A DNA stretch of 64,000 bases, from the NCBI GenBank assembly GCA_043228905.1, contig JBHGNT010000012.1, positions 11,904,001 through 11,968,000 on the forward strand, in the 5' to 3' direction. The stretch comes from Azolla caroliniana. Taxonomy: Eukaryota; Plantae; Polypodiophyta. Each line of letters starts with the position of its first letter. Position 1 is the first letter of the stretch. Below the pieces are notes generated by a model. That model was not told the origin of the DNA. It was given only the letters and a program-made list of their open reading frames with translations, and searched no databases. Below are positions 1 to 64,000 of the stretch, piece by piece. The translations under genes were made by a program, and so were the position numbers.

Positions 1-53
1 ATTTTCCATGTCTTTATATTCTTCACAATCACGTAGACAATGTTTGAGACTAT

Positions 54-326
54 TGTTACCGATTAGGAACACGGTCTACGGTCAGTCCTTTGACCTAGAC
101 CTCCAAGTGGTTGTGGAACGACGAATAGGTGTCTATGCGTAATGCGTAGGGGAATGTTCCCTGTAACTTATCAACGTATAAGGGAGACGACTACAACCAA
201 CTCCTTAGCAATAGTTACACTTACGTTCTTACACGCTCAGGTATTCCAGACATACAGTAGATTAACCATAGCTATACACAGACTTTCAGAGAAGATAGAA
301 TTCTATTATGATACGTTCCTTTACAT
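54..326 (-). repeat. Truncated 3' LTR of element A
   Basis: Matches 13883-14155 then diverges abruptly after TTACAT; U3 and PPT missing. Confidence 0.9.
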
Positions 327-2860
327 AGAAGTCTACCGTGGTGTCGACTGTCTCAATCGTTACTTCCTCCGTGGTGTCGACCGTCTTTGTACGTTCCAGG
401 GAGTGGGGCTGTGATTCCGCCTGGCTCGCGCTGTTCTCCGTGTGGTCCGATGATAGCGTGGGCTCGTGCGGATGAACCTCCTCTTGGGCAATGGTTTCGC
501 TGTCTGGTACTGTGGGGGACTCCGCTCGTCGGTCCGTGTTGTTCACCATCGTTGTAATTTCTGGTGATTTGGCCTGAGGTTCCTGTTCTCCGGCCGTGCC
601 CGGAATTGGCGTCGCGCTGGATTCCTCATTTGTTCGCGTGTTGCCGGCTTGTGTGATATGGTGAAATAGCTCCTCCTGGATTTCACCAAAATTGTCTAAG
701 AGCTGCGCGAGTTCTTCGGAGTGTTGGTCCGCTAGTGCACGATAGTCTTGCGCTAGGTCCTCTCGTACGGTCGCAATGCTCTCCTCATTTAGTTTATAGA
801 AACCTCGGCTGTCTTTTTGCCAGTTCTCCCAGTTCGCACGATACGCGTGCAATTCCGCTGCCTGGGTTGCCCACGCCATCCATCCTTTGTCCAACGTCGT
901 TTTCAATTGCGTTGTGAACCTCTCCCGATTTATTTGGAGAAGGATATGCACGTTGTCTGTGATGGCCTGGCAACGGTTGCGTGCGTCCTCCATCGACTTT
1001 TGGGGGTTTGCAATTTCTTGCTATTTAACCGCCACCGCTTCTTCGTACATGGCCTTCAGGCCCGCCCACAGCTGGGATTCCTTTGCATGTTGTTCTTCTA
1101 ATTTCCCCATTTCATTGTTTAGGCAGATTTCGAGCTGATGCCTTCTTTCCTGTTCGACCACCAGCTGCTCGTCGAACCATACCTTCTTTTTCTCTAATAA
1201 GGCCCGATGTCCTGCGATTGTTGTGTCCGATTTCTTCGCTTCATCCTGTATTTGGGCGTTTTCGTCTTTTGTCCAGATGTGTTGAGCTACCTCCGTAGTG
1301 AGTTTCTCTTCAAGGATTTTTACTGCCTTCCGGCCGTTAGCCCGAATCTCCTTTTCTCTGTTTGAGGATTGGCGCAGTTCAGCTCGAAGGTGGTCAATTT
1401 TTGATTCCGCAAGTTGCACGACCCTTTTTGCTTTCGAGGCGATGGCGGTTTGAGCCTCAATTTCTTCCTTCAAAGAGTCGATGGCGTGGTTTGGTGGCGG
1501 AGTTGTGTGTTGTGCCGTAGTCGCGTTAGCTTCCAACTCCGTGATGCGTTCGTTGGCTTTTTGCAGCTCGGCTTGGGTCATTTTCACCTTCTTCCAAACA
1601 TTCTTATTTTTAATGGCCATCTCCTTGGCGCCCGTGCTGACCTTTGCCAGTTCCCTATGGACTTCATCTAGGGCCGTGTTTAATGGGGGTAGCTCCATCC
1701 CTACTCGGCGTACCCCGGCGTTCCTCTATCTGCCGACCCTGGCTAGCCAGTCGTCATCGTCACTCTCTGCCGTTTGTGTCAGGGCGCGCTCGATCATCTG
1801 GCGCTCTGCGTGCTCCTCGATCATTCGTTGGGAGGCTTTTATTTGTTGTGTTGCCAGGAATTCCATGATCTCAAAAGAGGTTCCGAATTGTAAGAGGGCG
1901 CTGAACTCATGGGCCGTATTTGGGATATCTGGATATGCCAACACCTCGCTTTCCGTTGTCAATACGGCTTTCCCTCGTTGGGACTGGGTCGTAATGATCG
2001 GCCGTGGCTCCCGGATGATTTCGAAGGTGATATTGTGCGCCGTAGCTGCAGAGCCTTTGCCGTCAGTCGTTGTTTCTGCCGTCGTGGGGACGTCTTTGAC
2101 CAATCCCCACCCATCTTTCCTGTCCAATCTACGCCGTTTTGGTCTGGGGCTATCCTGCCGTGTTTCGGTGTTGGGCTCTTAGGCTGCTACCACGGAACGT
2201 GTCGGCTGTTCCTCCTGCGTTGTCCGTGTGTCTGGCTGGGCGGGTTGGGGCTCCTCTTCCTACTTTGGGGCCGCTAACTCCATTAACCTGCGTTTCGCAG
2301 ATCGGGGCGGGGGCGTGGGTCGGCTGGGTTGTGGTGCCGACAGGCCTCGGGGTGGGAATAGTACCGTAAGGTACTGTTGTATGATCGGCCTGAGCTTTTT
2401 TCCTGCCTGATACGCATGCAGGCCTTCCCGTAACGCCAGCCCTGTGATGACCCCCCAGTTGACCGCACGTCCTTCAAAGGTATCGATAATGATGCCCGCC
2501 TTCTGCTTGGGCATCCCGTATGCATTGACATGTACGTAGCCGACCTCTAACAGGAACTTGGCAACTTCACGGAAGAAGGGATCCGGGATCTGCTTTGTTC
2601 TATAGGCCTTGGCGGAGGAGGAGTATGGCCCAAAATATCGCTGCAGTGCCTCTACAAGAGGGATTTCGAAATGCCTTTCGCCTAGCGATGACAGGTCCAA
2701 CTTTTTCCGGATGGAAGAGTTGGTGACCGTGTCGATGTTCAATTTCCTGACGATGTCCATGGCATCCGGGTGTGGGGGTGCCTCTACGACCCGGATGTAC
2801 CCATCCAGGCATTTCTCCACGAGCCATCAGCGTAAGGCAGTAGAGATGAAGATCAACATC
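327..2860 (-). pseudogene. Extra ORF of element A (~850 codons; globular N-terminus, Pro-rich linker, long coiled coil), broken by in-frame stops
   Basis: ORF-track pieces 2827-3090, 2260-2820, 1726-2127, 1021-1698 and 286-993 are all in one frame, separated by point stops. Confidence 0.8.
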
Positions 2861-3279
2861 GCCAGAATAGGTTCGTGGGAAGGAGACTGGTGGTTGCGGT
2901 GGGCTGGAGCTCTGTGATAGGATGGAGGAGAAGGTGAGGGGGAGGAGCGATGGGAGCGTTGAAAGTTAGAAGGTGGGTTTCTGTTTTGTGCAGAAGATCT
3001 TCTATTTCCTTCTTTTTGTGGCTTAGGGTTCATTGGGCAGTGAGCCATCGTGGTGCCGCGTGTTCTTGAACTAGGAGTCTGTGCATGCATTTAGTCCTTT
3101 TAATAGTTGCTATCTTCTCTTTTCTTTTTTCTTTTTTTTCTTTTTTTTTTTTGTAACGGTTATATACAACCTATTTTTACATTATGGTACAAGTGGGGCT
3201 GCCCATTTACGCCGCGGGTTCTCCGACTTTGTCTTGTTTGGCGGTGAATGGATTAGGTGGCATAGAGCTCAGGTAAGGT

Positions 3280-5567
3280 TTAAGGCGGAACCCATTCATC
3301 TTTTGTCGTACTACTTCCCTGGCTAGCGTACCTAGTTGGAATGTGCCTTGTTCCGCTCCAGCAGAAGCGTAACTTCCCTGGCATATGGCCCATTCGGGTT
3401 TGGAAAACCAACACTACCTGACCGACGACGAACTCCTTTTCTCTTGCGTTCCAATGTCGATCCACAAACGCTTTACGCCGTCGTTGTTCCTGCTCCAACA
3501 CAGCCATGCTGTGTACGTGTTTTTCCCCGAGTTCAAGTAGTTGGTGAAGCTGTACCTCCATCGACTTGGCTTTCGATAGTCGATCCCGTACCCAAATTCG
3601 CAAACTGGGTACCTGAAATTCGACCGACATCATAGCCTCCAGCCCAAACGCTAGTCGAAACAGTGTTGACTGTATGCTTGTTTTGTAGCTGGTTCTGTAC
3701 GCCCATAACGCACTCTGTAATTTGGTATCCCAGTCCGTTCTATTTTCATTGAAGATTTTCTTCAAGATGGTCTGCAACATCTTGTTGGTGCATTCCGCTA
3801 ACCCATTCGCTTGTGGATAATATGGCGTACTCTTTTTATGGACTACGGCGTAATGATGTGTTAGTTCCCGAACCACCGTATTGAGAAAGTGACTCCCCTG
3901 GTCACTGATGAGCTCAATCGGACAGCCAAATCGGCACAGATGTGCTCGTAAAGGAATCTGGCTGTGATGGCCGCCGTATTTTCACGTAGTGCCTTTGCTT
4001 CTACCCACTTGGTGCAATAATCCGTAGCTACCAATATGTATTTATTGCCCGTACGGGCTGCCGCCGGTGTGAAGGGGTCCACAAAATCCAATCCCCACTT
4101 TTGGAAGGGGTCTAGCAATAATACGGGCTGGTGTGGCATCCTTGCGCCCTCCGCGGGCTGGCCCATCCGTTGACACAAATCACACTTTCTACAATACTCG
4201 AATGCGTCCTTTTGCGTTGTTGGCCACCATAAGCCTGCATGCCATACTTTCCGAGCTGTAACATCGCCCGCGTAATGGCCACCTGCCGTGCCACAGTGCG
4301 CCTCCCGTAAAACTGCTTCTCATCCTGACGTACCCCACGTCGCCAAATGCCGTCATTTCCTTTGTGATATAAAACTCCTTCTACGAGGCAGAAGTGACGC
4401 CTTCGGACGGCTAGTCGTTTCTTCTCGTCTGTACGTAATTGTGGTGGGGGCAGTCTCGTAGTAAAAAACTACGTCATTTCCATAAACCACCGGTCCGGAA
4501 AGGTTGATTCCATTCTTTCTGCTAGTGCTGCTACCCGGAGGATGTCGGCGTCCGGAAAATCGTCGTCATCTTTCTGTATTGTTTCTCCATTCTCGATTTT
4601 GCTCAAAAAAGCCAATTTCCCCGTCAAGGCTTGTTTCTCCACCAAATACAACAGCGCCGAATGATCCACGTGGAACGTGAATTTCCTCCCTAGTAAATAA
4701 TGCCGGAATTTATTGATGCTATAGATCATCCCTAGCGCCTCCCACTCCGTTGTGGAATAGTTACGCTCTGCTGTTGATAATTTACGACTAGCGTAGTACA
4801 CTGGCCGGTACCAGTTTGGTTCGGTGAGTTGCATTAGTGCACTTCCTATTGCTATGTCCGAGGCGTCGACGAACACGTGGAATGGCTTCGCCCAAACTGG
4901 GGGTTGTACGACGGGGCCTGTGTGAGCATTATCTTAAGTGCCTCATAGGCCTTATCCTCCGTTGCAGTCCATTGGAAAGGAGTCCGGTGTACGGCAGCAT
5001 GTAACGGCGTGGCGAAGTCCGCCAAATATCGTATTATCCGACTGTGCCACCGTATTTGTCCTAAAAACCGGCTGAGCGATTTAGCGTTTGTCGGAGTTTT
5101 GGCTTGTGTAATCGCGGAGATCTTGTTCGGATCGACCGTTATTCCCTCCTTATTGACTATATGGCCCAGGAGAGTCCCGCTGGTCACGCCGAAAGCACAT
5201 TTCGCGGGTTTCAGGCTTAAGCGTGCAATGCGGCAACGTTCCAAGCACAGTTGTAAGTGCGTAAAATGGTCTATTGTTCTCCCATATACCGCAAAGTCGT
5301 CTAAAAAAACTTGCATGAACGCCGGAATGTATTCCCCAAAGATCTCCGTAATTGTCTGTTGAAATGTTGCCGGCGCCGTCTTTAGTCCGAACATCATGAT
5401 GACTGCCACATAGACTCCCCAGTCCGTGACAAATGCCGTCTTTTCTTGGTCTTCGGGATGCATGCGCACCTAGTTATACCCACTGAAGCCATATAAAAAA
5501 CTGTACATCTCATGTCCCGCGACGACGTCTAGTACGTTATCGGTGAAGGGTAAAGGAAATGCGTCCG
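3280..5567 (-). pseudogene. pol: Element A pol: RT C-terminal part, RNase H and integrase, with frameshifts
   Basis: MMFGLKTAPATFQ, FLDD, VDASD, WGLDFV, YYPQANGLAE motifs. Confidence 0.92.
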
Positions 5568-5758
5568 TGTTGAGAATGTTTAAAAGCTGTAACGGCTAGC
5601 CCAACGGCTAGTTAGTTCCAACAGCTAGTTAGCCCAACGGCCAGATCTTGGCCTTTATAAAGAGGGACTTCTCCTCATGTAAATATAAGAGATCTCTGTA
5701 TTTTCTCCCTCCAACGAATGTATATTACAGAACAGATGTGCTTTCTCATATTTCTTTA
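5568..5758 (+). repeat. 5' LTR of B (TG..TA)
   Basis: Direct repeat of 10488-10678; TATA box near 5655. Confidence 0.95.
5588..5643 (+). promoter_or_regulatory. Cluster of MSA-like motifs (YCYAACGGYYA)
   Basis: CCCAACGGCTA 5600-5610 and CCCAACGGCCA 5633-5643 are exact matches; two further near matches. Confidence 0.55.
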
Positions 5759-5770
5759 TGGTATCAGAGC
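5759..5770 (+). other. PBS of B (initiator tRNA-Met)
   Basis: TGGTATCAGAGC directly after the LTR. Confidence 0.95.
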
Positions 5771-5781
5771 ATAGATCCGCC

Positions 5782-5848
5782 CCTCTGCAAAACCCTAGAT
5801 CTGTCCTCTGCAAAACCCTAGATCTGTCCTCTGCAGAACCCTAGATCT
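5782..5848 (+). repeat. 3 x 23-bp tandem repeat with telo-boxes in the leader of B
   Basis: CCTCTGCAAAACCCTAGATCTGT units starting at 5782, 5805 and 5828. Confidence 0.85.
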
Positions 5849-6010
5849 ACCCTTCTGCTGAAATGACAGTGATTGGAACAGCACTGTCCTAGCATTCAAG
5901 AGAGGAAAGGGGGATTTTTGTTTCATTTGGGATGACATTGCTATGTGATTGAGAGGTGACTTGGGAAAAAAAGTCAGAAGAGGAAAGCAGAGATAGGCCA
6001 AGTTGACAAG

Positions 6011-9000
6011 ATGGATGATGTGTTCTCAAAATTGAATGAAGATGAGGTGAAAACATTGGTGAAATACATGAAACAGGCTGAGATAGTAGCATCTGGAGGT
6101 GTGACAGGAATGCAACCACCACCCCGACTTGAACTCCTCCCAGTTGAGTTCAAACTCGATGGACCAGCCACATACTTGAGCTGGTCGCGTCGGATTATAG
6201 GTGCCTTGGCAGGAAGAAGCCTTGACGGCTACCTTACGGGAGAAGAGAAAGAGCCTCCTATCAAAACGAGCAATGAATGGAAAGCATGGAGAGCTACCCA
6301 CATGTCATTGTACACGTGGCTCCTAAACTCCATGATTCCATCAATCGCCACAACAGTTGATGGAATTTTAAGTGTAAAGGAGATATGGGAGAAATTGCAA
6401 AAGACGTATGCAGGGAGGGGAAACAACATGAGAGTATTTCAAATCGAGCAGGAGATTGATGCTGTTTGCCAGGGAGATAGGATGGTCCAGGAATATGCCA
6501 TAGAGTTGGAGCGTCTATGGGCAGAATACGATCATTTCTCGCCTGTGACAGTGTGCAATGATCCTCAGTGTAAGAGCAAGGAAATTTCTGCTCAAAGAAG
6601 AACTATGCAATTTTTGAAACATCTCAACCCGTCATTTGATCAAAGAAGGGCAGTTCTTCTAGCTAAGGCAGAAATTCCTACACTTGATGAGGCAATCGCG
6701 ACTATGATACAAGAGGAGAGTAGAATGAAGCTGCTCTCTGACACTACCGGACTTCCAGGGGTACGATCGGCACTAATGGTATCCAATACAAGCGGAAGTG
6801 AAAATCGAAAATGCTACAATTGTGGTGAAGCTGGTCATTTCAAGAATGCTTGCCCTAAACCATCTAAGGAGAGAGAATATGGGGGACGTGGACAAACTAG
6901 AGGTCGTGGTCGAGGGGGCCGAAGAGGTGCACGAGGAGGTTACCAAGCAAACTTGATGGTAGCAAAAGAAGAGGAAGGAACTAAGGTGGTGTTCACCGAA
7001 GAGGATCAAGCTCTCTTAGAAATACTTAGGAGGAAGCAAAGAGCCGCAGATGATACTTCATTCATGTCAAGAGGTAACACTACCACCTATGCTTATTCGG
7101 CCACAAGTACTAGCAACACAAATACTCTTGCCTCTACACCAGAATGGATAATTGATTCTGGTGCATCTAGGCATGTGACGGGTAATGCTAGTGAATTCTC
7201 CTCATATACTCACTTATCAATGCCAGAAAGCATTCAAATTGCTGACGGTACTATACAACCTGTAGTGGGTATAGGTACAGTAAAATGTACCGACTCTGTG
7301 ACATTGTCTAATGTGTTGCATGCTCCTTCTTTCCCAGTAAACTTATTATCTATAAGTTCTATCATACACCAACTAAAATGTGTTGTTTCTTTTGATATTC
7401 CCAAGGTGATATTCCAGGAGAAAGGGACAGGTCGGAGACTTGGGACTGGCACATGGCATAGTGGACTATGGTATTTGGATCGTGAAGGGCTGGATTCAGC
7501 ATTAGCATCTATGGTAGAGGGAATAGATGTAAGGGGATCTAGAATGAGTTATGAGGACTTGTTAATACTTCATCACCAACGCATGGGACATGCCTCTTAT
7601 GGCATTTTGAGTCGGGTGTATCCACACCTTTTTGAAAAGGCGGATAAAACAAAACTTGTTTGTGATGCATGTGAATTTGGTAAGCTTACTAAAAGTTCAT
7701 ATGCTAGTTCGGGTCATAGGAGTTCCCATGCATTTGATGTAATACACTCCGATGTTTGGGGACCATGTCCCACAAGTTCTATTAATGGATATCGATATTT
7801 TGTCTCTTTCATTGACTGCTTCTCTCGTGTGACTTGGTTATATTTGATGAGGAAAAAGAATGAAGTATTTGCTTGTTTTAAAGATTTTCATAGAGCAGTT
7901 CAAACTCAATATGGTGCAGTAGTAAAAGTGTTGAGGTCTGATAATGGAACAGAGTATGCTAACATGACATTTAGGGCATACCTCTCAGATCAAGGAATAC
8001 AACATCAAACTACATGCCCATATACACCAGAACAAAATGGAGTAGCAGAGAGGAAGAATAGACATCTTCTAGAGGTAACGAGAAGCATGATGATTTCTAT
8101 GAATGTCCCAAAGCAGTTGTGGGGACAGGCAGTTTTGACGGCTGCCACATTGATCAATAGAATGCCCTCTAGAGTATTGGAGTGGAAGTCTCCATGTGAG
8201 TTGTTGCAAGGCAATAACTCTGGAATCCTTCCTTTGAAGGTGTTTGGATGTGTGTGTTTTGTAAAGGACAGTAGACCATCAGTAGGAAAACTTGATCCTA
8301 AAGCTGTAAAATGTGTATTTGTGGGATACTCTGCCACACAAAAAGGCTATGTTTGCTGGAGTCCAGTAGAGAAGAGATTATTTGTGATCATGGATGTGCA
8401 TTTCAGAGAGTCAGAGCCATATTATAAACAAGGGGTAACTTCACCCTTTGATGACTTAATTCAGACTGAAAATATGAGGGAAGGAGATAATTGTGAGAGG
8501 TTGCTAAAAATAGGATCAATTCCTTTGCTGATCCCTACATCAGCTGAGAAAGAAGTGAGCGTAGGAGGTACGGAAGAAGAAGGAAATGAAGACGAGGAGC
8601 CTATATGTGTTGGGACTCAAGTTGAGGGGGAGCTAAAGGTGTATACAAGGAAGAGGAGGCAGAAAGACGGAAATGTGAACACGTCTTCAGCACCACATGT
8701 GCCATCAAGTTCCATGTCCCGACCTGCCTCGACTTCTGAAATACCTACAGAACTCCCGAACCTAGAAATCACAGGTGATATGATTTCCTCTCCTTCTCCT
8801 ATCGAGATTAGGAGGACCTCTCGCAGTAATGCAGGGGTCCCTCCTGATCGTTATGGTTTTCCTCATGATATTGCTCAGTTTATCTCTTATTCTAACATAT
8901 CAGCTACACATAGAGCATTCATTGCATCATTAGACTCTGTCACTTTACCCAAGTGTTGGCAGGTTGCTAAAGAAGATCCAAAATGGAAAGCAGCCATGCA

Positions 9001-10480
9001 AGAAGAACTCGGAGCTCTTGAGAAGAACAAAACTTGGGAGATTGTGTCACTACCACCGGGAAAGAAGGCGGTTGGGTGCAAATGGGTGTTTACAATAAAA
9101 CAGACCCCAGAGGGAAAAATAGATCGATACAAGGCACGATTGGTGGCTAAAGGATATAGTCAAACATATGGCATTGACTATGATGAGACTTTTGCACCTG
9201 TGGCGAAGATGAGCACTGTTAGAACACTTATTTCCTTAGCAGTGAATAAGGATTGGAAATTACATCAATTAGATGTAAAAAATGCATTCCTTCATGGAGA
9301 GTTGATGGAGGAAGTGTACATGGATGTTCCCCCAGGTTTCGGTACAATTCAAACAGTAGGTAAGGTTTGCAAACTTAGGAAGTCGCTTTATGGACTAAAG
9401 CAATCTCCTCGAGCCTGGTTTGACAGGTTAAGAAGGGCTATGGTGGGTATGGGATACCAACAGACGAATGCAGACCATACAGTGTTCTTTCGACAACACA
9501 AGGACCATACTACATTGCTTGCTGTGTATGTGGATGATATAATTATCACAGGTAACGATGAAGGAGAAATTGCCCAACTGAAGATGCAATTGGGTAAAGA
9601 GTTTGAGGTGAAGGATCTAGGATTGCTACGCTACTTTCTTGGAATTGAGGTAGCTCGTGGAGCAGAAGGAGTTGTTCTATCTCAGCGAAAATATGTACTT
9701 GATCTTCTCAAAGAAACTGGAATGTTGGGTTGTAGGCCTGTAGCTTCTCCAATCGACCAAAAGATCAAGCTAACTGAACTTGCGGGAGAGAAAGTTGATC
9801 GTGAAAGGTATCAAAGATTGGTAGGTCGGCTGATTTATTTGACCCACACCCGTCCAGATATCTCATTTGCAGTAAGTGTGGTAAGTCGCTACATGCATGA
9901 TCCGAGGAAAGATCATATGGATGCAGTGTACCATATTCTGAGATATCTCAAAGGTGCCCCAGGGAAGGGATTAATCTTCAGAAAACATGGTCATTTTAAC
10001 ATTGAGGGCTATTGTGATTCTGATTGGGCCAGTTGTGCTGATGACAGAAAATCCACATCAGGATACTGCATGTTTGTTGGAGGCAATCTAGTCTCTTGGA
10101 AGAGTAAGAAACAGTCAGTAGTAGCAAGGTCAACAGCTGAAGCAGAGTATAGAGCTATTGCTATAGGAGTTGCGGAGATGTTATGGCTGCGAACTCTCCT
10201 AGTAGAACTAAAGGTGAATCAAGAAAATCAGATGATGTTGTGGTGTGACAATAAGTCAGCAATCAGCATTGCCAACAATCCGGTACAGCACGATAGGACC
10301 AAACACATCGAAATCGACAGGTTCTTTATCAAAGAAAAGCTTGATAATGGAATATTAAAATTGAGTCATGTTTCTACTGAACATCAAGTAGCAGATTGTC
10401 TTACAAAGGGACTTGGGCCAGTAAGTCTTACTAGATTGTGTGACAAGATGGGCTTAGTGGATATTTTTCACCCATCTTGA
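6011..10480 (+). CDS. gag-pol: Copia Gag-Pol polyprotein, 1489 aa, uninterrupted
   Basis: CCHC knuckle CYNCGEAGHFKNAC, protease WIIDSGAS, HHCC zinc finger and DDE integrase, RT YVDD, RNase H. Confidence 0.97.
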   Translation: MDDVFSKLNEDEVKTLVKYMKQAEIVASGGVTGMQPPPRLELLPVEFKLDGPATYLSWSRRIIGALAGRSLDGYLTGEEKEPPIKTSNEWKAWRATHMSLYTWLLNSMIPSIATTVDGILSVKEIWEKLQKTYAGRGNNMRVFQIEQEIDAVCQGDRMVQEYAIELERLWAEYDHFSPVTVCNDPQCKSKEISAQRRTMQFLKHLNPSFDQRRAVLLAKAEIPTLDEAIATMIQEESRMKLLSDTTGLPGVRSALMVSNTSGSENRKCYNCGEAGHFKNACPKPSKEREYGGRGQTRGRGRGGRRGARGGYQANLMVAKEEEGTKVVFTEEDQALLEILRRKQRAADDTSFMSRGNTTTYAYSATSTSNTNTLASTPEWIIDSGASRHVTGNASEFSSYTHLSMPESIQIADGTIQPVVGIGTVKCTDSVTLSNVLHAPSFPVNLLSISSIIHQLKCVVSFDIPKVIFQEKGTGRRLGTGTWHSGLWYLDREGLDSALASMVEGIDVRGSRMSYEDLLILHHQRMGHASYGILSRVYPHLFEKADKTKLVCDACEFGKLTKSSYASSGHRSSHAFDVIHSDVWGPCPTSSINGYRYFVSFIDCFSRVTWLYLMRKKNEVFACFKDFHRAVQTQYGAVVKVLRSDNGTEYANMTFRAYLSDQGIQHQTTCPYTPEQNGVAERKNRHLLEVTRSMMISMNVPKQLWGQAVLTAATLINRMPSRVLEWKSPCELLQGNNSGILPLKVFGCVCFVKDSRPSVGKLDPKAVKCVFVGYSATQKGYVCWSPVEKRLFVIMDVHFRESEPYYKQGVTSPFDDLIQTENMREGDNCERLLKIGSIPLLIPTSAEKEVSVGGTEEEGNEDEEPICVGTQVEGELKVYTRKRRQKDGNVNTSSAPHVPSSSMSRPASTSEIPTELPNLEITGDMISSPSPIEIRRTSRSNAGVPPDRYGFPHDIAQFISYSNISATHRAFIASLDSVTLPKCWQVAKEDPKWKAAMQEELGALEKNKTWEIVSLPPGKKAVGCKWVFTIKQTPEGKIDRYKARLVAKGYSQTYGIDYDETFAPVAKMSTVRTLISLAVNKDWKLHQLDVKNAFLHGELMEEVYMDVPPGFGTIQTVGKVCKLRKSLYGLKQSPRAWFDRLRRAMVGMGYQQTNADHTVFFRQHKDHTTLLAVYVDDIIITGNDEGEIAQLKMQLGKEFEVKDLGLLRYFLGIEVARGAEGVVLSQRKYVLDLLKETGMLGCRPVASPIDQKIKLTELAGEKVDRERYQRLVGRLIYLTHTRPDISFAVSVVSRYMHDPRKDHMDAVYHILRYLKGAPGKGLIFRKHGHFNIEGYCDSDWASCADDRKSTSGYCMFVGGNLVSWKSKKQSVVARSTAEAEYRAIAIGVAEMLWLRTLLVELKVNQENQMMLWCDNKSAISIANNPVQHDRTKHIEIDRFFIKEKLDNGILKLSHVSTEHQVADCLTKGLGPVSLTRLCDKMGLVDIFHPS

Positions 10481-10487
10481 GGGGGAG

Positions 10488-10678
10488 TGTTGAGAATGTT
10501 TAAAAGTTGTAACGGCTAGCCCAACGGCTAGTTAGTTCCAACAGCTAGTTAGCCCAACGGCCAGATCTTGGCCTTTATAAAGAGGGACTTCTCCTCATGT
10601 AAATATAAGAGATCTCTGTATTTTCTCCCTCCAACGAATGTATATTATAGAACAGATGTGCTTTCTCATATTTCTTTA
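10488..10678 (+). repeat. 3' LTR of B
   Basis: Follows PPT 10479-10487; followed by TSD GTCCG. Confidence 0.95.
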
Positions 10679-11900
10679 GTCCGTAATGGTTACGACGTTT
10701 AATTTTTGGTAATCTACACATACCCGTATTTTGCCATTTTTCTTTGGAAGGACCACTATCGGGCTTAACCATGTCGCTTGTTTAACTGGCCGTATGAACC
10801 CCGCCTTCAAGAGCTTGTCAATTTCTTCTTTCACGCGGGTCGCGTAGTTCGGGTTCATGCGGTAGCGGCGCTACTGGACGGGTTTTGCGTCTATTGCTAA
10901 ATTGATCTTATGTTGATAGAACTTGGGATCTAACCCCTTCATGTCCTCGTGGGCCCAAGTGAACACATCTTTATATTTCGTGAGTAGTGCGATCATCGTG
11001 TTTCTCTGGTCCGGCCTTAATTCCTTTGCGATGGAGAGGAAACGGGGTTCCGACTCGGTGCCCACATTTACTTCTTCCAGGGTGGAAGCGGTGACTCGTC
11101 GTGAAATCTCCATTTCCCTTTCGAATGCTGCCTGTGCTCTGCTGAGTTCCACTATGGACTCTGGGTTTGGTTAGTAAGCCTTGTCATGGAGAATAGTGGC
11201 GGTGGCATATCCTGCTGCGGTTGCGATGACATCGATTTCGAACAACAAAATGATCCGTGGGTGCTCATCTAGATATGCCTCTAATTTTGCATCCTCCACC
11301 CTAGCCAACATATTTATATCTTCTGCGTATAATGGTGTTATACCCTTGGGTTGTGGTGTGCTTCCTTCCGTAGGTACACGAACCTTGGCGCGTCCGTGTC
11401 GGAAACTGATACACTTGTGTTGCCAGGTCTGCTTGATATTTGTTGCCCGAAGCCATGGTCTGCCTAGAAGCACTGGGTACGCCCCTGGGGCGTCTAAGGC
11501 GAGGACGATCGCCGAGATGTCGAAGCGATGTCCGCCCACGATAATGCCTATTTTGCGAATTAACCCCAACGGTCGTACTGAGCGGGTATCTACCATTCGG
11601 AACCAGAATGGGCAAGCCTCCCATTCTGAAATGCCTAACTGCTCGCAAGTTTTCGCGCTAATTACATTGACGCCTGAGCCGCCATCGATTACGCATCTAG
11701 GAATTTCCTGTCCGTGTAATATTAATGTAATAGCCGGGTTGTGCTGATCCACTACCGGCGGTCCGTCGCTAACGTCTGTAAGGTTTGTAGCGACGCTCAC
11801 CCCGGGTATGCCTGTCACCCGTTCTTCCATGGTCTGGCGGAAGTGTGGGACTAGCTACAACAGTTTCTCCATGGTTAACGTTATCTTGCAGCCCCCTAGT
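10679..11900 (-). pseudogene. pol: Element A protease and RT N-terminus
   Basis: VIDGGSGVN, LLGRPWL, WLSPIVV..RVCVDY motifs; continues across B into 5567. Confidence 0.9.
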
Positions 11901-12189
11901 GCCTGCCAAATGGGGTCCGGGACATGTCCTTCGTCCGCTGCTCGCTCCCTCGCATTCGCGGACTCCTTCCGCATGCGCTTTGTATTGGTCGCGTTTGCTT
12001 TTTCCACTTATGCCTAGGCTTGTCGTCGTATCTCGTTTTGCGCAGCCCAATCAGCCGTTTTTGTTTGCTGGCGTGTCGTGACTTGCTGCACTTCCACCGT
12101 AATCGTATTGACGGCGGGCCCCTTTCCCTTGCGTGCTGGGCATTGCGTGGCATAATGTCTGGGCTGCTGACAAATAAAACAATGTATGC

Positions 12190-13600
12190 TTGATTCAGCC
12201 TTCTCGGCTCCTGGTGGTGTGTGCCGCTCCCATGGTGCTACTTGCTCCTCGTAGTCTAGCCTTGTTTGTCAGAACGCACGCGGTGGTTGCTATTGGTCCC
12301 GTCGTTGTTCCTAGTGTCGCTCATCTCCCGAGCTTTCGTCGTAACGCCGGTGATCTCAATATTGCCGCGGCTTACCACGATAACCATTGAAGCCGCCCCG
12401 TTTGTTTGTCGGCCGGTGATTCTCGTAGCGCCGGCCCCCTTTAGCATAACTCGGATGTCCACGATAATCCTCGTCCTCTGGTTCGTCTTCCTCAGAATCG
12501 TTGTGATTTTGGCAATTCCGGTGGTGCCGGTCATCCCGTGGGTTGTGATCCACATACTGTGGTCGGTCTTCTTGCCTCCTTTGTTTAGTCCGGCATGGTG
12601 GACGCTGGGTGTCCATGCTGTGGACTGCAGGAGTGGCTCTGTTCAACATATTGTATTCGCATTGTTCGATTGTGTGAGCCTTCGAGTGGAAGATTGGGCA
12701 GTGGATTCACATATTGCACTCCACTGCGGAATGCCCCGAGTTCAAGCAAATCGTGCACTGGATTGCTTGACAAAGCTGGTGTTCCTCGTCCTGGGGTAAT
12801 GCTTGTCGTAAGGAGGACATAGAAAACCTTTCCTCCTCGTCGTCCAACTCGAGCTGTAACGCTCGTTCAATGACCATATTCGTCGTTTCCCCTTTCACGC
12901 TATTGTTGTTGAGCGTTGCCCAGATGGGTCGGCGTAATGCTACCAGAAATGTTTCTCGAGCCTCGTCCTCCGGGGGGCTCGGTTCTAGTTTCCACCGTAG
13001 ATTTTGGAAACGTAAGCTGAAATCTGCGATCGTCTCGGTCGGCAGTTGCTTAATCGTGTAGAACTGTCCGAGGATTTCGCGTTGTGGAATCCTCCGATGG
13101 AAGAACCGCAAGAAAGCGGATTGTAGCTGATCGAAGGTTGTGATTGCTGGTAAATCCATCTGTGAATGCCAAAACGCCACTCGCCCATCCAATGTTAACC
13201 CGAACTCCGTCATTTTCGACTAGTGCGCTACCGCCTCCGAAAGGCTCTGTAGCTGATCGAAGGTTGTGATTGCTGGTAAATCCATCTATGAATGCCAAAA
13301 CGCCGCTCACCCATCCAATGTTAACCCGAACTCCGTCATTTTCGACTGGTGCGCTACCGCCTCCAAAAGGCTCTGTAGCTGATCGAAGGTTGTGATTGCT
13401 GGTAAATCCATCTGTGAATGCCAAAACGCCGCTCGCCCATCCAATGTTAACCCGAACTCCGTCATTTTCGACTGGTGCGCTACCACCTCCGAAAGGCTCT
13501 ACGCCATGTGGTTCGCATTCTAGACATTAAGGAACATGCGAATATGGGTTGTGGCGTCGGTTTCGCCGTTAAAGCGGGGGTAGGCAAAGGCCATGCTGGG
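12190..13600 (-). pseudogene. gag: Element A gag (capsid, paired Cys/His knuckles), with stops
   Basis: YPRFNGETDATTHIRMFLNV; FYTIKQLPTETIADFSLRF; CTICLNSGHSAVEC. Confidence 0.85.
13122..13499. repeat. 3 x 126-bp in-frame tandem repeat inside gag of A
   Basis: Units start at 13122, 13248 and 13374; copies differ by a few transitions. Confidence 0.92.
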
Positions 13601-13861
13601 GGCTACGACGGGTCGGCAAAGACCACAGGGTGGCTGTGGTGAGCGTACTCCCTGCTTCTCGTCGAGGTATTTGGAGAGTGAAGACTCACCTTTGTAATCA
13701 CGACAGGTAGTACTGAGGTCGCTGACGCGAGGCTTTTGCCGTGCGCGTTCTTCTGCATGGCGTGTGACAGACCTTGTGATTGGCTGGTCATGTCGTGTTG
13801 GTTCTGTGGGGTGTCTGCGGCTAAACATCCATTCGTCGTTGCTCGTCTATGAGAAGACACA

Positions 13862-13878
13862 GATCACCAAGCGTGCCA
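13862..13878 (-). other. PBS of A (TGGCACGC.., possibly tRNA-Arg)
   Basis: TGG start 4 nt from the 5' LTR; primer identity uncertain. Confidence 0.6.
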
Positions 13879-13882
13879 AAAG

Positions 13883-14323
13883 TGTTACCGATTAGGAACA
13901 CGGTCTACGATCAGTCCTTCGACCTAGACCTCCAAGTGATTGTGGAACGACGAATAGGCGTCTATGCGTAATGCGTAGGGGAATGTTCCCTGTAACCTAT
14001 CAACGTATAAGGGAGACAACGACAACCGACTCCTTAGCAATAGTTACACTTACGTTCTTACACGCTCAGGTATTCCAGACATATAGTAGATTACCCGTAG
14101 CTATACACAGACTTTCAGAGAAGATAGAATTCTATTATGATACGTTCCTTTACATTCCAAAATTACACGCTACCTCTATCAGAGGTTTTCTGCCCTTTAT
14201 ATACGCAAGGTGGGTCTATTTAGCCGTTCACGCTTCCTGCGTGAACCGTTACATGCGTTATGATATTATATTATTTCTTATTCCTACGCTCTTGTCTGTC
14301 GGTTACTATTCCGGCGGACAACA
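13883..14323 (-). repeat. 5' LTR of A (441 bp)
   Basis: TGTTACC..ACAACA, flanked by PBS and TSD. Confidence 0.92.
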
Positions 14324-14328
14324 ACTAT

Positions 14329-15139
14329 CACACCACATGCATCGGGGTCGGAATGGTTCCCTTGACCTCAAAGTTTGACCATTCTCAAGCTTTGCCACTT
14401 TAATTGTTAGATCTTTCATACTTTGAACTAAGTCATCAAGAAAAGACTCACTCTTAGTTCTGATCATTTCGCGTGGTTGATGCACCATTTCGTGTTATGG
14501 TTATCGACCATGTCTTTGAACTTTGATGTTTTGATCAAGCCGATTCATGATTCCCACACGTGGTATTTGTAGCATTACACCATTCCTTTGCATTCTTTTC
14601 ATAAATTTATTACAAGCATTTGTTACCTCATTCCAATCTGTCGTTATACCATCCTCGGTAACTGTTTGCAAAAATAAAGCAACCTTTTGCCAAGACAAAG
14701 AATTTCTTTCTTCTGGCTTTAAGTGTCCATACATCCTATCAAATTCTTTTTTTGTGTTGGCCACAGATAACCCTTTATCTTCTTTTAAGATCCATTCATG
14801 AAATGAACGCATAGTAACTCGAGAGAAATCTTCACAAGAATATTCAGACACAAGAGCTTCTTTGAATGCATTCCAATCCAAACTATGCAATGCTTGTATT
14901 TCACGAATTCTATCTCTTAATTCCATTTCCACTAATTTATAAAAGTTTGTTATCATATTGACATCATTCACACCATACATTTCCATTTCATCATAATATA
15001 TACTGACATACTTTGAGATATTTGTGTCATCAAACACACCAATTTTCTCTCGGATTTCTAGTAAGGCATGAAATAATTGAGCTTGATTCAATTTTTCAAT
15101 AAACAACCTTACCGGATCCATTGTACTCATACTTGCCAT
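14329..15139 (-). pseudogene. gag: gag of element P, interrupted in its zinc knuckle by A
   Basis: IGVFDDTNISKY aligns with IGRFSGKDATKY of M; RCMWCD shared. Confidence 0.82.
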
Positions 15140-15206
15140 GTTGATGTTGATCTTTGCTTTAGACGTCTCTTCTACTTCCTCGTTTCACGTCGGGTTCAAC
15201 AAATTG

Positions 15207-16235
15207 TGTCATGGCGTGGCTCGCCTAGAAGCGTACCGTTGCGTAGACAAAAGATATCGTGAAAGTGAGGAAGGAATCAATGGGATTATGGACGGAAGAG
15301 ACGAAAGAGTAGAGATAGAGTAAATAGAGATCAACAAGATATGACAAGATGGGATATAGAATGATATTTGAAGGAATGAAAGAAACTTATAATTATTTGA
15401 TGAATGAGTTACAAAATGATTGTGAACATCGTTGAACCTTCGAGCTTTGTCTCACAAGGTAATCACTCTTCTCTTTCTTGATGGTAGACCATAGTCTTCC
15501 CTTCAATCTCTCGATAAGTATAAGATTCGAACCGCCGCCCTTCTGTTGCGAGTTGAGGACCACCACCACCAAGCTAGTTGTTCTTTTTCTCTTTTAAGAA
15601 TACCTTTCTCTCTCTCTTTCTCTATTATAATATATCTTTCTCTAGATCCAATATAATCATTTCCATTTTATTTCTTGCCTCCCTTTGTCTATACTTCCTT
15701 CTCCTTTTATAGGGAAGAGATGGTTCTACATGTGGGCCATGTGGCGCACATGCAGAGAGGCTCTTGCATGTGTGCTATATGGTGCACATGTAGCACGTTT
15801 GATGGTTTAAACCATATAATACTTATTAAAATGAAAACAAGACATATACTTATATACATTATAAGTATAGGCTAAATGGTACGGTGTGAGTGCCATAAGG
15901 TTGAGGTTGTTTGTTCAAGTTCTCGTTTGCCCATGTAATTTTGTGCATGTATTATATTACATGGTCTAGACTATAAAATACTACTTCAAATCATATATTA
16001 TTTTGTAAATTATTAGTATAGGCTAAATGGTAACCTTTGAGTGTCATAAGTTAGGGTTTATTAGTTCAAGTCCTCTCTTGCCCATGTAATATAATAGATA
16101 TATATATTTTTGTATCTACATATAATGTATAATATTATCATAGTATGCTATTAACATTATAAAGGTTTATTTTATTTTCATTACGTATTTATCTTATTGT
16201 AGGCTTTTAGTGTGAAGCTTTCGTACTTCACGACA
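15207..16235 (-). repeat. 5' LTR of P (~1.03 kb)
   Basis: Adjacent to PBS; minus-strand TATA near 15706; ends in TTCACGACA as do the LTRs of M. Confidence 0.75.
15861..16085 (+). promoter_or_regulatory. Two tandem degenerate tRNA-Met(CAT)-like A-box/B-box modules in the P LTR
   Basis: A boxes TAGGCTAAATGG at 15868 and 16019; B boxes at 15912 and 16063 (44-nt offset); CAT at the anticodon position. Confidence 0.65.
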
Positions 16236-16542
16236 ACGCCCCCTCAAGCTCAAGTATGAGGCGTCCGACATCCGCTTTGACTTTCGTCGGTTTTGTGTGC
16301 TTCCGTCCAGCCTTTGGCTTTCTTCGTCATGGCAATCTCGGTTCCTCCCCCTAAAGCCGGTGACGAAGGCTTGTAGTGTGTGGGTGAAGGTCGACTACTT
16401 CCAGCCATCGTGGGTTACGAGCCGCTTCGGTGGAGCTCTTGGGCTCTTGTTCGGCTGCTCCCTTCATCGCGAAGGTATAGTGATGGGCCATATACTTGTT
16501 GTAGCCAAGCCGAGTGATGGGGTTCTTTGTTCTAGTTGAGCG

Positions 16543-17638
16543 TCAAAGTTTTTCGCTCGCCGGTGTGAGCGCCTTCTTTGCTCCGGGTGTCCGCATGATG
16601 GGTACACCGAACTCAGTGTCTAGTGAGGGAGCCGACACTTCCAAATCACTGTCGTTGGGGTGATCGACTTCGTATTCGGGCATCTTACCTTTGCCTTTGT
16701 CCAAGTTCGTACTTAGCCGCGACCAGCTTGGGTCGCGTGGGGGCTCTTGTGGCCCACTAGGCTTTTCCGTAATCGGACTTTCTTCGAATATGTGTTCGAA
16801 GCGATCTCCATCTTCTACCTCTTGTTTGATGGATTCCGGGTCGAGCGGAGTCGGAGTCGAAGTTGTCTCTGATGCATACCAGGATGCGGACTCGTCGAAG
16901 ACTACGTCTCGACTTACCCGAACTGCTCGGGTAGAAGGGTTGTAGCACTTGTATGCCTTCTTCTCGGATGAGTATCCTATGAGGATACATTCCTGCGACT
17001 TCGTGTTGGGCTTCTGTCGGCTTTCGTTCGGGATGCGTACATTTACAATGCTTCCGAACACCTTGAGGTGTGATAGGATCGGCTTCCTTCTGACGAGGAG
17101 CTCGTATGGAGTTAGATCATGCACTCCATTAGTGATGCATTGATTCATGAGATAGACGGCCGTGGATGCCGCATCGACCCAATAGAAGTTCGACATGTGC
17201 TTCTCATGCATCATGGTGCATGCTACCTCGAGTATTTGCCGATTCTTCCTTTCGGCTACTCCATTTTGTTGGGGTGTGTGTCGGCATGAGAATTCTCTAC
17301 AAATGCCTTCACTTTGGAGGTAGGAGGTGAATTCTTCAAAGAAGTACTCCTTGCCTCCATCCGATTGTAGGCATCGAATGTGCCGACCGGTTTCTTTTTC
17401 GACTTGGCCCTTGAGCTTTTGGAAGTGGGAGAGCACTTCGCTTTTCTTCCTCATCGGGTAGATCCACGCGTACCGTGAGTAGTCATCGATGAAGGTTAGG
17501 TAGTATAGGCATCCGTTGGCCGTCGGCATTTGAGCCGATCCCCATACATCTGAGTGTATGACGTCGAGCAGGCCTTTGCTTGCGGAGCTCTCCTTCGGGA
17601 ATGGGAGTCGATGTTGTTTGCCGAGTTGGCACGCTTCG
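16543..17638 (-). pseudogene. pol: Integrase of Copia C
   Basis: IHSDVWG, FIDDYSR, SDGGKEY, PQQNGVAERKNR motifs. Confidence 0.9.
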
Positions 17639-18660
17639 TATTAGAGACATGAACTAATGTAAGAATTAGATAAGGATAGAATATAGATAAATAGATAGAA
17701 AGGAGAGAGAGAAAGAAGGGTGCCGATCCCCCCGACCACCCCCAAGCGAAGGGATCGAGACGGACTCGAGCCTCGATCGGCCTCCCATGCCACCACCATG
17801 GCTTCGAGTTGTACCTGGTGCTAGCGCGCTCGCTAGAAGAGTTGACCCATCACAAGACAGAGTGTCGACGTAGTCAATAAGATGATCAAATGAGGGTAGC
17901 TAGGCCTCTTATTTATAGCGATACCCAAGGCCCCCAAGCAAGTTCACACTTGGCCTAATGGGTTGTCTCAATCCCGAGGATTAAAAGTAATCCTCCCCTT
18001 CTTTACACTCTCGTTTAACCCTCACACTTATCCATGTGTATAGAATACTACGGTAAATTCTCACCATGGGATATTATATGGTCATGCCTGTAACATACTC
18101 CCCCTCTTTAAAACATTGCACTCTTGTAATGCAAAGTTAGGTAAGTTAGTTCTGAGAGAATTTTCGCGTTCCCATGTGGCATCTTTTATTGATTTATCCA
18201 TCCATTTTATTTTAAATTATCAGATTTCTTTAGTACGTAATTTTTTTGTTTTAACATCGAGAATTCTTTCTGGTACATGTGGTTTAGAAGATAATTCTTC
18301 AAAAGTAACCAGAGTTTCAGTTGTAACTGTATTGTCGCCAAAACCTAGAAGTTCTTTTAGACGACTCACATGAAAAACTGGATGAATTTCAACACCATCG
18401 GGAAGAGCGAGACAATAGGCGGATGACCCAATGCGTTTGAGGATTGTAAAAGGTCCACAAAACCGTGGGGCTAACTTAGCGCACTTACCCTTAGACAATG
18501 TCTTAGAATTGTGAGGTACACGTAAAAATACCTTCTGTCCAGGGTTGAATACACGAGGTTGCCTATGATGGTCAGCATAAAAACGCGCTCTATCTTGAGC
18601 AGTTTTTATATTATCTCGTGCAATATGTGCAACATATCTTGCATATCTCGAAGAAAGTTT
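17639..18660 (-). mobile_element. Element N: 3' fragment of a chromovirus (LTR 17639-18095, PPT, chromodomain, IN C-terminus), related to F
   Basis: KLAPRFCGPF, IHPVFHVSRLK, KIKWMDKSIKDATWE; PPT at 18096-18110. Confidence 0.82.
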
Positions 18661-19423
18661 GTGATGTCGGGCTTGTTTTTGAGTGCGCCGTTAATGTAGC
18701 TCCAATACCCTTGGCCGACGAGGTATTGGGTCATCTTGTAGTCCCAAGATGAATAATTCCTCTGGTCTAGCTTTTCACTAGGGAGCGAGCTACCCATTTG
18801 TGTGTTCATGTTGATTAGTGTCTTCTCTTTTTGCTTTTCTTCCTCCGATCACGTATACGTGTTGCATAGCGGCACTACGGTAGTCGATAGCCGGATTTTG
18901 TCGTCGACGTCTCGAACACACAATCACGGAGTCGGGTGGGCTTAGTGGATTTTCTAAACCACACGCTCTGATTCCATGTTAAGAATTAGGTAAGTAATTA
19001 AGAAAGGGTTAATTAGTACCTAATTATGTGATAAGTTGATAAGCAGAAGATTAAGTGATATGTGTGTGTATGTGTGTGAGAGGAAGACAGAGAGAGAGGA
19101 AGTTAACACTTATGAAGAACATAAGCTGGGGGATGAGTAACTATATTAAATTAGCATTATCATCATTGAATACAAAAATACCCACAATGAGGTATATATA
19201 CATCTCATGTGCAAAGGTGCACATGTGTGAGTTGAATATAGGTACTAAGGTGTAAGTCCTATATTAAATGTACTTAGGAGTGGAGGATCTAGAATATCCC
19301 ACTTAAGTACAAGGTCCTATTAAGGTGTTATAGTCAACACTTCTAACTAGATTCTATCTAGGTAACCACAAAGTTACATGGTTGACTAACTAACTAAACT
19401 AAGTTGAGCTTGATCTCTCAGCA

Positions 19424-20600
19424 AAGTGGAACTGGTGTATGTTTCGACGAATCGGCAGGTGGCCAATATCTTCACCAAACCCCTCAGCTTAGACAAGTTG
19501 TGGCAATTTTCTGGTACACTGGGTGTGCAATACCTCGATATGCCAAACTTGAGGGGGAGGAATGAAAGGAGGAATGAGGAAGATGACCGAAAAGCCGAGT
19601 CGGAAACTGATTTCGATTTCGACCCGACTGAAGAAGTTGGAGTGCACGAGACGGTTGAAGAAGCCGAGACCAGATGTAGGGGGAGCCACCGGAACAGAGA
19701 GCCCAAGCTGAAGCTAACCAAAAAAGGGGGAGGCAAAGCCGGGAAGACCAAGACATGGACATGGTCCGATGTTGTGAAGGGACTGAAGATTGAGGACGAA
19801 TTGGAGATAGCCAATTCGGACAAGAGCTGGAACGAATCAGAGTTACCCAATTCGGAAGCGGTGCTTGATTCGGAGGAGCTAGATCAACTGAAGGCCGAAC
19901 GGACAAGGAGGCAGCGGAAGTCGACACAGACACGGAGGAACTGACGGGTGAAGACACACTGGAGTCGCAACATCGAAGGAGCTGAGAAGGGCATTTTGAG
20001 TAGTCAAGGCGACCGAGAAGGTCGAGGAGTGTGGAACCGAATGGGTTTAGGAAAGCAGAACCGGATCGCGAGCTAGGCAGGAGGATGCTAGGTGGAGCTG
20101 GAGGAGAGGACCATCTACCACAGACACATACACTGCAATTCGACCTCAAGTTGAGCTTGAGGGGGAATGTTGAGTGGACAAGCTCAACCGGATCTAAATC
20201 GGCTAAACAAGTCAGAGCCAGATCGGAGTCTGGAACAAAGAACCAGATTGGTTTCCAGATGGTATCCGGAACAAGGAGCCGGATCGGAGAGCCAGATCGG
20301 ATTGGAACCGGTTGGCCGTTAGAGGCCTACGAATCTAGCCAAGTATGTAGGCATATTTTTAGGAGTCAGTGTCAGTCGCTCATATGATCATTGAAGTACT
20401 TGTCAATACTTTTAAGGACTTGTATAAAAGTGCTCACTGAGCACATTGTATGTACAAAGCATTATTATTTTGAATTGAGTTTATGTTGTTCTGCTCTCTC
20501 TGTCTCTCCTGCTCTCTATCTCTGTGATTCAAGCTTCCATTAAACCTTGTCTCTGTTTTTTGTTGCTATCTGGATAAACCAATTTGTCAAAGCTTCTACA
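19424..20600 (+). mobile_element. Element D: 3' end of a Copia (RNase H end, Pol extension, 3' LTR ~20168-20600)
   Basis: QVANIFTKPL..NLRGR runs in frame into the extension; PPT 20156-20167; LTR start resembles those of E and G. Confidence 0.82.
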
Positions 20601-21227
20601 TATTAACTTTTATAGATACCAGCCCACCTCGGGGGGTACTAGAGGATTCAGAAATAGTCACAATGTCGTACTCATATTCGAGATACAACGAGGAAGACGA
20701 CGTGGAGGCACACGTCTACGCTTTCCTCACAATGTGGCAAGCTAAGCATATGCCCCAACGCTTGGCTGCAACGATGCGTTAACATAAAAAATCGCCGAGT
20801 TCAGCTTGTCACTCATAGGAGAAGCAACGAACTTGTACTCCCAACATGACTTGGGAGAGTTCCCGTCATTTCAATTGCTTCGGGATAGATTTATTTAGCT
20901 CTTCCATCAATAGATCCCCAAGCGGGAACTAATGAGCTAGTTCAACACCATGTCCCAGGAACCTCAAGAATTGGTTCCATAGTTCATCATTAGGTTTCAA
21001 AACTTACGATGGAAGTTGGCACGACAGATCCCGGTAGACTAACTAAAGGATGCATTTCTCATAGCTCTCTAAGAGTCACTCTAGACAACCTTGGCGTTGG
21101 TCGACTTTTCACGAAACTCGATCTAGTAGGTCATCGATCATGTCTTAACCATGGACAACGTCCAAAACAGTAACAACCTCTCGTTGTCCTCACTACAACA
21201 CGCCTTGCCGAAAGAAGAAGACTTTTG

Positions 21228-24200
21228 TGTAAACGAAGCTGCGGTGTACATACAACGTGCTCAACAACACTATTTATACAAGTCCTAAGAGGATTGACAA
21301 AAGTACGGTGTACTTCAATCCTCACACGAGCGTCTGACACTAACTACGAGACATTAACTACTTGGTAATCTAGGCTGCTACTAAGCTTTTGGTTACTGTT
21401 GGATCCGGCTAACCGGCTCCCTAGCTCACCGGCTCACCGATCCGGCTCATTCTTCTGGATGCCGATCCGGATCCGGTTGAGCTTGCCGCTCAACACTCCT
21501 CCTCCAGCTCAACTTGAGGTCAAATCGTAGTGTCAGTCTCCATGGTAGCCGGTCCTTCCACTCAGCTCCTTTTGGCATCACTTTGTCTCGCTAGCGCTCC
21601 TCATTCAATCCGGTCTGGTTTGCCGTGACCATTCTGATTCTGATTTTGCGCACCTTGACCTCCTCGGTCAGCTTGTCTGCTCAACATGCCCAATTCATCT
21701 CCCTCGCTGCTGTGACTTCGACGCTTGCCAATTCACCGATTCCTTCGTGTTGGCGTCGACTTTCGTTGCCTTCTCGTCCTCTTGGCTTTGAATTGATCCG
21801 GTTCTTCCGAATCCATCTGTTGAACCGAATCGGTTGTCTCCGATTCATTCCAGCTCTTGTCCGAATTGGTCGCTCCTAATTCGTCTTCCGGTTCCAGGCC
21901 CTTCACCACATCCGACCATGTTCGGGTCTTGGCCTTCTTCTTTCGGTCGGCCTTGTCCTTCTTGACTCTGCCGCTTGTTTTGACTTGTTCGGATGTGTCA
22001 AATTCCTTTGTCGACTCGGCTCCTTTCTTCTTCTTGTCTCTCCCTTTATCGGTTCTTCCCTCACCGGCGCAATCGGCAGTTTCTTTGCCGTTGCCCGTTT
22101 AAGTGTCTTTGCCCATTCTCCCCCTCAAGTGTGGCACGTCGAAATGCTGAACACCAAGCATTTCGGTGAAGTGCTGCAACTTGTCCGATCCGAGCAGTTT
22201 GGTGAAGATGTCGGCAACTTGCTGATCCGTATGAACATACCGAAGTTCGACTTGACCGCTCAAGTCACGCTCACGCACGAAGTGGTAGTGCACTTCTATG
22301 TGCTTTGTGCAAGCATGGAATACGAGGTTCTTGGTGAGCTGCATGCTGCTTATGTTGTCGCAGTACATCAAGATCGGGGTCGGCACCTCGATCCGCAGGT
22401 CTTGCAGTAGTTGCCGAAGCCAAAGGGCTTCATAGGTGGTAACGATAGCACCCCGGTATTCAGCCTCAGTGCTCGAAAGGGCCACTGTTGGCTGCTTTTT
22501 GCTGCTCCACGCAATAGCCTTGCTACCAAGGGAAAACATATAGCCGGAGGTGGATCGGCGATCCGATGCATCGCCGGCCCAGTCGGCATCAGTGTAGCCG
22601 ACTAGCTCTTCGGTTAGACCATGCTGGTATAACAGTCCCCGGTCCTTTGTGCCACTCACATATCGCAAAATTCGATGCGCGCACAGAAGGTGCTCCATAG
22701 TCGGCTTCTACATATATTGGCTGATCACGCCGACTAGATAACTGATGTCGAGTTGGGTGATTGTCAAATATATAAGGCTTCCGACGATTTGTCGGAACTG
22801 CTTCTCATGGCAGGCCGGGACGGAGCTTCTGGTTCCGGTCTAGGGGTGTGGAGATCGGTCAGCATTCCGTCATGCTGAACTTGTACAACATATGTACAAC
22901 ATATTCAACACATAATGTCTTTGTGAGAGCAATATGCCGTCGGGGGTTCGGATCACCTCGATCCCAAGGAAATAGTGAAGGTCCACCATGTCCTTCATCT
23001 CAAATGCGTCCGATAGTTGGGACTTGACTCGGCTGATTTCATCGAGTCCGGGTCCCGTGATAATTAGATCATCAACATACAACAAGATGCAAACCGAACC
23101 ATCCAGACCTTGTTGGGTGAACAACGAAGAGTCGGACTTGGAGGCCGCAAACCCCATCTTACGCAACCGGTGCATGATCTTCGCATTCCAAGCTCGGAGG
23201 GCTTGCTTCAGGCCATAAAGTGACTTCTTCAGCCGGTATACCGCCGACTTGTTCATCTCCGACTGGAAACCGGGGTGTTGGGTCATAAAGACCTCTTCTT
23301 CAAGATAGCCTTGAAGAAATGCATTCTTCACGTCCATCTGGTGAAGATGTCACCCCCTTGCCACAACACCCGCGAGCACCACACAAACCGTCGTCATCTT
23401 CGCTACTGGAGCGAAGGTCTCGTCGTAGTCGATTCTGTGGGTCTGCGTGTATCCCTTCGCCATTAACCGGGCCTTGTACTGGTTAAGCAAACCATCGGCA
23501 TTGTACTTTACCTTGTACACCCACTTACATTCTGAACGGTTTACAGTGTCGGGGAGGATCAACTAGGTCCCATGTGTCGTTGGCATCTATTGCCCGCATT
23601 TCTTCCTCCATAGCAGCATGCCAATTTGCGTCCTTTGCCGCTTTTGCATAGCTCTCTGGCTCATGCACTTCCGCCACCTTGGTCATGTACGCATAGTGAT
23701 GCGCCATGTACTCATTGTACCCGTACTGCTTCACGTGGTTCTTTTGGCGGGAAGAGTGGCGTAACTTATCGTTACCTGGTTCGGTCTTCGTTCCCGAAGA
23801 TCCGCCTTCTTCCTTACCGGAGTAGGATTCGCTCTGATCCGACTCATCATTGCCGGTTTCGTATTCCGGCATCTTCATCTTCCCCTTTTCTTTGCGTGTG
23901 AACCGTCTCCTCGGTTCCTTGCGCGGGGAGAGCATGACAGAGTCTCCACTACTTGCCAGTTCCTTATCCGACTGGTCATCCCGACTCAGCCGCTCCTTCG
24001 GTCCACTTAATCGAAACAATTCCGAACTCACATCTAGAGTCTCGAACCCTTCATCTTCTAACTGGACCGGTTCAGGCTCACTAGCCTCATCCTTCGGTAT
24101 CGGGTCGGGGTCGGAAGTCGGAGCCGGTAAGGCATACCATGATGTCATCTCATCAAACTCAACATCCCGGCTAACTCGGACCTGCTGCATCCGGGGGTTA

Positions 24201-26938
24201 TAACACTTATACCCCTTTTACTCATGCGAGTAACCAACCAGGATGCATTTCTCCGACTTCGCATTCAACTTCCTCCGCTTCTCATCTGGCACATGCACAT
24301 ATGCAATGCTACCGAATATCCGAAGGTGTCTCAAATTCGGCTTGCGCCCAAAATACAGCTCATGCGCGGACACCTTGTCACCGATCCGGTTTTGGATGTA
24401 GACGGCCATCAGAACTGCCTTGGGCCAGTAGAAATGGGGCAAGCCCTTCTCCTCTAGCATTGCGCTTGTCGCGTCGACAATCAACTTGTTCTTCCTCTCG
24501 GCCACACCATTTTGTTCCGGTGTGTACCTGCAACTGAATTCTCTCCGAATTCCGTTCTGTTGCAGATAACTGTTGAATTGGCCGGAAAATTATTCTTTTC
24601 CGCCATCCGACCGTAGGCACTTGATCTCCCTCTCAGTTTCCCATTCAACCAGGCTTTGCAGGTTCTGGAAACACTCGAATACTTCGCTCTTCCTCTCGAT
24701 GAGGTAGATCCACGTGTGCCGGCTGTAGTCGTCGATGAAGAAGACGAAATACCAACTCTCGCCAAGACTAACGTTTTGTGTTGGTCCCCATACATCCGAA
24801 TGAATAAGGTCGAGCTTGTTATGGTTATGGTTTCGTTTGGTGGGGAACAAAAGCCAGTTTTGCTTCCCGAGTTGGTAGGCTTCACAAATTTCGGCCTTCT
24901 GGCGGCTAAATTTCGGCAAACCGAAAATGACTTGTTTCAATTGCACGTCTTGAAGCCTCCGATAATTAACGTGGCCAATCCTCTTGTTCCAGAGATCGAT
25001 GTACGATTCAATCTTCTGTCCTTTGGCGAACAAAGCGGTGCCGACGTTATTGGTGTTGAGGATGAACATCCTCTCGTCTCTGCGCCCTTGCACAACAATT
25101 TGGCCCTCTTCCTCGATGAAGCACCCAAGGTTCGTAAACCGCACCTGCATCCCCTGGTCAACGATCTGACCGACTGACACTAGGTTCTTCGTGATAGTCG
25201 GAACGTGTAATACGTTCATCAGCTTCCCCCTCTGTCCGACGTGGCATAAAGGCACTTCTCCGACATGCACGATTGGGTGAGGAGTGTCGTCTCCGATTTC
25301 GATGACTCCCGGTTCTTCTGGTTTCCCCAAGAAGGAGAACCACTTTATGTGGCTCGTCATGTGATTCGACGCACTGAAATCAACGTACCACACTTCCTAC
25401 GATTTGGAAGTGGTCTTATTCATCGAGTTAGCCTTGTGTTTCATCACCAAGGCTGGCCTGGCCCTTTACCGGCTTTTCCGGTTTTGGGTCCTCCCGATCC
25501 TTCTGCGTAGTGCGAGTATTGCCGGTTCTCTCTGCCGGCCTTGCCAGATCCGGATCTGTCCGAATCGGTGCGTTTCTTCCAACACTCGCTTTCTCTATGT
25601 CCTTTTTTACCACAATACCAGCATTCCGTGTCGGCCTCCGGTGCCACCTTGACTCCCCTTGCTTGTGGAGGGTTCAGAACTGTTGTCGGCACGTTCTCTA
25701 TGCCTTCGGTCCTGCTCTTGCCGGCTGCTACCATTGTGAGCCGACCCACCTTGTCGACCATGCCCATGGGGCCGATCCACCTCCGTGTACAACATCTGGC
25801 TGTCGGTGGGTGCACTTGGTGACGCACCGGCGTGGTTCTCCTCTACAAGGAGCATCAATTGTAAGTCGAAAAATGACGACGTATTCTCCCTTGTACATAC
25901 TGTCGATCGAAGCGCTTTGAACTTAGATGCTAGGCCCCCAAAACAGATCTGCACCATCTCATCTTCCTCTACAGTGACGTTGATAGAAGCAAGTGAGTCA
26001 CAAATCTCTTTGATTCGGGCCGTGTAATCGGCTACTGACATGTCCTTTTGTCGGACATTGCTCAACTCCTATCGGAGTTGCAGCTTCCGGGCCATAGTGC
26101 TTGCCGCGAAAACCTTCTTCAGGTTTCCCCAAGCTTCTTTTGGCGTCTTAGCATCTCAGACATGGCTCAACAGCTAGTCTCCGACACTTGACGTAAAGCA
26201 GTATATCACTCTACTTGTCGCTTGTTCCCACAATGGGAAGTCCTTGTGTGCCGTAGCAGGTGCTGTGTCGTTAGCTCCGTCGACATAGCTCCAGTAACCA
26301 TGGCCAAGTAGGTATTGGTGCATCTTGTATGACCAAGATGCGTAGTTGGATCTGACGAGCTTCTCCACTGGGAGCGAGCTAGCCATTCCTCTGTCCATCA
26401 CTTCTCTTTCTGTTCTTACCGGGTCTTAGGGTTTGTCTTCAGATGCTGATGTCGGCTGTAGAGGTTCTCAACCCTAACGCTCTGATACCATGTAAACGAA
26501 GCCGCGGAAGCGTTAGACAACCGACTTAGACGAATAAAAACAAAGAGAGAGAGAGAGAGAGAGAGAGATTAACACACAGAGTGTATGCTGGAGAGACAGA
26601 GAATGAGTAGAACGTTAAAAATCTATTACAAAACAATAATGGTTCTCTGTACATACAACGTGCTCAACAACACTATTTATACAAGTCCTAAGAGGACTAA
26701 CAGAAGTACGGTGTACTTCAATGCTCACATGAGTGTCTGACACTAACTACGAGACATTAACTACCTGGTAATCTAGGCTACTACTAAACTTCCGGTTATT
26801 GTTGGATCCGGCTAACCGGCTCCCCAGCTCACCGTCTCGCTTGCTCACCGGCTCACCGATCAGGCTCATTCTTCCGGATGCCGATCCGGCTCAGGCTTAT
26901 TCAGCCGATTTAGATCCGGTTGAGCTTGCTACTCAACA
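21228..26938 (-). mobile_element. Element E: full-length decayed Copia
   Basis: LTRs 21228-21495 (internally deleted) and 26491-26938; PBS 26479-26490; TSD TTTTG/CTTTG; fragmented gag-PR-IN-RT-RH. Confidence 0.92.
21500..26401 (-). pseudogene. gag-pol: gag-pol of E plus C-terminal extension, with many stops and frameshifts
   Basis: ORF-track fragments carry CWYCGKKGHRESEC, IHSDVWG, YVDD, ADIFTK motifs. Confidence 0.9.
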
Positions 26939-27158
26939 CTTTGGTTTCGACAGGCCGTGCAATGCACGACGTGCTTGAATCCGGGCCATTCAACGATTGA
27001 GTGCACAATGAGGTCGCACTATCCAATTTGTCACACAATGATCTCATGTGGAGTGACGACCGGTTCTGCGAACCGGCTTGCTTTCAGGATAACAATCGAC
27101 GCCGATACGAGGAACGCTTTCGACTAGTGGAGGATGTATATAGCGTGAGCACTACAAT

Positions 27159-27254
27159 TGTATGCCTTATCTCCTCTCTACCCTAGGCTCTCTAGCATAC
27201 TTATGGCGCCTAGGTATGCCAGATGGCCTAGGGTAGAGAGGAGATAAGGCAACA
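27159..27254. mobile_element. ~95-bp palindromic MITE-like insertion in gag of K
   Basis: Arms TGCCTTATCTCCTCTCTACCCTAGGC / GCCTAGGGTAGAGAGGAGATAAGGCA; flanked by duplicated AT (or ACAAT). Confidence 0.6.
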
Positions 27255-29087
27255 ATGCGAATAATGGTCGATTCACGAATAACCAGAATTACGACAATAA
27301 CTAGCACTAACAAGACCATCGACACACGGAGGACAATCGACCTGGCAATCAACGGTTTCAGCCAAATGGGGATCAAAGAGACGAGTGACATCCTCGATTG
27401 CCACACCATTATAATCCTTGTCCATGGGACAAACCTACCCAGCAAAACCTGCCACCCCAAACAAAACGAAGGGAATCAAGTCAGATGACACCCATCATAT
27501 GTTACAATTGTCACAAACCAGGGTAATACGCAATCAATACCGAGAAAATGATCTAGGGAAGCCCCCAACCATCAATACGATCATGGTGGAGGTTTAGCAA
27601 GTCACCACCCATATCAAAACAAACCAATCTGATTGGGAAGTTCAGGACGAGATCCGTAAAGTGGCAAAGGTATGGATAGAGAATACCAATAGCGCTAATG
27701 TGGAACGCATGTAGAATGAGATGCTGAATATCAAACTTGGCAACACAACGTGCCGAAACAACTTGGAATAGTCGACAAATCACTCAGGGACGATCCGATC
27801 TGGCAAGCCTTGGCCAACTGCCAAATTTCGATGCCACTCAACCAATTGCTGAATCGTGTTCCCTGATTCAAAGAAATTGTAGCGGCAATGGCTTGTGAAA
27901 AGAACGGTCAAGCGTGCCGATTCATCTTGTTGAATTGAGCGATGGACCAACAGTGATGGATGCACAGAGCCCAACCATAAAGCTCTAAGTCAAAGAATAG
28001 GAAATCTGAGATTGTATAATCCATGGTGGCTCGGGAAGTACATCTGACCAACTCGGGATTACTCAATGGGAAGCCTCCCATTCTAACTAAGGATAGCAGA
28101 CACCCTATTATGTACACATAACGTAGGTGAGGGTAGGTCACTAATATTTACATAAGTGAAGGGTATATTCACTAATGTTAAAAAGGGGACTAATGTGATT
28201 AGATAGGAGTGATAGGTGCATGCACTATCATGATTTGGACAACCAATGAATGGAGAGCCTTTTAAAAAGGCACATCTATTCAAGGAGCCTGGGAAGAGGT
28301 ATAAATATGAGGCTTAGCTACCCTCATAAGCACATCATGTTAGAAGGTTGTTGTCTTAGACGCCGGTGGTGCGGGCTAGGCCTTCGTCTCAACGACCATG
28401 TTTATCTCTTCCAAGGTATTAGTCATCCTAATATCTGGTTGTATGGGAGGTCGGTGGTAGGTTGGCTATGTCTAGATCATAGCTCTGGGGTGGTCGGGTG
28501 GAATGTGTTCTTCTATCCAATCTATTTTCTTTATTTTTACTTTATTTTGGTCTATTGATTAGTAATAGACTCTTAACAGTGGTATTAGAGCATTTACTAA
28601 CAACTTTTTTTTGTTGTTTTGATGTTTTTGCGTGTGAGCGATGGGGATCTAACAAGGCTTGTCATGCTCTTCACAGGATCAAAACAACATTCTTAACCCG
28701 GTATTCTTCTTTCTCAATCTCTCTCTCCTTTCTATGATGCATTCTTCTTGGTCGAATCAAATTTGTATTACGTTTTCTTTTCTTTCTTTCTTCGTTCTAC
28801 CATGCTATGATTTTAATTATTATTGTGCATTGGGCCGAGCGTGTTTGCACTAATCGCACACGCTCAACCCAAGGCTCTTTTGCATATTGTGATGTATCTC
28901 CCACTCTCCCCTCTCTTGAGCCATCTCTGTCACAAACACAGCAAGTGCGGACTAGGACGAAACACAGATGATGAGAATAAGAGCGACGGATGAACTTGGA
29001 GCTAGATGTGACAAGGCTAGGAACTCTAGACGTTGTGAGCGACATGAGGGCATGAAGGTAGAAATAAAGATCAAGGAGACGAAGATG

Positions 29088-29127
29088 TGTAAACGTAAGT
29101 GTTTCCGGAAGCGTAAAACAGAGAACA

Positions 29128-29175
<48 letters not shown>

Positions 29176-32100
29176 AGAGAGCAGAACACAATTTCAAAAT
29201 TATATCAAGACTCTGTGTTTACACACTGTGCTAAGTAGCACTATTTATACAAGTCCTCTTGGGACTGACAGAAGTACCATGTACTTCAATGCTCACACGA
29301 GCATCTGACACTTACTACGAGACTATAGATACCTAACAGTCTATCCTATTCTAGGCTTCCGATTGGACTGCCGGTTACGGATTCCACCCGGCCTCCACTG
29401 CTTGCCGGTTCGGTTGCTCACCGTCATACCGATCCGTTTCGCCCGATCCGTCTCGCTTACCGGCTCCGGTTGAGCTTGCCGCTCAACACTCCCCCTCAAG
29501 CTCAACCTGAGGTGGGGTCGTAGTGTCGACCTCTGTGGCAGTCGGTTCTTTCAACCAACTTCTCCTGGCATCACTCCGCCTTGCTCGCACTCCTCGTCCG
29601 GTTCGGTCCCGTTTGCCGCGACCCCTTTGGTTCTGTACGCCTCGACCCTCTCGGTCGGCATGTATGCTCAATAGGCCCATCTCAACACTCACGTTGTTGT
29701 GACTCCGGCGCTTGCCGATCCGTTGGTTTTCCCACGATGGCATCGACTTCCGCTGTGTCCGTGTCCCCTTGGCCTTCAATCGATCCGACTCATCCGGGTC
29801 CATCTGTTGATCCGAGTCAGCTGTCTCCGACTCGTTCCAGCTCTTGTCCGAATCGGTACACTCCGATTCGACTTCCGGCTTCAGGCCTCTCACCACATCG
29901 GACCACTTCTGAGTCTTGGCCTTCTCCATGCTTCCCTCGGCTTCTTCAGCCGGTGAACCGAAATCGAATTCCTCATTCGACTCCGCATCATGCAGCATGC
30001 ACTTCTCTTCCTGAGTGCACAACTCTTCTTCACAGCCACTTGCTCCGACTTGTTCGGATGTGCCGACTTCCTTCGTCGACCCGGCTTCCTTCATCTTCTT
30101 GTCTCCTCTTCTTCTGGCTCTCCTCTTACCGACGGGTTCAACAGGTTTTTTTGTCTTTGCCAGTTTCGGTAGAGACTTTGCCCTTGCTTCTCCCCCTCAA
30201 GTGCGGCACGTCGAGATGCTGAATACCAAGCATGTCAGTAAAGTGCTGCAACTTGTCCGATCTGAGCGGCTTGGTGAAGATGTCTGCAACTTGCCGATCC
30301 GTATGAACATACCGTAGGTCAACTTCACCGCTCAGGACCTGCTCACGCACGAAGTGGTAGTGCACCTTGATGTGCTTTGTGCGAGCATGGAACACAGGGT
30401 TCCTGGCGAGCTGCAGGCTGCTCATGTTATCGCAGTAAATCGGGATCGGGGTCGGTACCTCGATCCGCAAGTCTCGCAGCAGTCGCCGAAGCCAGATAGC
30501 TTCACAAGTGGCTACGGTGGCGGCCCAGTACTCAGCCTCAGTGCTTGACAAAGCCACTGTGGGTTGCTTCTTACTACTCCACGCAACGGTCGCGCTACCT
30601 ATGGAGAACATGTATCCGGAAGTGGAGCGGCGATCAGACGCATCACCGGCCCAGTCAGCATCTGTGTAACCGACAAGCTCTTCGGGTATACCTCGCCGGA
30701 ATAGCAGACCCTGGTCCTTAGTGCCGCTGACATACCGTAATATTCGTTGCACGCATTGAAGGTGCTCCACGGTCGGCTTCCGCATGAACTGACTTACCAT
30801 GCCGACCGGATAGCTGATGTCGGGTCGGGTGATGGTTAAGTAGATCAGGCTTCCGACAACTTGTCGGAACCGTTTCTCATTGCAGGCCGGTCCGGAGTTG
30901 GGACGGAGCTTCTGCTTCCGGTCTAGGGGTGTGGAGAAGGGTCGGCAATCCGTCATGCCGAACTTATACAACATATTCAACACGTAATGTCGTTGTGAGA
31001 GCAATATGCCGTCGGGGGTCCGGATCACTTCGATCCCAAGAAAATAATGAAGGTCCCCTAGGTCCTTCATTTCGAATGCGTCCGACAACTGGGACTTGAC
31101 GCGGTTGATTTCGGGAAGACCTGGTCCGGTGATGACTAAATCATCCACATACAAGAGTATACATACCGGACCGTCAGAGCCTTGCCGGATGAATAACGAA
31201 GAGTCCGACTTAGAGACAGCAAACCCCAGCTTACGCAATCGGTGCGTGATCTTCGTGTTCCAAGCTCGGGGGGCTTGCTTCAAGCCGTAAAGCTACTTCT
31301 TCAGTCGGCATACCGCCGACTTGTTCATCTCCGAGTGAAATCCGGGGGGTTGAGTCATAAAGACTTCTTCTTCAAGCTCTCCTTGAAGGAAGGCGTTCTT
31401 CACATCCATCTGGTGAAGATGCCACCCCCTTGCCGCAGCAACCGCCAGTACCACACGAACCGTCCTCATCCTCGCCACAGGAGCGAAGGTCTCATCGTAG
31501 TCGATTCTGTGGGTCTGCGCGTATCCCTTCGCCACTTACCGGGCTTTGTACCGGTTAACAGAACCGTCGGCGTTGTACTTGACCTTGTACACCCACTTGC
31601 ATCCGATCGGTTTACAGTGACGGGGAGGATCAACAAGGTCCCAAGTTTCGTTGGCATCGAGTGCCCGCATTTCTTCGTCCATAGCGGCACGCCAATTCGC
31701 GTCCTTTGCCGCTTCTGCGTAGCTCTCCGGCTCACGCACTTCTGTCACCTTAGTCATGTACGCATAATGATGCGCCATGTATTCATTGTACCCGTACCGC
31801 ACGACGGGATCCTTCTGACGGGTTGATCGACGCAACGCACCGTCACCTGATTTGAGGCCCTTCTTGGCCAGTTCGGTCTTCGTTGCCGAAGATCCGCCTT
31901 TCTCCTTTCCGGAGTCGGATACGCACCGATCCGACTCATCGTTGCCGGTTTCGAATTCCGGCATCTTCCTCTTCCCCTTCTCTTTGCGCGTGAACCGTTT
32001 CCTCGGTTCCTTGCGCGGGGAGAGCACAACAGAGTCTCCACCACTTGCTGTCTCTTCATCCGACTGGTCCAACCGACTCAGTCGCTCGTTCGGTCCACTC

Positions 32101-34636
32101 AACCGTAACAATTCCGGACTCTCATCTTGAGTCCCGGCTTCATCATCCTCTGCCAGGGCTGATTCAGGCTCACTGGCCTGATCTTCCGGCATTGGGTTGG
32201 GATCGGATGTCGGAGTCGGTATGGAGTACCAGGATGCCGATTCGTCGAACTCGACATCCCGGCTAACTCGGACTTCCTTCGTCCGGGGGTTATAGCACTT
32301 ATACCCCTTTTGCTCTTCAGCATAGCCGACTAGGATGCATTTTTCCGATTTTGCATCCAGCTTTCTCCGCTTCTGATCCGGCACATGCACATACGCTATG
32401 CTGCCGAATATCCGAAGGTGTCTCAAGTTCGGCTTGCGCCCGAAATACAGCTCATGAGCTGACACCTTGTCACCAATGCGGTTTTGTATGTAGACGGCCC
32501 TCTGGACCGCCTCCGCCCAGTAGAACCGGGGCATGCTCTTTTCCTCCAGCATTGCCCTTGCCGCTTCGACGAGTGTCTGGTTCTTCCTTTCGGCCACACC
32601 GTTTTGCTCCGGTGTGTATCTGCAGCTGAACTCTCGCCGAAATCCCTTCTGTTGCAGATAACTAGTGAATTGGCCAGAAAAATATTCCTTTCCGCCATCC
32701 GATCGAAGGCATTTGATCTTCCTCTCCGATTCCCGTTCCACCATCTTCTGGAGGCTCCGGAAACAGTCGAAGACTTCGCTCTTCTGTTCAATGAGGTAGA
32801 TCCAAGTATGTCGAGTATGGTCGTCGATGAAGGAGACGAAGTATCTGCTCCCGCCAAGGCTTACACTTTGTGCCGGTCCCCACACATCCGAATGGATGAG
32901 ATTGAGCTTGTTACAGCTCCAGTTCCGTTCGGTGGGGAATGGAAGCCGGTGTTGCTTCCCAAGTTGGCAGGCTTCACAAATTTCGGCTCTCCGGCCGCTG
33001 AACTTCGGCAAACCGAAAACGACTTGTTTCGTTTGCAGGTCTTGAAGCCTCCGGTAGTTGATGTGGCCTATCCGCTTGTGCCACAGGTCGATGTCCGACT
33101 CGACCTTCTGTCGTTCCGCGAACAGAGCGGTGCCTAAGTCATTGGTGTTGAGGATAAACATCCTCCCGTCTCTGCGCCCTTGCGCAATGACTTCGCCCCC
33201 ATCCTCAATGAAGCACCCGAGGTGTGTAAACCGTACCTGCATCCCCTGGTCGACAATCTGACCGACGGACACCAGGTTCTTCGTGATTGTCGGAACGTGT
33301 AATACGTTCATCAGCTTCCCTTTCTGTCCGACGTGGCTTAGAGGGACTTCTCCGAAGTGCACGATTGGGTGAGGAGTGTCGTCTCCGGTTTCGACTACTC
33401 CTGGTTGATCCGGTTTCTCCAGAAAGGAGAACCACTCTTTGTGGCTCGTCATGTGGTTCGATGCGCCGGAATCAACATACCACACTTCCTCCGTTTTGGA
33501 AGTGGTCTTCTTCATTAAGTTTGCCTTGTGATTCATCACCAAGGCTGGCCCCTTACCGGCCTTTCCGGTTCCGGATCCTCCTGATCCGTTTGCGTAGTGC
33601 GAGTTTTGCCGGCCATCCTTACCAGTCTTGCCGGATCCGGATTTGTCCGAATCAGCACGCTTTCTCCAACACTCACTTTCCTTGTGGCCTTTTTTGCCAC
33701 AGTACCAGCATTTTGTAGCAGATTTGTCTTGCCGGCCTCCGGCACCGCCTTGACTCCCTCGGCTTGTGGAAGTCCCGGAACTGCTGTCGGCACGCTCATA
33801 GTGCCTCCGTTCCTGCTCTTGCCGGCCGGCCGCCTCCATTGCGTGCCAACCCACCTCTTCCATCACGCCCACGGAACCGACCCGTTCCCGTGTACAGCAT
33901 TCGGTTGTCCGGGGATGCACTGGTATATGCACCGGCGTGGTTCTCCTCTATAAGAAGCATCGACTGTAAGTCGAAGAATGAGGGGGTATTCTCCCTTGTA
34001 CACACCGCAGTCCGGAACGCTCTGAACATGGACGCCAGGCCTCCGAGACATACCTGCACCATCTCATCTTCCTCTACGGTAACATTGAGAGAGGCGAGCG
34101 AGTCGCAGATCTCCTTTATCCGACCCATATAGTCTGCCACGGACATATTCTTCTGTCGAACATTGCTCAACTCATGTCTGAGTTGCAGCTTCCGGGCAGT
34201 GGTGCTTGCGGCGAAAACCTTTTTCAGGTTCCCCCAAGCATCCTTCGGTGTCTTGGCGTCACGGATGTGGCTGAGCAGCTGATCATCGACACTGGACGCG
34301 AAGCAGTACATCACCCTGCTTGCCGCCTGTTCCCATACCGGGAAGTCCTTGTGTGCCGAGTCTGGCGCCGCATCATTCGCTCCTTCGACATAACTCCAGT
34401 ACCCGTGTCCAAGAAGGTACTGGTGCATATTGTAAGACCAAGATGCGTAGTTGCTCCTGTCAAGCTTCTCCACCGGGAGCGACGTAGCCATGCCTCTATC
34501 CATGTCTTCTATTGTGTCTGTTTTCGACCTGTTAGGGTTTTCTTCTCAAGAGTAAATGTCTGCAGCAGAGGTTCTCAACCCTCGCGCTCTGATACCATGT
34601 AAATGTAAGTGTTTGCGGAAGCGTAAAACAGAGAAC

Positions 34637-34680
<44 letters not shown>

Positions 34681-35024
34681 GAGACAGAGAGAGCAGAATA
34701 CAATTTCAAAATTATATCAAGACTCTGTGTTTACACATTGTGCTAAGTAGCACTATTTATACAAGTCCTCTTGGGACTGACAGAAGTACCATGTACTTCA
34801 ATGCTCACACGAGCATCTGACACTTACTACGAGACTACAGATACCTAGCAGTCTATCCTATTCTAGGCTTCCGATTGGACTGCCGGTTACGGATTGCACC
34901 CGGCCTCCACTGCTTGCCGGTTCGGTTGCTCACCGTCATACCGATCCGTTTCGCCCGATCCGTCTCGCTTACCGGCTCCGGCTTATTCAACCGATCCGGC
35001 TCCGGTTGAGCTTGCCGCTCAACA
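29088..35024 (-). mobile_element. Element G: near-intact Copia, same group as E
   Basis: LTRs 29088-29488 and 34598-35024; TSD AGATG at 29083-29087 and 35025-35029; PBS 34586-34597; PPT 29489-29500. Confidence 0.96.
29483..34503 (-). pseudogene. gag-pol: gag-pol of G with C-terminal extension; a few stops and frameshifts
   Basis: ORFs 33796-34503, 31536-33932, 31293-31535, 30138-31283 and 29483-30094. Confidence 0.93.
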
Positions 35025-35300
35025 AGATGGAATGGAACAAGAATACTAGATTGATGTGTTAATGACTGGTGTTAAATCCCTTGAAAGGAACCAAGGAGGT
35101 TACCATTATTTATACAAGTTCTAAGATTGAATATCTCTAGAATATACCTAAGAAATATCTCTTGAATATACCCAACAAATATCTCTAGAATATACCCGTC
35201 TAGAATACACCATAGAATATTTCTATCTAATATACTAAAGGCTCTAGAATATTCTGGAATATACTATATGTTCGAATAAAAAACTTTTATACACAAGTAC

Positions 35301-35370
35301 ATGCTCATATCGAAATGGTTAGGCATGATGTCTTATAGATGTGAGGTTGTAGGTTCAATCCTCACTAACT
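35301..35370 (+). promoter_or_regulatory. Degenerate tRNA-like A-box/B-box module in the H LTR
   Basis: TATCGAAATGG at 35308; GGTTCAATCCT at 35352; TCTTATAG at the anticodon-loop position. Confidence 0.6.
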
Positions 35371-36212
35371 ACTGTTGCTTGGTGGCGCGGCCTAAGGACC
35401 GCACAGAACTTACCCACAACTAGGGAAGGTTTCGTCAATGTTTTTCAGAAACAATTCTTGTAGCCACCTTCTCAAACCAAACAAGCGCAAAACTTGCTCA
35501 CATTATCGAGCAAGCCATTTACCTCTCTCGAGGATTATGTGCATCATGCTCGGACCCAGATACAAAAATCGGGACTTACGGGTGAGAAATGGTTTGTCGC
35601 TTGATTTTTTTAATGGTATTCCGAATGGGGATTGCCATTCGATTGTCCATTCAAGGACCCCACAACTTTTGAGGAAGCCGTCAACATTGTACTTTGGTAC
35701 CATAGGACTTCCAAGAAAGGCGACAATAAACCTGAGTTCGCCAATACTCTGAATGTCAAGTTCATTGGGAAACGTAAGCAATTTAGTGAAACTTATGACT
35801 GCGACTCAAAGAAACCGAATCTCTTCTGTGCATATTGCAAGAAATAGGGCCACACAAAGGATACTTGTCGTCATCTTGAGAGGAAGTCAATGAACACCCC
35901 TCCACAAGAAAAATCTACGAGTCACACATGTGAGTATTTTGAGGTTATTGAAGTTCATACCAACCACTTAAGTTCATGTGAATGCACTTTTCCTTCCAAT
36001 TTACTTGGACTTAATAATGTACTCCGAGCAATCGGGTATATCAATTTTACACAAGTGTCATGAACACATGACCATTATGGCATCACTCGGACTTGCACCT
36101 CGAACCTTGTAATCCATAATTGAAAACCTCAATCATTAAGATAGCGTATTGTCATATGAGAGGATAAAAGCTACTTTTTGTATTGCATTGATTATTGTAA
36201 AAACTCTAGATC

Positions 36213-36262
36213 ATTCTAGAATGTTCTAGAATGTCCTAGAACATTCTAGAACATTATAGAAA
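36213..36262. promoter_or_regulatory. Heat-shock element array in the I LTR (also ~38205-38275 and ~44183-44240)
   Basis: About ten contiguous alternating nTTCn/nGAAn units just upstream of TATAAATA at 36287. Confidence 0.8.
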
Positions 36263-36494
36263 TCTCTAAGCTATTCTAGAGGAACTTATAAATAAGGGCA
36301 TGCATGTATTCTCAAATCAATTCGAATCAACACCTGTCTTTAGCTCTCATTACATATCTTGTTCCATTCTCTTTCTTTCTCTATCTTAATACACCCATTC
36401 TTCTCTTAGAATTTCATTCCTTTCTTCTCGTGTTCTCTTATATCCTTCTTCCATCACTCTATCTTTTATTCTTGGTTCTGACAATTTCGTTCGA

Positions 36495-36499
<5 letters not shown>

Positions 36500-36548
<49 letters not shown>
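36500..36548 (+). repeat. (CT)n microsatellite in the leader of I
   Basis: Seen directly. Confidence 0.95.
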
Positions 36549-36551
<3 letters not shown>

Positions 36552-36576
36552 CTCCTCTGTAATCGTCACAAAACCA

Positions 36577-37738
36577 TGGCTGCCATTAACTCAGAAGAAT
36601 ATCTCACCCTTGTTGCAGAAATGGAGAATCTTAGATCCAAGTTCGCATCTCTTGAAGTAGAGAATCAACGTCTACTTGGGGATTACAAAAGGTTACTATA
36701 GAGAAGTAGCAACAACGAGAGGAGTTCACGCGACGGGTTCAACGGTTAGAGTCGACAATCGTAGTGTTACAACAACAATGGGTCGAAGGTCAAGGACTTA
36801 TCAAGGTGCCCAAAATCAGCCTCCTAGCTAAATTTGATGGTTCGAGGGTGCATTTTCGAGGTTTCTTGAATCAAGTACGGTTGGTGATTCAAATGCATCC
36901 CGCACGTTATCCAACAGATGCATCACGAGTCGGGCTAGTGGGCACTTTATTGACTGGCATAGCGTTGTCGTGGTTTGCTCCATTGCTAGAGATCAATTCT
37001 CCTCTACTGAATAATTTCGAGGAATTTAACAAGGAATTTAAGGCTTGTTTCGGAGATACTGATGGGGCGAGAACAGCTATCAACAAGATTCGTACACTTC
37101 GTCAAGGTGATCAACCAGCTTCAACATATGCTGCCAATTTCCGTCTCATCGCAAGCGATATTCCTTGGGATGAACAAGCCCTAATGGAGCAATTCCGTTC
37201 AGGCCTTCGTAGTGATGTCAAAGACTTACTTCTTACCTTCCCCGAGGATCCAAGGTCACTTACAGAAGCTATTAGTCGAGCAATACGGTGTGATAATCGC
37301 CTTTTTGAGCGTCGATGTGAGCGACAACAACAAATAACAAGATCTAGATTCACACCAACTTATGCATCAGTAACAGCGCAATCATCCCCAAGGCAAATGT
37401 ATAGCCCTGCTCCAACTCCAAGGCAAACACGTAGTCCAGTCCCAATGGATAGTCCTACACCCATGGAGATCGATATGACTCAACGACGAGGACCGTTGTT
37501 AGACGAAGAGAAGCAACGTCGTCGAGCAAACCATCTGTGCTTATATTGTGGAGGTCCAGGACATATAGCCATTCATTGCTCCCGTAGGCCGAGACGTCAG
37601 GTAAATCAAATTCACTATGACAATAAAAATGAGTCCAACATTTTAGAAGTAGTTAGTGAATCTAATATTATGAATAATCCACCCTTGTCCAATAAGTTTG
37701 AAGTCCTAAGCCAATTAGAAGAGGAGTCAAACGAATAA
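36577..37738 (+). pseudogene. gag: gag of I (capsid and CCHC knuckle); 5' part frameshifted
   Basis: KFDGSRVHFRGFLNQV, PMEID, CLYCGGPGHIAIHC motifs. Confidence 0.9.
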
Positions 37739-38333
37739 GTCCGGCCAAAATAGGAGCCATTTGGTTGGACAACCCTAGATATGTACAACCTAGTGTGGGT
37801 TCCATTTCTTCCAAGCATGTTAGTAGTCTTCTCAGCCCTAGTACAAGTTAGGACACCTAGTTGTTAACTTCAAGTCCAAGCCCTCTTAGATACTGGAGCC
37901 AATTCTTGTTTCATGGATAGAGATTTTGCCCAAAAACACCAAATATCCTTGCATACACTTCCTTGTCCAGTTTCCGTAGTAGTGATTGATGGACGCCCCA
38001 TAGCTTCCGGGAAGATAACTGTCAGAACCAAGGATAAAAGATAGAGTGATGGAAGAAGGATAGAGAAGAATGGATGTATAAGATAGAGAAAGAAAGAGAA
38101 TGGATACAAGATATGTAATGAGAGCTAAAGACTGGTGTTGATTCGAATTGATTTGAGAATACATGTATGCGCTTATTTATAGGTTCCTATAGAATAGCTT
38201 AGAGATTTCTAGAATGTTCTAGAATGTTCTAGACCTAGAATGCTCTAGGACATTCTAGAACATTCTAGAATAATCTAGAGTTTTTACAATAATCAATGTA
38301 ATACAAGAAGTAGCTTTTATTGTTTCATATAAC

Positions 38334-38406
38334 AATAAGCTATCTTAATGGTTGAGGTTTTCAAGTATGAATTACAAGGTTCGAGGTTCAAGTCCGGGTG
38401 ACACCA
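38334..38406 (+). promoter_or_regulatory. tRNA-like A-box/B-box module in U3 of the I LTR (minus-strand copies at ~36078-36145 and ~44047-44115)
   Basis: TATCTTAATGG at 38341; GGTTCAAGTCC at 38385. Confidence 0.68.
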
Positions 38407-38412
38407 TAATGG

Positions 38413-41400
38413 TCATTTGTTCATGACACTATCCCTCCTTCGAGAACGCCGAGTGGAAGTCGGCGTTAACATTGTTGGGCCGGGCTTGTTTGGATAGTGA
38501 CAATGGAAGTCGTTGACCAGAGCTTCAGCATTACAAACGTTATCGATGGGTTCCCAAGTGCGATCACTCGGAGGATAACCAAGCCAATCAACTAGATAAA
38601 AAAGCTTATTGCGCACAATCTTAGAATCGAGAATAGCAGCTACCTCGTATTCGGGGCCGTCCACAAGTTGTATAGAAGGCGGTGGTGGCACGACACGATT
38701 AGGAATTAAAGAGGTGTGGCAAGGTTCCAAAAGAGAGCTATGAAAGACAGGGTGAAGCCGCATATGTGCAGGAAGGTTAAGACGAAGATGACAAAAGGAC
38801 CTAAGCGTTGATAGTCAAGCTTAGCACACGGTCGGGTAGTCTTGATGTGACGACGAAGCAACCATACACGGTCACCAACCTTAAACGGAGACTTAAGACG
38901 ATGTCGATCGGCATTGGTCTTATGGTGTGCTTGTGCTTTCTGAAGATGTGACGATAACTCGAACTGGATTTGTTGTAGTCGGTGGAGGTGATGCGCCGCA
39001 CTAGGGTTTCGTGACACCTCGGGAAGATCCAGTATACACCATCGAGGGTGGTTGCCGGTGTAGGCAAAGAAAGGTGTAACTTTGGTAGAAGAGTGGACCG
39101 TGTTGTTGTATGCAAACTCGGCAAGATGTAAAATTTTACTCCAATCATCTTGTTGATAACTAATGAAACATCGAAGATATTGCTCGAGCGTTTGATTTGT
39201 GCGCTCTATTTGTCCGTCAGTTTGTGGATGATAAGCCGAAGAGAGTTTGCAAGAGATTTTGAGGCCTGCCCATAGGTGCTTCCAAAAGTGTGAGATAAAT
39301 TGAGGACCTTGATCGCTAATAATATCATTCGGGAGACCATGATGGCGAAACACTTCACGCATAATGAGATCTGCAGTTTCTTCACTATTGATGGTCTTTA
39401 CACATGGTACAAAATGTGCCATCTTGGTGAACCGATCCACTACTGTTAAAATAGTATCAAAGCCTTTGGAAGGTGGCAGATCCGTAATGAAATCCATAGA
39501 AATAGACTGTCATGGCTTGTTGGGAGGGGGTAATGGTTGTAGTAAGCCATAAGGGTGATGCCGGGGTATTTTGGCGCGACAGCAGGTGTCACAAGTGCGA
39601 ACATAATCTTCGACAAATTTTTGCAAGTGAGGCCACCAAAATGAACGTTTCACCAGCTCAATGGTCTTGGAAATACCAAAATGTCCAGCCATGGGGGCAT
39701 CATGACAATGTTCCAACACTTGAAGTCGGGGTGATCCGTCGGGGACGTAAAGGAGATTCTTGTAGAAGAGTAAACCATCTTGCCACTTGAAGTCCTGATA
39801 ATGTTGAGATGACCCTGGCAATGTGGAGCAAGATGGACAACTTGAACCACAGTGGGCTAAGACATCCTTAGCAAAATCATCCGAATGAAGTTGTTGCCGA
39901 ATAGTGTCAAGAAGGGTAGAATCAAGTGGTGTGGCATAAATTGTTGTTACCTGTAGCTTTGATGGCCCAAGGAGAGTTTGCTTTTGATTGTCAAAGGCCG
40001 GATCTCCAGGTCGAAGGGCTAGATACGAACGCCGAGACAGAGCATCTGCTTTCCCTTGTTGTTTTCCGGGGCGAAAAATGATCTTGAAATCGAAACGCGT
40101 TAGAAATTGGGCCCACCGAGCTTGTCGTCTATTTAATACTCGAGCTGTTTGAAAATATGTGAGATTTTTGTGATCACTATAAATGATAATCTGATGAGGT
40201 GATCCTTCTAGAAAATGATGTCATTGCTCGAATGAGTCGACCACAGCTAGTAACTCCTTGTCATGCACCTCATAGTTTATCTCCGAAACAGTAAACTTTC
40301 TCGAGTGAAACGCGACTGGATGTATCTGCCCGTCCTCGCCTGGTTGCGATAGGATACTCCCCAATGCAAAGTCTGATGCATCCGCCTCAATAGTAAATGG
40401 CTTTTCAGGATCAATATGTGCTAGGATGGGTGCTGATGTGAATGCCTCTTTCAACTGCGTAAAAGCCTTGTCCGCTTCGATACTCCAAAAAAATGCTTGA
40501 CTTTTCTTGGTGAGTTGAGTAAGGGGCAACACAATGCTTGAATAATTATGTATGAATTTGCGATAGAAGTTCGCAAATCCGAGGAAACACTGGACATCCC
40601 GAACTGAGCATGGGGGTTTCCATTCCAATATTGTTTGGACTTTTGCCGGGTCCATGAAAACACCCTGGGATGAAATAGTGTATCCCAAAAATTCAACTTG
40701 TTTGCAATCAAAACTGCATTTCTCAAGTTTGGCGTAAAGACCATACTTCCTTAGGCGTTCAAGTACTTGCCGCACATGTATATCATGCTCCCCCTGTGTT
40801 TTAGAGTAAATCAATAGATCATCTAGGTAGATGATTAGAAAAATATCCAAGAAATCCCGGAAGATGTCATTTGCCATATGTTGGAATACGGCAGGTGCAT
40901 TTGTGAGCCCGAAAGGCATGACTGTATACTCAAAATGACCATACCGAGTACGAAACGCTGTTTTCCACTCATCTCCCGGCCGAATTCGAACAAGATTATA
41001 TGCACCCCTTAGATCAATTTTGGTAAAATGCTTTGCCCCACCAATGCGTTCTAAGAGATTGGAGATTAAAGGTAAAGCATACCTATTCCTTATGGTGACT
41101 TTATTTAAGCCTCGATAGTCCACAACCAAACGAAGGGAGCCGTCTTTTTTCTTCACAAAAAAGATAGGAGCACCAGCTGGAGACTTTGAATGTCGAATAA
41201 ACCCATGTGCAAGATTTTCCTCGATGTATTCTCGAAGAACCTCAAGCTCAGTAGGTGATAAATTGTAAATCGGACCCCACGGAGGCTCTTTACCTGGTTG
41301 GAGATCAATAGGACAGTCGTACGGCCGATGCTTTGGAAGAACACTAGCTTTGCCTTTGTCGAAAACATCAGCATAGTCTTGATATTTTTTGGGAATTTGG

Positions 41401-41424
41401 ATGTCTGAATTCCCTTGAGTGACA
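38413..41424 (-). pseudogene. pol: Inverted pol of I: RT, RNase H, integrase, chromodomain
   Basis: YLDD, EADASD, MDFITDLP, YEVAAILDS..YLVDWLGYPPSDRTWEP motifs. Confidence 0.93.
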
Positions 41425-43915
41425 GTAGGTCGAGACGTCAGGTAAATCAAATTCACTATGACAATAAAAATGAGTCCAACATTTTAGAAGCAGTTAATGA
41501 ATCTAATATTATGAATAATCCACCCTTGTCCAATAAGTTTGAAGTTTGAAGTCCTAACCCAATTAGAAGAGAAGTCAAACGAATAAGTACGACCAAAATA
41601 AGAGCGATTTGGTTGGACAACCCTAGATATGTACAACCTAGTGTGGGTTCCATTTCTTCCAAGCATATTAGTAGAGTCTTCTCAACCCAAGTACAAGTTA
41701 GGACACTGAGTTGTCAACTTCAAGTCCAAGCCCTCTTAGATATTGGAGCAAATTCTTGTTTCATGGATAGAGATTTTTCCCAAAAACACCAAATATCCTT
41801 GCATACACTTCCTTGTCTAGTTTCTGTAGTAGTGATTGATGGACGTCCCATAGCTTCCGGGAAGATATTCGAAGAGTCTAAGCCAATGCACATACTCTTA
41901 GGTGATTTAGGATGTGTAGTGTCCTTTAACATAATCCGTACACCTGAGCATCCAATTGTCCTCGGTTTGCCATGGTTCGAGCTACATAACCCTAGAATCG
42001 ATTGGAGGAAGCGAGAAATTTGGTTTCCTTCAGCAGAAAATATCATTGCCAAGGATCGAACTCAAGGTTATTCTCTTGAAGAATATAGTTCTACCAATGC
42101 ACCATCTCCTTTTCATCAAATTTCAGTCACATTGCAACAATGGCGCCAAGTGGGAGGCAAGGAGGACCTTTTCTTATTTGCAGTATCAGTGACACCTTCT
42201 GGTGCCACTCAAGGGAATTTAGACATCCAAATTCCCAAAAAATATCAAGACAATGTTGATGTTTTCGACAAAGTCAAAGGTCGTGTTCTTCCAAAGCATC
42301 GACCGTACGAGTGTCCTATTGATCTCCAACCAGGAAAAGAGCCATTGTGGGTTCCAATTTACAATTTATCACCCATTGAGCTTGAGGTTGTTTGAGAATA
42401 CATTGAGGAAAATCTTGCACATGGTTTTATTCGACATTCAAAGTCTCCAGGTGGTGCTCCTATCTTTTTTGTGAAGAAAAAGGACGGCTCCCTTCGTTTG
42501 TTCATGGACTATCGAGGCTTAAATAAAGTCACCATAAGGAATAGGTATGCTCTACCTTTAATCTCCAGTCTCTTAGAACACATTGGTGGGGCAAAGCATT
42601 TTACCAAAATTGATCTAAGGGGTGCATATAATCTTGTTTGAATTCGAACGGGAAATGAGTGAAAAACTGCATTTCGTACTCGATATGGTCATTTCGAGTA
42701 TATAGTCATGCCTTTCAGGCTCACAAATGCACCCGCAGTATTTCAACATATGGCAAATGACATTTTCCGGGATTTCTTGGATATATTTCTCATCATCTAC
42801 CTAGATGATCTATTGATTTACTCTAAAACACAGGAGGAGCATGATATACATGTGCAGAAAATACTTGAATGCCTAAGAAAGTATGGTCTTAATGCCAAAC
42901 TTGAGAAATGCAGTTTTGATTGCAAACATGTCAAAATTTTGGGATACACTATTTCATCCAAAGGTATTTTCATGGATCCAGCAAAAGTTCAAACAATATT
43001 GGAATGGAAACCCCCATGCTCAGTTCGGGATGTCTAGTGTTTCCCCATATTTGCGAACTTCTATCGCAAATTCATACGTAATTATTCAAGGATTGTGTTC
43101 CCCCTCACCCAACTCACCAAGAAAAATCAAGCATTTTTTTGGAGTATCGAAGCGGACAAGGCTTTTACTCAGCTAAAAGAGGCATTCACATCAGCGCCTA
43201 TCCTAACGCATATTGATCCCGAAAAGTTATTTACTATTGAGGTAGATGCGTCAGACTTCACATTGGGGAGTATCCTATCGCAACCAGGTGAAGACGGGCA
43301 GACTCATCCAGTCGCGTTTCATTAGAGAAAATTTATTGTTTCGGAGATAAACTATGAGGTGCATGACAAGGACTTACTAGCTGTGGTCAACTCATTCGAG
43401 CAATGGAGTCATTTTCTAGAAGGATCGCCTCATTAGATTATCATTTATAGTGATCACAAAAATCTCACATATTTTCAAATAGCTCAAGTATTAAAGAGAG
43501 GACAAGCTCAATGGGTCCAATTTCTAACGTGCTTCGATTTCAATATCATTTTTCACCCTGAAAAACAACAAGGGAAAGCAAATGCTTTGTCCCAACGTTC
43601 ATATCTAGCTCTTCGACCTGGTGATCTGGCCTTTGATAATCAAAAGCAGATTCTCCTCGGTCCATCAAAGCTACAGGCAACAACAATTTATGCCACGCCA
43701 CTTGATTCTAGCCTTCTTGTGACTATTCGGCAACAACTTCACTCTAATGATTTCGCTAAGGATGTCTTAGCCCACATTGGTTCAAGTCCTCCATCTTGCT
43801 CTTCTACAAGAATCTCCTTTACGTCCATGACGGATCACCCCAACTTCAAGTGTAAGAACATTGTCATGATGCCCCCATGGCTGGACATTTTGGTATTGCC
43901 AAGTCCATTAGCTGG
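41425..43915 (+). pseudogene. pol: Second forward copy of I: gag end, PR, RT, RNase H
   Basis: Duplicates 37583-38017, then overlaps in content with the inverted segment; many stops. Confidence 0.9.
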
Positions 43916-44371
43916 TGCAACACTCATACCAACCACTTAAGTTCATGTGAATGCACTTTTCCTTCACATTTACTTGGACTTAATGATTTACTCTGAGAAA
44001 TCGAGTATATCAATGGAACACAAGTGTCATGAACACATGACCATTATGGTGTCACCCGGACTTGAACCCCGAACCTTGTAATCCATAATTGAAAACCTCA
44101 ACCATTAAGATAGCTTATTGTCATATGAGAGCATAAAAGCTACTTTTTGTATTACATTGATTATTGTAAAAACTCTAGATCATTCTAGAATGTTCTAGAA
44201 TGTCCTAGAACATTCTAGACATTCTAGACATTCTAGAAATCTCTAAGCTATTATCTAAGGGCATACATGTATTCTCAAATAAATTCGAATCAACACTAGT
44301 CTTTAGCTCTCATTACATATCTTGTATCCATTCTCTTTCTTTCTCTATCTTAATACACCCATTCTTCTCTT

Positions 44372-47206
44372 AGCATACCTTGGTTTTTTAATAAAAACCC
44401 TTCTGTGTCCATTGATTGGGTTAATCACTCAATCACATTTGAACTTAATAATTGTAAACATTTTATTCAATGTTCCAAACTTCCTTCTCGTTTACTTGTG
44501 TCTTGTAAAACTTTAAGTTAGTATTCTAGTTCATTAATTTATTCGTGTGTAATTGATCCCGCGCTTCAATTCTATTATTTTAATCTTGATGCCACAAAAT
44601 TACTAAATTATGAACGACAATTACTCGACTCTATTTTAGACGATTTGCAAGACATGTTTCCTAATGAATTGTCGCTTACTTTATCACCAAAACGTAATGT
44701 GAACCACCAAATTGAACTCATCCCTCGTGCTGCTCTTGTGAGCATTCCACCTTATTGACTTAGTCAATTAGAAGAGAATGAGATTGCAAAACAACTTAAG
44801 GAACACTTGAATATGGGTCACATTAGGTATAGTAAATCACCGTGGGGTGCGCTAGTTCTATTAGTTAGGAAGAAGGAAGATTCATGGCGAATATTTATCA
44901 ATTATCGTTGTTTGAATAAAATGACAATTAAAAATGCATATCTGTTACCATGCCGATGATTTGATTAATCGTTTGCATGGGACCCGATATTTTTCGAAAA
45001 TTGACTTACGAACAAGTTATCATCAGATTCGCATTGCCGAGGATGATATTCCTAAAACCGCTTTTCGTACACGCTATGATCATTATGAGTTTTTGGTCAT
45101 GCCTTTCGGGTTGACTAATGCTCCGGCCACATTACAACAAGCGATGAATGACGTTTTCCAAGAACAAGTTGGAGATTTTGTTGTCATCTGCTTGGATGAT
45201 ATTCTCATATATAGCCATACCTTGCAAGCTCATGTTTAACATGTTCGATTTGTTTTGCAAAAGTTGCGTGACAACTCTTTCTATGCAAAACATTCAATGT
45301 GATTTTTTCCAAAAATGTATTGTGTACCTAGGTCATTTAATTACAGAAAATGGCGTTGAAATTGAACCTTCTCGTATTGAAAAGGTTAAACTTTGGCCCA
45401 TTCCTCGTAATATTCATGAACTTCAATCATTCTTAGGATTTGTTGGAGTTTTATGAAAATCAATTCGTAACTATTCCAAATTTACTACGCCATTAACTGA
45501 CCGTTTAAAAGGTCATCCACGTAAGTTTGTCAAACCAATTTCCTGGAATGAAGAACTTGACACATCATTTGAGACACTCAAAGAGCATGTTTGTCAGGCT
45601 CCAACTCTTCTATTACTAGACCCTTCCAAGCCTTTCTCAATCGAAACCTATGCTAGTGATTACGCTATTGGTGCCGTACTTTATCAAGGTGGTCACCCTA
45701 TTGCTTTTGAAAGTAAGAAGCTTGATGTTGCTCAATCATGGTATTCGGTTAAAGAGAAATAGTTGTTCACGGTAATACATGCACTAAAAACATGGAAGCA
45801 TTATCTCTATGGAAATCAATTTGTGGTTACAATGGACCATCAATCCTAAAAGTATTTTTGTGACCAACCAGATCTTGTTGGTCGTAAAGGCCGTTGGGCT
45901 AACCTTAGGCAAGATTTTGGTTTTTCCATACGGTATCGCAAGGGTTCTATGAACACTATTGTAGATGGTCTTAGTCGCATTAAAGAAGTTAACATGCTTT
46001 CTTAGCTTCACGTAAATAAAATTTGATCTTTTAGATCACCTTCGTAGGAAATACCTTGATGACAGTTATTTCTCAAAATACTGAACGAAAGCCGAATGTG
46101 GTTTAGATGCCGTTACTAGCACCCTACCCTCGAAGGCGACCTTTCACATTACAAACGGTTTGCTCTACCGTAGTGGAAAGGCCTGTGTTCCAGATTTACT
46201 AAACATAAAACAGAAAATTCTCCATGAACGTCATGATGCACCATCTATTGGTCATCTTGGAATACAACACACACTCGTTCTCATCTCGAATACTTTTTTC
46301 TGGCCTAAGATGCACTATGACTTGCATAAATATGTGACTCAATGCTTACAATGTCAAATTAATAAGTCGAAACGACTTAAAGCTGCTGGTCTTTTACATC
46401 CCTTAGATATTCCCAACAACAAATGGGAAAGTATCTCGATGGATTTTAGTGTTGGTTTACCTCGTACACAAAGGGGTCATGATGCCATTTGGGTTGTCGT
46501 TGACCGACTAACAAAATTAGCTAGAGTTATTCCAACCAAAACCATAGTTACCACTCAACAATTGGCTTATCAATTTGTTGATGAGTTATTTCATTTTTAT
46601 GGATTACCGATGGATATTGTTAGTGATCGAGATTCGAAGTTTACTAGTGACTTTTTGACTCAGGTCTTTAAGAAGCTAGAAACTGCGTTGAGCATGAGTT
46701 CCATAGATCATCCTCAGTCTGATGGATAAACTAAACAAGTTAATCAACTTATTGAGGACATGCTTCGAGTTTATGTAGCAAAAACCACTTCCAAGTGGGA
46801 GCAATACCTTCCTATCTTAGAATTTTCCTATAATATCTCAAAACATACATCCACTGGATATAGTCCTTTTATGTTGATGTATGGTTTTCAGCCATGTGCC
46901 CCAGTCGATGTTATGATTCATTGTGATACATTAGACAGTACACGCATTTTTTTGCAAGAAATGAACCAAATGTTGCATATTGCCAAAGAAAATGTCAAGA
47001 CAGCTCAAGATCGTACTCGATTTTATGCTAATCAAGATGGACGTCCTCGTGCATTTACTATTGGTCAAAAAGTTTTTTTGCGTATCCCTACTGACTCTAT
47101 GTCATTGTATACGAGCAAGTGCGCTAAGTAAGCCCCACGATATTGTGGCCCATATGAAATCCTTAAGCGACTTGGGTCATCTACTTATCACATTGCCTTA
47201 CCTCGT
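44372..47206 (+). pseudogene. pol: pol of F (PR end, RT, RH, IN), decayed
   Basis: [33 protein letters not shown] motifs. Confidence 0.9.
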
Positions 47207-47900
47207 TGTCGAGGTATTCCTCGCGGATGCGTGGAATGAGGCGCGGCCTCGAGGGTCTTGTACCGAAGAGCAAGAGACAAAGGAGAAGGGAAGGGACCCA
47301 CTACGAGTGGGCGTAGATTCACAGGGACACGGCCCTTCGACACAAAGACGCGAGTGGGACACGACGCAGAGAGACACGAATGTATGTACATATATATTAA
47401 CAAGGACAAGCTACAAGAAGCACGAAGTCGGTTACAACCGAACAGGCCAGTGAACAGATGCCGATGCCTGTTCGTAAACGCTCAGAAAGAAAGGAGTAGG
47501 TGGGAGGTGCTGCCGGAAGCACTCGGGCATTCCTCAGAGCAGCGCGAGCCTCCCCGAAACCCTGCACAGAAAGAAGCTACGGGGTATGGAAGAGAGAGAA
47601 GCCTTCGGTCCGCAACCCGACAGCACTTCGTCCTCTCTCCGCGCGATCCCTCACTCCTCCTCGTCTCCCTCCTTTTATAGGCAAGAAAGGAGTCGTTTCC
47701 CATTAACTACCTGCCGGATCTACCTACCTAGGATCTTCTATGTACTACATAAGACGCACGTGCATGAAGAGCCGGTTCCTACGCTCCGGTACACCGATTC
47801 CGCTTGTGGACGGTTTTCTTCACGACATCCGCCCCCACCTAACCGCGCATCCACCGGCATGCGCCAAATTGAGTTGGGACGGAGAAAACCGGTCCAGCCT

Positions 47901-50900
47901 TCATTCCCTGCCCGTCGGTTCTTCCTCGGTTTCGGATCGTTCGTCGTCGTGGTCCAGGTTAACCGGATCCGGCTCGTCGTCGTGACGCTTCTTGAACGCT
48001 TTGATCTGCTTCCCAGCTACCGGTAACGCCATTCTCGTGCCGTCGAGCTCCGCCAGATGGTACGTCCCGTTGTCGTTGGCGCTTTGTACCACGTAAGGCC
48101 CGAACCACCTTCTTGCGAACTTCCGTGTCGCTCGGTGCTGGTTGTCGAGGCTGTTGTCGTAGACTAGCACCCAGTCGCCTTCCTCGATCTTCTTTGGTCG
48201 GAGCCGGTGCGTCCGGTCGTACCGGGCTTTGTTCCTCGTCCTTGCCACCCGAAGCTTTCCCGCAGCCTGCTCCACGTCCTCCGGTCTTCGCTCGAGCTGT
48301 CGTATGCGCGCCGCCAACAGTTCCTCCCGGCTCATCTCGTCTTTCCAGTCCACGGTTGTCCATGAGGAGATCGTACGTTCCATCGGCATGATCGGCTTCT
48401 GCCCAAACATGAGCTCTGTCGGCATGAATCCGGTTACCGAACTATGCGTAGTTCGGTCCGCCCACAACGCATAAGGCAACAGCCGCGGCCAGTTCCCGAC
48501 TTGACCTCCGCATGCCTGAACTAACGCCTTGACGATCGGTCCGTGTCCTCGCTCCACCTTCCCATTCGCCTCCGGATTGTACGCAGTGGTAAGCGAGAGC
48601 TTGACTCCTAGCCGGTCGAACAGCTCCTCGACCTCTTCGGCATCCAAATCCCCGCGATCAGCCACGATCTTCCCGACGCACCCGTACCGGCATATCACGT
48701 CCTCGATCAGGAACCGACATACGGCCGCGGTCGTTTTGTTCTGAAGGGCTCGGCCTTCCACCTGGTTCGTCAGATCTTCCCGAGCTAGGACCAGATACCG
48801 CATCTGTCCTACTCCCATCGGCATCGTCACCAGATCTACCATCCATTTGAAGTGGATGGTCGGAGGGTACGTAGGGTGAAGCTCATCCCGATGTCGGACT
48901 ATGGAGTGCATCTGACAGCTCTCGCAAGTTGTCACGAACCGATGCACGTCCCGGTACAGTCCCGACCACCAGTACTTCCCCTTTATCTTCTCAAACGTGG
49001 CCCACGTTCCACGGTGTCCAGCCCAAGGGCTGTCGTGGTAGGCCGTCAGCAGCTCCTCCTGTTCTTCCTTCATCGCCACCACCCGGAGCGGGACGTCGTT
49101 CCTCTTCTTCAGGTGCTTCCATGAGTATCCGTCCCGGAGAAAGAATCGGTATGCTTTCTTCCGGATCCGGTTGGCCTCGTCCCTCGTCCACGACGCATCC
49201 GGTGTCATTGTCCTCAAGAAACCACCGATCTGGATCCACTCGCCGTCGTACTTGCTCTCGTCGAAGCCGTTAAGCGCCGGAGCGCTCGTCCCATCGGTCG
49301 TCACGTACGCTGCCTCGAAGAAGTCCACGCCGACTTCTTCGTCCTCCGAAACCATGCCGCCCTCGTCATCAAACCTCGCCCTCGAAAGCATGTCGGCCAT
49401 GGCGTTGTCCTTTCCGAAAATGTGTCGTATTTCCGGGTCCAGGGACTTGATGTATGCTATCCACCTGAGCATCGCCAGGTCCGGTGTCGCGCATCCGGAA
49501 ACCATGCCGAGAATTGGGAGGCAATCCGTCTCGATAATCACTTCTGTCCCGATCAGGTAGTCTTTGTCAGCCTTTAATGCCGAAACGATACCCCAGAGTT
49601 CTCGTTTAACCTGGGCATACCCTCGTTGTCGCTCACTGAGGACCTTCGCGCCGAATCGGATCGGGAACCGAATGTCGTCCTCATCTTCTTGGTTGACGAC
49701 CCATTCGATCCCGGTCGGACTCGTATCCACCGTTATGTATACCGGGGTACCCTTCTCGTAGACAGCCTTCCGAAGCGCCGGTGATGCCGCAAGAGCTTCC
49801 TTCAGCTTCCGGACCGACTCCGTGTGCTCGTCTCGCCACTCGAATTTTTGCCCTTTCTTCAGCAACCCGTATAGCGGCTCCGCAACGTGGGCGTAATGCG
49901 GGATCCATACGTGGTAGAATGTGCACGCCCCCAGGAACCTCTGAACTTCCGTAAACGAGCTACAATCGGTCTTCATCGTGGAGATGGCTTCTACTTTTGC
50001 CGGAGACGGCTTCCGGCCATATGGTCCACATAGGTGTCCGACCACCAGGATTTCTGATTGCCCGAAGGCCGATTTCTCCCCGGAGAAGGTGAGCCTCGCA
50101 CCCTCTAGCCTTTGTAGCACCCTTTCGCAGTCGTTGATATGTGTTGCCACGAATCGCCGGCATCCGTCCGGCCCGAGTGTCTCGTCTTTCTCTTCCACTG
50201 GGCACCCCTTTATCGGGATATCGTCTAGAAACGGCATGGTTATGTCCGGGATGCAATCCCTCAGTACTTTGTTCATTGCATTCACCATGTGGGCCACCGA
50301 GTTGGTCCCTCCTTGTGGCAGGGTACACATTCGCACTAGGCCGAGGGGAGTTCGCATCGTCGTAATGTCTCTGCTCTCCACGGCTAGCTCGAACTGGTCA
50401 TACCCCGAGTACAGATCACCGACCGAGTAAATCGACCTTCCGGCGAAGGCCTCCACGAACTCGTCTATGGTCGGTCCAATTCCTGTGTTTCGAATGGTCA
50501 CTCTGTTGACCAGCTGCAGGTCTTGAATGAAGCGCAATGTTCCGTTTTTCTTTGGTACGGTAAACCATCGGTTCGAGTATGGGGCATTCGATGGTTCGAG
50601 AATGCCCATATCGACTTTCTGCCTCAATAGCTCCATCAACTTCGGGATGTGAGCTCTCGGTACTGGAATCGGCTTGAGATTCCACGGCACATGTGGTACC
50701 GTGAATATCACCATCGGCTCCACGATTGTCGGGTCTACGCACCCGATCTCTTCCGGTGAGAACGTGAAAGCTTTCCTGTGCCTTCCGAGCATTCTCCGAA
50801 ACCGGTCTTCCTCCGCCGGCAGTAGGAACCCGCCCCCACCGATTTTGAGCTCTCGGAGCGTCCCGTCGGTGAGGGTGTCCTATGCAGACCGGATCTCGTA

Positions 50901-51395
50901 AACTGGGGTCCGACGCAACCCCTCTGATTCGGGACTCGCTGCCCTCCGGTAAGGGTGCCGCGACTGGCCTTACCTTTCGGTCCACCGTCTTGTACTTCGT
51001 GCTAACCCGGGCCGTCCGATCCGACCCGAGCCCCTGACTGAAGTTCGCGATGACTTCGTACATCTCTTCGGAACATACCGGTATTGTCCGGTCTTCGTTA
51101 AGGCCTTCTCCGGCTACCTCCCTCAGCATTCCCAAGGTGTCGTCGAAGGAGACCGCCTCCACGGCTCCACTGATTTGCTCGTCCGGGCCAAGAACTCCGC
51201 ACGCTCGAAGTCGCTCCTCCGCCCTTGCCTTTTCTCGGCCAACGATGCCGACCATCACACACCCTCCGTTGTTGGAGAAGCAAAATTTCCTACCTATCGT
51301 ACAAGGTTTCTTCGGTTTCGGTTCTATCGTACAGCTGTGGGGTCTTTCCTGAGTGTTCGGACTGCCTCGGCCCCACGCCTTGGCAGCCCTCTCTA
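47901..51395 (-). pseudogene. pol: ORF2 of M: RT-RH-IN (one frameshift near 50875; 963-aa open portion)
   Basis: LPQGGTNS, FLDD, VDTSP, YNPEANGKVE, WFGPY motifs. Confidence 0.92.
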
Positions 51396-51402
51396 AAAAT
51401 CC
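51337..51402 (-). promoter_or_regulatory. -1 ribosomal frameshift signal (G_GAU_UUU plus H-type pseudoknot)
   Basis: Slippery heptamer 51402-51396; UAG; 6-nt spacer; 8-bp stem; 6-bp loop pairing; -1 frame opens into ORF2. Confidence 0.75.
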
Positions 51403-53518
51403 TCCCGGTTCTCGCCACCGAGGGATTCGCGGTTTCGCTCGTGGTTCGGCCGCACCGTCAGAAATTGGACCGAATGGCGCCCGTCCTGGCTTTTGACCCT
51501 CGCGTAGGCCGAACCGTTGTCCAGCACCTTGGTCTCCATTCGCGTTGCCGTGATGTATGGTTCCCCTAATATGACCGGGTGCGAGGACGTCTCCTAAACG
51601 AAGAAGTGTTGGTCAATCTCGACGTCGCCGATCTTGACTCGCACGTTCGGGCAGGCCCCGTGCAGTTCCTCGGTGGCGCGCGTCGCCGCCCGTATCTTCC
51701 ACCCGTGCTTGGTGTTGATCGGCCACTTTCCCTTCTTATAGAAGTCCATGGACATTAGGTTTATTTCCGAACCATGGTCCACCAATGCCACCACCGGTTC
51801 CTGAACATCTCCGATCTTTACCGGGGTCTCCGTGGTCGCTTGGGCCCAGTGTGGCCTCGAATAGTGGCTCTCCGCCCACTCATCTTCCAGCGCCAAGTCG
51901 TCGATGTGCGTCATCCGCACCTCCACCGGTCTTTCCGGTTCCGTCTCCGTTGACAGCCTCTTCCGCTTCACCAAGTCCACAATGGAGTCGTGGAACTCCT
52001 TCTTAGCAATCCCTAGCACCTCCCGCAATGACAGCTCCACTTTGTTGTCGAGGATCCGCTCTTCTAGGACCTTTCATAGGTCCGTGGTCCTTTCTATTTC
52101 CGTCCCCAGTCGGTATCCGCCCTTCCTGGGGTTATCTTGCGCGCTGGACCCACCGGCATCGTTCCGTCGCTGCCCGAATCGAGTCTCGTATCGTTGTGAG
52201 GGCCCGGCCACTCCGGCTTTCCCCACTCGTTTGTCTTCTACTAGAGCCTCGTAGTTCCGGCAGGCGGCTTCTACGAAGCCCGTCTTCTCCTCGACCGGGT
52301 CGCTCCACCCGGTTATTTCCCGAACCCGTCTCTCAGCGCGGTCCGCTTCATCTTTCCTCAGCCGTGCGCCGGCGAGGCCTTCCAACATTGCCGACAAGAA
52401 TCCGTCTTTGCTCTCCTTTCGGGCCTCGCTGCCCCCGACCCGAATACCGGCCGACGCCGAGTAGTGGATGGCCTCCACATGTCGGGCCGCTGCCTCTTCC
52501 ATCAATCTCTTCATACCTCCTCGCCCGTCGTTCCGGTTTAGGGCCCTTCTGGTATCGCCGGCGTGCACCCGGCCTTCCCATAGGTACACCACCCGGTTCC
52601 TTAACGCCTCTGCGAAATCGCCGCAGTCCTTCCGAATGTGGCTGACCTCGTCGCACCACATGCACCTGTTCCCTGCTACCGGCCATCGGTCACGCGCCGG
52701 TTCGCCGCCTTCCCTTCGAGTCTGGGCGATCTGGAGATCCTTTATCGCCCGCGTCAACTCCTCCAGCGCTGCTCCTCCGGACGAGTCATTGACCATGCCG
52801 GTCGGAGCCGACCCGGTTTCGAGCCACTCCCAGGCTTCTGCCCTTCGCCCTTGCGGTGCCGGTTCAAGCCTCCTTGCTGTGACAGAGCCCGCACCGGCCG
52901 CCCCGTTATCAGCCCATTCTCGTCGTTTGTCGAAACGGCACAGACTCTCTTAACCGCAGCCCAGTCGGTCGTCGGCCCGTCTTCGGTTTCCAGCAAGGAG
53001 CCGACTTGATCCCGGTCCTGCTCGTCCACCGACTTGACGAGCAGTAGGAGCCGGCTCGTATCCAGAATGGTTCGGTCAAGCGCCGAAAGGCACGCAAAGC
53101 GTTTTTCAAACTCCCGGAGGAGTGCCGACGCGTTTCTTCCCTTGCCGAGGGACTCCACCCATTCCATGAAGTCCCGTTTCGAAAGCCGGAGCGCGTCGTC
53201 CAGCCCGTATTTTTCTTGGAGTCGGCCTTCGAACTCCTCCCAGGTACGACTCTCCGCCCGTACCTCCAGCACCTCTGCATGGATGCTCGGCATCGCCACT
53301 CGAGGGAACCCGGCAAGACGCCTTTCTTCCGGAATGTCCCGCATCAGCATTTCTGCCCCGTAGGACGCCAAATACTTCGTGGCATCCTTTCCGCTGAACC
53401 GGCCGATCGTACCGATGACCGCCTCAATGGCTCTATCGAGGGCGCCGGTGCCCTCGCGTGTGCTCAATATCCGATCCACGGCCGAAGCCATGGCCTCTGC
53501 AAGATCCGACCCCCTCAT
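51393..53518 (-). pseudogene. gag: ORF1 of M: Gag plus protease (one frameshift, two stops)
   Basis: CMWCDEVSHIRKDC knuckle; ALVDHGSEINLM and VILGEPY protease motifs in the same frame. Confidence 0.88.
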
Positions 53519-53540
53519 CTTCTGCTCTTTTGCCGCCTCT

Positions 53541-53558
53541 TTCACGTCGAGTTCACCA
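53541..53558 (-). other. PBS of M, complementary to tRNA-Trp
   Basis: Plus strand TTCACGTCGAGTTCACCA matches the plant tRNA-Trp 3' end as recalled (TTCACGTCGGGTTCACCA). Confidence 0.8.
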
Positions 53559-54298
53559 AGATGTTGAGGTATTCCTCGCGGATGCGTGGAATGAGGCGCG
53601 GCCTCGGGGTCTTGTACCGAAGAGCAAGAGACAAAGGAGAAGGGAAGGGACCCACTACGAGTGGGCGTAGATTCACAGGGACACGGCCCTTCGACACAAA
53701 GACGCGAGTGGGACACGACGCAGAGAGACACGAATGTATGTATATATATATTAACAAGGACAAGCAACAAGAAGCACGAAGTCGGTTACAACCGAACAGG
53801 CCAGCGAACAGATGCTGATGCCTATTCGTAAACGCTCAGAAAGAAAGGAGTAGGTGGGAGGTGCTGCCGGAAGCACTCGGGCATTCCTCAGAGCAGCGCG
53901 AGCCTCCCCGAAACCCTGCACAGAAAGAAGCTACGGATTATGGAAGAGAGAGAAGCCTTCGGTCCGCAACCCGACAGCACTTCATCCTCTCTTCGCGCGA
54001 TCCCTCACTCCTCCTCGTCTCCCTCCTTTTATAGGCAAGAAAGGAGCCATTTCCCATTAACTACCTATCGGATCTACCTACCTAGGATCTTCTATGTACT
54101 ACATAAGACGCACGTGCATGAAGAGCCGGTTCCTACGCTCCGGTGCACCGATTCCGCTTGTGGACGGTTTTCTTCACGACATCGTAACGTTAGTATTCAT
54201 CCTGTTTTTCACATTAGTCATCTAAAACCATTTTTAGGCTTTGGTGATAACACCATCACAATCCAAGATCTTGTAACATTAGAGGATTTTTCTTACAA

Positions 54299-55012
54299 AC
54301 CTCATGTTCCTAAATGAATTCTTGATTCTCGTACTAAACTTTTACGTTTTAAAGAGATTCGGCTATTCAAGATCAAATGGATGGATAAAACCATTAATGA
54401 TGCCACATGGGAACATGAGCATACTCTTAAGGCACAATTTCCTCACTTTGTATTGCAAGAGTGCAATCTTTTGAAGTAGGGGAGTATGTTATGTACACAT
54501 AACGTAGGTGAGGGTAGGTCACTAATATTTACAAAGGTGAAGGGAATATTCACTAATGTTAAAAAAGGTACTAATGTGATTGGATAGAAGGAATGATAGG
54601 TGCATCCACTATCATGATTTGGACAACCAATGAATGGAGAGCCTTTTAAAAAGGCACCTCATGTTCCTGAATGAATTCTTGATTCTCGTACTAAACTTTT
54701 ACGTTTTAAAGAGATTCGGCTATTCAAGATCAAATGGATAGATAAACCATTAATGATGACACATGGGAACGCGAGCATACTCTTAAGGCACAATTTACTC
54801 ACTTTATATTGCAAGAGTGCAATCTTTTGAAGTAGGGGAGTATGTTATGTACACATAATGTAGGTGAGGGTAGGTCACTAATATTTACAAAGGTGAAGGG
54901 TATATTCACTAATGTTAAAAAGGATACTAATGTGATTGGATAGAAGGAATGATAGGTGCATCCACTATCATGATTTGGACAACCAATGAATGGAGAGCCT
55001 TTTAAAAAGGCA
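54299..55012 (+). repeat. ~357-bp tandem duplication of F chromodomain + PPT + LTR start
   Basis: Units start at 54299 and 54656; LTR starts at 54487 and 54843. Confidence 0.9.
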
Positions 55013-57719
55013 CATCTATTCAAGGGGCCTAGGAAGAGGTATAAATATGAGGCTTAGCTACCCTCGTAAGCAAATCATGTCAGAAGGCTGTTGTCTTAGG
55101 CACTGGTGGTGTGGGCTAGGCTTTCGTCTCAACGATCGTGTTGATCTCTTCCAAGGTATTAGTCATCCTAATATCCGATGGTTTGGGAGGTTGGTGGTAA
55201 GTTGGCTATGTCTAGATCATAGTTAGGGGGTGGTCGGGTGGAACGGGTTCTTCTATCCAATCTATTTTCCTTCTTTTTACTTTATTTTGGTCTATTGATT
55301 AGTAATCAATTCTTAACACACCCACTGCGTAACAGCTCTCAGTCTAATTCGAAACCTTGAATTCATACTCGGACATGTGTTTTCGATCTCGGCGATCGTT
55401 CTATGTCTATAAGGATTGGGCGCGTACACGATTCTACTCGGCAGACCATGGCTTCGGACAACTAACATCAAGCAGAATTGGCAACAAAATGTCATCACCT
55501 TCCGCCGAGGTAAGACAAAAATTCAGGTCCCGACCGAAGAGCGAACAACGACAACCAAGGAAACAACACCACTCTATGCCAAGGGATAGCATTTGCTCGA
55601 TGGGTTGGCCGATGACGAAGTTGACGAATACTTGGAAGAAAACCCGAAGAACATACCACTTCTTGAAATTGATGTCATTGAAGCAATCAGCCCATAAGTG
55701 TCCGAGGGGGACACTGAGGTGGAGGAGACCTTAAGGGAAGCAAACCCTAAATCGGTGGACGAATTACGTCATGCCCATGAAGCACTTGAGCGGGAAATGA
55801 CTATCTCCCTACAAGTGAAAGCCTCAACAATGGAAGAAGTCAATCTAGGCACAATCGACGACCCTCGGCTGATTAACATCGCTAAAGAGTTGGCACCGAC
55901 TGAGAAATCGGCAATGGTAGATCTATTAAAAGAATACAAAGATGTATTCGCATGGTCATACGGTGACATGCACGACCTCGACCCCAGGTATCATCAGCAC
56001 TAGATACATCTAAATAAAGACGCTAAACCAGCATAGTAGCGGTGGTACCGTATGAATCCAAATTACGTGGCCAAAGTAAAAGATGAAATTGACAAACTAC
56101 TACAAGTCAGTTTTATACGACCAGTTAAACAAGCCACATGGCTTAGTCCAATTGTGGTGGTGCCAAAAAGGAATGGGAAAATCCGAGTTTGTGTCGATTA
56201 TAGGAAACTCAATGTTGCAATAATCACATATGCATTCCACTACCCTTCACCAACGACATACTGGATGTAGTAGCGGGAGACAAGATCTACAACTTCATGG
56301 ACGGGTTCAGTGGCTACAATAAAATCCAAATGCACCTGGATGACCAAGAAAAAATGGCATTCATCACGGAATGGGGCATTTTTATGGTAGTCATGATGAT
56401 GTTCAATCTCAAAATAGTGCCTACCACCTTCCAAATGAATCATCATGGAAATCTTTGGGGACTACATTCCCGCATTCATGCAAATCTTTTTAGATGATTT
56501 CGTAGTATATGGGCATCAAATTGAGCACCTCGACCACTTGCTCCTCTGCCTAGACAAATGCCAAGTAGCCCGACTAAGCTTAAATCCTACGAAATGTGCA
56601 TTTAGTGTCACTAATGGGGTACTACTCGGACATATAGTCCGTTGAGAAGGGATCGCGGTGGATCCCGACAAAGTCAAAGCCATACTCGAGGCTCTAGCAC
56701 CGAAAACCATGAAAGCCTTGAGCCGATTCTTAGAACAAATTCAGTGGCATAGCCGAATGCTCCGCTACCTAACCAATTTTGCAACACCCCTACATGCGGT
56801 AGTTCACCGTACGCCGTTTCGATGGAACCCCATTGAGGAGAGGGCATACAAAACTATAAAAGAATACATGCGGAAGCGTATACGAAAGATACAAAGTATA
56901 ATCGGTTGTCCGAAACACAAAGAAATGGATACACAGTGAGAGAGAGACTGACTCTCAGTACATACAATGTGCTCATAGAGCACTTTTATACAAGCCCTGA
57001 CGAGTGGGTTGACACAAGTACCATCAATACTTTAATACTCATAGATGAGCCTGGCACTAACTCTACCTATAATATTCCTATTTACTAAAAATGGGAATAT
57101 AGGCCCCTAACGGCCTTCTGGCTCCCCACCGATCATGCCTAGCCGACCGGTTTCCATCTGATCAGGCTCTCGGCTTTTTCAGCCAATTCGAGCCTAACCG
57201 ATCGGTTTCCATATGATCCAGTTCTCAGCTTCTTCAGTCGATCCGGCCCAAGTTGAGCTTGCACGTTCAACACTCCCCCTGAAGGTCAACTTGAGGTTGG
57301 CTCGTTCTGTCAACATCTACTGATTCTGGCCTCCGACTCCTCCTGGCATCTTCATGCCTTGCTCGTGCTCCTCGTGTGGTCTGGTCCCATGTTCCATGAC
57401 CCCTCCGGTTCTGTGCTCCTCGACCCCTACAGTCGATATGTATGTTGTCCAGGCCCTTCTCAAATTTCTCACTATTGTGATATCGGCGCCCCTCGACCCA
57501 TTGGCTCCTTCGTATCGGCATTGGCTTCGGCTACCTCCTTGTCCGCTTGGCCTTCATATGATTTGGCTCTCCTGAATCAAACTCCTTGATCGAATCGGCT
57601 ATCTCTGATTCCTCTTCCATCTTTTCTGAATTGGCTATCTCCAATTCACCTTTCTTCTGGCGTTTGATCACATCTACGCATGTCTTGGTTCTGGCCTTCT
57701 TCTTTTGGTCGGCTCTGTC

Positions 57720-60700
57720 TGTTGGGGACAAGGTCGTCAGTGCGGAAGAACAAACAACATCTGTGATGTTGAAGGACCTGTGTATGAGAATGAACAAGAT
57801 ACACACTGAGAGAGAAAGAGAGAGAGAGATAGGCACAACGAAACATTTTATTTCTTAATAGCAACAGTTACAAATGACAACCAACCCTTTTACTAAAGGT
57901 TACAAAGTCACTTTATATAGTGATTATCCTAGGGCAATTTCCCTTTATGCTATTTACAGAAATAGCCCAAACTTGGGCTATCCAAAGGGACAGTGTGAAT
58001 ACGGCCATTATACACTCATATTCGACACTCCCCCGTAATGGGCGTATACATGGGTTATCTGAAATTACACGTATATACAAGGTTTATCGGATAGATCGGT
58101 TTTGTTCGAGTCAGCAAGATCTCAAGACTGAAGACTGAATCGGTCCTGTGTTGTGTGTCTGACTTTAACTGGACCGATTTTTCGTTACGCCCATCTGGTG
58201 CCGAAAGGACCAGAAACGATCCGCCGAAAGACACTTGGTCATTCCATCTGCGACATTATCAGTTGTGGATATCTTCTCGAGACCGATTTTCCCTAAAATG
58301 ACGCAATCCTGAACAAAGTGATATCGAATGTCGATATGCTTGGAGGCGTTGTGGTGAACCTGATTTTTTGACAAAGCAACAACACCCTGATTATTGGTGT
58401 AGACAACTGGAGCCGAGTCGAGGTCAACTTGTCGAAACGTGTGCGCCAACCGACCGAGCCATAAAGCTTCTTTTGCCGCGTCAGACGCAACTACATATTC
58501 CGCTTCGGTCATTGAGGTGGTTGTGCACTCCTGAAGGTTCGACTTCCACAAGATTGCTCCATTGCCAAATTTGAAACAATATCCGGTTGTTGATTTCCGA
58601 CTGTCCACACAACCGGCGAAGTCCGAGTTGGTGTAACCGACTATGCCTGAGGTTGAGTTCGAGCCAAAGAGAATGTCGTGGTCTTTTGTGCCAGCTAGAT
58701 ATCTGAACACATGCTTGACTGTGTTCCAGTGCGATCGGCCTGGGTTGTGCATGAATCTGCTAACGACTCCTACGGCATGAGAAATATCAGGCCATGTCAC
58801 GACCATCGCGTACATAAGGGAGCCGACTGTCGGTGCATACGGTACCGACTTCATATCTTTCCCCTCCGGATCGGATGTCGGGCAGTCTCGTTGAGACAGC
58901 CGAAGGGTAATGGGGAGTGGGGTCGAAGCAGACTTGGCCGAGTACATGTTGAAGCGTTCCAAGACACGGCTGATGTAGTCGGTTTGAGACACAAAAAGTT
59001 GTCGTTTATCGCGATGCTGACTAATCTTCATACCAAGTATGTGTCTTGCCGGACCGAGGTCCTTCATGGCAAATTTCAACCGCAGTTTTCGAACGAGTTC
59101 GGTGAGCTCTCAGGCATGTCAGCCGGAGAGTAGCATGTCGTCCACGTAAATGATGAGGAAGATGGGAGACCCGTCTTGAGCTGTTTTGGTGAAGAGACAG
59201 TGGTCCTCATCTCTTTTGGAGAAGCCGACCGACTGGATGAAGTCGTCAAACTTCTTGTACCACTGTCGGGGTGCCTGTTTCAGGCCGTATAAACTCTTCC
59301 TGAGTCGGCAGACTAGATGTTCCTGGACGGATGCCACAAAGCCTTTCAGCTGCTCCATATAGATTTCCTCCTGTAGGTCACTGTGGAAGAATGTCGTTTT
59401 TACATCTAGTTGAATCAACTCCAAGTTATCGGCGGCCACGACACCGAGCATGAAACGAAGGGTTGTCATTTTCACCACTAGTGAAAAGATTTCGTCGAAG
59501 TCAATGCCATATTCTTGTCGAAATCCCTTCGCAACTAATCTGGCCTTGTACTTTGGGTTGGTCAAGTCAGACGTCTCTTTTGGTCGATAGACCCACTTAC
59601 ACTGAAGAGCACGTCGATTCTCAAGTAATTCGACCAAGTCCCAAGTCTTGTTTGCACGAATGGAGTGCATTTCCGACTCCATCACCAGATGTCAGGTGGC
59701 TGAGTCGGTAGATGCGGATACTTCTTCATAAGACGTCGGTTTGCCGGCGTCGGTAAAGAAAATTCTGGGAGAGTACCTTTCCGGAGGTTTTGACAGTCTC
59801 TCGGATCTTCGAGCTATGACTAGACTGGTCACACCGGGTATAGGTGTCGGATGGTCGGAAGCCGAGCCATTCAGTTGTGCTGAATCGGTGGATTCAGGAC
59901 GGGAGGTGTCGGTTACCCATGAAACCGATCTCGTGTTGTGGGTTGGGCCTTCATGAAGGGTTGGCACTTCGGAAAATATTACCCCTCGGACTTCAATAGG
60001 CCTTTCGACCGTTTTATGCATAGCTGACTCGTTGAACACGACGTCTGAACTTCGGACGATTTGTCTATGCTCGGAGTCCCAGAGTCAGTATCTGATCTCG
60101 TAGTCGGGTCCATATTCAAGGAAAATGCACTTCCTTGATCTTGGTTCGAGTTTCTAGCGGTCGTCTTTCGAGATGAGGGCATACGCCTTGCAGCCGAAGA
60201 TCCTCAGCTTGTCATAATTCGGCTTACTACCGGTCCATGTTTCCTGAGGTATTTTAAGTCCTAGAGGTCTACTTGGTGACATATTTATTATGTGTACTGT
60301 CATAAGTAGACCCTCCGTCCAGAAGCCATCCCACAGTCCGGAGTGTTGGAGCATGGATATTATGCGTTCTTGAATCGTCTGATTCATGCGTTCAGCAATT
60401 CCGTTCTGCTCCGGACTATAGGGTGCCATATATTCACGTCGAATGCCGCGTTCCCGGCAAAATTTGACGAATTCGTCAGACTTGAATTCTCCTCCATTAT
60501 CGGTTTGGAGACATTTTAGTTTCCGACCGGTTTAGTTTTCGACCATTGCAAGCCATTCAGAGAAGATCGAGAACACCCGATCTTTGTTTCTAATGGGGTA
60601 AGCCCACACCTTCCGAGTCGAGTCATCAATAAAATTGACGAAGTACAAAGCACTGTCGAGACACTGATGTGGCATTGGGCCACAAACGTCCAAGTGGACC

Positions 60701-63115
60701 AAATCGAGGGGACTCGATTCTCTTGGTGCTGATGTCGGGTGTGATGCGGCTACCTGTTTGCGCAATGCTCGCAGAATTGGTGATCCGAGAAGGAGAGCTT
60801 GGGGATGTAACCGGCTCTAGATAAGTGCGTTATGCCGGCCTTGCTGAGGTGTCCAAGTCGTCCTTGCCATAACGATGACACGGGGATATCAACCAAAAAT
60901 AAGTCACCCTCTTTGAGTGTGACATATAAAGGGTACAAAGAGTGTACCTTTGGTCCTCGAGCAAGCAGGAGGTTCCCTTTGTGGAGTGTCCACCTCCTGA
61001 TGAGAACCTGGCATGGATGCCGGCTTCGTCAAGTTGTCCAACTGAGATCAAGGGTCTTGAAAGCTTAGGAACGTGTTGGACGTTGTGTAGTACGAGTGTA
61101 GAGCCACCCGGAAGGTTGAGCTCTCCGGTGCCGATTCCGATTCTAGCACAGTGAGAGTTCCCGACTCGAACTAAGTCGGAGTGTCGGTCCGAGTATTGCC
61201 GAAACTGAGATTGTTGAGGTGTCACATGATACAATGCGCCCGAGTCTAGGAGCCATGTGCTCGATTCCTCAATCGTAAGCAGAACTTCTGATTCGACTCG
61301 GTTCTCTATGGACAGTATGTTCGGGTCGATCGTCAAAATTTCGGCTGAAGAGCCGACGTAGTTGACCTCCTCATGCTGGCTACTCTTTTGATTCTCTCTC
61401 TGAGCTTTGTCGGTTTTTGCTTTGAGTGCCCGGCAATCGGCTTTGATATGTCCTAGTTTCTTGCAGTAGTTGCAGATTCGATTGTCCCGAGACTTGCTCC
61501 GGCTTCGCTGAGTGTTCGGTGGTTGGGAAGAACTTCTTCCCCGGTTGTTCGGTCAGTCGGTCGAACCTTGTACTACGTAAGCTTCATCTGCTGAGTCTTT
61601 GGCGAAAGACTTTCTCTGAGCTACTTCAGTCAGGATTGCGCTCGTGATTTCGGAGTACTTAATGGTAATTGTTGAAGCACTGCACACGGTTGTGACGAAA
61701 GTTTCCCAAGAAGAGGGGAGACTACTCATGAGTATCATTGCTCTGAGCTCATCCTCTATTGCCTTCCCCTGAGACGATATTTGGGAGCTTAGGCTTTCGT
61801 ACTTGTTGAGGTGTCCCTGAACCGAATCGGATTCTTTCATTCGCAAGTTGTAGAGGTGCCGAATCAGATACATCTTCGTTGCGACAACCTTCTTTTCATA
61901 AGTTTCTGATAGTGTTTTCCAAAGTTCAAAAGCTGTCGAGCATGATTGCACTGTGAAGTACACTGACTCCGACAAGTGCATCCGAATCGTGGCGCGGATG
62001 ATTCTGTCCAGCTTTAGCCACTCGTTTGCCTTGTATGCTTCTGGAGGATTATCATTCTCAATCGGGTCTATCTGACCCTTGACTATGAGATAGTCATGCA
62101 TTTGTTCCTTCCAAAAGTTGAAGTTCGAACCGTCGAACCTCCTTAGACTCATCTCCGATGAGCCGGATGTTGATGCCATCTGATTTGGTTTCAGTTGGTA
62201 AGACTCTGTTCGGACTTGACTAGGAACCTTAGTTGGGTGCAGCGGGTCAACTCACCCGATATCGTTCTAGTCGGTCTTGAACCCGAGTCGGTTTGGTTTC
62301 AGATACTTGTTTGCTGAACCTTCTTAGAGAGACTCCGGTTAGCTTCCGATTGTATGCCAAATACCGATCACAAGAAACTGATTGTTTAGGCCGATTCTGC
62401 TTCGGATGACTGCAGCGATGAGAGGGACGGATCCAACTGATCCTGCCGAATGTTGATCGGCCAAATGAAGCACGAATTTGGTTGTTGCCTGGAGACCAAT
62501 CTGCAGCGGGTGGTTACAACAAGCGGGTGAATAGCGTCCGATGACCTATTCGGATGTTTAACCAAATGAAGCACGATTGGGTCGGTTGTTGCACAAGGAG
62601 CTCACCTCAAATGGTTACACTCACAAGAACAGAGTACAACCAACTAGCTTACTCCAATCACCGATTTAACACAGTGAGATGCAGACTTCTTATTTTTGTC
62701 TTCTCTCTTCTCTGTTCTTCAAGAAAAACAAAAACAGAGTGTTGTGTTGTGTACTATGATGGCCAGTATCAGGTTCAGGACCCTCCAACCCTCTGATACC
62801 AAATGTTGGGGACAAGGTCGTCAGTGCGGAAGAACAAACAACATATGTGATGTTGAAGGACCTATGCATGAGAATGAACAAGATACACACTGAGATATAT
62901 ATATATATATATATATATAAGCACAAAGAAACGTTTTATTTCTTAATAGCAACAGTTACAAATGACAACCAACCCTTTTACTAAAGGTTACAAAGTCACT
63001 TTATATAGTGACTATCCTAGGGCAACTACCCTTTATGCTATTTACAGAAATAGCCCAAACTTGGGTTGTCCAAAGGGAAAGTGTGAATACGGCCATTATA
63101 CACTCGTATTCGACA
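57720..63115 (-). mobile_element. Element J: full-length decayed Tnt1-like Copia
   Basis: LTRs 57720-58027 and 62804-63115; TSD CTGTC at 57715-57719 and 63116-63120; iMet PBS 62791-62801; PPT 58028-58034. Confidence 0.95.
58165..62179 (-). pseudogene. gag-pol: gag-pol of J, fragmented
   Basis: FDGSNFNFWK, WLLDSGA, PEQNGIAER, YVDDML, KHIDIRYHF motifs. Confidence 0.92.
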
Positions 63116-64000
63116 CTGTCCTTTTTTACTCTACCGCCAATCCTGCCATTTTCAGCGCTGACTTCCCCTTTGTCAATTGGCTCCGACTTCGGCCCGTTCT
63201 TTCAGCCACTCCCCCTACATCTGGCTCGTCTCCACTTAACCAATCTTCTTCCATTTGTCCACACGTCCGACATGTCCTCGGCTTCTTCAGCCGATTTGGA
63301 CGTTTTAACTCCTTCACTCGTTCCAAATCAAATTCTACATTTGGTCCGACTCTTGGACATCATCTCTCTCCATCTTTCGAACTTCACTCCTCCCCCTCAA
63401 GTTCAGCATGTCAAGGCGCGTAAGACAAGCATGCTTGAAAAATTCCGCAAATTGTCTAGGCCGAGGGGTTTGGTGAAGATATCGGCAGCCTGCCGATCCG
63501 TTGAAACATACACCAGTTCGACTTCACCGGAGAAGACTCTCCCACAGACAAAATGATAGTGCACCTCGATGTGCTCTTTCTAGGCATGGAAGACAGGGTT
63601 CTTCGCAAGTTGGATGTTTCTAAGGTTGTCGTAGTATATCATTGTTGGTTCAGACACCTCCATTTGCAAATCCCTTAACAACCTCTTGAGCCATATGGCT
63701 TCGCATGTCGCAACATGCTCTCCTCGATATTTGGCCTCATTGGTCGACAATGCAATGGTCGGTTGCTTCTTATTGCTCCGGGGGATCGCGGCACTTCCCA
63801 ATGAAAACATGAATCTGGATGTTGACTTGCAATCGCCGACATTTCCCGAAGAAGTTTACACCATCCAGGAACCCTCTTCATCCAGCCTAGTCATCATCTA
63901 TGTAGTCAAGAAGTTGTTCAGCTACGCCTATCTGATACAACAATGCCCTATCCTTAGTGCCGCTAACATATCTCAGGATCCTTTGTGCACACTGAGGTTG

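Follow-up and report, generated by a model that had tools for sequence, protein, structure and literature searches.

Why do LTR retrotransposons carry, at their outer tips, pairs of sequences that resemble the internal promoter of a tRNA gene and point away from the element? The question is raised by a stretch of Azolla caroliniana DNA (GCA_043228905.1, contig JBHGNT010000012.1, positions 11,904,001-11,968,000 of the forward strand; 64,000 nt), referred to below as the window, in which such modules are found in LTRs of the elements P, H and I.

Modules and their host elements

The features discussed below are as follows (positions in the window).

15207..16235, minus strand: 5' LTR of P, a Phygy-like Ty3/gypsy element (1029 bp), with inverted termini and a flanking ACGC that fits NCGN
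15861..15933, plus strand: P module 1, with A box 15868-15879, CAT 15894-15896, a changed B box at 15912-15921 and a T run soon after; 20.0 bits
16012..16084, plus strand: P module 2, a tandem duplicate, with A box 16019-16030, CAT 16045-16047 and B box 16063-16072; 11.6 bits
28928-29087 and 35030 to about 35372, minus strand: LTR of H, most likely Tcn1-like, in two pieces, outer tip missing
29088-35024: Copia element splitting the H LTR, TSD AGATG
35301..35373, plus strand: H module, with A box 35308-35318 and B box 35352-35361; 37 bits
36056..36483, plus strand: 5' LTR of I, a Tcn1-like chromovirus (428 bp), with TATA at 36287 and R start near 36319; a degenerate self-priming site and gag come next
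36078..36150, minus strand: module of the I 5' LTR, with A box 36143-36133 and B box 36099-36090, one change per box; 29 bits
38020..38428, minus strand: 3' LTR copy of I, preceded on that strand by the PPT and the chromodomain-coding end of pol
38334..38406, plus strand: module of the I 3' LTR, 34 nt short of the LTR tip, with A box 38341-38351 and B box 38385-38394
42053..42104, minus strand: second antisense A/B pair, in the protease-RT linker of I pol, absent from the original prediction; 13.6 bits
44025..44376, plus strand: third, truncated LTR copy of I, with its module at 44112-44059 on the minus strand; 42 bits

All of the box positions originally predicted hold, with A/B starts at 15868/15912, 16019/16063, 35308/35352 and 38341/38385 on the plus strand; the further I copies expected near 36080-36145 and 44050-44112 have theirs at 36143/36099 and 44112/44068 on the minus strand. 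In both P modules, the CAT said to occupy the anticodon coincides with tRNA positions 34-36. The location in U3 and the antisense orientation were likewise confirmed, from the TATA box and R start in I and H and from the TATA box followed by PBS and gag in P. In agreement with the proposed broken cloverleaf stems, ARAGORN finds 0 tRNA genes in the window, and neither the window nor three short stretches of it have a tRNA match in Rfam.

A strict scan of the window returned 13 B boxes, five of them preceded by an A box at 42-47 nt, where 20 block shuffles gave 0.1 such pairs on average and 1 at most; the copies at 15912 and 36099 drop from this filter because the B box of each is changed. With a matrix trained only on Tcn1-like loci outside the window, the scores are 42, 40 and 29 bits for the I copies, 37 for H, 20.0 for P module 1 and 11.6 for P module 2. 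The best of 100 shuffled windows reaches 19.6 bits, so by this Tcn1-trained matrix P module 1 is barely above chance and P module 2, taken alone, is within it. Box changes are present in three of the six window modules, and nine further LTR stretches of the window are without a module.

I-type elements code for gag, PR, RT, RH, INT and a chromodomain. The chromodomain of I, at the integrase end, is of class I, with the aromatic cage Y, W, Y in translation, and its relatives match PF00385. In 11 related loci, a 10-12 nt complement of the R start stands just after the LTR in four sequence variants, both sides changing together, which points to self-priming; the window copy is degenerate, and the R start of I was placed near 36319 because of the 12-nt complement in these loci. 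The identification of I as a chromovirus is thus borne out as Tcn1-like by its class I chromodomain, self-priming and LTR of about 430 bp, the lineage tree covering sampled loci and the Tcn1 label being given by features. The pair in the pol linker occurs at the same place in loci L001, L006, L007, L009 and L012 of I's subclade (13.8-21.5 bits) and not in L020, L050 or L066; its single score is within shuffle range.

On the minus strand, H has a TATA box separated from the Tcn1 R-start word by 41 nt, the distance seen in Tcn1-like loci, and its module score falls inside the leave-one-out range of 25.7-45.8 bits; H is therefore most likely a member of I's lineage. By nhmmer the H module scores 14.2 bits against a shuffle maximum of 11.3. 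Since the outer LTR end is missing, the module-to-tip distance is unreadable in H. In P, the PBS and then gag follow towards lower coordinates, with a TATA box near 15705-15711 and pol beyond the window. Its PBS, which may be of the tRNA-Trp isotype expected of Phygy, is nearly the same as that of a complete sister element (47207-54181) whose 992-aa ORF contains RT, RH and INT and no chromodomain. The sister has TCGT on both sides, following the NCGN rule, and P has ACGC on one flank; the gag of P, with DUF4100, is 83% identical to P0121. These Phygy-type features agree with the view of P as a non-chromovirus. The B box of P module 1 has canonical letters in other copies. Summed contig depth over the P modules is several to twenty times below that of the LTR tip, and some contigs skip the modules.

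The window thus most likely holds not three different module-bearing families but two lineages, the Tcn1-like I and H, which share LTR anatomy, and the Phygy-like P. Nor is independent acquisition supported, given the most likely placement of H and given that the P module could have been captured from a Tcn1-like LTR.

Conservation of boxes and decay of stems

In the Tcn1-like lineage, a tRNA-gene remnant sits backwards at the outer tip of U3, its boxes and spacing kept and its stems decayed. The module is present in 49 of 63 scorable related chromovirus loci (at least 25 bits, antisense, within the 420 nt after the chromodomain), at 11-63 nt from the LTR tip, and the sense strand of these loci never scores above 2.7 bits. 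It is absent in all 11 scorable outgroup loci, and no module was found by eye in the Selaginella SM-Tcn1 LTR. In many carriers the pol frame is open across all 930-945 codons sampled.

The consensus of the A box comprises T8, R9, G10, Y11, A14, G18 and G19. Among 20 families sharing less than 85% module identity, R9 and Y11 are kept in all 20, T8, A14 and G19 in 19 each and G18 in 18, with G10 kept in only seven. In the B box, each of the core residues G53, T54, T55, C56, R57 and A58 is present in 20/20 families and C61 in 14/20. C71 is kept in 17/20. Moreover, the word at positions 46-48, which played no part in module calling, is conserved (G46 18/20, T47 20/20, Y48 20/20) and matches the GTC signature described as marking tRNA-internal B boxes (PMC3159450). 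Mean pairwise identity is 0.77 for the B box and 0.62 for the A box, against 0.33-0.44 for the anticodon arm, 0.39-0.42 for the flanks and 0.40 for fourfold sites, the near-saturated neutral reference (19 of the 20 families). Of 39 distinct modules, 38 have G18 and G53 separated by 35-36 nt, from a caller that allowed 32-39 nt at a small penalty and a set cut at 34-36; the two true tRNA genes of locus L027 have 36 nt. Because modules were called by their own boxes, box conservation is partly built in; the neutral-site comparison, the 46-48 word and an unanchored alignment, which peaks at 0.81 and 0.70 over the boxes against 0.36-0.66 in other bins (first 200 nt, tip aside), limit this bias and do not remove it.

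Invariant boxes and fixed spacing against about 40% neutral identity argue for selection on a promoter-like site. Neither of two outcomes that would have spoken against a conserved function is seen in the chromovirus lineage: the module is not missing from most members, as a one-off SINE insertion would be, and the boxes do not decay neutrally. A one-off SINE insertion is also ruled out by box conservation across the 20 diverged families. In 291 kb (the window and the loci), matches fell in LTRs, the pol linker or true tRNAs.

Little of the tRNA itself has survived. The four stems of the modules form on average 2.35 of 4, 2.1 of 5, 2.8 of 4 and 3.1 of 7 pairs, no better than cross-family chimeras (2.46, 1.86, 2.73 and 3.13), whereas true tRNAs form 4, 5, 4 and 7; with no module called by ARAGORN in 57 loci and no Rfam match, the modules were rejected as tRNA genes. 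The first T4 beyond the B box lies at 1-909 nt (within 20 nt in 8/20 families, beyond 200 nt in 7/20, and none in 1/20), and hence there is no fixed RNA product. Upstream of the A box, CAA is no commoner than expected (5/20 against a background of 0.19), and only 5/20 modules have a fold z below -2.2. Of the traits of a type-2 Pol III promoter, the modules therefore have the A box, the B box and tRNA-like spacing, and lack a close terminator and an upstream CAA.

A predicted TFIIIC site and its possible roles

Since the kept residues are those of an internal promoter, binding by TFIIIC can be inferred, and the module is probably a functional TFIIIC-type promoter element. Its origin from a tRNA gene, as originally proposed, is supported: the ancestor of the lineage may have taken up a tRNA gene or the head of a tRNA-SINE, and the Phygy-like P family may have obtained a comparable module either from a Tcn1-like LTR or independently. 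Inserted copies decay while families keep the boxes, so selection probably acts on transposing copies and the benefit would belong to the element.

Given such a promoter element, a barrier is the role that we favor, tentatively and at somewhat below even chances. By analogy with yeasts, where TFIIIB and TFIIIC are reported to act as barriers (PMC9540200, PMC13578239), the module is predicted to act at the DNA level as a TFIIIC site that shields the Pol II promoter: TFIIIC/TFIIIB bound between the flank and the TATA box would block the spread of silencing and keep the LTR edge open. Such a barrier would suit elements that a class I chromodomain probably directs to heterochromatin, as is reported for MAGGY (PMC3350952). 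A sense unit would initiate competing transcripts within the element, which would explain why the orientation stays antisense. Several observations fit a barrier less well. Barriers need no fixed orientation, yet the U3 modules are all antisense, and the second antisense pair lies within pol, away from the edge. TFIIIC tolerates varied A-B spacing, and the strict 35-36 nt is therefore left without explanation. The 11 outgroup loci and, as judged by eye, the Selaginella SM-Tcn1 LTR manage without a module. The loss of G10 in most families and of C61 in six of 20, the lack of CAA enrichment and the low contig depth over the P modules also weigh on the other side.

The shared antisense orientation of the U3 modules and the pol site, together with the retention of both boxes and not of the B box alone, would also be expected if antisense Pol III transcription were the selected output, the RNA or the act of transcription tuning expression or copy number. 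Transcripts from the 3' LTR would reach the PPT and the integrase end, those from the 5' LTR the flank, and those from the pol site protease and gag. Foamy viruses are described as having Pol III units in U3 (PMC3993851). The absence of a conserved terminator, product or fold and of CAA enrichment makes this rather unlikely. Slightly less likely is a role in the genomic RNA, where the complement of the D, variable and T loops common to tRNAs, placed just after the PPT, might bind a host tRNA and so aid packaging, dimer formation or strand transfer, in the manner of the 3' portion of the Ty3 primer site. Such capture would account for the fixed orientation and could draw on the retention of C71 in 17/20 families; the U3 of Ty3 is reported to pair with the T and D arms of its primer tRNA (PMC5371799), and in HIV-1 a U3/R sequence resembling a tRNA gene is said to promote minus-strand transfer. 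The sense modules pair with two host tRNAs above shuffles (mean z -2.9 and -2.6), a signal that arises from the shared boxes and does not distinguish the readings. However, self-priming in the lineage (11 loci) leaves it without a primer tRNA to retain, the anticodon arm is unconstrained, and exact matches to either host tRNA extend to 5-11 nt at most. Moreover, wobble-tolerated changes are lacking at the five core positions in 39 modules (no T-to-C at 16, 47, 54 or 55, no G-to-A at 53).

A role in integration or in nuclear positioning, in which TFIIIC bound to resident LTRs or to the end of the cDNA would guide or tether new copies, much as Ty3 and TRE5-A are guided by Pol III complexes, is improbable. 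The module does lie 11-63 nt from the end bound by integrase, TRE5-A is reported to target isolated B boxes (PMC3159450), and a chromovirus end in L027 is less than 400 nt from two tRNA genes; but this is one locus only, ARAGORN found tRNA genes in one of the 57 loci scanned, and the elements already have a chromodomain. That the module is a neutral leftover of an ancient SINE or tRNA insertion, or a chance match in AT-rich U3 DNA, would explain why no tRNA model matches and why P module 2 and the pol site are singly within shuffle range. It is the least probable reading, as the five spaced pairs against 0.1 expected and the boxes and spacing held over 20 families with fourfold sites and flanks about 40% identical stand against it. 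In the Tcn1-like lineage, this conservation contradicts a neutral relic.

Returning to the barrier, the composite picture of coding-competent plant retrotransposons that bear their own tRNA-gene-derived TFIIIC heterochromatin barrier at the LTR tip, in at least two Gypsy lineages (gained or shared) and with a second site in pol, is possible but on balance doubtful.

Related systems and significance

The original prediction knew of no description of such an arrangement; closer precedents exist in Helenus TRIMs, which come nearest, in the U3 Pol III units of foamy viruses and in the tRNA-complementary U3 sequences of Ty3. According to the available part of PMC10886601, Helenus TRIMs (TRIMp3) likewise have tRNA-derived A and B boxes in the LTR with tRNA function lost, have one known plant family (Selaginella) and are proposed to stem from insertion of a SINE or tRNA into the LTR. 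They are, however, non-coding (311-1263 bp), whereas the lineage described here consists of gag-pol elements, and the tRNA-derived portion of the Helenus consensus LTRs examined runs in the sense direction within the 3' half, which fits a promoter for the element's own RNA, instead of lying antisense at the U3 tip upstream of TATA. Cassandra and Ajax TRIMs also have a long-conserved Pol III internal promoter in both LTRs, but it is 5S-derived (type 1), the elements are non-autonomous, and the Cassandra promoter drives its own transcript (PMC10886601). It is remarked in the same source that tRNA fragments occur in "not a few LTRs" of Repbase, a point left without analysis in the text available, and autonomous elements were expected to rely on Pol II, without sharing LTR sequence of this kind (Kojima 2024, PMC10886601).

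Like the module, the foamy-virus U3 miRNA cassettes have A and B boxes and lie in a coding-competent LTR retroelement, but they are functional Pol III units with hairpins, terminators and defined miRNAs (PMC3993851), while no hairpin or terminator is conserved here. U3 sequence akin to the D and T arms of tRNA also occurs in other coding-competent elements, in the bipartite PBS of Ty3 (PMC5371799) and the tRNA-Lys3-like U3/R of HIV-1; those sequences serve the primer tRNA, whereas here priming is by self-complementarity and the universal box residues are kept, not the sequence of any single tRNA. Yeast tRNA-gene and ETC/COC barriers, in which TFIIIC-bound B boxes limit the spread of silencing, provide the model predicted for the module (PMC9540200, PMC13578239, PMC3159450), but are host loci and not parts of a mobile element, and ETC sites need the B box only. 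The descriptions of Tcn1 chromoviruses, with which I shares its class I chromodomain, self-priming and LTR length of about 430 bp, and of Phygy non-chromoviruses, with which P shares its NCGN-type flank and PBS type, do not mention tRNA-like LTR sequence in the portions available (PMC6317226, PMC2864245).

LTR Pol III promoters have so far been those of small non-coding TRIMs, in which they drive their own element, and were unexpected in autonomous elements. What is new here is a gag-pol lineage that keeps, under strong selection, a backwards Pol III-type promoter beside its Pol II promoter. If tRNA capture or antisense RNA were the correct explanation, the cycle of self-priming elements would include a new step. 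TFIIIC barriers are not described in plants, according to the available part of a 2026 review. Should the barrier reading be true, the module would give plants their first Pol III barrier, would provide a compact candidate insulator for plant transgenes and would place thousands of TFIIIC sites across host heterochromatin; it would also explain how heterochromatin-targeting chromoviruses stay expressible, by means of a 60-bp element.

Setting and placement of the modules

The window is filled with nested LTR retrotransposons: of its 33 long frames, 21 have Copia or Gypsy domains by Pfam and none a host gene domain. A seedless land plant is indicated by the joint presence of Tcn1-like and Phygy-like elements. 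All A and B boxes of the original prediction were confirmed. A strict scan of the window gave 13 B boxes, five of which have an A box 42-47 nt upstream (0.1 in 20 shuffles). The LTR of I, a Tcn1-like chromovirus, is 428 bp long (36056-36483), with a TATA box at 36287 and an R start near 36319 that is set by a self-priming complement found in 11 related loci. Because this complement fixes the R start, the tRNA-gene-derived A/B pair of I (the module) can be placed in U3, where it is antisense and its B box outermost; TATA box and R start thus uphold the predicted position and orientation. LTR H is interrupted by a Copia insertion (TSD AGATG), reads on the minus strand, and lacks its outer tip. 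P, also a minus-strand LTR, is a 5' LTR of 1029 bp whose two modules are arranged in tandem, at distances of approx. 150 and 300 nt to the tip.

In I, H, and numerous LTRs related to them, arrays of 10-nt near-palindromic repeats, which are candidate transcription-factor sites, lie between module and TATA box (36186-36290, 38179-38299, 44155-44239, and 35130-35260); Rfam miRNA matches over these repeats scored far under the cut-offs and were discarded. Element I (35955-44376) is scrambled, with three LTR copies and a 1.6-kb inverted pol duplication, and its two plus-strand LTRs share one upstream flank. A PBS-like word and a decayed zinc-knuckle gag (35373-35955, plus strand) stand directly in place of the lost LTR tip of H. 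Elsewhere, an unbroken Copia polyprotein frame of 1506 codons (5960-10480, plus strand), flanked by LTRs that are 99% identical, belongs to a young insertion.

Distribution among relatives and origins of the modules in H and P

To find relatives independently of the module, 100 aligned sequences covering the chromodomain end of pol were used as the query of a profile search. Of the 154 loci obtained, the best 80 were taken; one assembly series supplied 68 of them and other assemblies the remaining 12. Five loci of the main series end too early, which leaves 63 scorable. Within these best 80 of 154, an antisense module of at least 25 bits is present in 49 of the 63 scorable loci of the main series, and most of these relatives therefore carry it, as the original prediction would have it. 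The other 14 comprise six with a decayed or partial module, four with an LTR or possible LTR without it, and four without an LTR after the match. None of the 11 scorable outgroup loci in the same best 80 of 154 has a module (all scores below 0); they represent about six families and form a single supported branch of the tree. Likewise, nine other LTR stretches of the window score at or below 0, and no module was seen by eye in the LTR of Selaginella SM-Tcn1. As the relatives are largely positive and all of these are negative, the module marks one Tcn1-like lineage. It is found on both sides of the deepest split in that lineage if the tree is rooted at the outgroup; the tree (68 rows, 101 columns) has many open forks, two of 81 rows with broken or short frames having been removed and identical rows merged. 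Lineage definitions for Tcn1 and Phygy elements are those of earlier work (PMC6317226, PMC2864245, PMC3350952).

The carriers are coding elements: pol is open throughout in 18 of 30 loci with at least 800 codons, albeit in contigs that may represent collapsed repeats. Two scans of viral contigs revealed no relatives. In contigs of four runs, summed depth on the I LTR is alike over the module (35,000-53,000; X6) and neighbouring U3 (22,000-49,000), and two of the 40 listed variant rows (90 in total) map to the 55-nt stretch spanned by the A and B boxes, both outside the boxes, with 14 in 106 nt of flank; since contig depth is not copy number, these data are only a hint. A contig from a possible RNA run that covers all of U3 and continues into dissimilar flanks is probably DNA and hence uninformative on expression.

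At 37 bits, the module of H falls within the leave-one-out range of Tcn1 modules, and the R-start word of H, 41 nt after the TATA box, is the same as in Tcn1-like relatives. Since the PBS-like word and gag fragment follow H, it was also considered whether H might be a 5' LTR on the plus strand, which would make its module sense and Helenus-like; this was rejected because TATA box, R-start word, and pyrimidine-rich end are all on the minus strand. Thus, of the three LTR families originally proposed to carry modules, H most likely belongs to the lineage of I, and P stands apart. P is best classed as Phygy-like, and so is probably the predicted non-chromovirus: its one flank (ACGC) would fit NCGN, its PBS is nearly that of a sister element with an NCGN TSD, and it has a DUF4100 gag homologue.

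47207-54181, minus strand: complete Phygy-like sister element of P, LTRs approx. 97% identical, TSD TCGT, PBS type as in P

The gag-protease of the sister element is 46% identical to the homologue of P. Its LTR has no module, and P therefore would have gained its own after the two split. The P modules score 20.0 and 11.6 bits and were missed by the nhmmer model at 8 bits; other P copies have canonical B-box letters where those of the window deviate. Contig depth over the P modules is much below that of the LTR tip, some contigs skip or replace the stretch, and the possible RNA run gave no contig on P. No P-like LTR or gag occurs among the 80 loci (best 80 of 154). Similar words follow the B box in P and Tcn1 LTR modules, and the P module may have been taken from a Tcn1 LTR tip or separately from a tRNA or SINE. 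The last three positions of either P module, 71-73, read CCA. A sense A/B-like pair in R/U5 of the P LTR (15524-15576, minus strand; 23 bits versus a best of 19.6 in 100 shuffled windows) may represent a sense unit like that of Helenus or a chance match within a GC-rich patch.

Conservation of the boxes and loss of the tRNA fold

The 47 called modules fall into 20 families of less than 85% identity (mean 57%). Across families, identity is 77% in the B box and 62% in the A box, compared with 39-42% in U3 flanks, 33-44% in the anticodon arm, and 40% at fourfold sites of the adjacent coding region (19 of 20 families), whose protein identity is 70%. The boxes are thus kept beyond neutral decay, as predicted; box-based calling inflates these values, and yet identity still peaks over the boxes when 50 distinct LTR starts, among them decayed ones, are aligned without an anchor. 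In particular, G53, T54, T55, C56, R57, and A58 are present in 20 of 20 families and T8, A14, G18, and G19 in 18-19; G10 (7 of 20) and C61 (14 of 20) are weaker. The word at 46-48, which played no part in calling, is kept in 18-20 of 20 families and matches the GTC signature described for tRNA-internal B boxes (PMC3159450). Of the 39 distinct modules, 38 keep an A-B spacing of 35-36 nt, the distance to the LTR tip is 11-63 nt, and CAA is not enriched upstream of the A box. C71 occurs in 17 of 20 families though the 5' acceptor strand is not conserved, which a pure promoter model does not explain. The module is real, lineage-wide, and under selection. Single inserted copies decay (three of the six window modules have box changes), and we therefore infer that selection acts on transposing copies.

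The predicted broken cloverleaf was borne out, as no module was recognized as a tRNA by ARAGORN (window and relatives) or Rfam (window and short stretches). Module stems pair no better than cross-family chimeras, and two true tRNA genes in one relative locus, L027, are fully paired. These genes are among the next-best matches of the model built from modules, which supports tRNA-gene ancestry.

L027 552-627, plus strand: intact tRNA-Asn gene
L027 831-906, minus strand: intact tRNA-Thr gene

They face each other, less than 400 nt from a chromovirus integrase end.

Possible uses of the module

Across families, the R start covaries with the self-priming site that follows the LTR, with four variants of the 12-nt pair (L001, L006-L010, L012, L020, L029, L036). 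A similar R-start complement was seen by eye in SM-Tcn1, for which the original paper found no priming mechanism (PMC2864245). The module is likely to be read at the DNA level, as a TFIIIC/TFIIIB site: residues read by TFIIIC are kept and the needs of an RNA product are not, none of the 39 modules shows a wobble-tolerated change at five core positions, and the lineage is self-priming. Its function, suggested by sequence, is less certain. A predicted TFIIIC/TFIIIB site between flank and TATA box would shield the element from silencing, and the chromodomain type of these elements binds H3K9me in fungal MAGGY (PMC3350952); on both grounds, such a shield is tentatively the likeliest use. Yeast barriers offer a functional precedent (PMC9540200, PMC13578239), but one of these sources gives no plant precedent (PMC13578239), and fixed orientation, strict spacing, retained C71, and a second site inside pol also speak against a barrier.

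This second site recurs in relatives of the I subclade:

42104-42053, minus strand: second antisense A/B pair, in frame, in the protease-RT linker of I
L001, approx. 3006: pol-linker pair
L006, approx. 5047: pol-linker pair
L007, approx. 5011: pol-linker pair
L009, approx. 3284: pol-linker pair
L012, approx. 2706: pol-linker pair

The pair is found in five of eight linker-holding loci, with modest scores (13.6-21.5 bits, window included) that are weak singly, and is absent from L020, L050, and L066, whose linker is shorter. The box-encoding residues R-T-Q and T are fixed and adjacent residues variable, and 31 of the 62 columns with identical residues have identical codons in any case, which leaves the codon test underpowered; with such scores and such a test, the pair is only a lead. 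It favours general selection on such sites and agrees less well with a barrier confined to the edge.

Antisense transcription from the module seems unlikely, as stems, a fixed terminator (the first T4 after the B box is 1-909 nt away), and a fold shared among modules are all lacking. Capture of a tRNA by genomic RNA would be less likely again: it should permit the missing wobble changes, and self-priming weakens a primer-holding role like that of Ty3, whose primer site lies in U3 (PMC5371799). A duplex test of modules against host tRNAs does not discriminate between the models. A role in integration is improbable, and a neutral relic more improbable still.

The U3/R of HIV-1 reportedly contains tRNA-like sequence. 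The nearest known case is Helenus, whose LTR promoters are also tRNA-derived; however, Helenus elements are short non-coding TRIMs with a sense promoter, and the Tcn1-like carriers differ in size, coding, and orientation (PMC10886601). That source, by Kojima, also gives Cassandra and Ajax as precedents and mentions, without analysis, tRNA-like parts in other Repbase LTRs (PMC10886601). Foamy viruses have Pol III units in U3 (PMC3993851), and TRE5-A is a further precedent (PMC3159450). The literature searched, which lay largely outside subscription journals and Repbase reports, gave no description of coding LTR elements with a tRNA-type promoter in antisense at the tip of U3. tRNA-derived LTR promoters are known from TRIMs, and within that literature their antisense counterpart in coding elements appears to be new.

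What the first reader, a model, noticed from the sequence alone, without database searches (positions are those of the whole stretch)
19424..63401. Copia group with a conserved ~200-codon extension after RNase H, bracketed by two PPT copies
Seen: in D (19548-20167), E (21496-22129), G (29489-30201) and L (57273-63401, split by J), Pol does not end at the usual LRG/PPT. It continues 600-700 bp through a charged region with a shared block: K(A/T)KTxxWSDVV(K/R)GL..E.E...(N/D)SDKSWNESE...D..E.D..KA..TR.QRKS (more degraded in L). D reads in frame from RNase H. E has a single TAA where G has GAA, and G has a 1-nt slip in an A-run. CTTGAGGGGGAG occurs at the RNase H end and the same or a near-identical tract occurs beside the 3' LTR. 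By contrast, B ends at its single PPT. Inference: this is an extra RT-RH tail domain (short interaction motif plus basic NLS-like patch) that could affect targeting or particle assembly. The upstream PPT could be a second plus-strand primer.
Basis: partly seen in the sequence, partly recalled or inferred. Interest (0 to 1): 0.72.

Follow-up and report, generated by a model that had tools for sequence, protein, structure and literature searches.

The report
Copia polymerase tail over hairpin array
A family of plant jumping genes with thousands of copies extends its polymerase reading frame about 150-245 codons past the usual end into the terminal repeat; the extra piece is predicted to be an unfolded charged tail, its most conserved stretch likely owes much to three small RNA hairpins, and it likely arose from a once non-coding spacer.

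Summary
D, E, G and L belong to a Copia clade with 2,743 exact RNase H-end/PPT matches genome-wide, of which 1 abuts an LTR. Relatives read unbroken from RNase H to a TGA inside the 3' LTR (19 of 30 G-type copies open). Selection on the frame is strong: shared length variants are in frame in 32 of 41 cases, private ones in 13 of 44. Selection on amino acids is weak to moderate (dN/dS 0.36-0.63 among G/E/D, about 0.9 against subfamily H). The WSDVV block is missing in 30 of 74 copies, and no fold, family or cellular homologue was found. The shared block overlies three 7-8-bp stem-loops with repeated compensatory changes (moderate support). A sister clade has two PPTs around a short, closed spacer, and RT/RH-less element C keeps both PPTs. 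Best reading: a cis-acting linker that became a disordered acidic/Arg-rich Pol tail. Extra PPTs and palindromes are known from Sireviruses; a stop-free fused tail was not found in six paper searches or earlier scan notes. Expression is untested.

The parts
19548..19559 (+). D upstream PPT copy (PPT1), read as L-R-G-R at the end of RNase H
19560..20155 (+). D tail; open to 19944, then stops and a frameshift (old copy)
19797..19885 (+). D three-hairpin array under the 'ELE..NSDKSWNESE..DSEE.DQ' block
20147..20188 (+). D terminal PPT (20156-20167) with inverted-repeat arms; 3' LTR starts at 20168
22118..22129 (-). E PPT1
21508..22117 (-). E tail, in register with the family, five stops
21795..21883 (-). 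E hairpin array
21476..21516 (-). E terminal PPT (21496-21507) with inverted repeat; 3' LTR starts at 21495
26491..26938 (-). E 5' LTR (93% identical over the 251 aligned nt of the 3' LTR), followed by PBS
30190..30201 (-). G PPT1
29501..30189 (-). G tail; +1 slip near the start and a 27-nt in-frame deletion, otherwise open to the TGA at 29483-29485
29782..29870 (-). G hairpin array
29469..29509 (-). G terminal PPT (29489-29500) with inverted repeat; stop codon lies in the LTR's first bases
29088..29488 (-). G 3' LTR, 392 of 401 aligned bases identical to the 5' LTR; target-site duplication CATCT
34598..35024 (-). G 5' LTR, followed by PBS TGGTATCAGAGC
63390..63401 (-). L PPT1
63116..63389 (-). 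L tail, 5' part (degraded)
57720..63115 (-). J, an unrelated Copia inserted in L's tail (TSD GACAG); single PPT after a short linker
57285..57719 (-). L tail, 3' part, with hairpin array at 57560-57648
57273..57284 (-). L terminal PPT
16237..16356 (-). Element C: two PPT copies 108 nt apart in a family lacking RT and RNase H; its 5' LTR starts at 19423, i.e. it abuts D's broken RNase H
10476..10487 (+). B single PPT (comparator; Pol stops in it)

Best explanation
In this Copia clade the gag-pol frame stays open for about 150-245 codons past RNase H to a stop inside the 3' LTR, and the region likely does two jobs at once: it encodes a tail predicted to be unfolded, acidic then Arg-rich, that likely helps RT-RNase H grip nucleic acid or reach the nucleus by charge rather than exact sequence, and its RNA likely carries cis signals (three small stem-loops, an upstream PPT copy, the inverted repeat around the true PPT). 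Shown: open frame, frame-preserving indels, no shared stops, weak-to-moderate residue constraint, no detectable fold, hairpin-forming sequence, and two PPTs also in a short-spacer sister clade and in RT/RH-less element C. Inferred: translation, tail function, folding of the hairpins as RNA, and origin by read-through of a non-coding two-PPT spacer. Only the terminal PPT has the TG attachment site and inverted repeat, so it is the primer that yields integrable DNA; the upstream one is at most auxiliary.
For: Frame: 19 of 30 G-type and 8 of 30 E-type loci fully open; one copy has a 1,688-aa unbroken frame. Shared length classes in frame 32 of 41 (modes excluded; p=6e-9), private 13 of 44, LTR control 14 of 36. 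The last 95 nt alone are 7 of 9 in frame (p=0.008), which a decay-avoidance model does not require. No column has a stop as its commonest state, against about 6 expected (rough P=0.002). Residues: net dN/dS in the tail's 3' half 0.36, 0.63, 0.40 for G-E, G-D, E-D, other sense frames above 1; third-position excess p=0.0002-0.013, persisting outside stems. Disorder: AlphaFold with 25 rows gives pLDDT 49 and one 5-residue helix; 10-14% hydrophobic residues; no membrane segment in 101 tails. Hairpins: 90% of cells paired, cells with double-sided change 39 vs 20+/-3.7; two helix-1 pairs switch 3 and 5 times on the tree; 67 held-out copies keep helix 1 at 483 of 536 pairs; family-level G-U 16 vs A-C 4. 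Origin: sister clade has spacers of 118-267 nt, closed early, lengths of mixed phase; C spacing 108 in 28 of 30 loci. No tail-less derivative among 2,743 junctions.
Against: Against subfamily H the tail has dN/dS about 0.9. The third-position excess relative to the within-family baseline excludes 1 in only 2 of 6 family pairs, and with transversions alone G-E shows none. Raw counts of residue vs silent changes in G-E equal the neutral baseline. Two of the robust covariation measures are not significant (11 vs 9.9 pairs; 31 vs 30.3 types), the strict control gave 1 of 28 stem pairs vs 12 of 1,393 others, stems were defined on the same data, and short hairpins are common along all of element G (31 in 5.9 kb). 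The RH tree leaves the order of single-PPT, short-spacer and long-tail clades unresolved. No translation or binding data exist. The function of the tail is inferred from composition only.
Confidence: 0.55

Rival explanations
1. The linker matters only as RNA/DNA; the frame is kept open so that the genomic RNA has no long 3' UTR that would trigger nonsense-mediated decay or silencing, and the peptide is a tolerated passenger.
For: dN/dS about 0.9 against H; WSDVV block dispensable; long linkers (about 470-730 nt) are open whereas short sister spacers (108-267 nt) are closed; the stop always sits at the LTR edge; long 3' UTRs are argued to expose Copia RNA to NMD (PMC5580714, passages).
Against: Third-position excess outside stems among G/E/D; dN/dS 0.20 in the WSDVV block between G and E; indels in the last 95 nt still keep frame, 7 of 9, though repeat slippage in 3-nt units could explain part of that; Sireviruses thrive with 1-2 kb linkers (PMC2829016 table).
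Confidence: 0.2
2. One reading: the tail is a conserved interaction domain (W-helix plus NLS) that targets integration or directs particle assembly.
For: The WSDVV block is the only predicted helix and is conserved G-E; basic clusters are kept; on contig C1 the clade avoids the first 5 Mb (0 of 100 and 4 of 100 vs 11 of 62 for tail-less J).
Against: Block missing in 30 of 74 copies, including a large fairly young subfamily; no family, structure or cellular homologue; the distribution hint rests on part of one contig and one comparator of different age and integrase; targeting determinants usually lie in integrase (recalled).
Confidence: 0.12
3. The upstream PPT is a second plus-strand primer and the linker exists mainly to carry it.
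For: PPT1 bases are 82-100% conserved in 45 old copies while flanks fall to 42-90% (the anchor search favours matches); it is kept in the short-spacer clade and in RT/RH-less C, whose deletion ends about 10 nt upstream of it; internal PPTs prime in Ty1 and HIV (cited in PMC2829016).
Against: It lacks the TG attachment site and the inverted repeat; 1 of 2,743 junctions is followed by an LTR start, and that one is a J-type LTR; it does not explain the open frame.
Confidence: 0.3
4. Nothing is selected: a few master copies happened to have a purine-rich, stop-poor linker, and the hairpin covariation comes from template-switch repair of quasi-palindromes.
For: The tail is only 11-16% T, so stops are rare; copies within a family share ancestry; covariation tests are mixed.
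Against: Shared vs private indel phase (32 of 41 vs 13 of 44); no fixed stop over about 246 net changes; the other sense frames carry stops and dN/dS above 1.
Confidence: 0.07

Closest known systems
Sirevirus (SIRE) linker: multiple PPTs, inverted repeat at the terminal PPT, palindromic RM boxes, env-like ORF (PMC2829016; passages and section 20 read)
   Same: Extra AGGGGGAG copy upstream of the 3' LTR that lacks the attachment site and inverted repeat; inverted repeat around the terminal PPT; short palindromes with a CGG..CCG-like core in both linker and LTR; coding capacity between RNase H and LTR.
   Different: Two PPTs, not about four; octamer abuts TG with no AT; the extra coding part is fused to pol with no stop (SIRE1 has one stop, others a separate ORF); it is hydrophilic with no membrane segment; the palindromes lie inside the reading frame.
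Ty1/Copia lineages in REXdb (PMC6317226; abstract and passages read)
   Same: Gag-PR-IN-RT-RH order in one frame, TG..CA LTRs, 5-bp TSD, PBS starting TGG.
   Different: The paper lists extra domains for Gypsy (aRH, chromodomains) and eORF-3'F mainly for SIRE, and removed ORFs fused to the polyprotein from its analysis. Of 100 RT-RH relatives with a scorable end, 92 stop within 46 residues of ADIFTK, against about 185-278 here.
Single-PPT and short-spacer relatives in metagenome contigs (L244, L245-L266, L262, L271, L277; proteins P0001, P0002, P0021)
   Same: 53-80% identical RNase H; same inverted repeat around the terminal PPT.
   Different: Either no spacer, or a 118-267-nt spacer with early stops and tandem repeats; no similarity to the long tail was detected for C's spacer.
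Central PPT of Ty1 and HIV-1 (as cited in PMC2829016; primary papers not read)
   Same: A second purine tract inside a coding frame.
   Different: Here it lies 0.5-0.7 kb, not kilobases, from the terminal PPT, and priming is untested.

Membership tests
Ty1/Copia LTR retrotransposon | Copia-type RT with integrase upstream of RT-RH | tested here: met
   RVT_2 at E=5e-86 in L029; order of window ORFs of G and E
Ty1/Copia LTR retrotransposon | Paired TG..CA LTRs, PBS, PPT, 5-bp TSD | tested here: met
   G: LTRs 97.8% identical, TSD CATCT, PBS TGGTATCAGAGC
SIRE / Sirevirus | AGGGGGAG followed by AT then TG at the 3' LTR | tested here: not met
   Octamer abuts TGTTGA; 2,753 exact matches of that junction
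SIRE / Sirevirus | Several identical PPTs in the linker | tested here: inconclusive
   Two copies here against about four on average
SIRE / Sirevirus | Palindromic repeated motifs with CGG-CCG core in LTR/linker | tested here: inconclusive
   Similar palindromes present but not compared with the paper's motif table
SIRE / Sirevirus | Env-like ORF separate from pol or behind a stop | tested here: not met
   Frame is continuous; highest 19-residue hydropathy 0.49 in 101 tails
SIRE / Sirevirus | Extended Gag with coiled coil | not tested
   not examined
Any REXdb lineage (SIRE, Ale, Alesia, Ivana, Lyco, Gymco, Bryco) | Clustering with labelled RT/RH/INT references | not testable with these tools
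   No labelled references held; the RH tree has none; the paper's supplements were not read
Bryco / Osser | PBS for half tRNA-Met | tested here: not met
   PBS is TGGTATCAGAGC; that this matches the 3' end of whole initiator tRNA-Met is recalled; criterion
Folded accessory Pol domain (chromodomain, aRH or other) | Profile or structure match; confident fold | tested here: not met
   No Pfam, PDB best E=0.61, Atlas best 0.79, pLDDT 49 and pTM 0.12
Known structured RNA family | Rfam match | tested here: not met
   0 matches at E<=1 over L029:1450-2400

The most novel reading that the evidence does not exclude
A new protein region caught being born inside a retrotransposon: a non-coding two-PPT spacer was read through, lengthened and fixed as an Arg-rich tail on RT-RNase H that recognises the very hairpins encoding it, giving the element cis-preference for its own RNA 3' end, a second plus-strand start and a bias towards chromosome interiors, and allowing expansion to thousands of copies.
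Probability: 0.15. Interest if true: 0.78.

Novelty: new variant of a known kind. Interest (0 to 1): 0.5.

Why it matters
Copia Pol almost always ends at RNase H. Here a very abundant clade has carried a 150-245-residue in-frame tail through many subfamilies, while relatives with no spacer and with a short closed spacer survive. That is a natural series for studying how coding sequence arises over cis-acting RNA. It also makes the open question of what upstream PPTs do (raised for Sireviruses) testable in a two-PPT system that includes a non-autonomous partner. It also warns that a conserved translated block can partly be the read-out of RNA hairpins.

Tried and rejected
Tail derived from an old LTR: only a 29-nt palindrome is shared, clearly in 1 of 5 copies tested (score 51 vs shuffle maximum 29; two others marginal); not supported as a whole. 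Tail duplicated from the IN-RT linker or elsewhere in G: score 28, within shuffles. C's spacer as a remnant of the long tail: best score 33 vs shuffled 24-30 on a quarter of the tails; rejected, and C matches the short-spacer clade in its PPT ending. Antisense or shifted frames: dN/dS above 1 except the antisense shadow frame. L178 as a tail-less chimera: more simply a J insertion just after PPT1, since a J PPT and a tail PPT lie 0.7 and 1.6 kb short of 6.1 kb further on. Word-indexed homologue search with the tail: none among 2,234 candidates of 412-1,313 aa. HMM search: 239 hits; the 150 listed are all 234 aa or shorter, those I read are fragments of this clade, and the 10 proteins looked up are unnamed ENA singletons, so host range is unknown. 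Single-sequence fold was uninformative even for RNase H. Expression: no RNA holder listed; laying three contig sets gave nothing usable. Charge-conservation test: no clear signal. Paper searches found no description; subscription journals and supplements were not searched.
Full report
OBSERVATION. The window is G000:C12:11904001-11968000 of a 523-Mb plant genome. The PPT 12-mer occurs 11 times against 0.31 expected and brackets a 0.6-0.7-kb stretch in D, E, G and L. B stops in its single PPT. The window copies are damaged: D is open to 19944 and then broken, E has five stops, G has a +1 slip and a 27-nt deletion, and L is split by J with a GACAG duplication.

FAMILY. Thirty best loci each for G, D, E and L were fetched. 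PPT spacing is 727 nt in 24 of 30 G-type and 625 in 20 of 30 E-type loci. 19 of 30 and 8 of 30 are open from LRG to a TGA in the LTR's first bases; 0 of 25 scorable D-type loci are (5 unscorable). One copy has a 1,688-aa unbroken frame. The RH-end/PPT1 pattern matches 2,743 times and the terminal junction 2,753 times; 1 of 2,743 is followed by an LTR start. From 90 stretches covering most of the first 100 places on C1, 75 had a terminal PPT within 1.2 kb and 54 of 75 were in frame; at least 14 others had none in range and were not counted, and part of that output was cut. This sample revealed subfamily H (about 505-556 nt), which lacks the WSDVV block, as do 30 of 74 copies.

SELECTION ON THE FRAME. 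In 170 copies (near-duplicates dropped), length classes between four anchors shared by two or more copies are in frame in 36 of 45 cases (32 of 41 without the modes), private ones in 13 of 44, and LTR classes in 16 of 38 (14 of 36) (p=6e-9, and 0.001 against the LTR). No codon column has a stop as commonest state in G, E or H, against about 6 expected (a rough estimate on copies pre-selected for at most 5 stops).

SELECTION ON RESIDUES. Net dN/dS between subfamilies is 0.17-0.21 in RNase H, 0.36/0.63/0.40 in the tail's 3' half, 0.5-1.1 in its 5' part, and above 1 in the shifted sense frames. Third positions vary most (p=0.0002-0.013), but not for transversions in G-E. Against H, dN/dS is about 0.9. 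Relative to the within-family baseline, the third-position ratio is 1.66, 1.20, 1.62, 1.30, 0.95 and 1.18, excluding 1 in 2 of 6 pairs (101 frame-colinear copies of 170). Constraint is real but weak and uneven. Silent divergence is higher in the tail than in RNase H for G-E and lower for G-D and E-D, which suggests recombination between the two parts.

THE PROTEIN. About 20% K/R, 17-22% D/E and 10-14% hydrophobic residues, with an acidic middle, an Arg-rich block and an acidic end; no membrane segment. No Pfam, PDB or Atlas relative; AlphaFold gives coil with one 5-residue helix. The HMM search returns short fragments of the same clade, 19 of 150 with the RH-end motif. Of 100 scorable RT-RH relatives, 92 end within 46 residues of ADIFTK. 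The invariant PQVELEGEC end is the read-out of the PPT and its inverted repeat.

THE RNA. The shared block sits on three stem-loops (8-bp/6-nt, 8-bp/6-nt, 7-bp/5-nt), the first two 36 nt apart. For: 90% of cells paired; double-sided cells 39 vs 20+/-3.7 (39 of 42 prepared rows, 3 with unit indels left out); helix-1 pairs switch 3 and 5 times on a tree built without the stems; more switches than control pairs (p=0.011); held-out copies keep both states; G-U 16 vs A-C 4 at family level; one compensated pair changes two residues (L/S with N/D). Against: the pair-count and type-count measures are not significant, the strict control is weak, stems were defined on the data, and hairpins are common all along G. 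I rate this as likely, not proven. A further palindrome occurs in 96 of 178 tails and 91 of 178 LTRs. No Rfam match.

PPTs AND ORIGIN. Among 80 metagenome loci most have a single PPT, four carry this clade's tail, and a sister group has two PPTs 118-267 nt apart with early stops. Element C's family lacks RT and RNase H yet keeps both PPTs, 108 nt apart in 28 of 30 loci. PPT1 lacks the TG site and the inverted repeat. The RH tree recovers the three groups but not their order (8 rows skipped), so read-through of a non-coding spacer is inferred, not shown.

DISTRIBUTION. On C1 the clade is scarce in the first 5 Mb compared with J (0 of 100 and 4 of 100 vs 11 of 62). This is one partial contig and one comparator, and cannot be assigned to the tail.

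COMPARISON. Multiple PPTs, the terminal inverted repeat and palindromic boxes are described for Sireviruses, and SIRE1 has one stop between pol and env (PMC2829016; passages and section 20 read). This clade fails two SIRE criteria and is not filed there. REXdb's survey removed ORFs fused to the polyprotein (PMC6317226; abstract and passages); its supplements were not read and could bear on lineage and novelty. The NMD argument comes from passages of PMC5580714; PMC4728375 was seen only as a listing.

VERDICT. A real, selected, dual-coded 3' extension; a new variant of a known kind; function inferred. Interest 0.5.

Noticed in passing
window 16237-19423 (minus); L121-L150: Element C is an abundant non-autonomous Copia family with gag and integrase but no RT or RNase H; the deletion runs from the start of RT to about 10 nt before the upstream PPT.
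   Followed up: partly
window 16235 downward: C's 3' LTR is interrupted just after its first bases by another insertion (TGTCGTGAAG...); L128 and L136 show similar breaks at the same place.
   Followed up: no
L178 / G000:C1:12617031: A J-type 5' LTR with PBS sits exactly behind PPT1, mimicking a PPT-LTR junction.
   Followed up: partly
G000:C988 (L032, L062, L121): A small contig repeats window C, D and E at 98-100% identity, probably an allelic or duplicated assembly piece.
   Followed up: no
window 39826-43801: A 1,599-nt inverted repeat (91%) of Gypsy pol sequence with 778 nt between the arms, within paired 296-nt repeats.
   Followed up: no
window 8621-8632: B carries a PPT-like tract (1 mismatch) in its IN-RT linker, a candidate central PPT.
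   Followed up: no
window 13122-13500: Three tandem copies of a 126-nt unit at 96-98% identity.
   Followed up: no
L160, L157/L158: Local duplications of the RNase H end with PPT1: direct in L160 (174 nt), inverted in L157/L158.
   Followed up: no
RNase H end of all tailed copies: Two further conserved short hairpins (6 and 5 bp) lie 168 and 97 nt upstream of PPT1.
   Followed up: no
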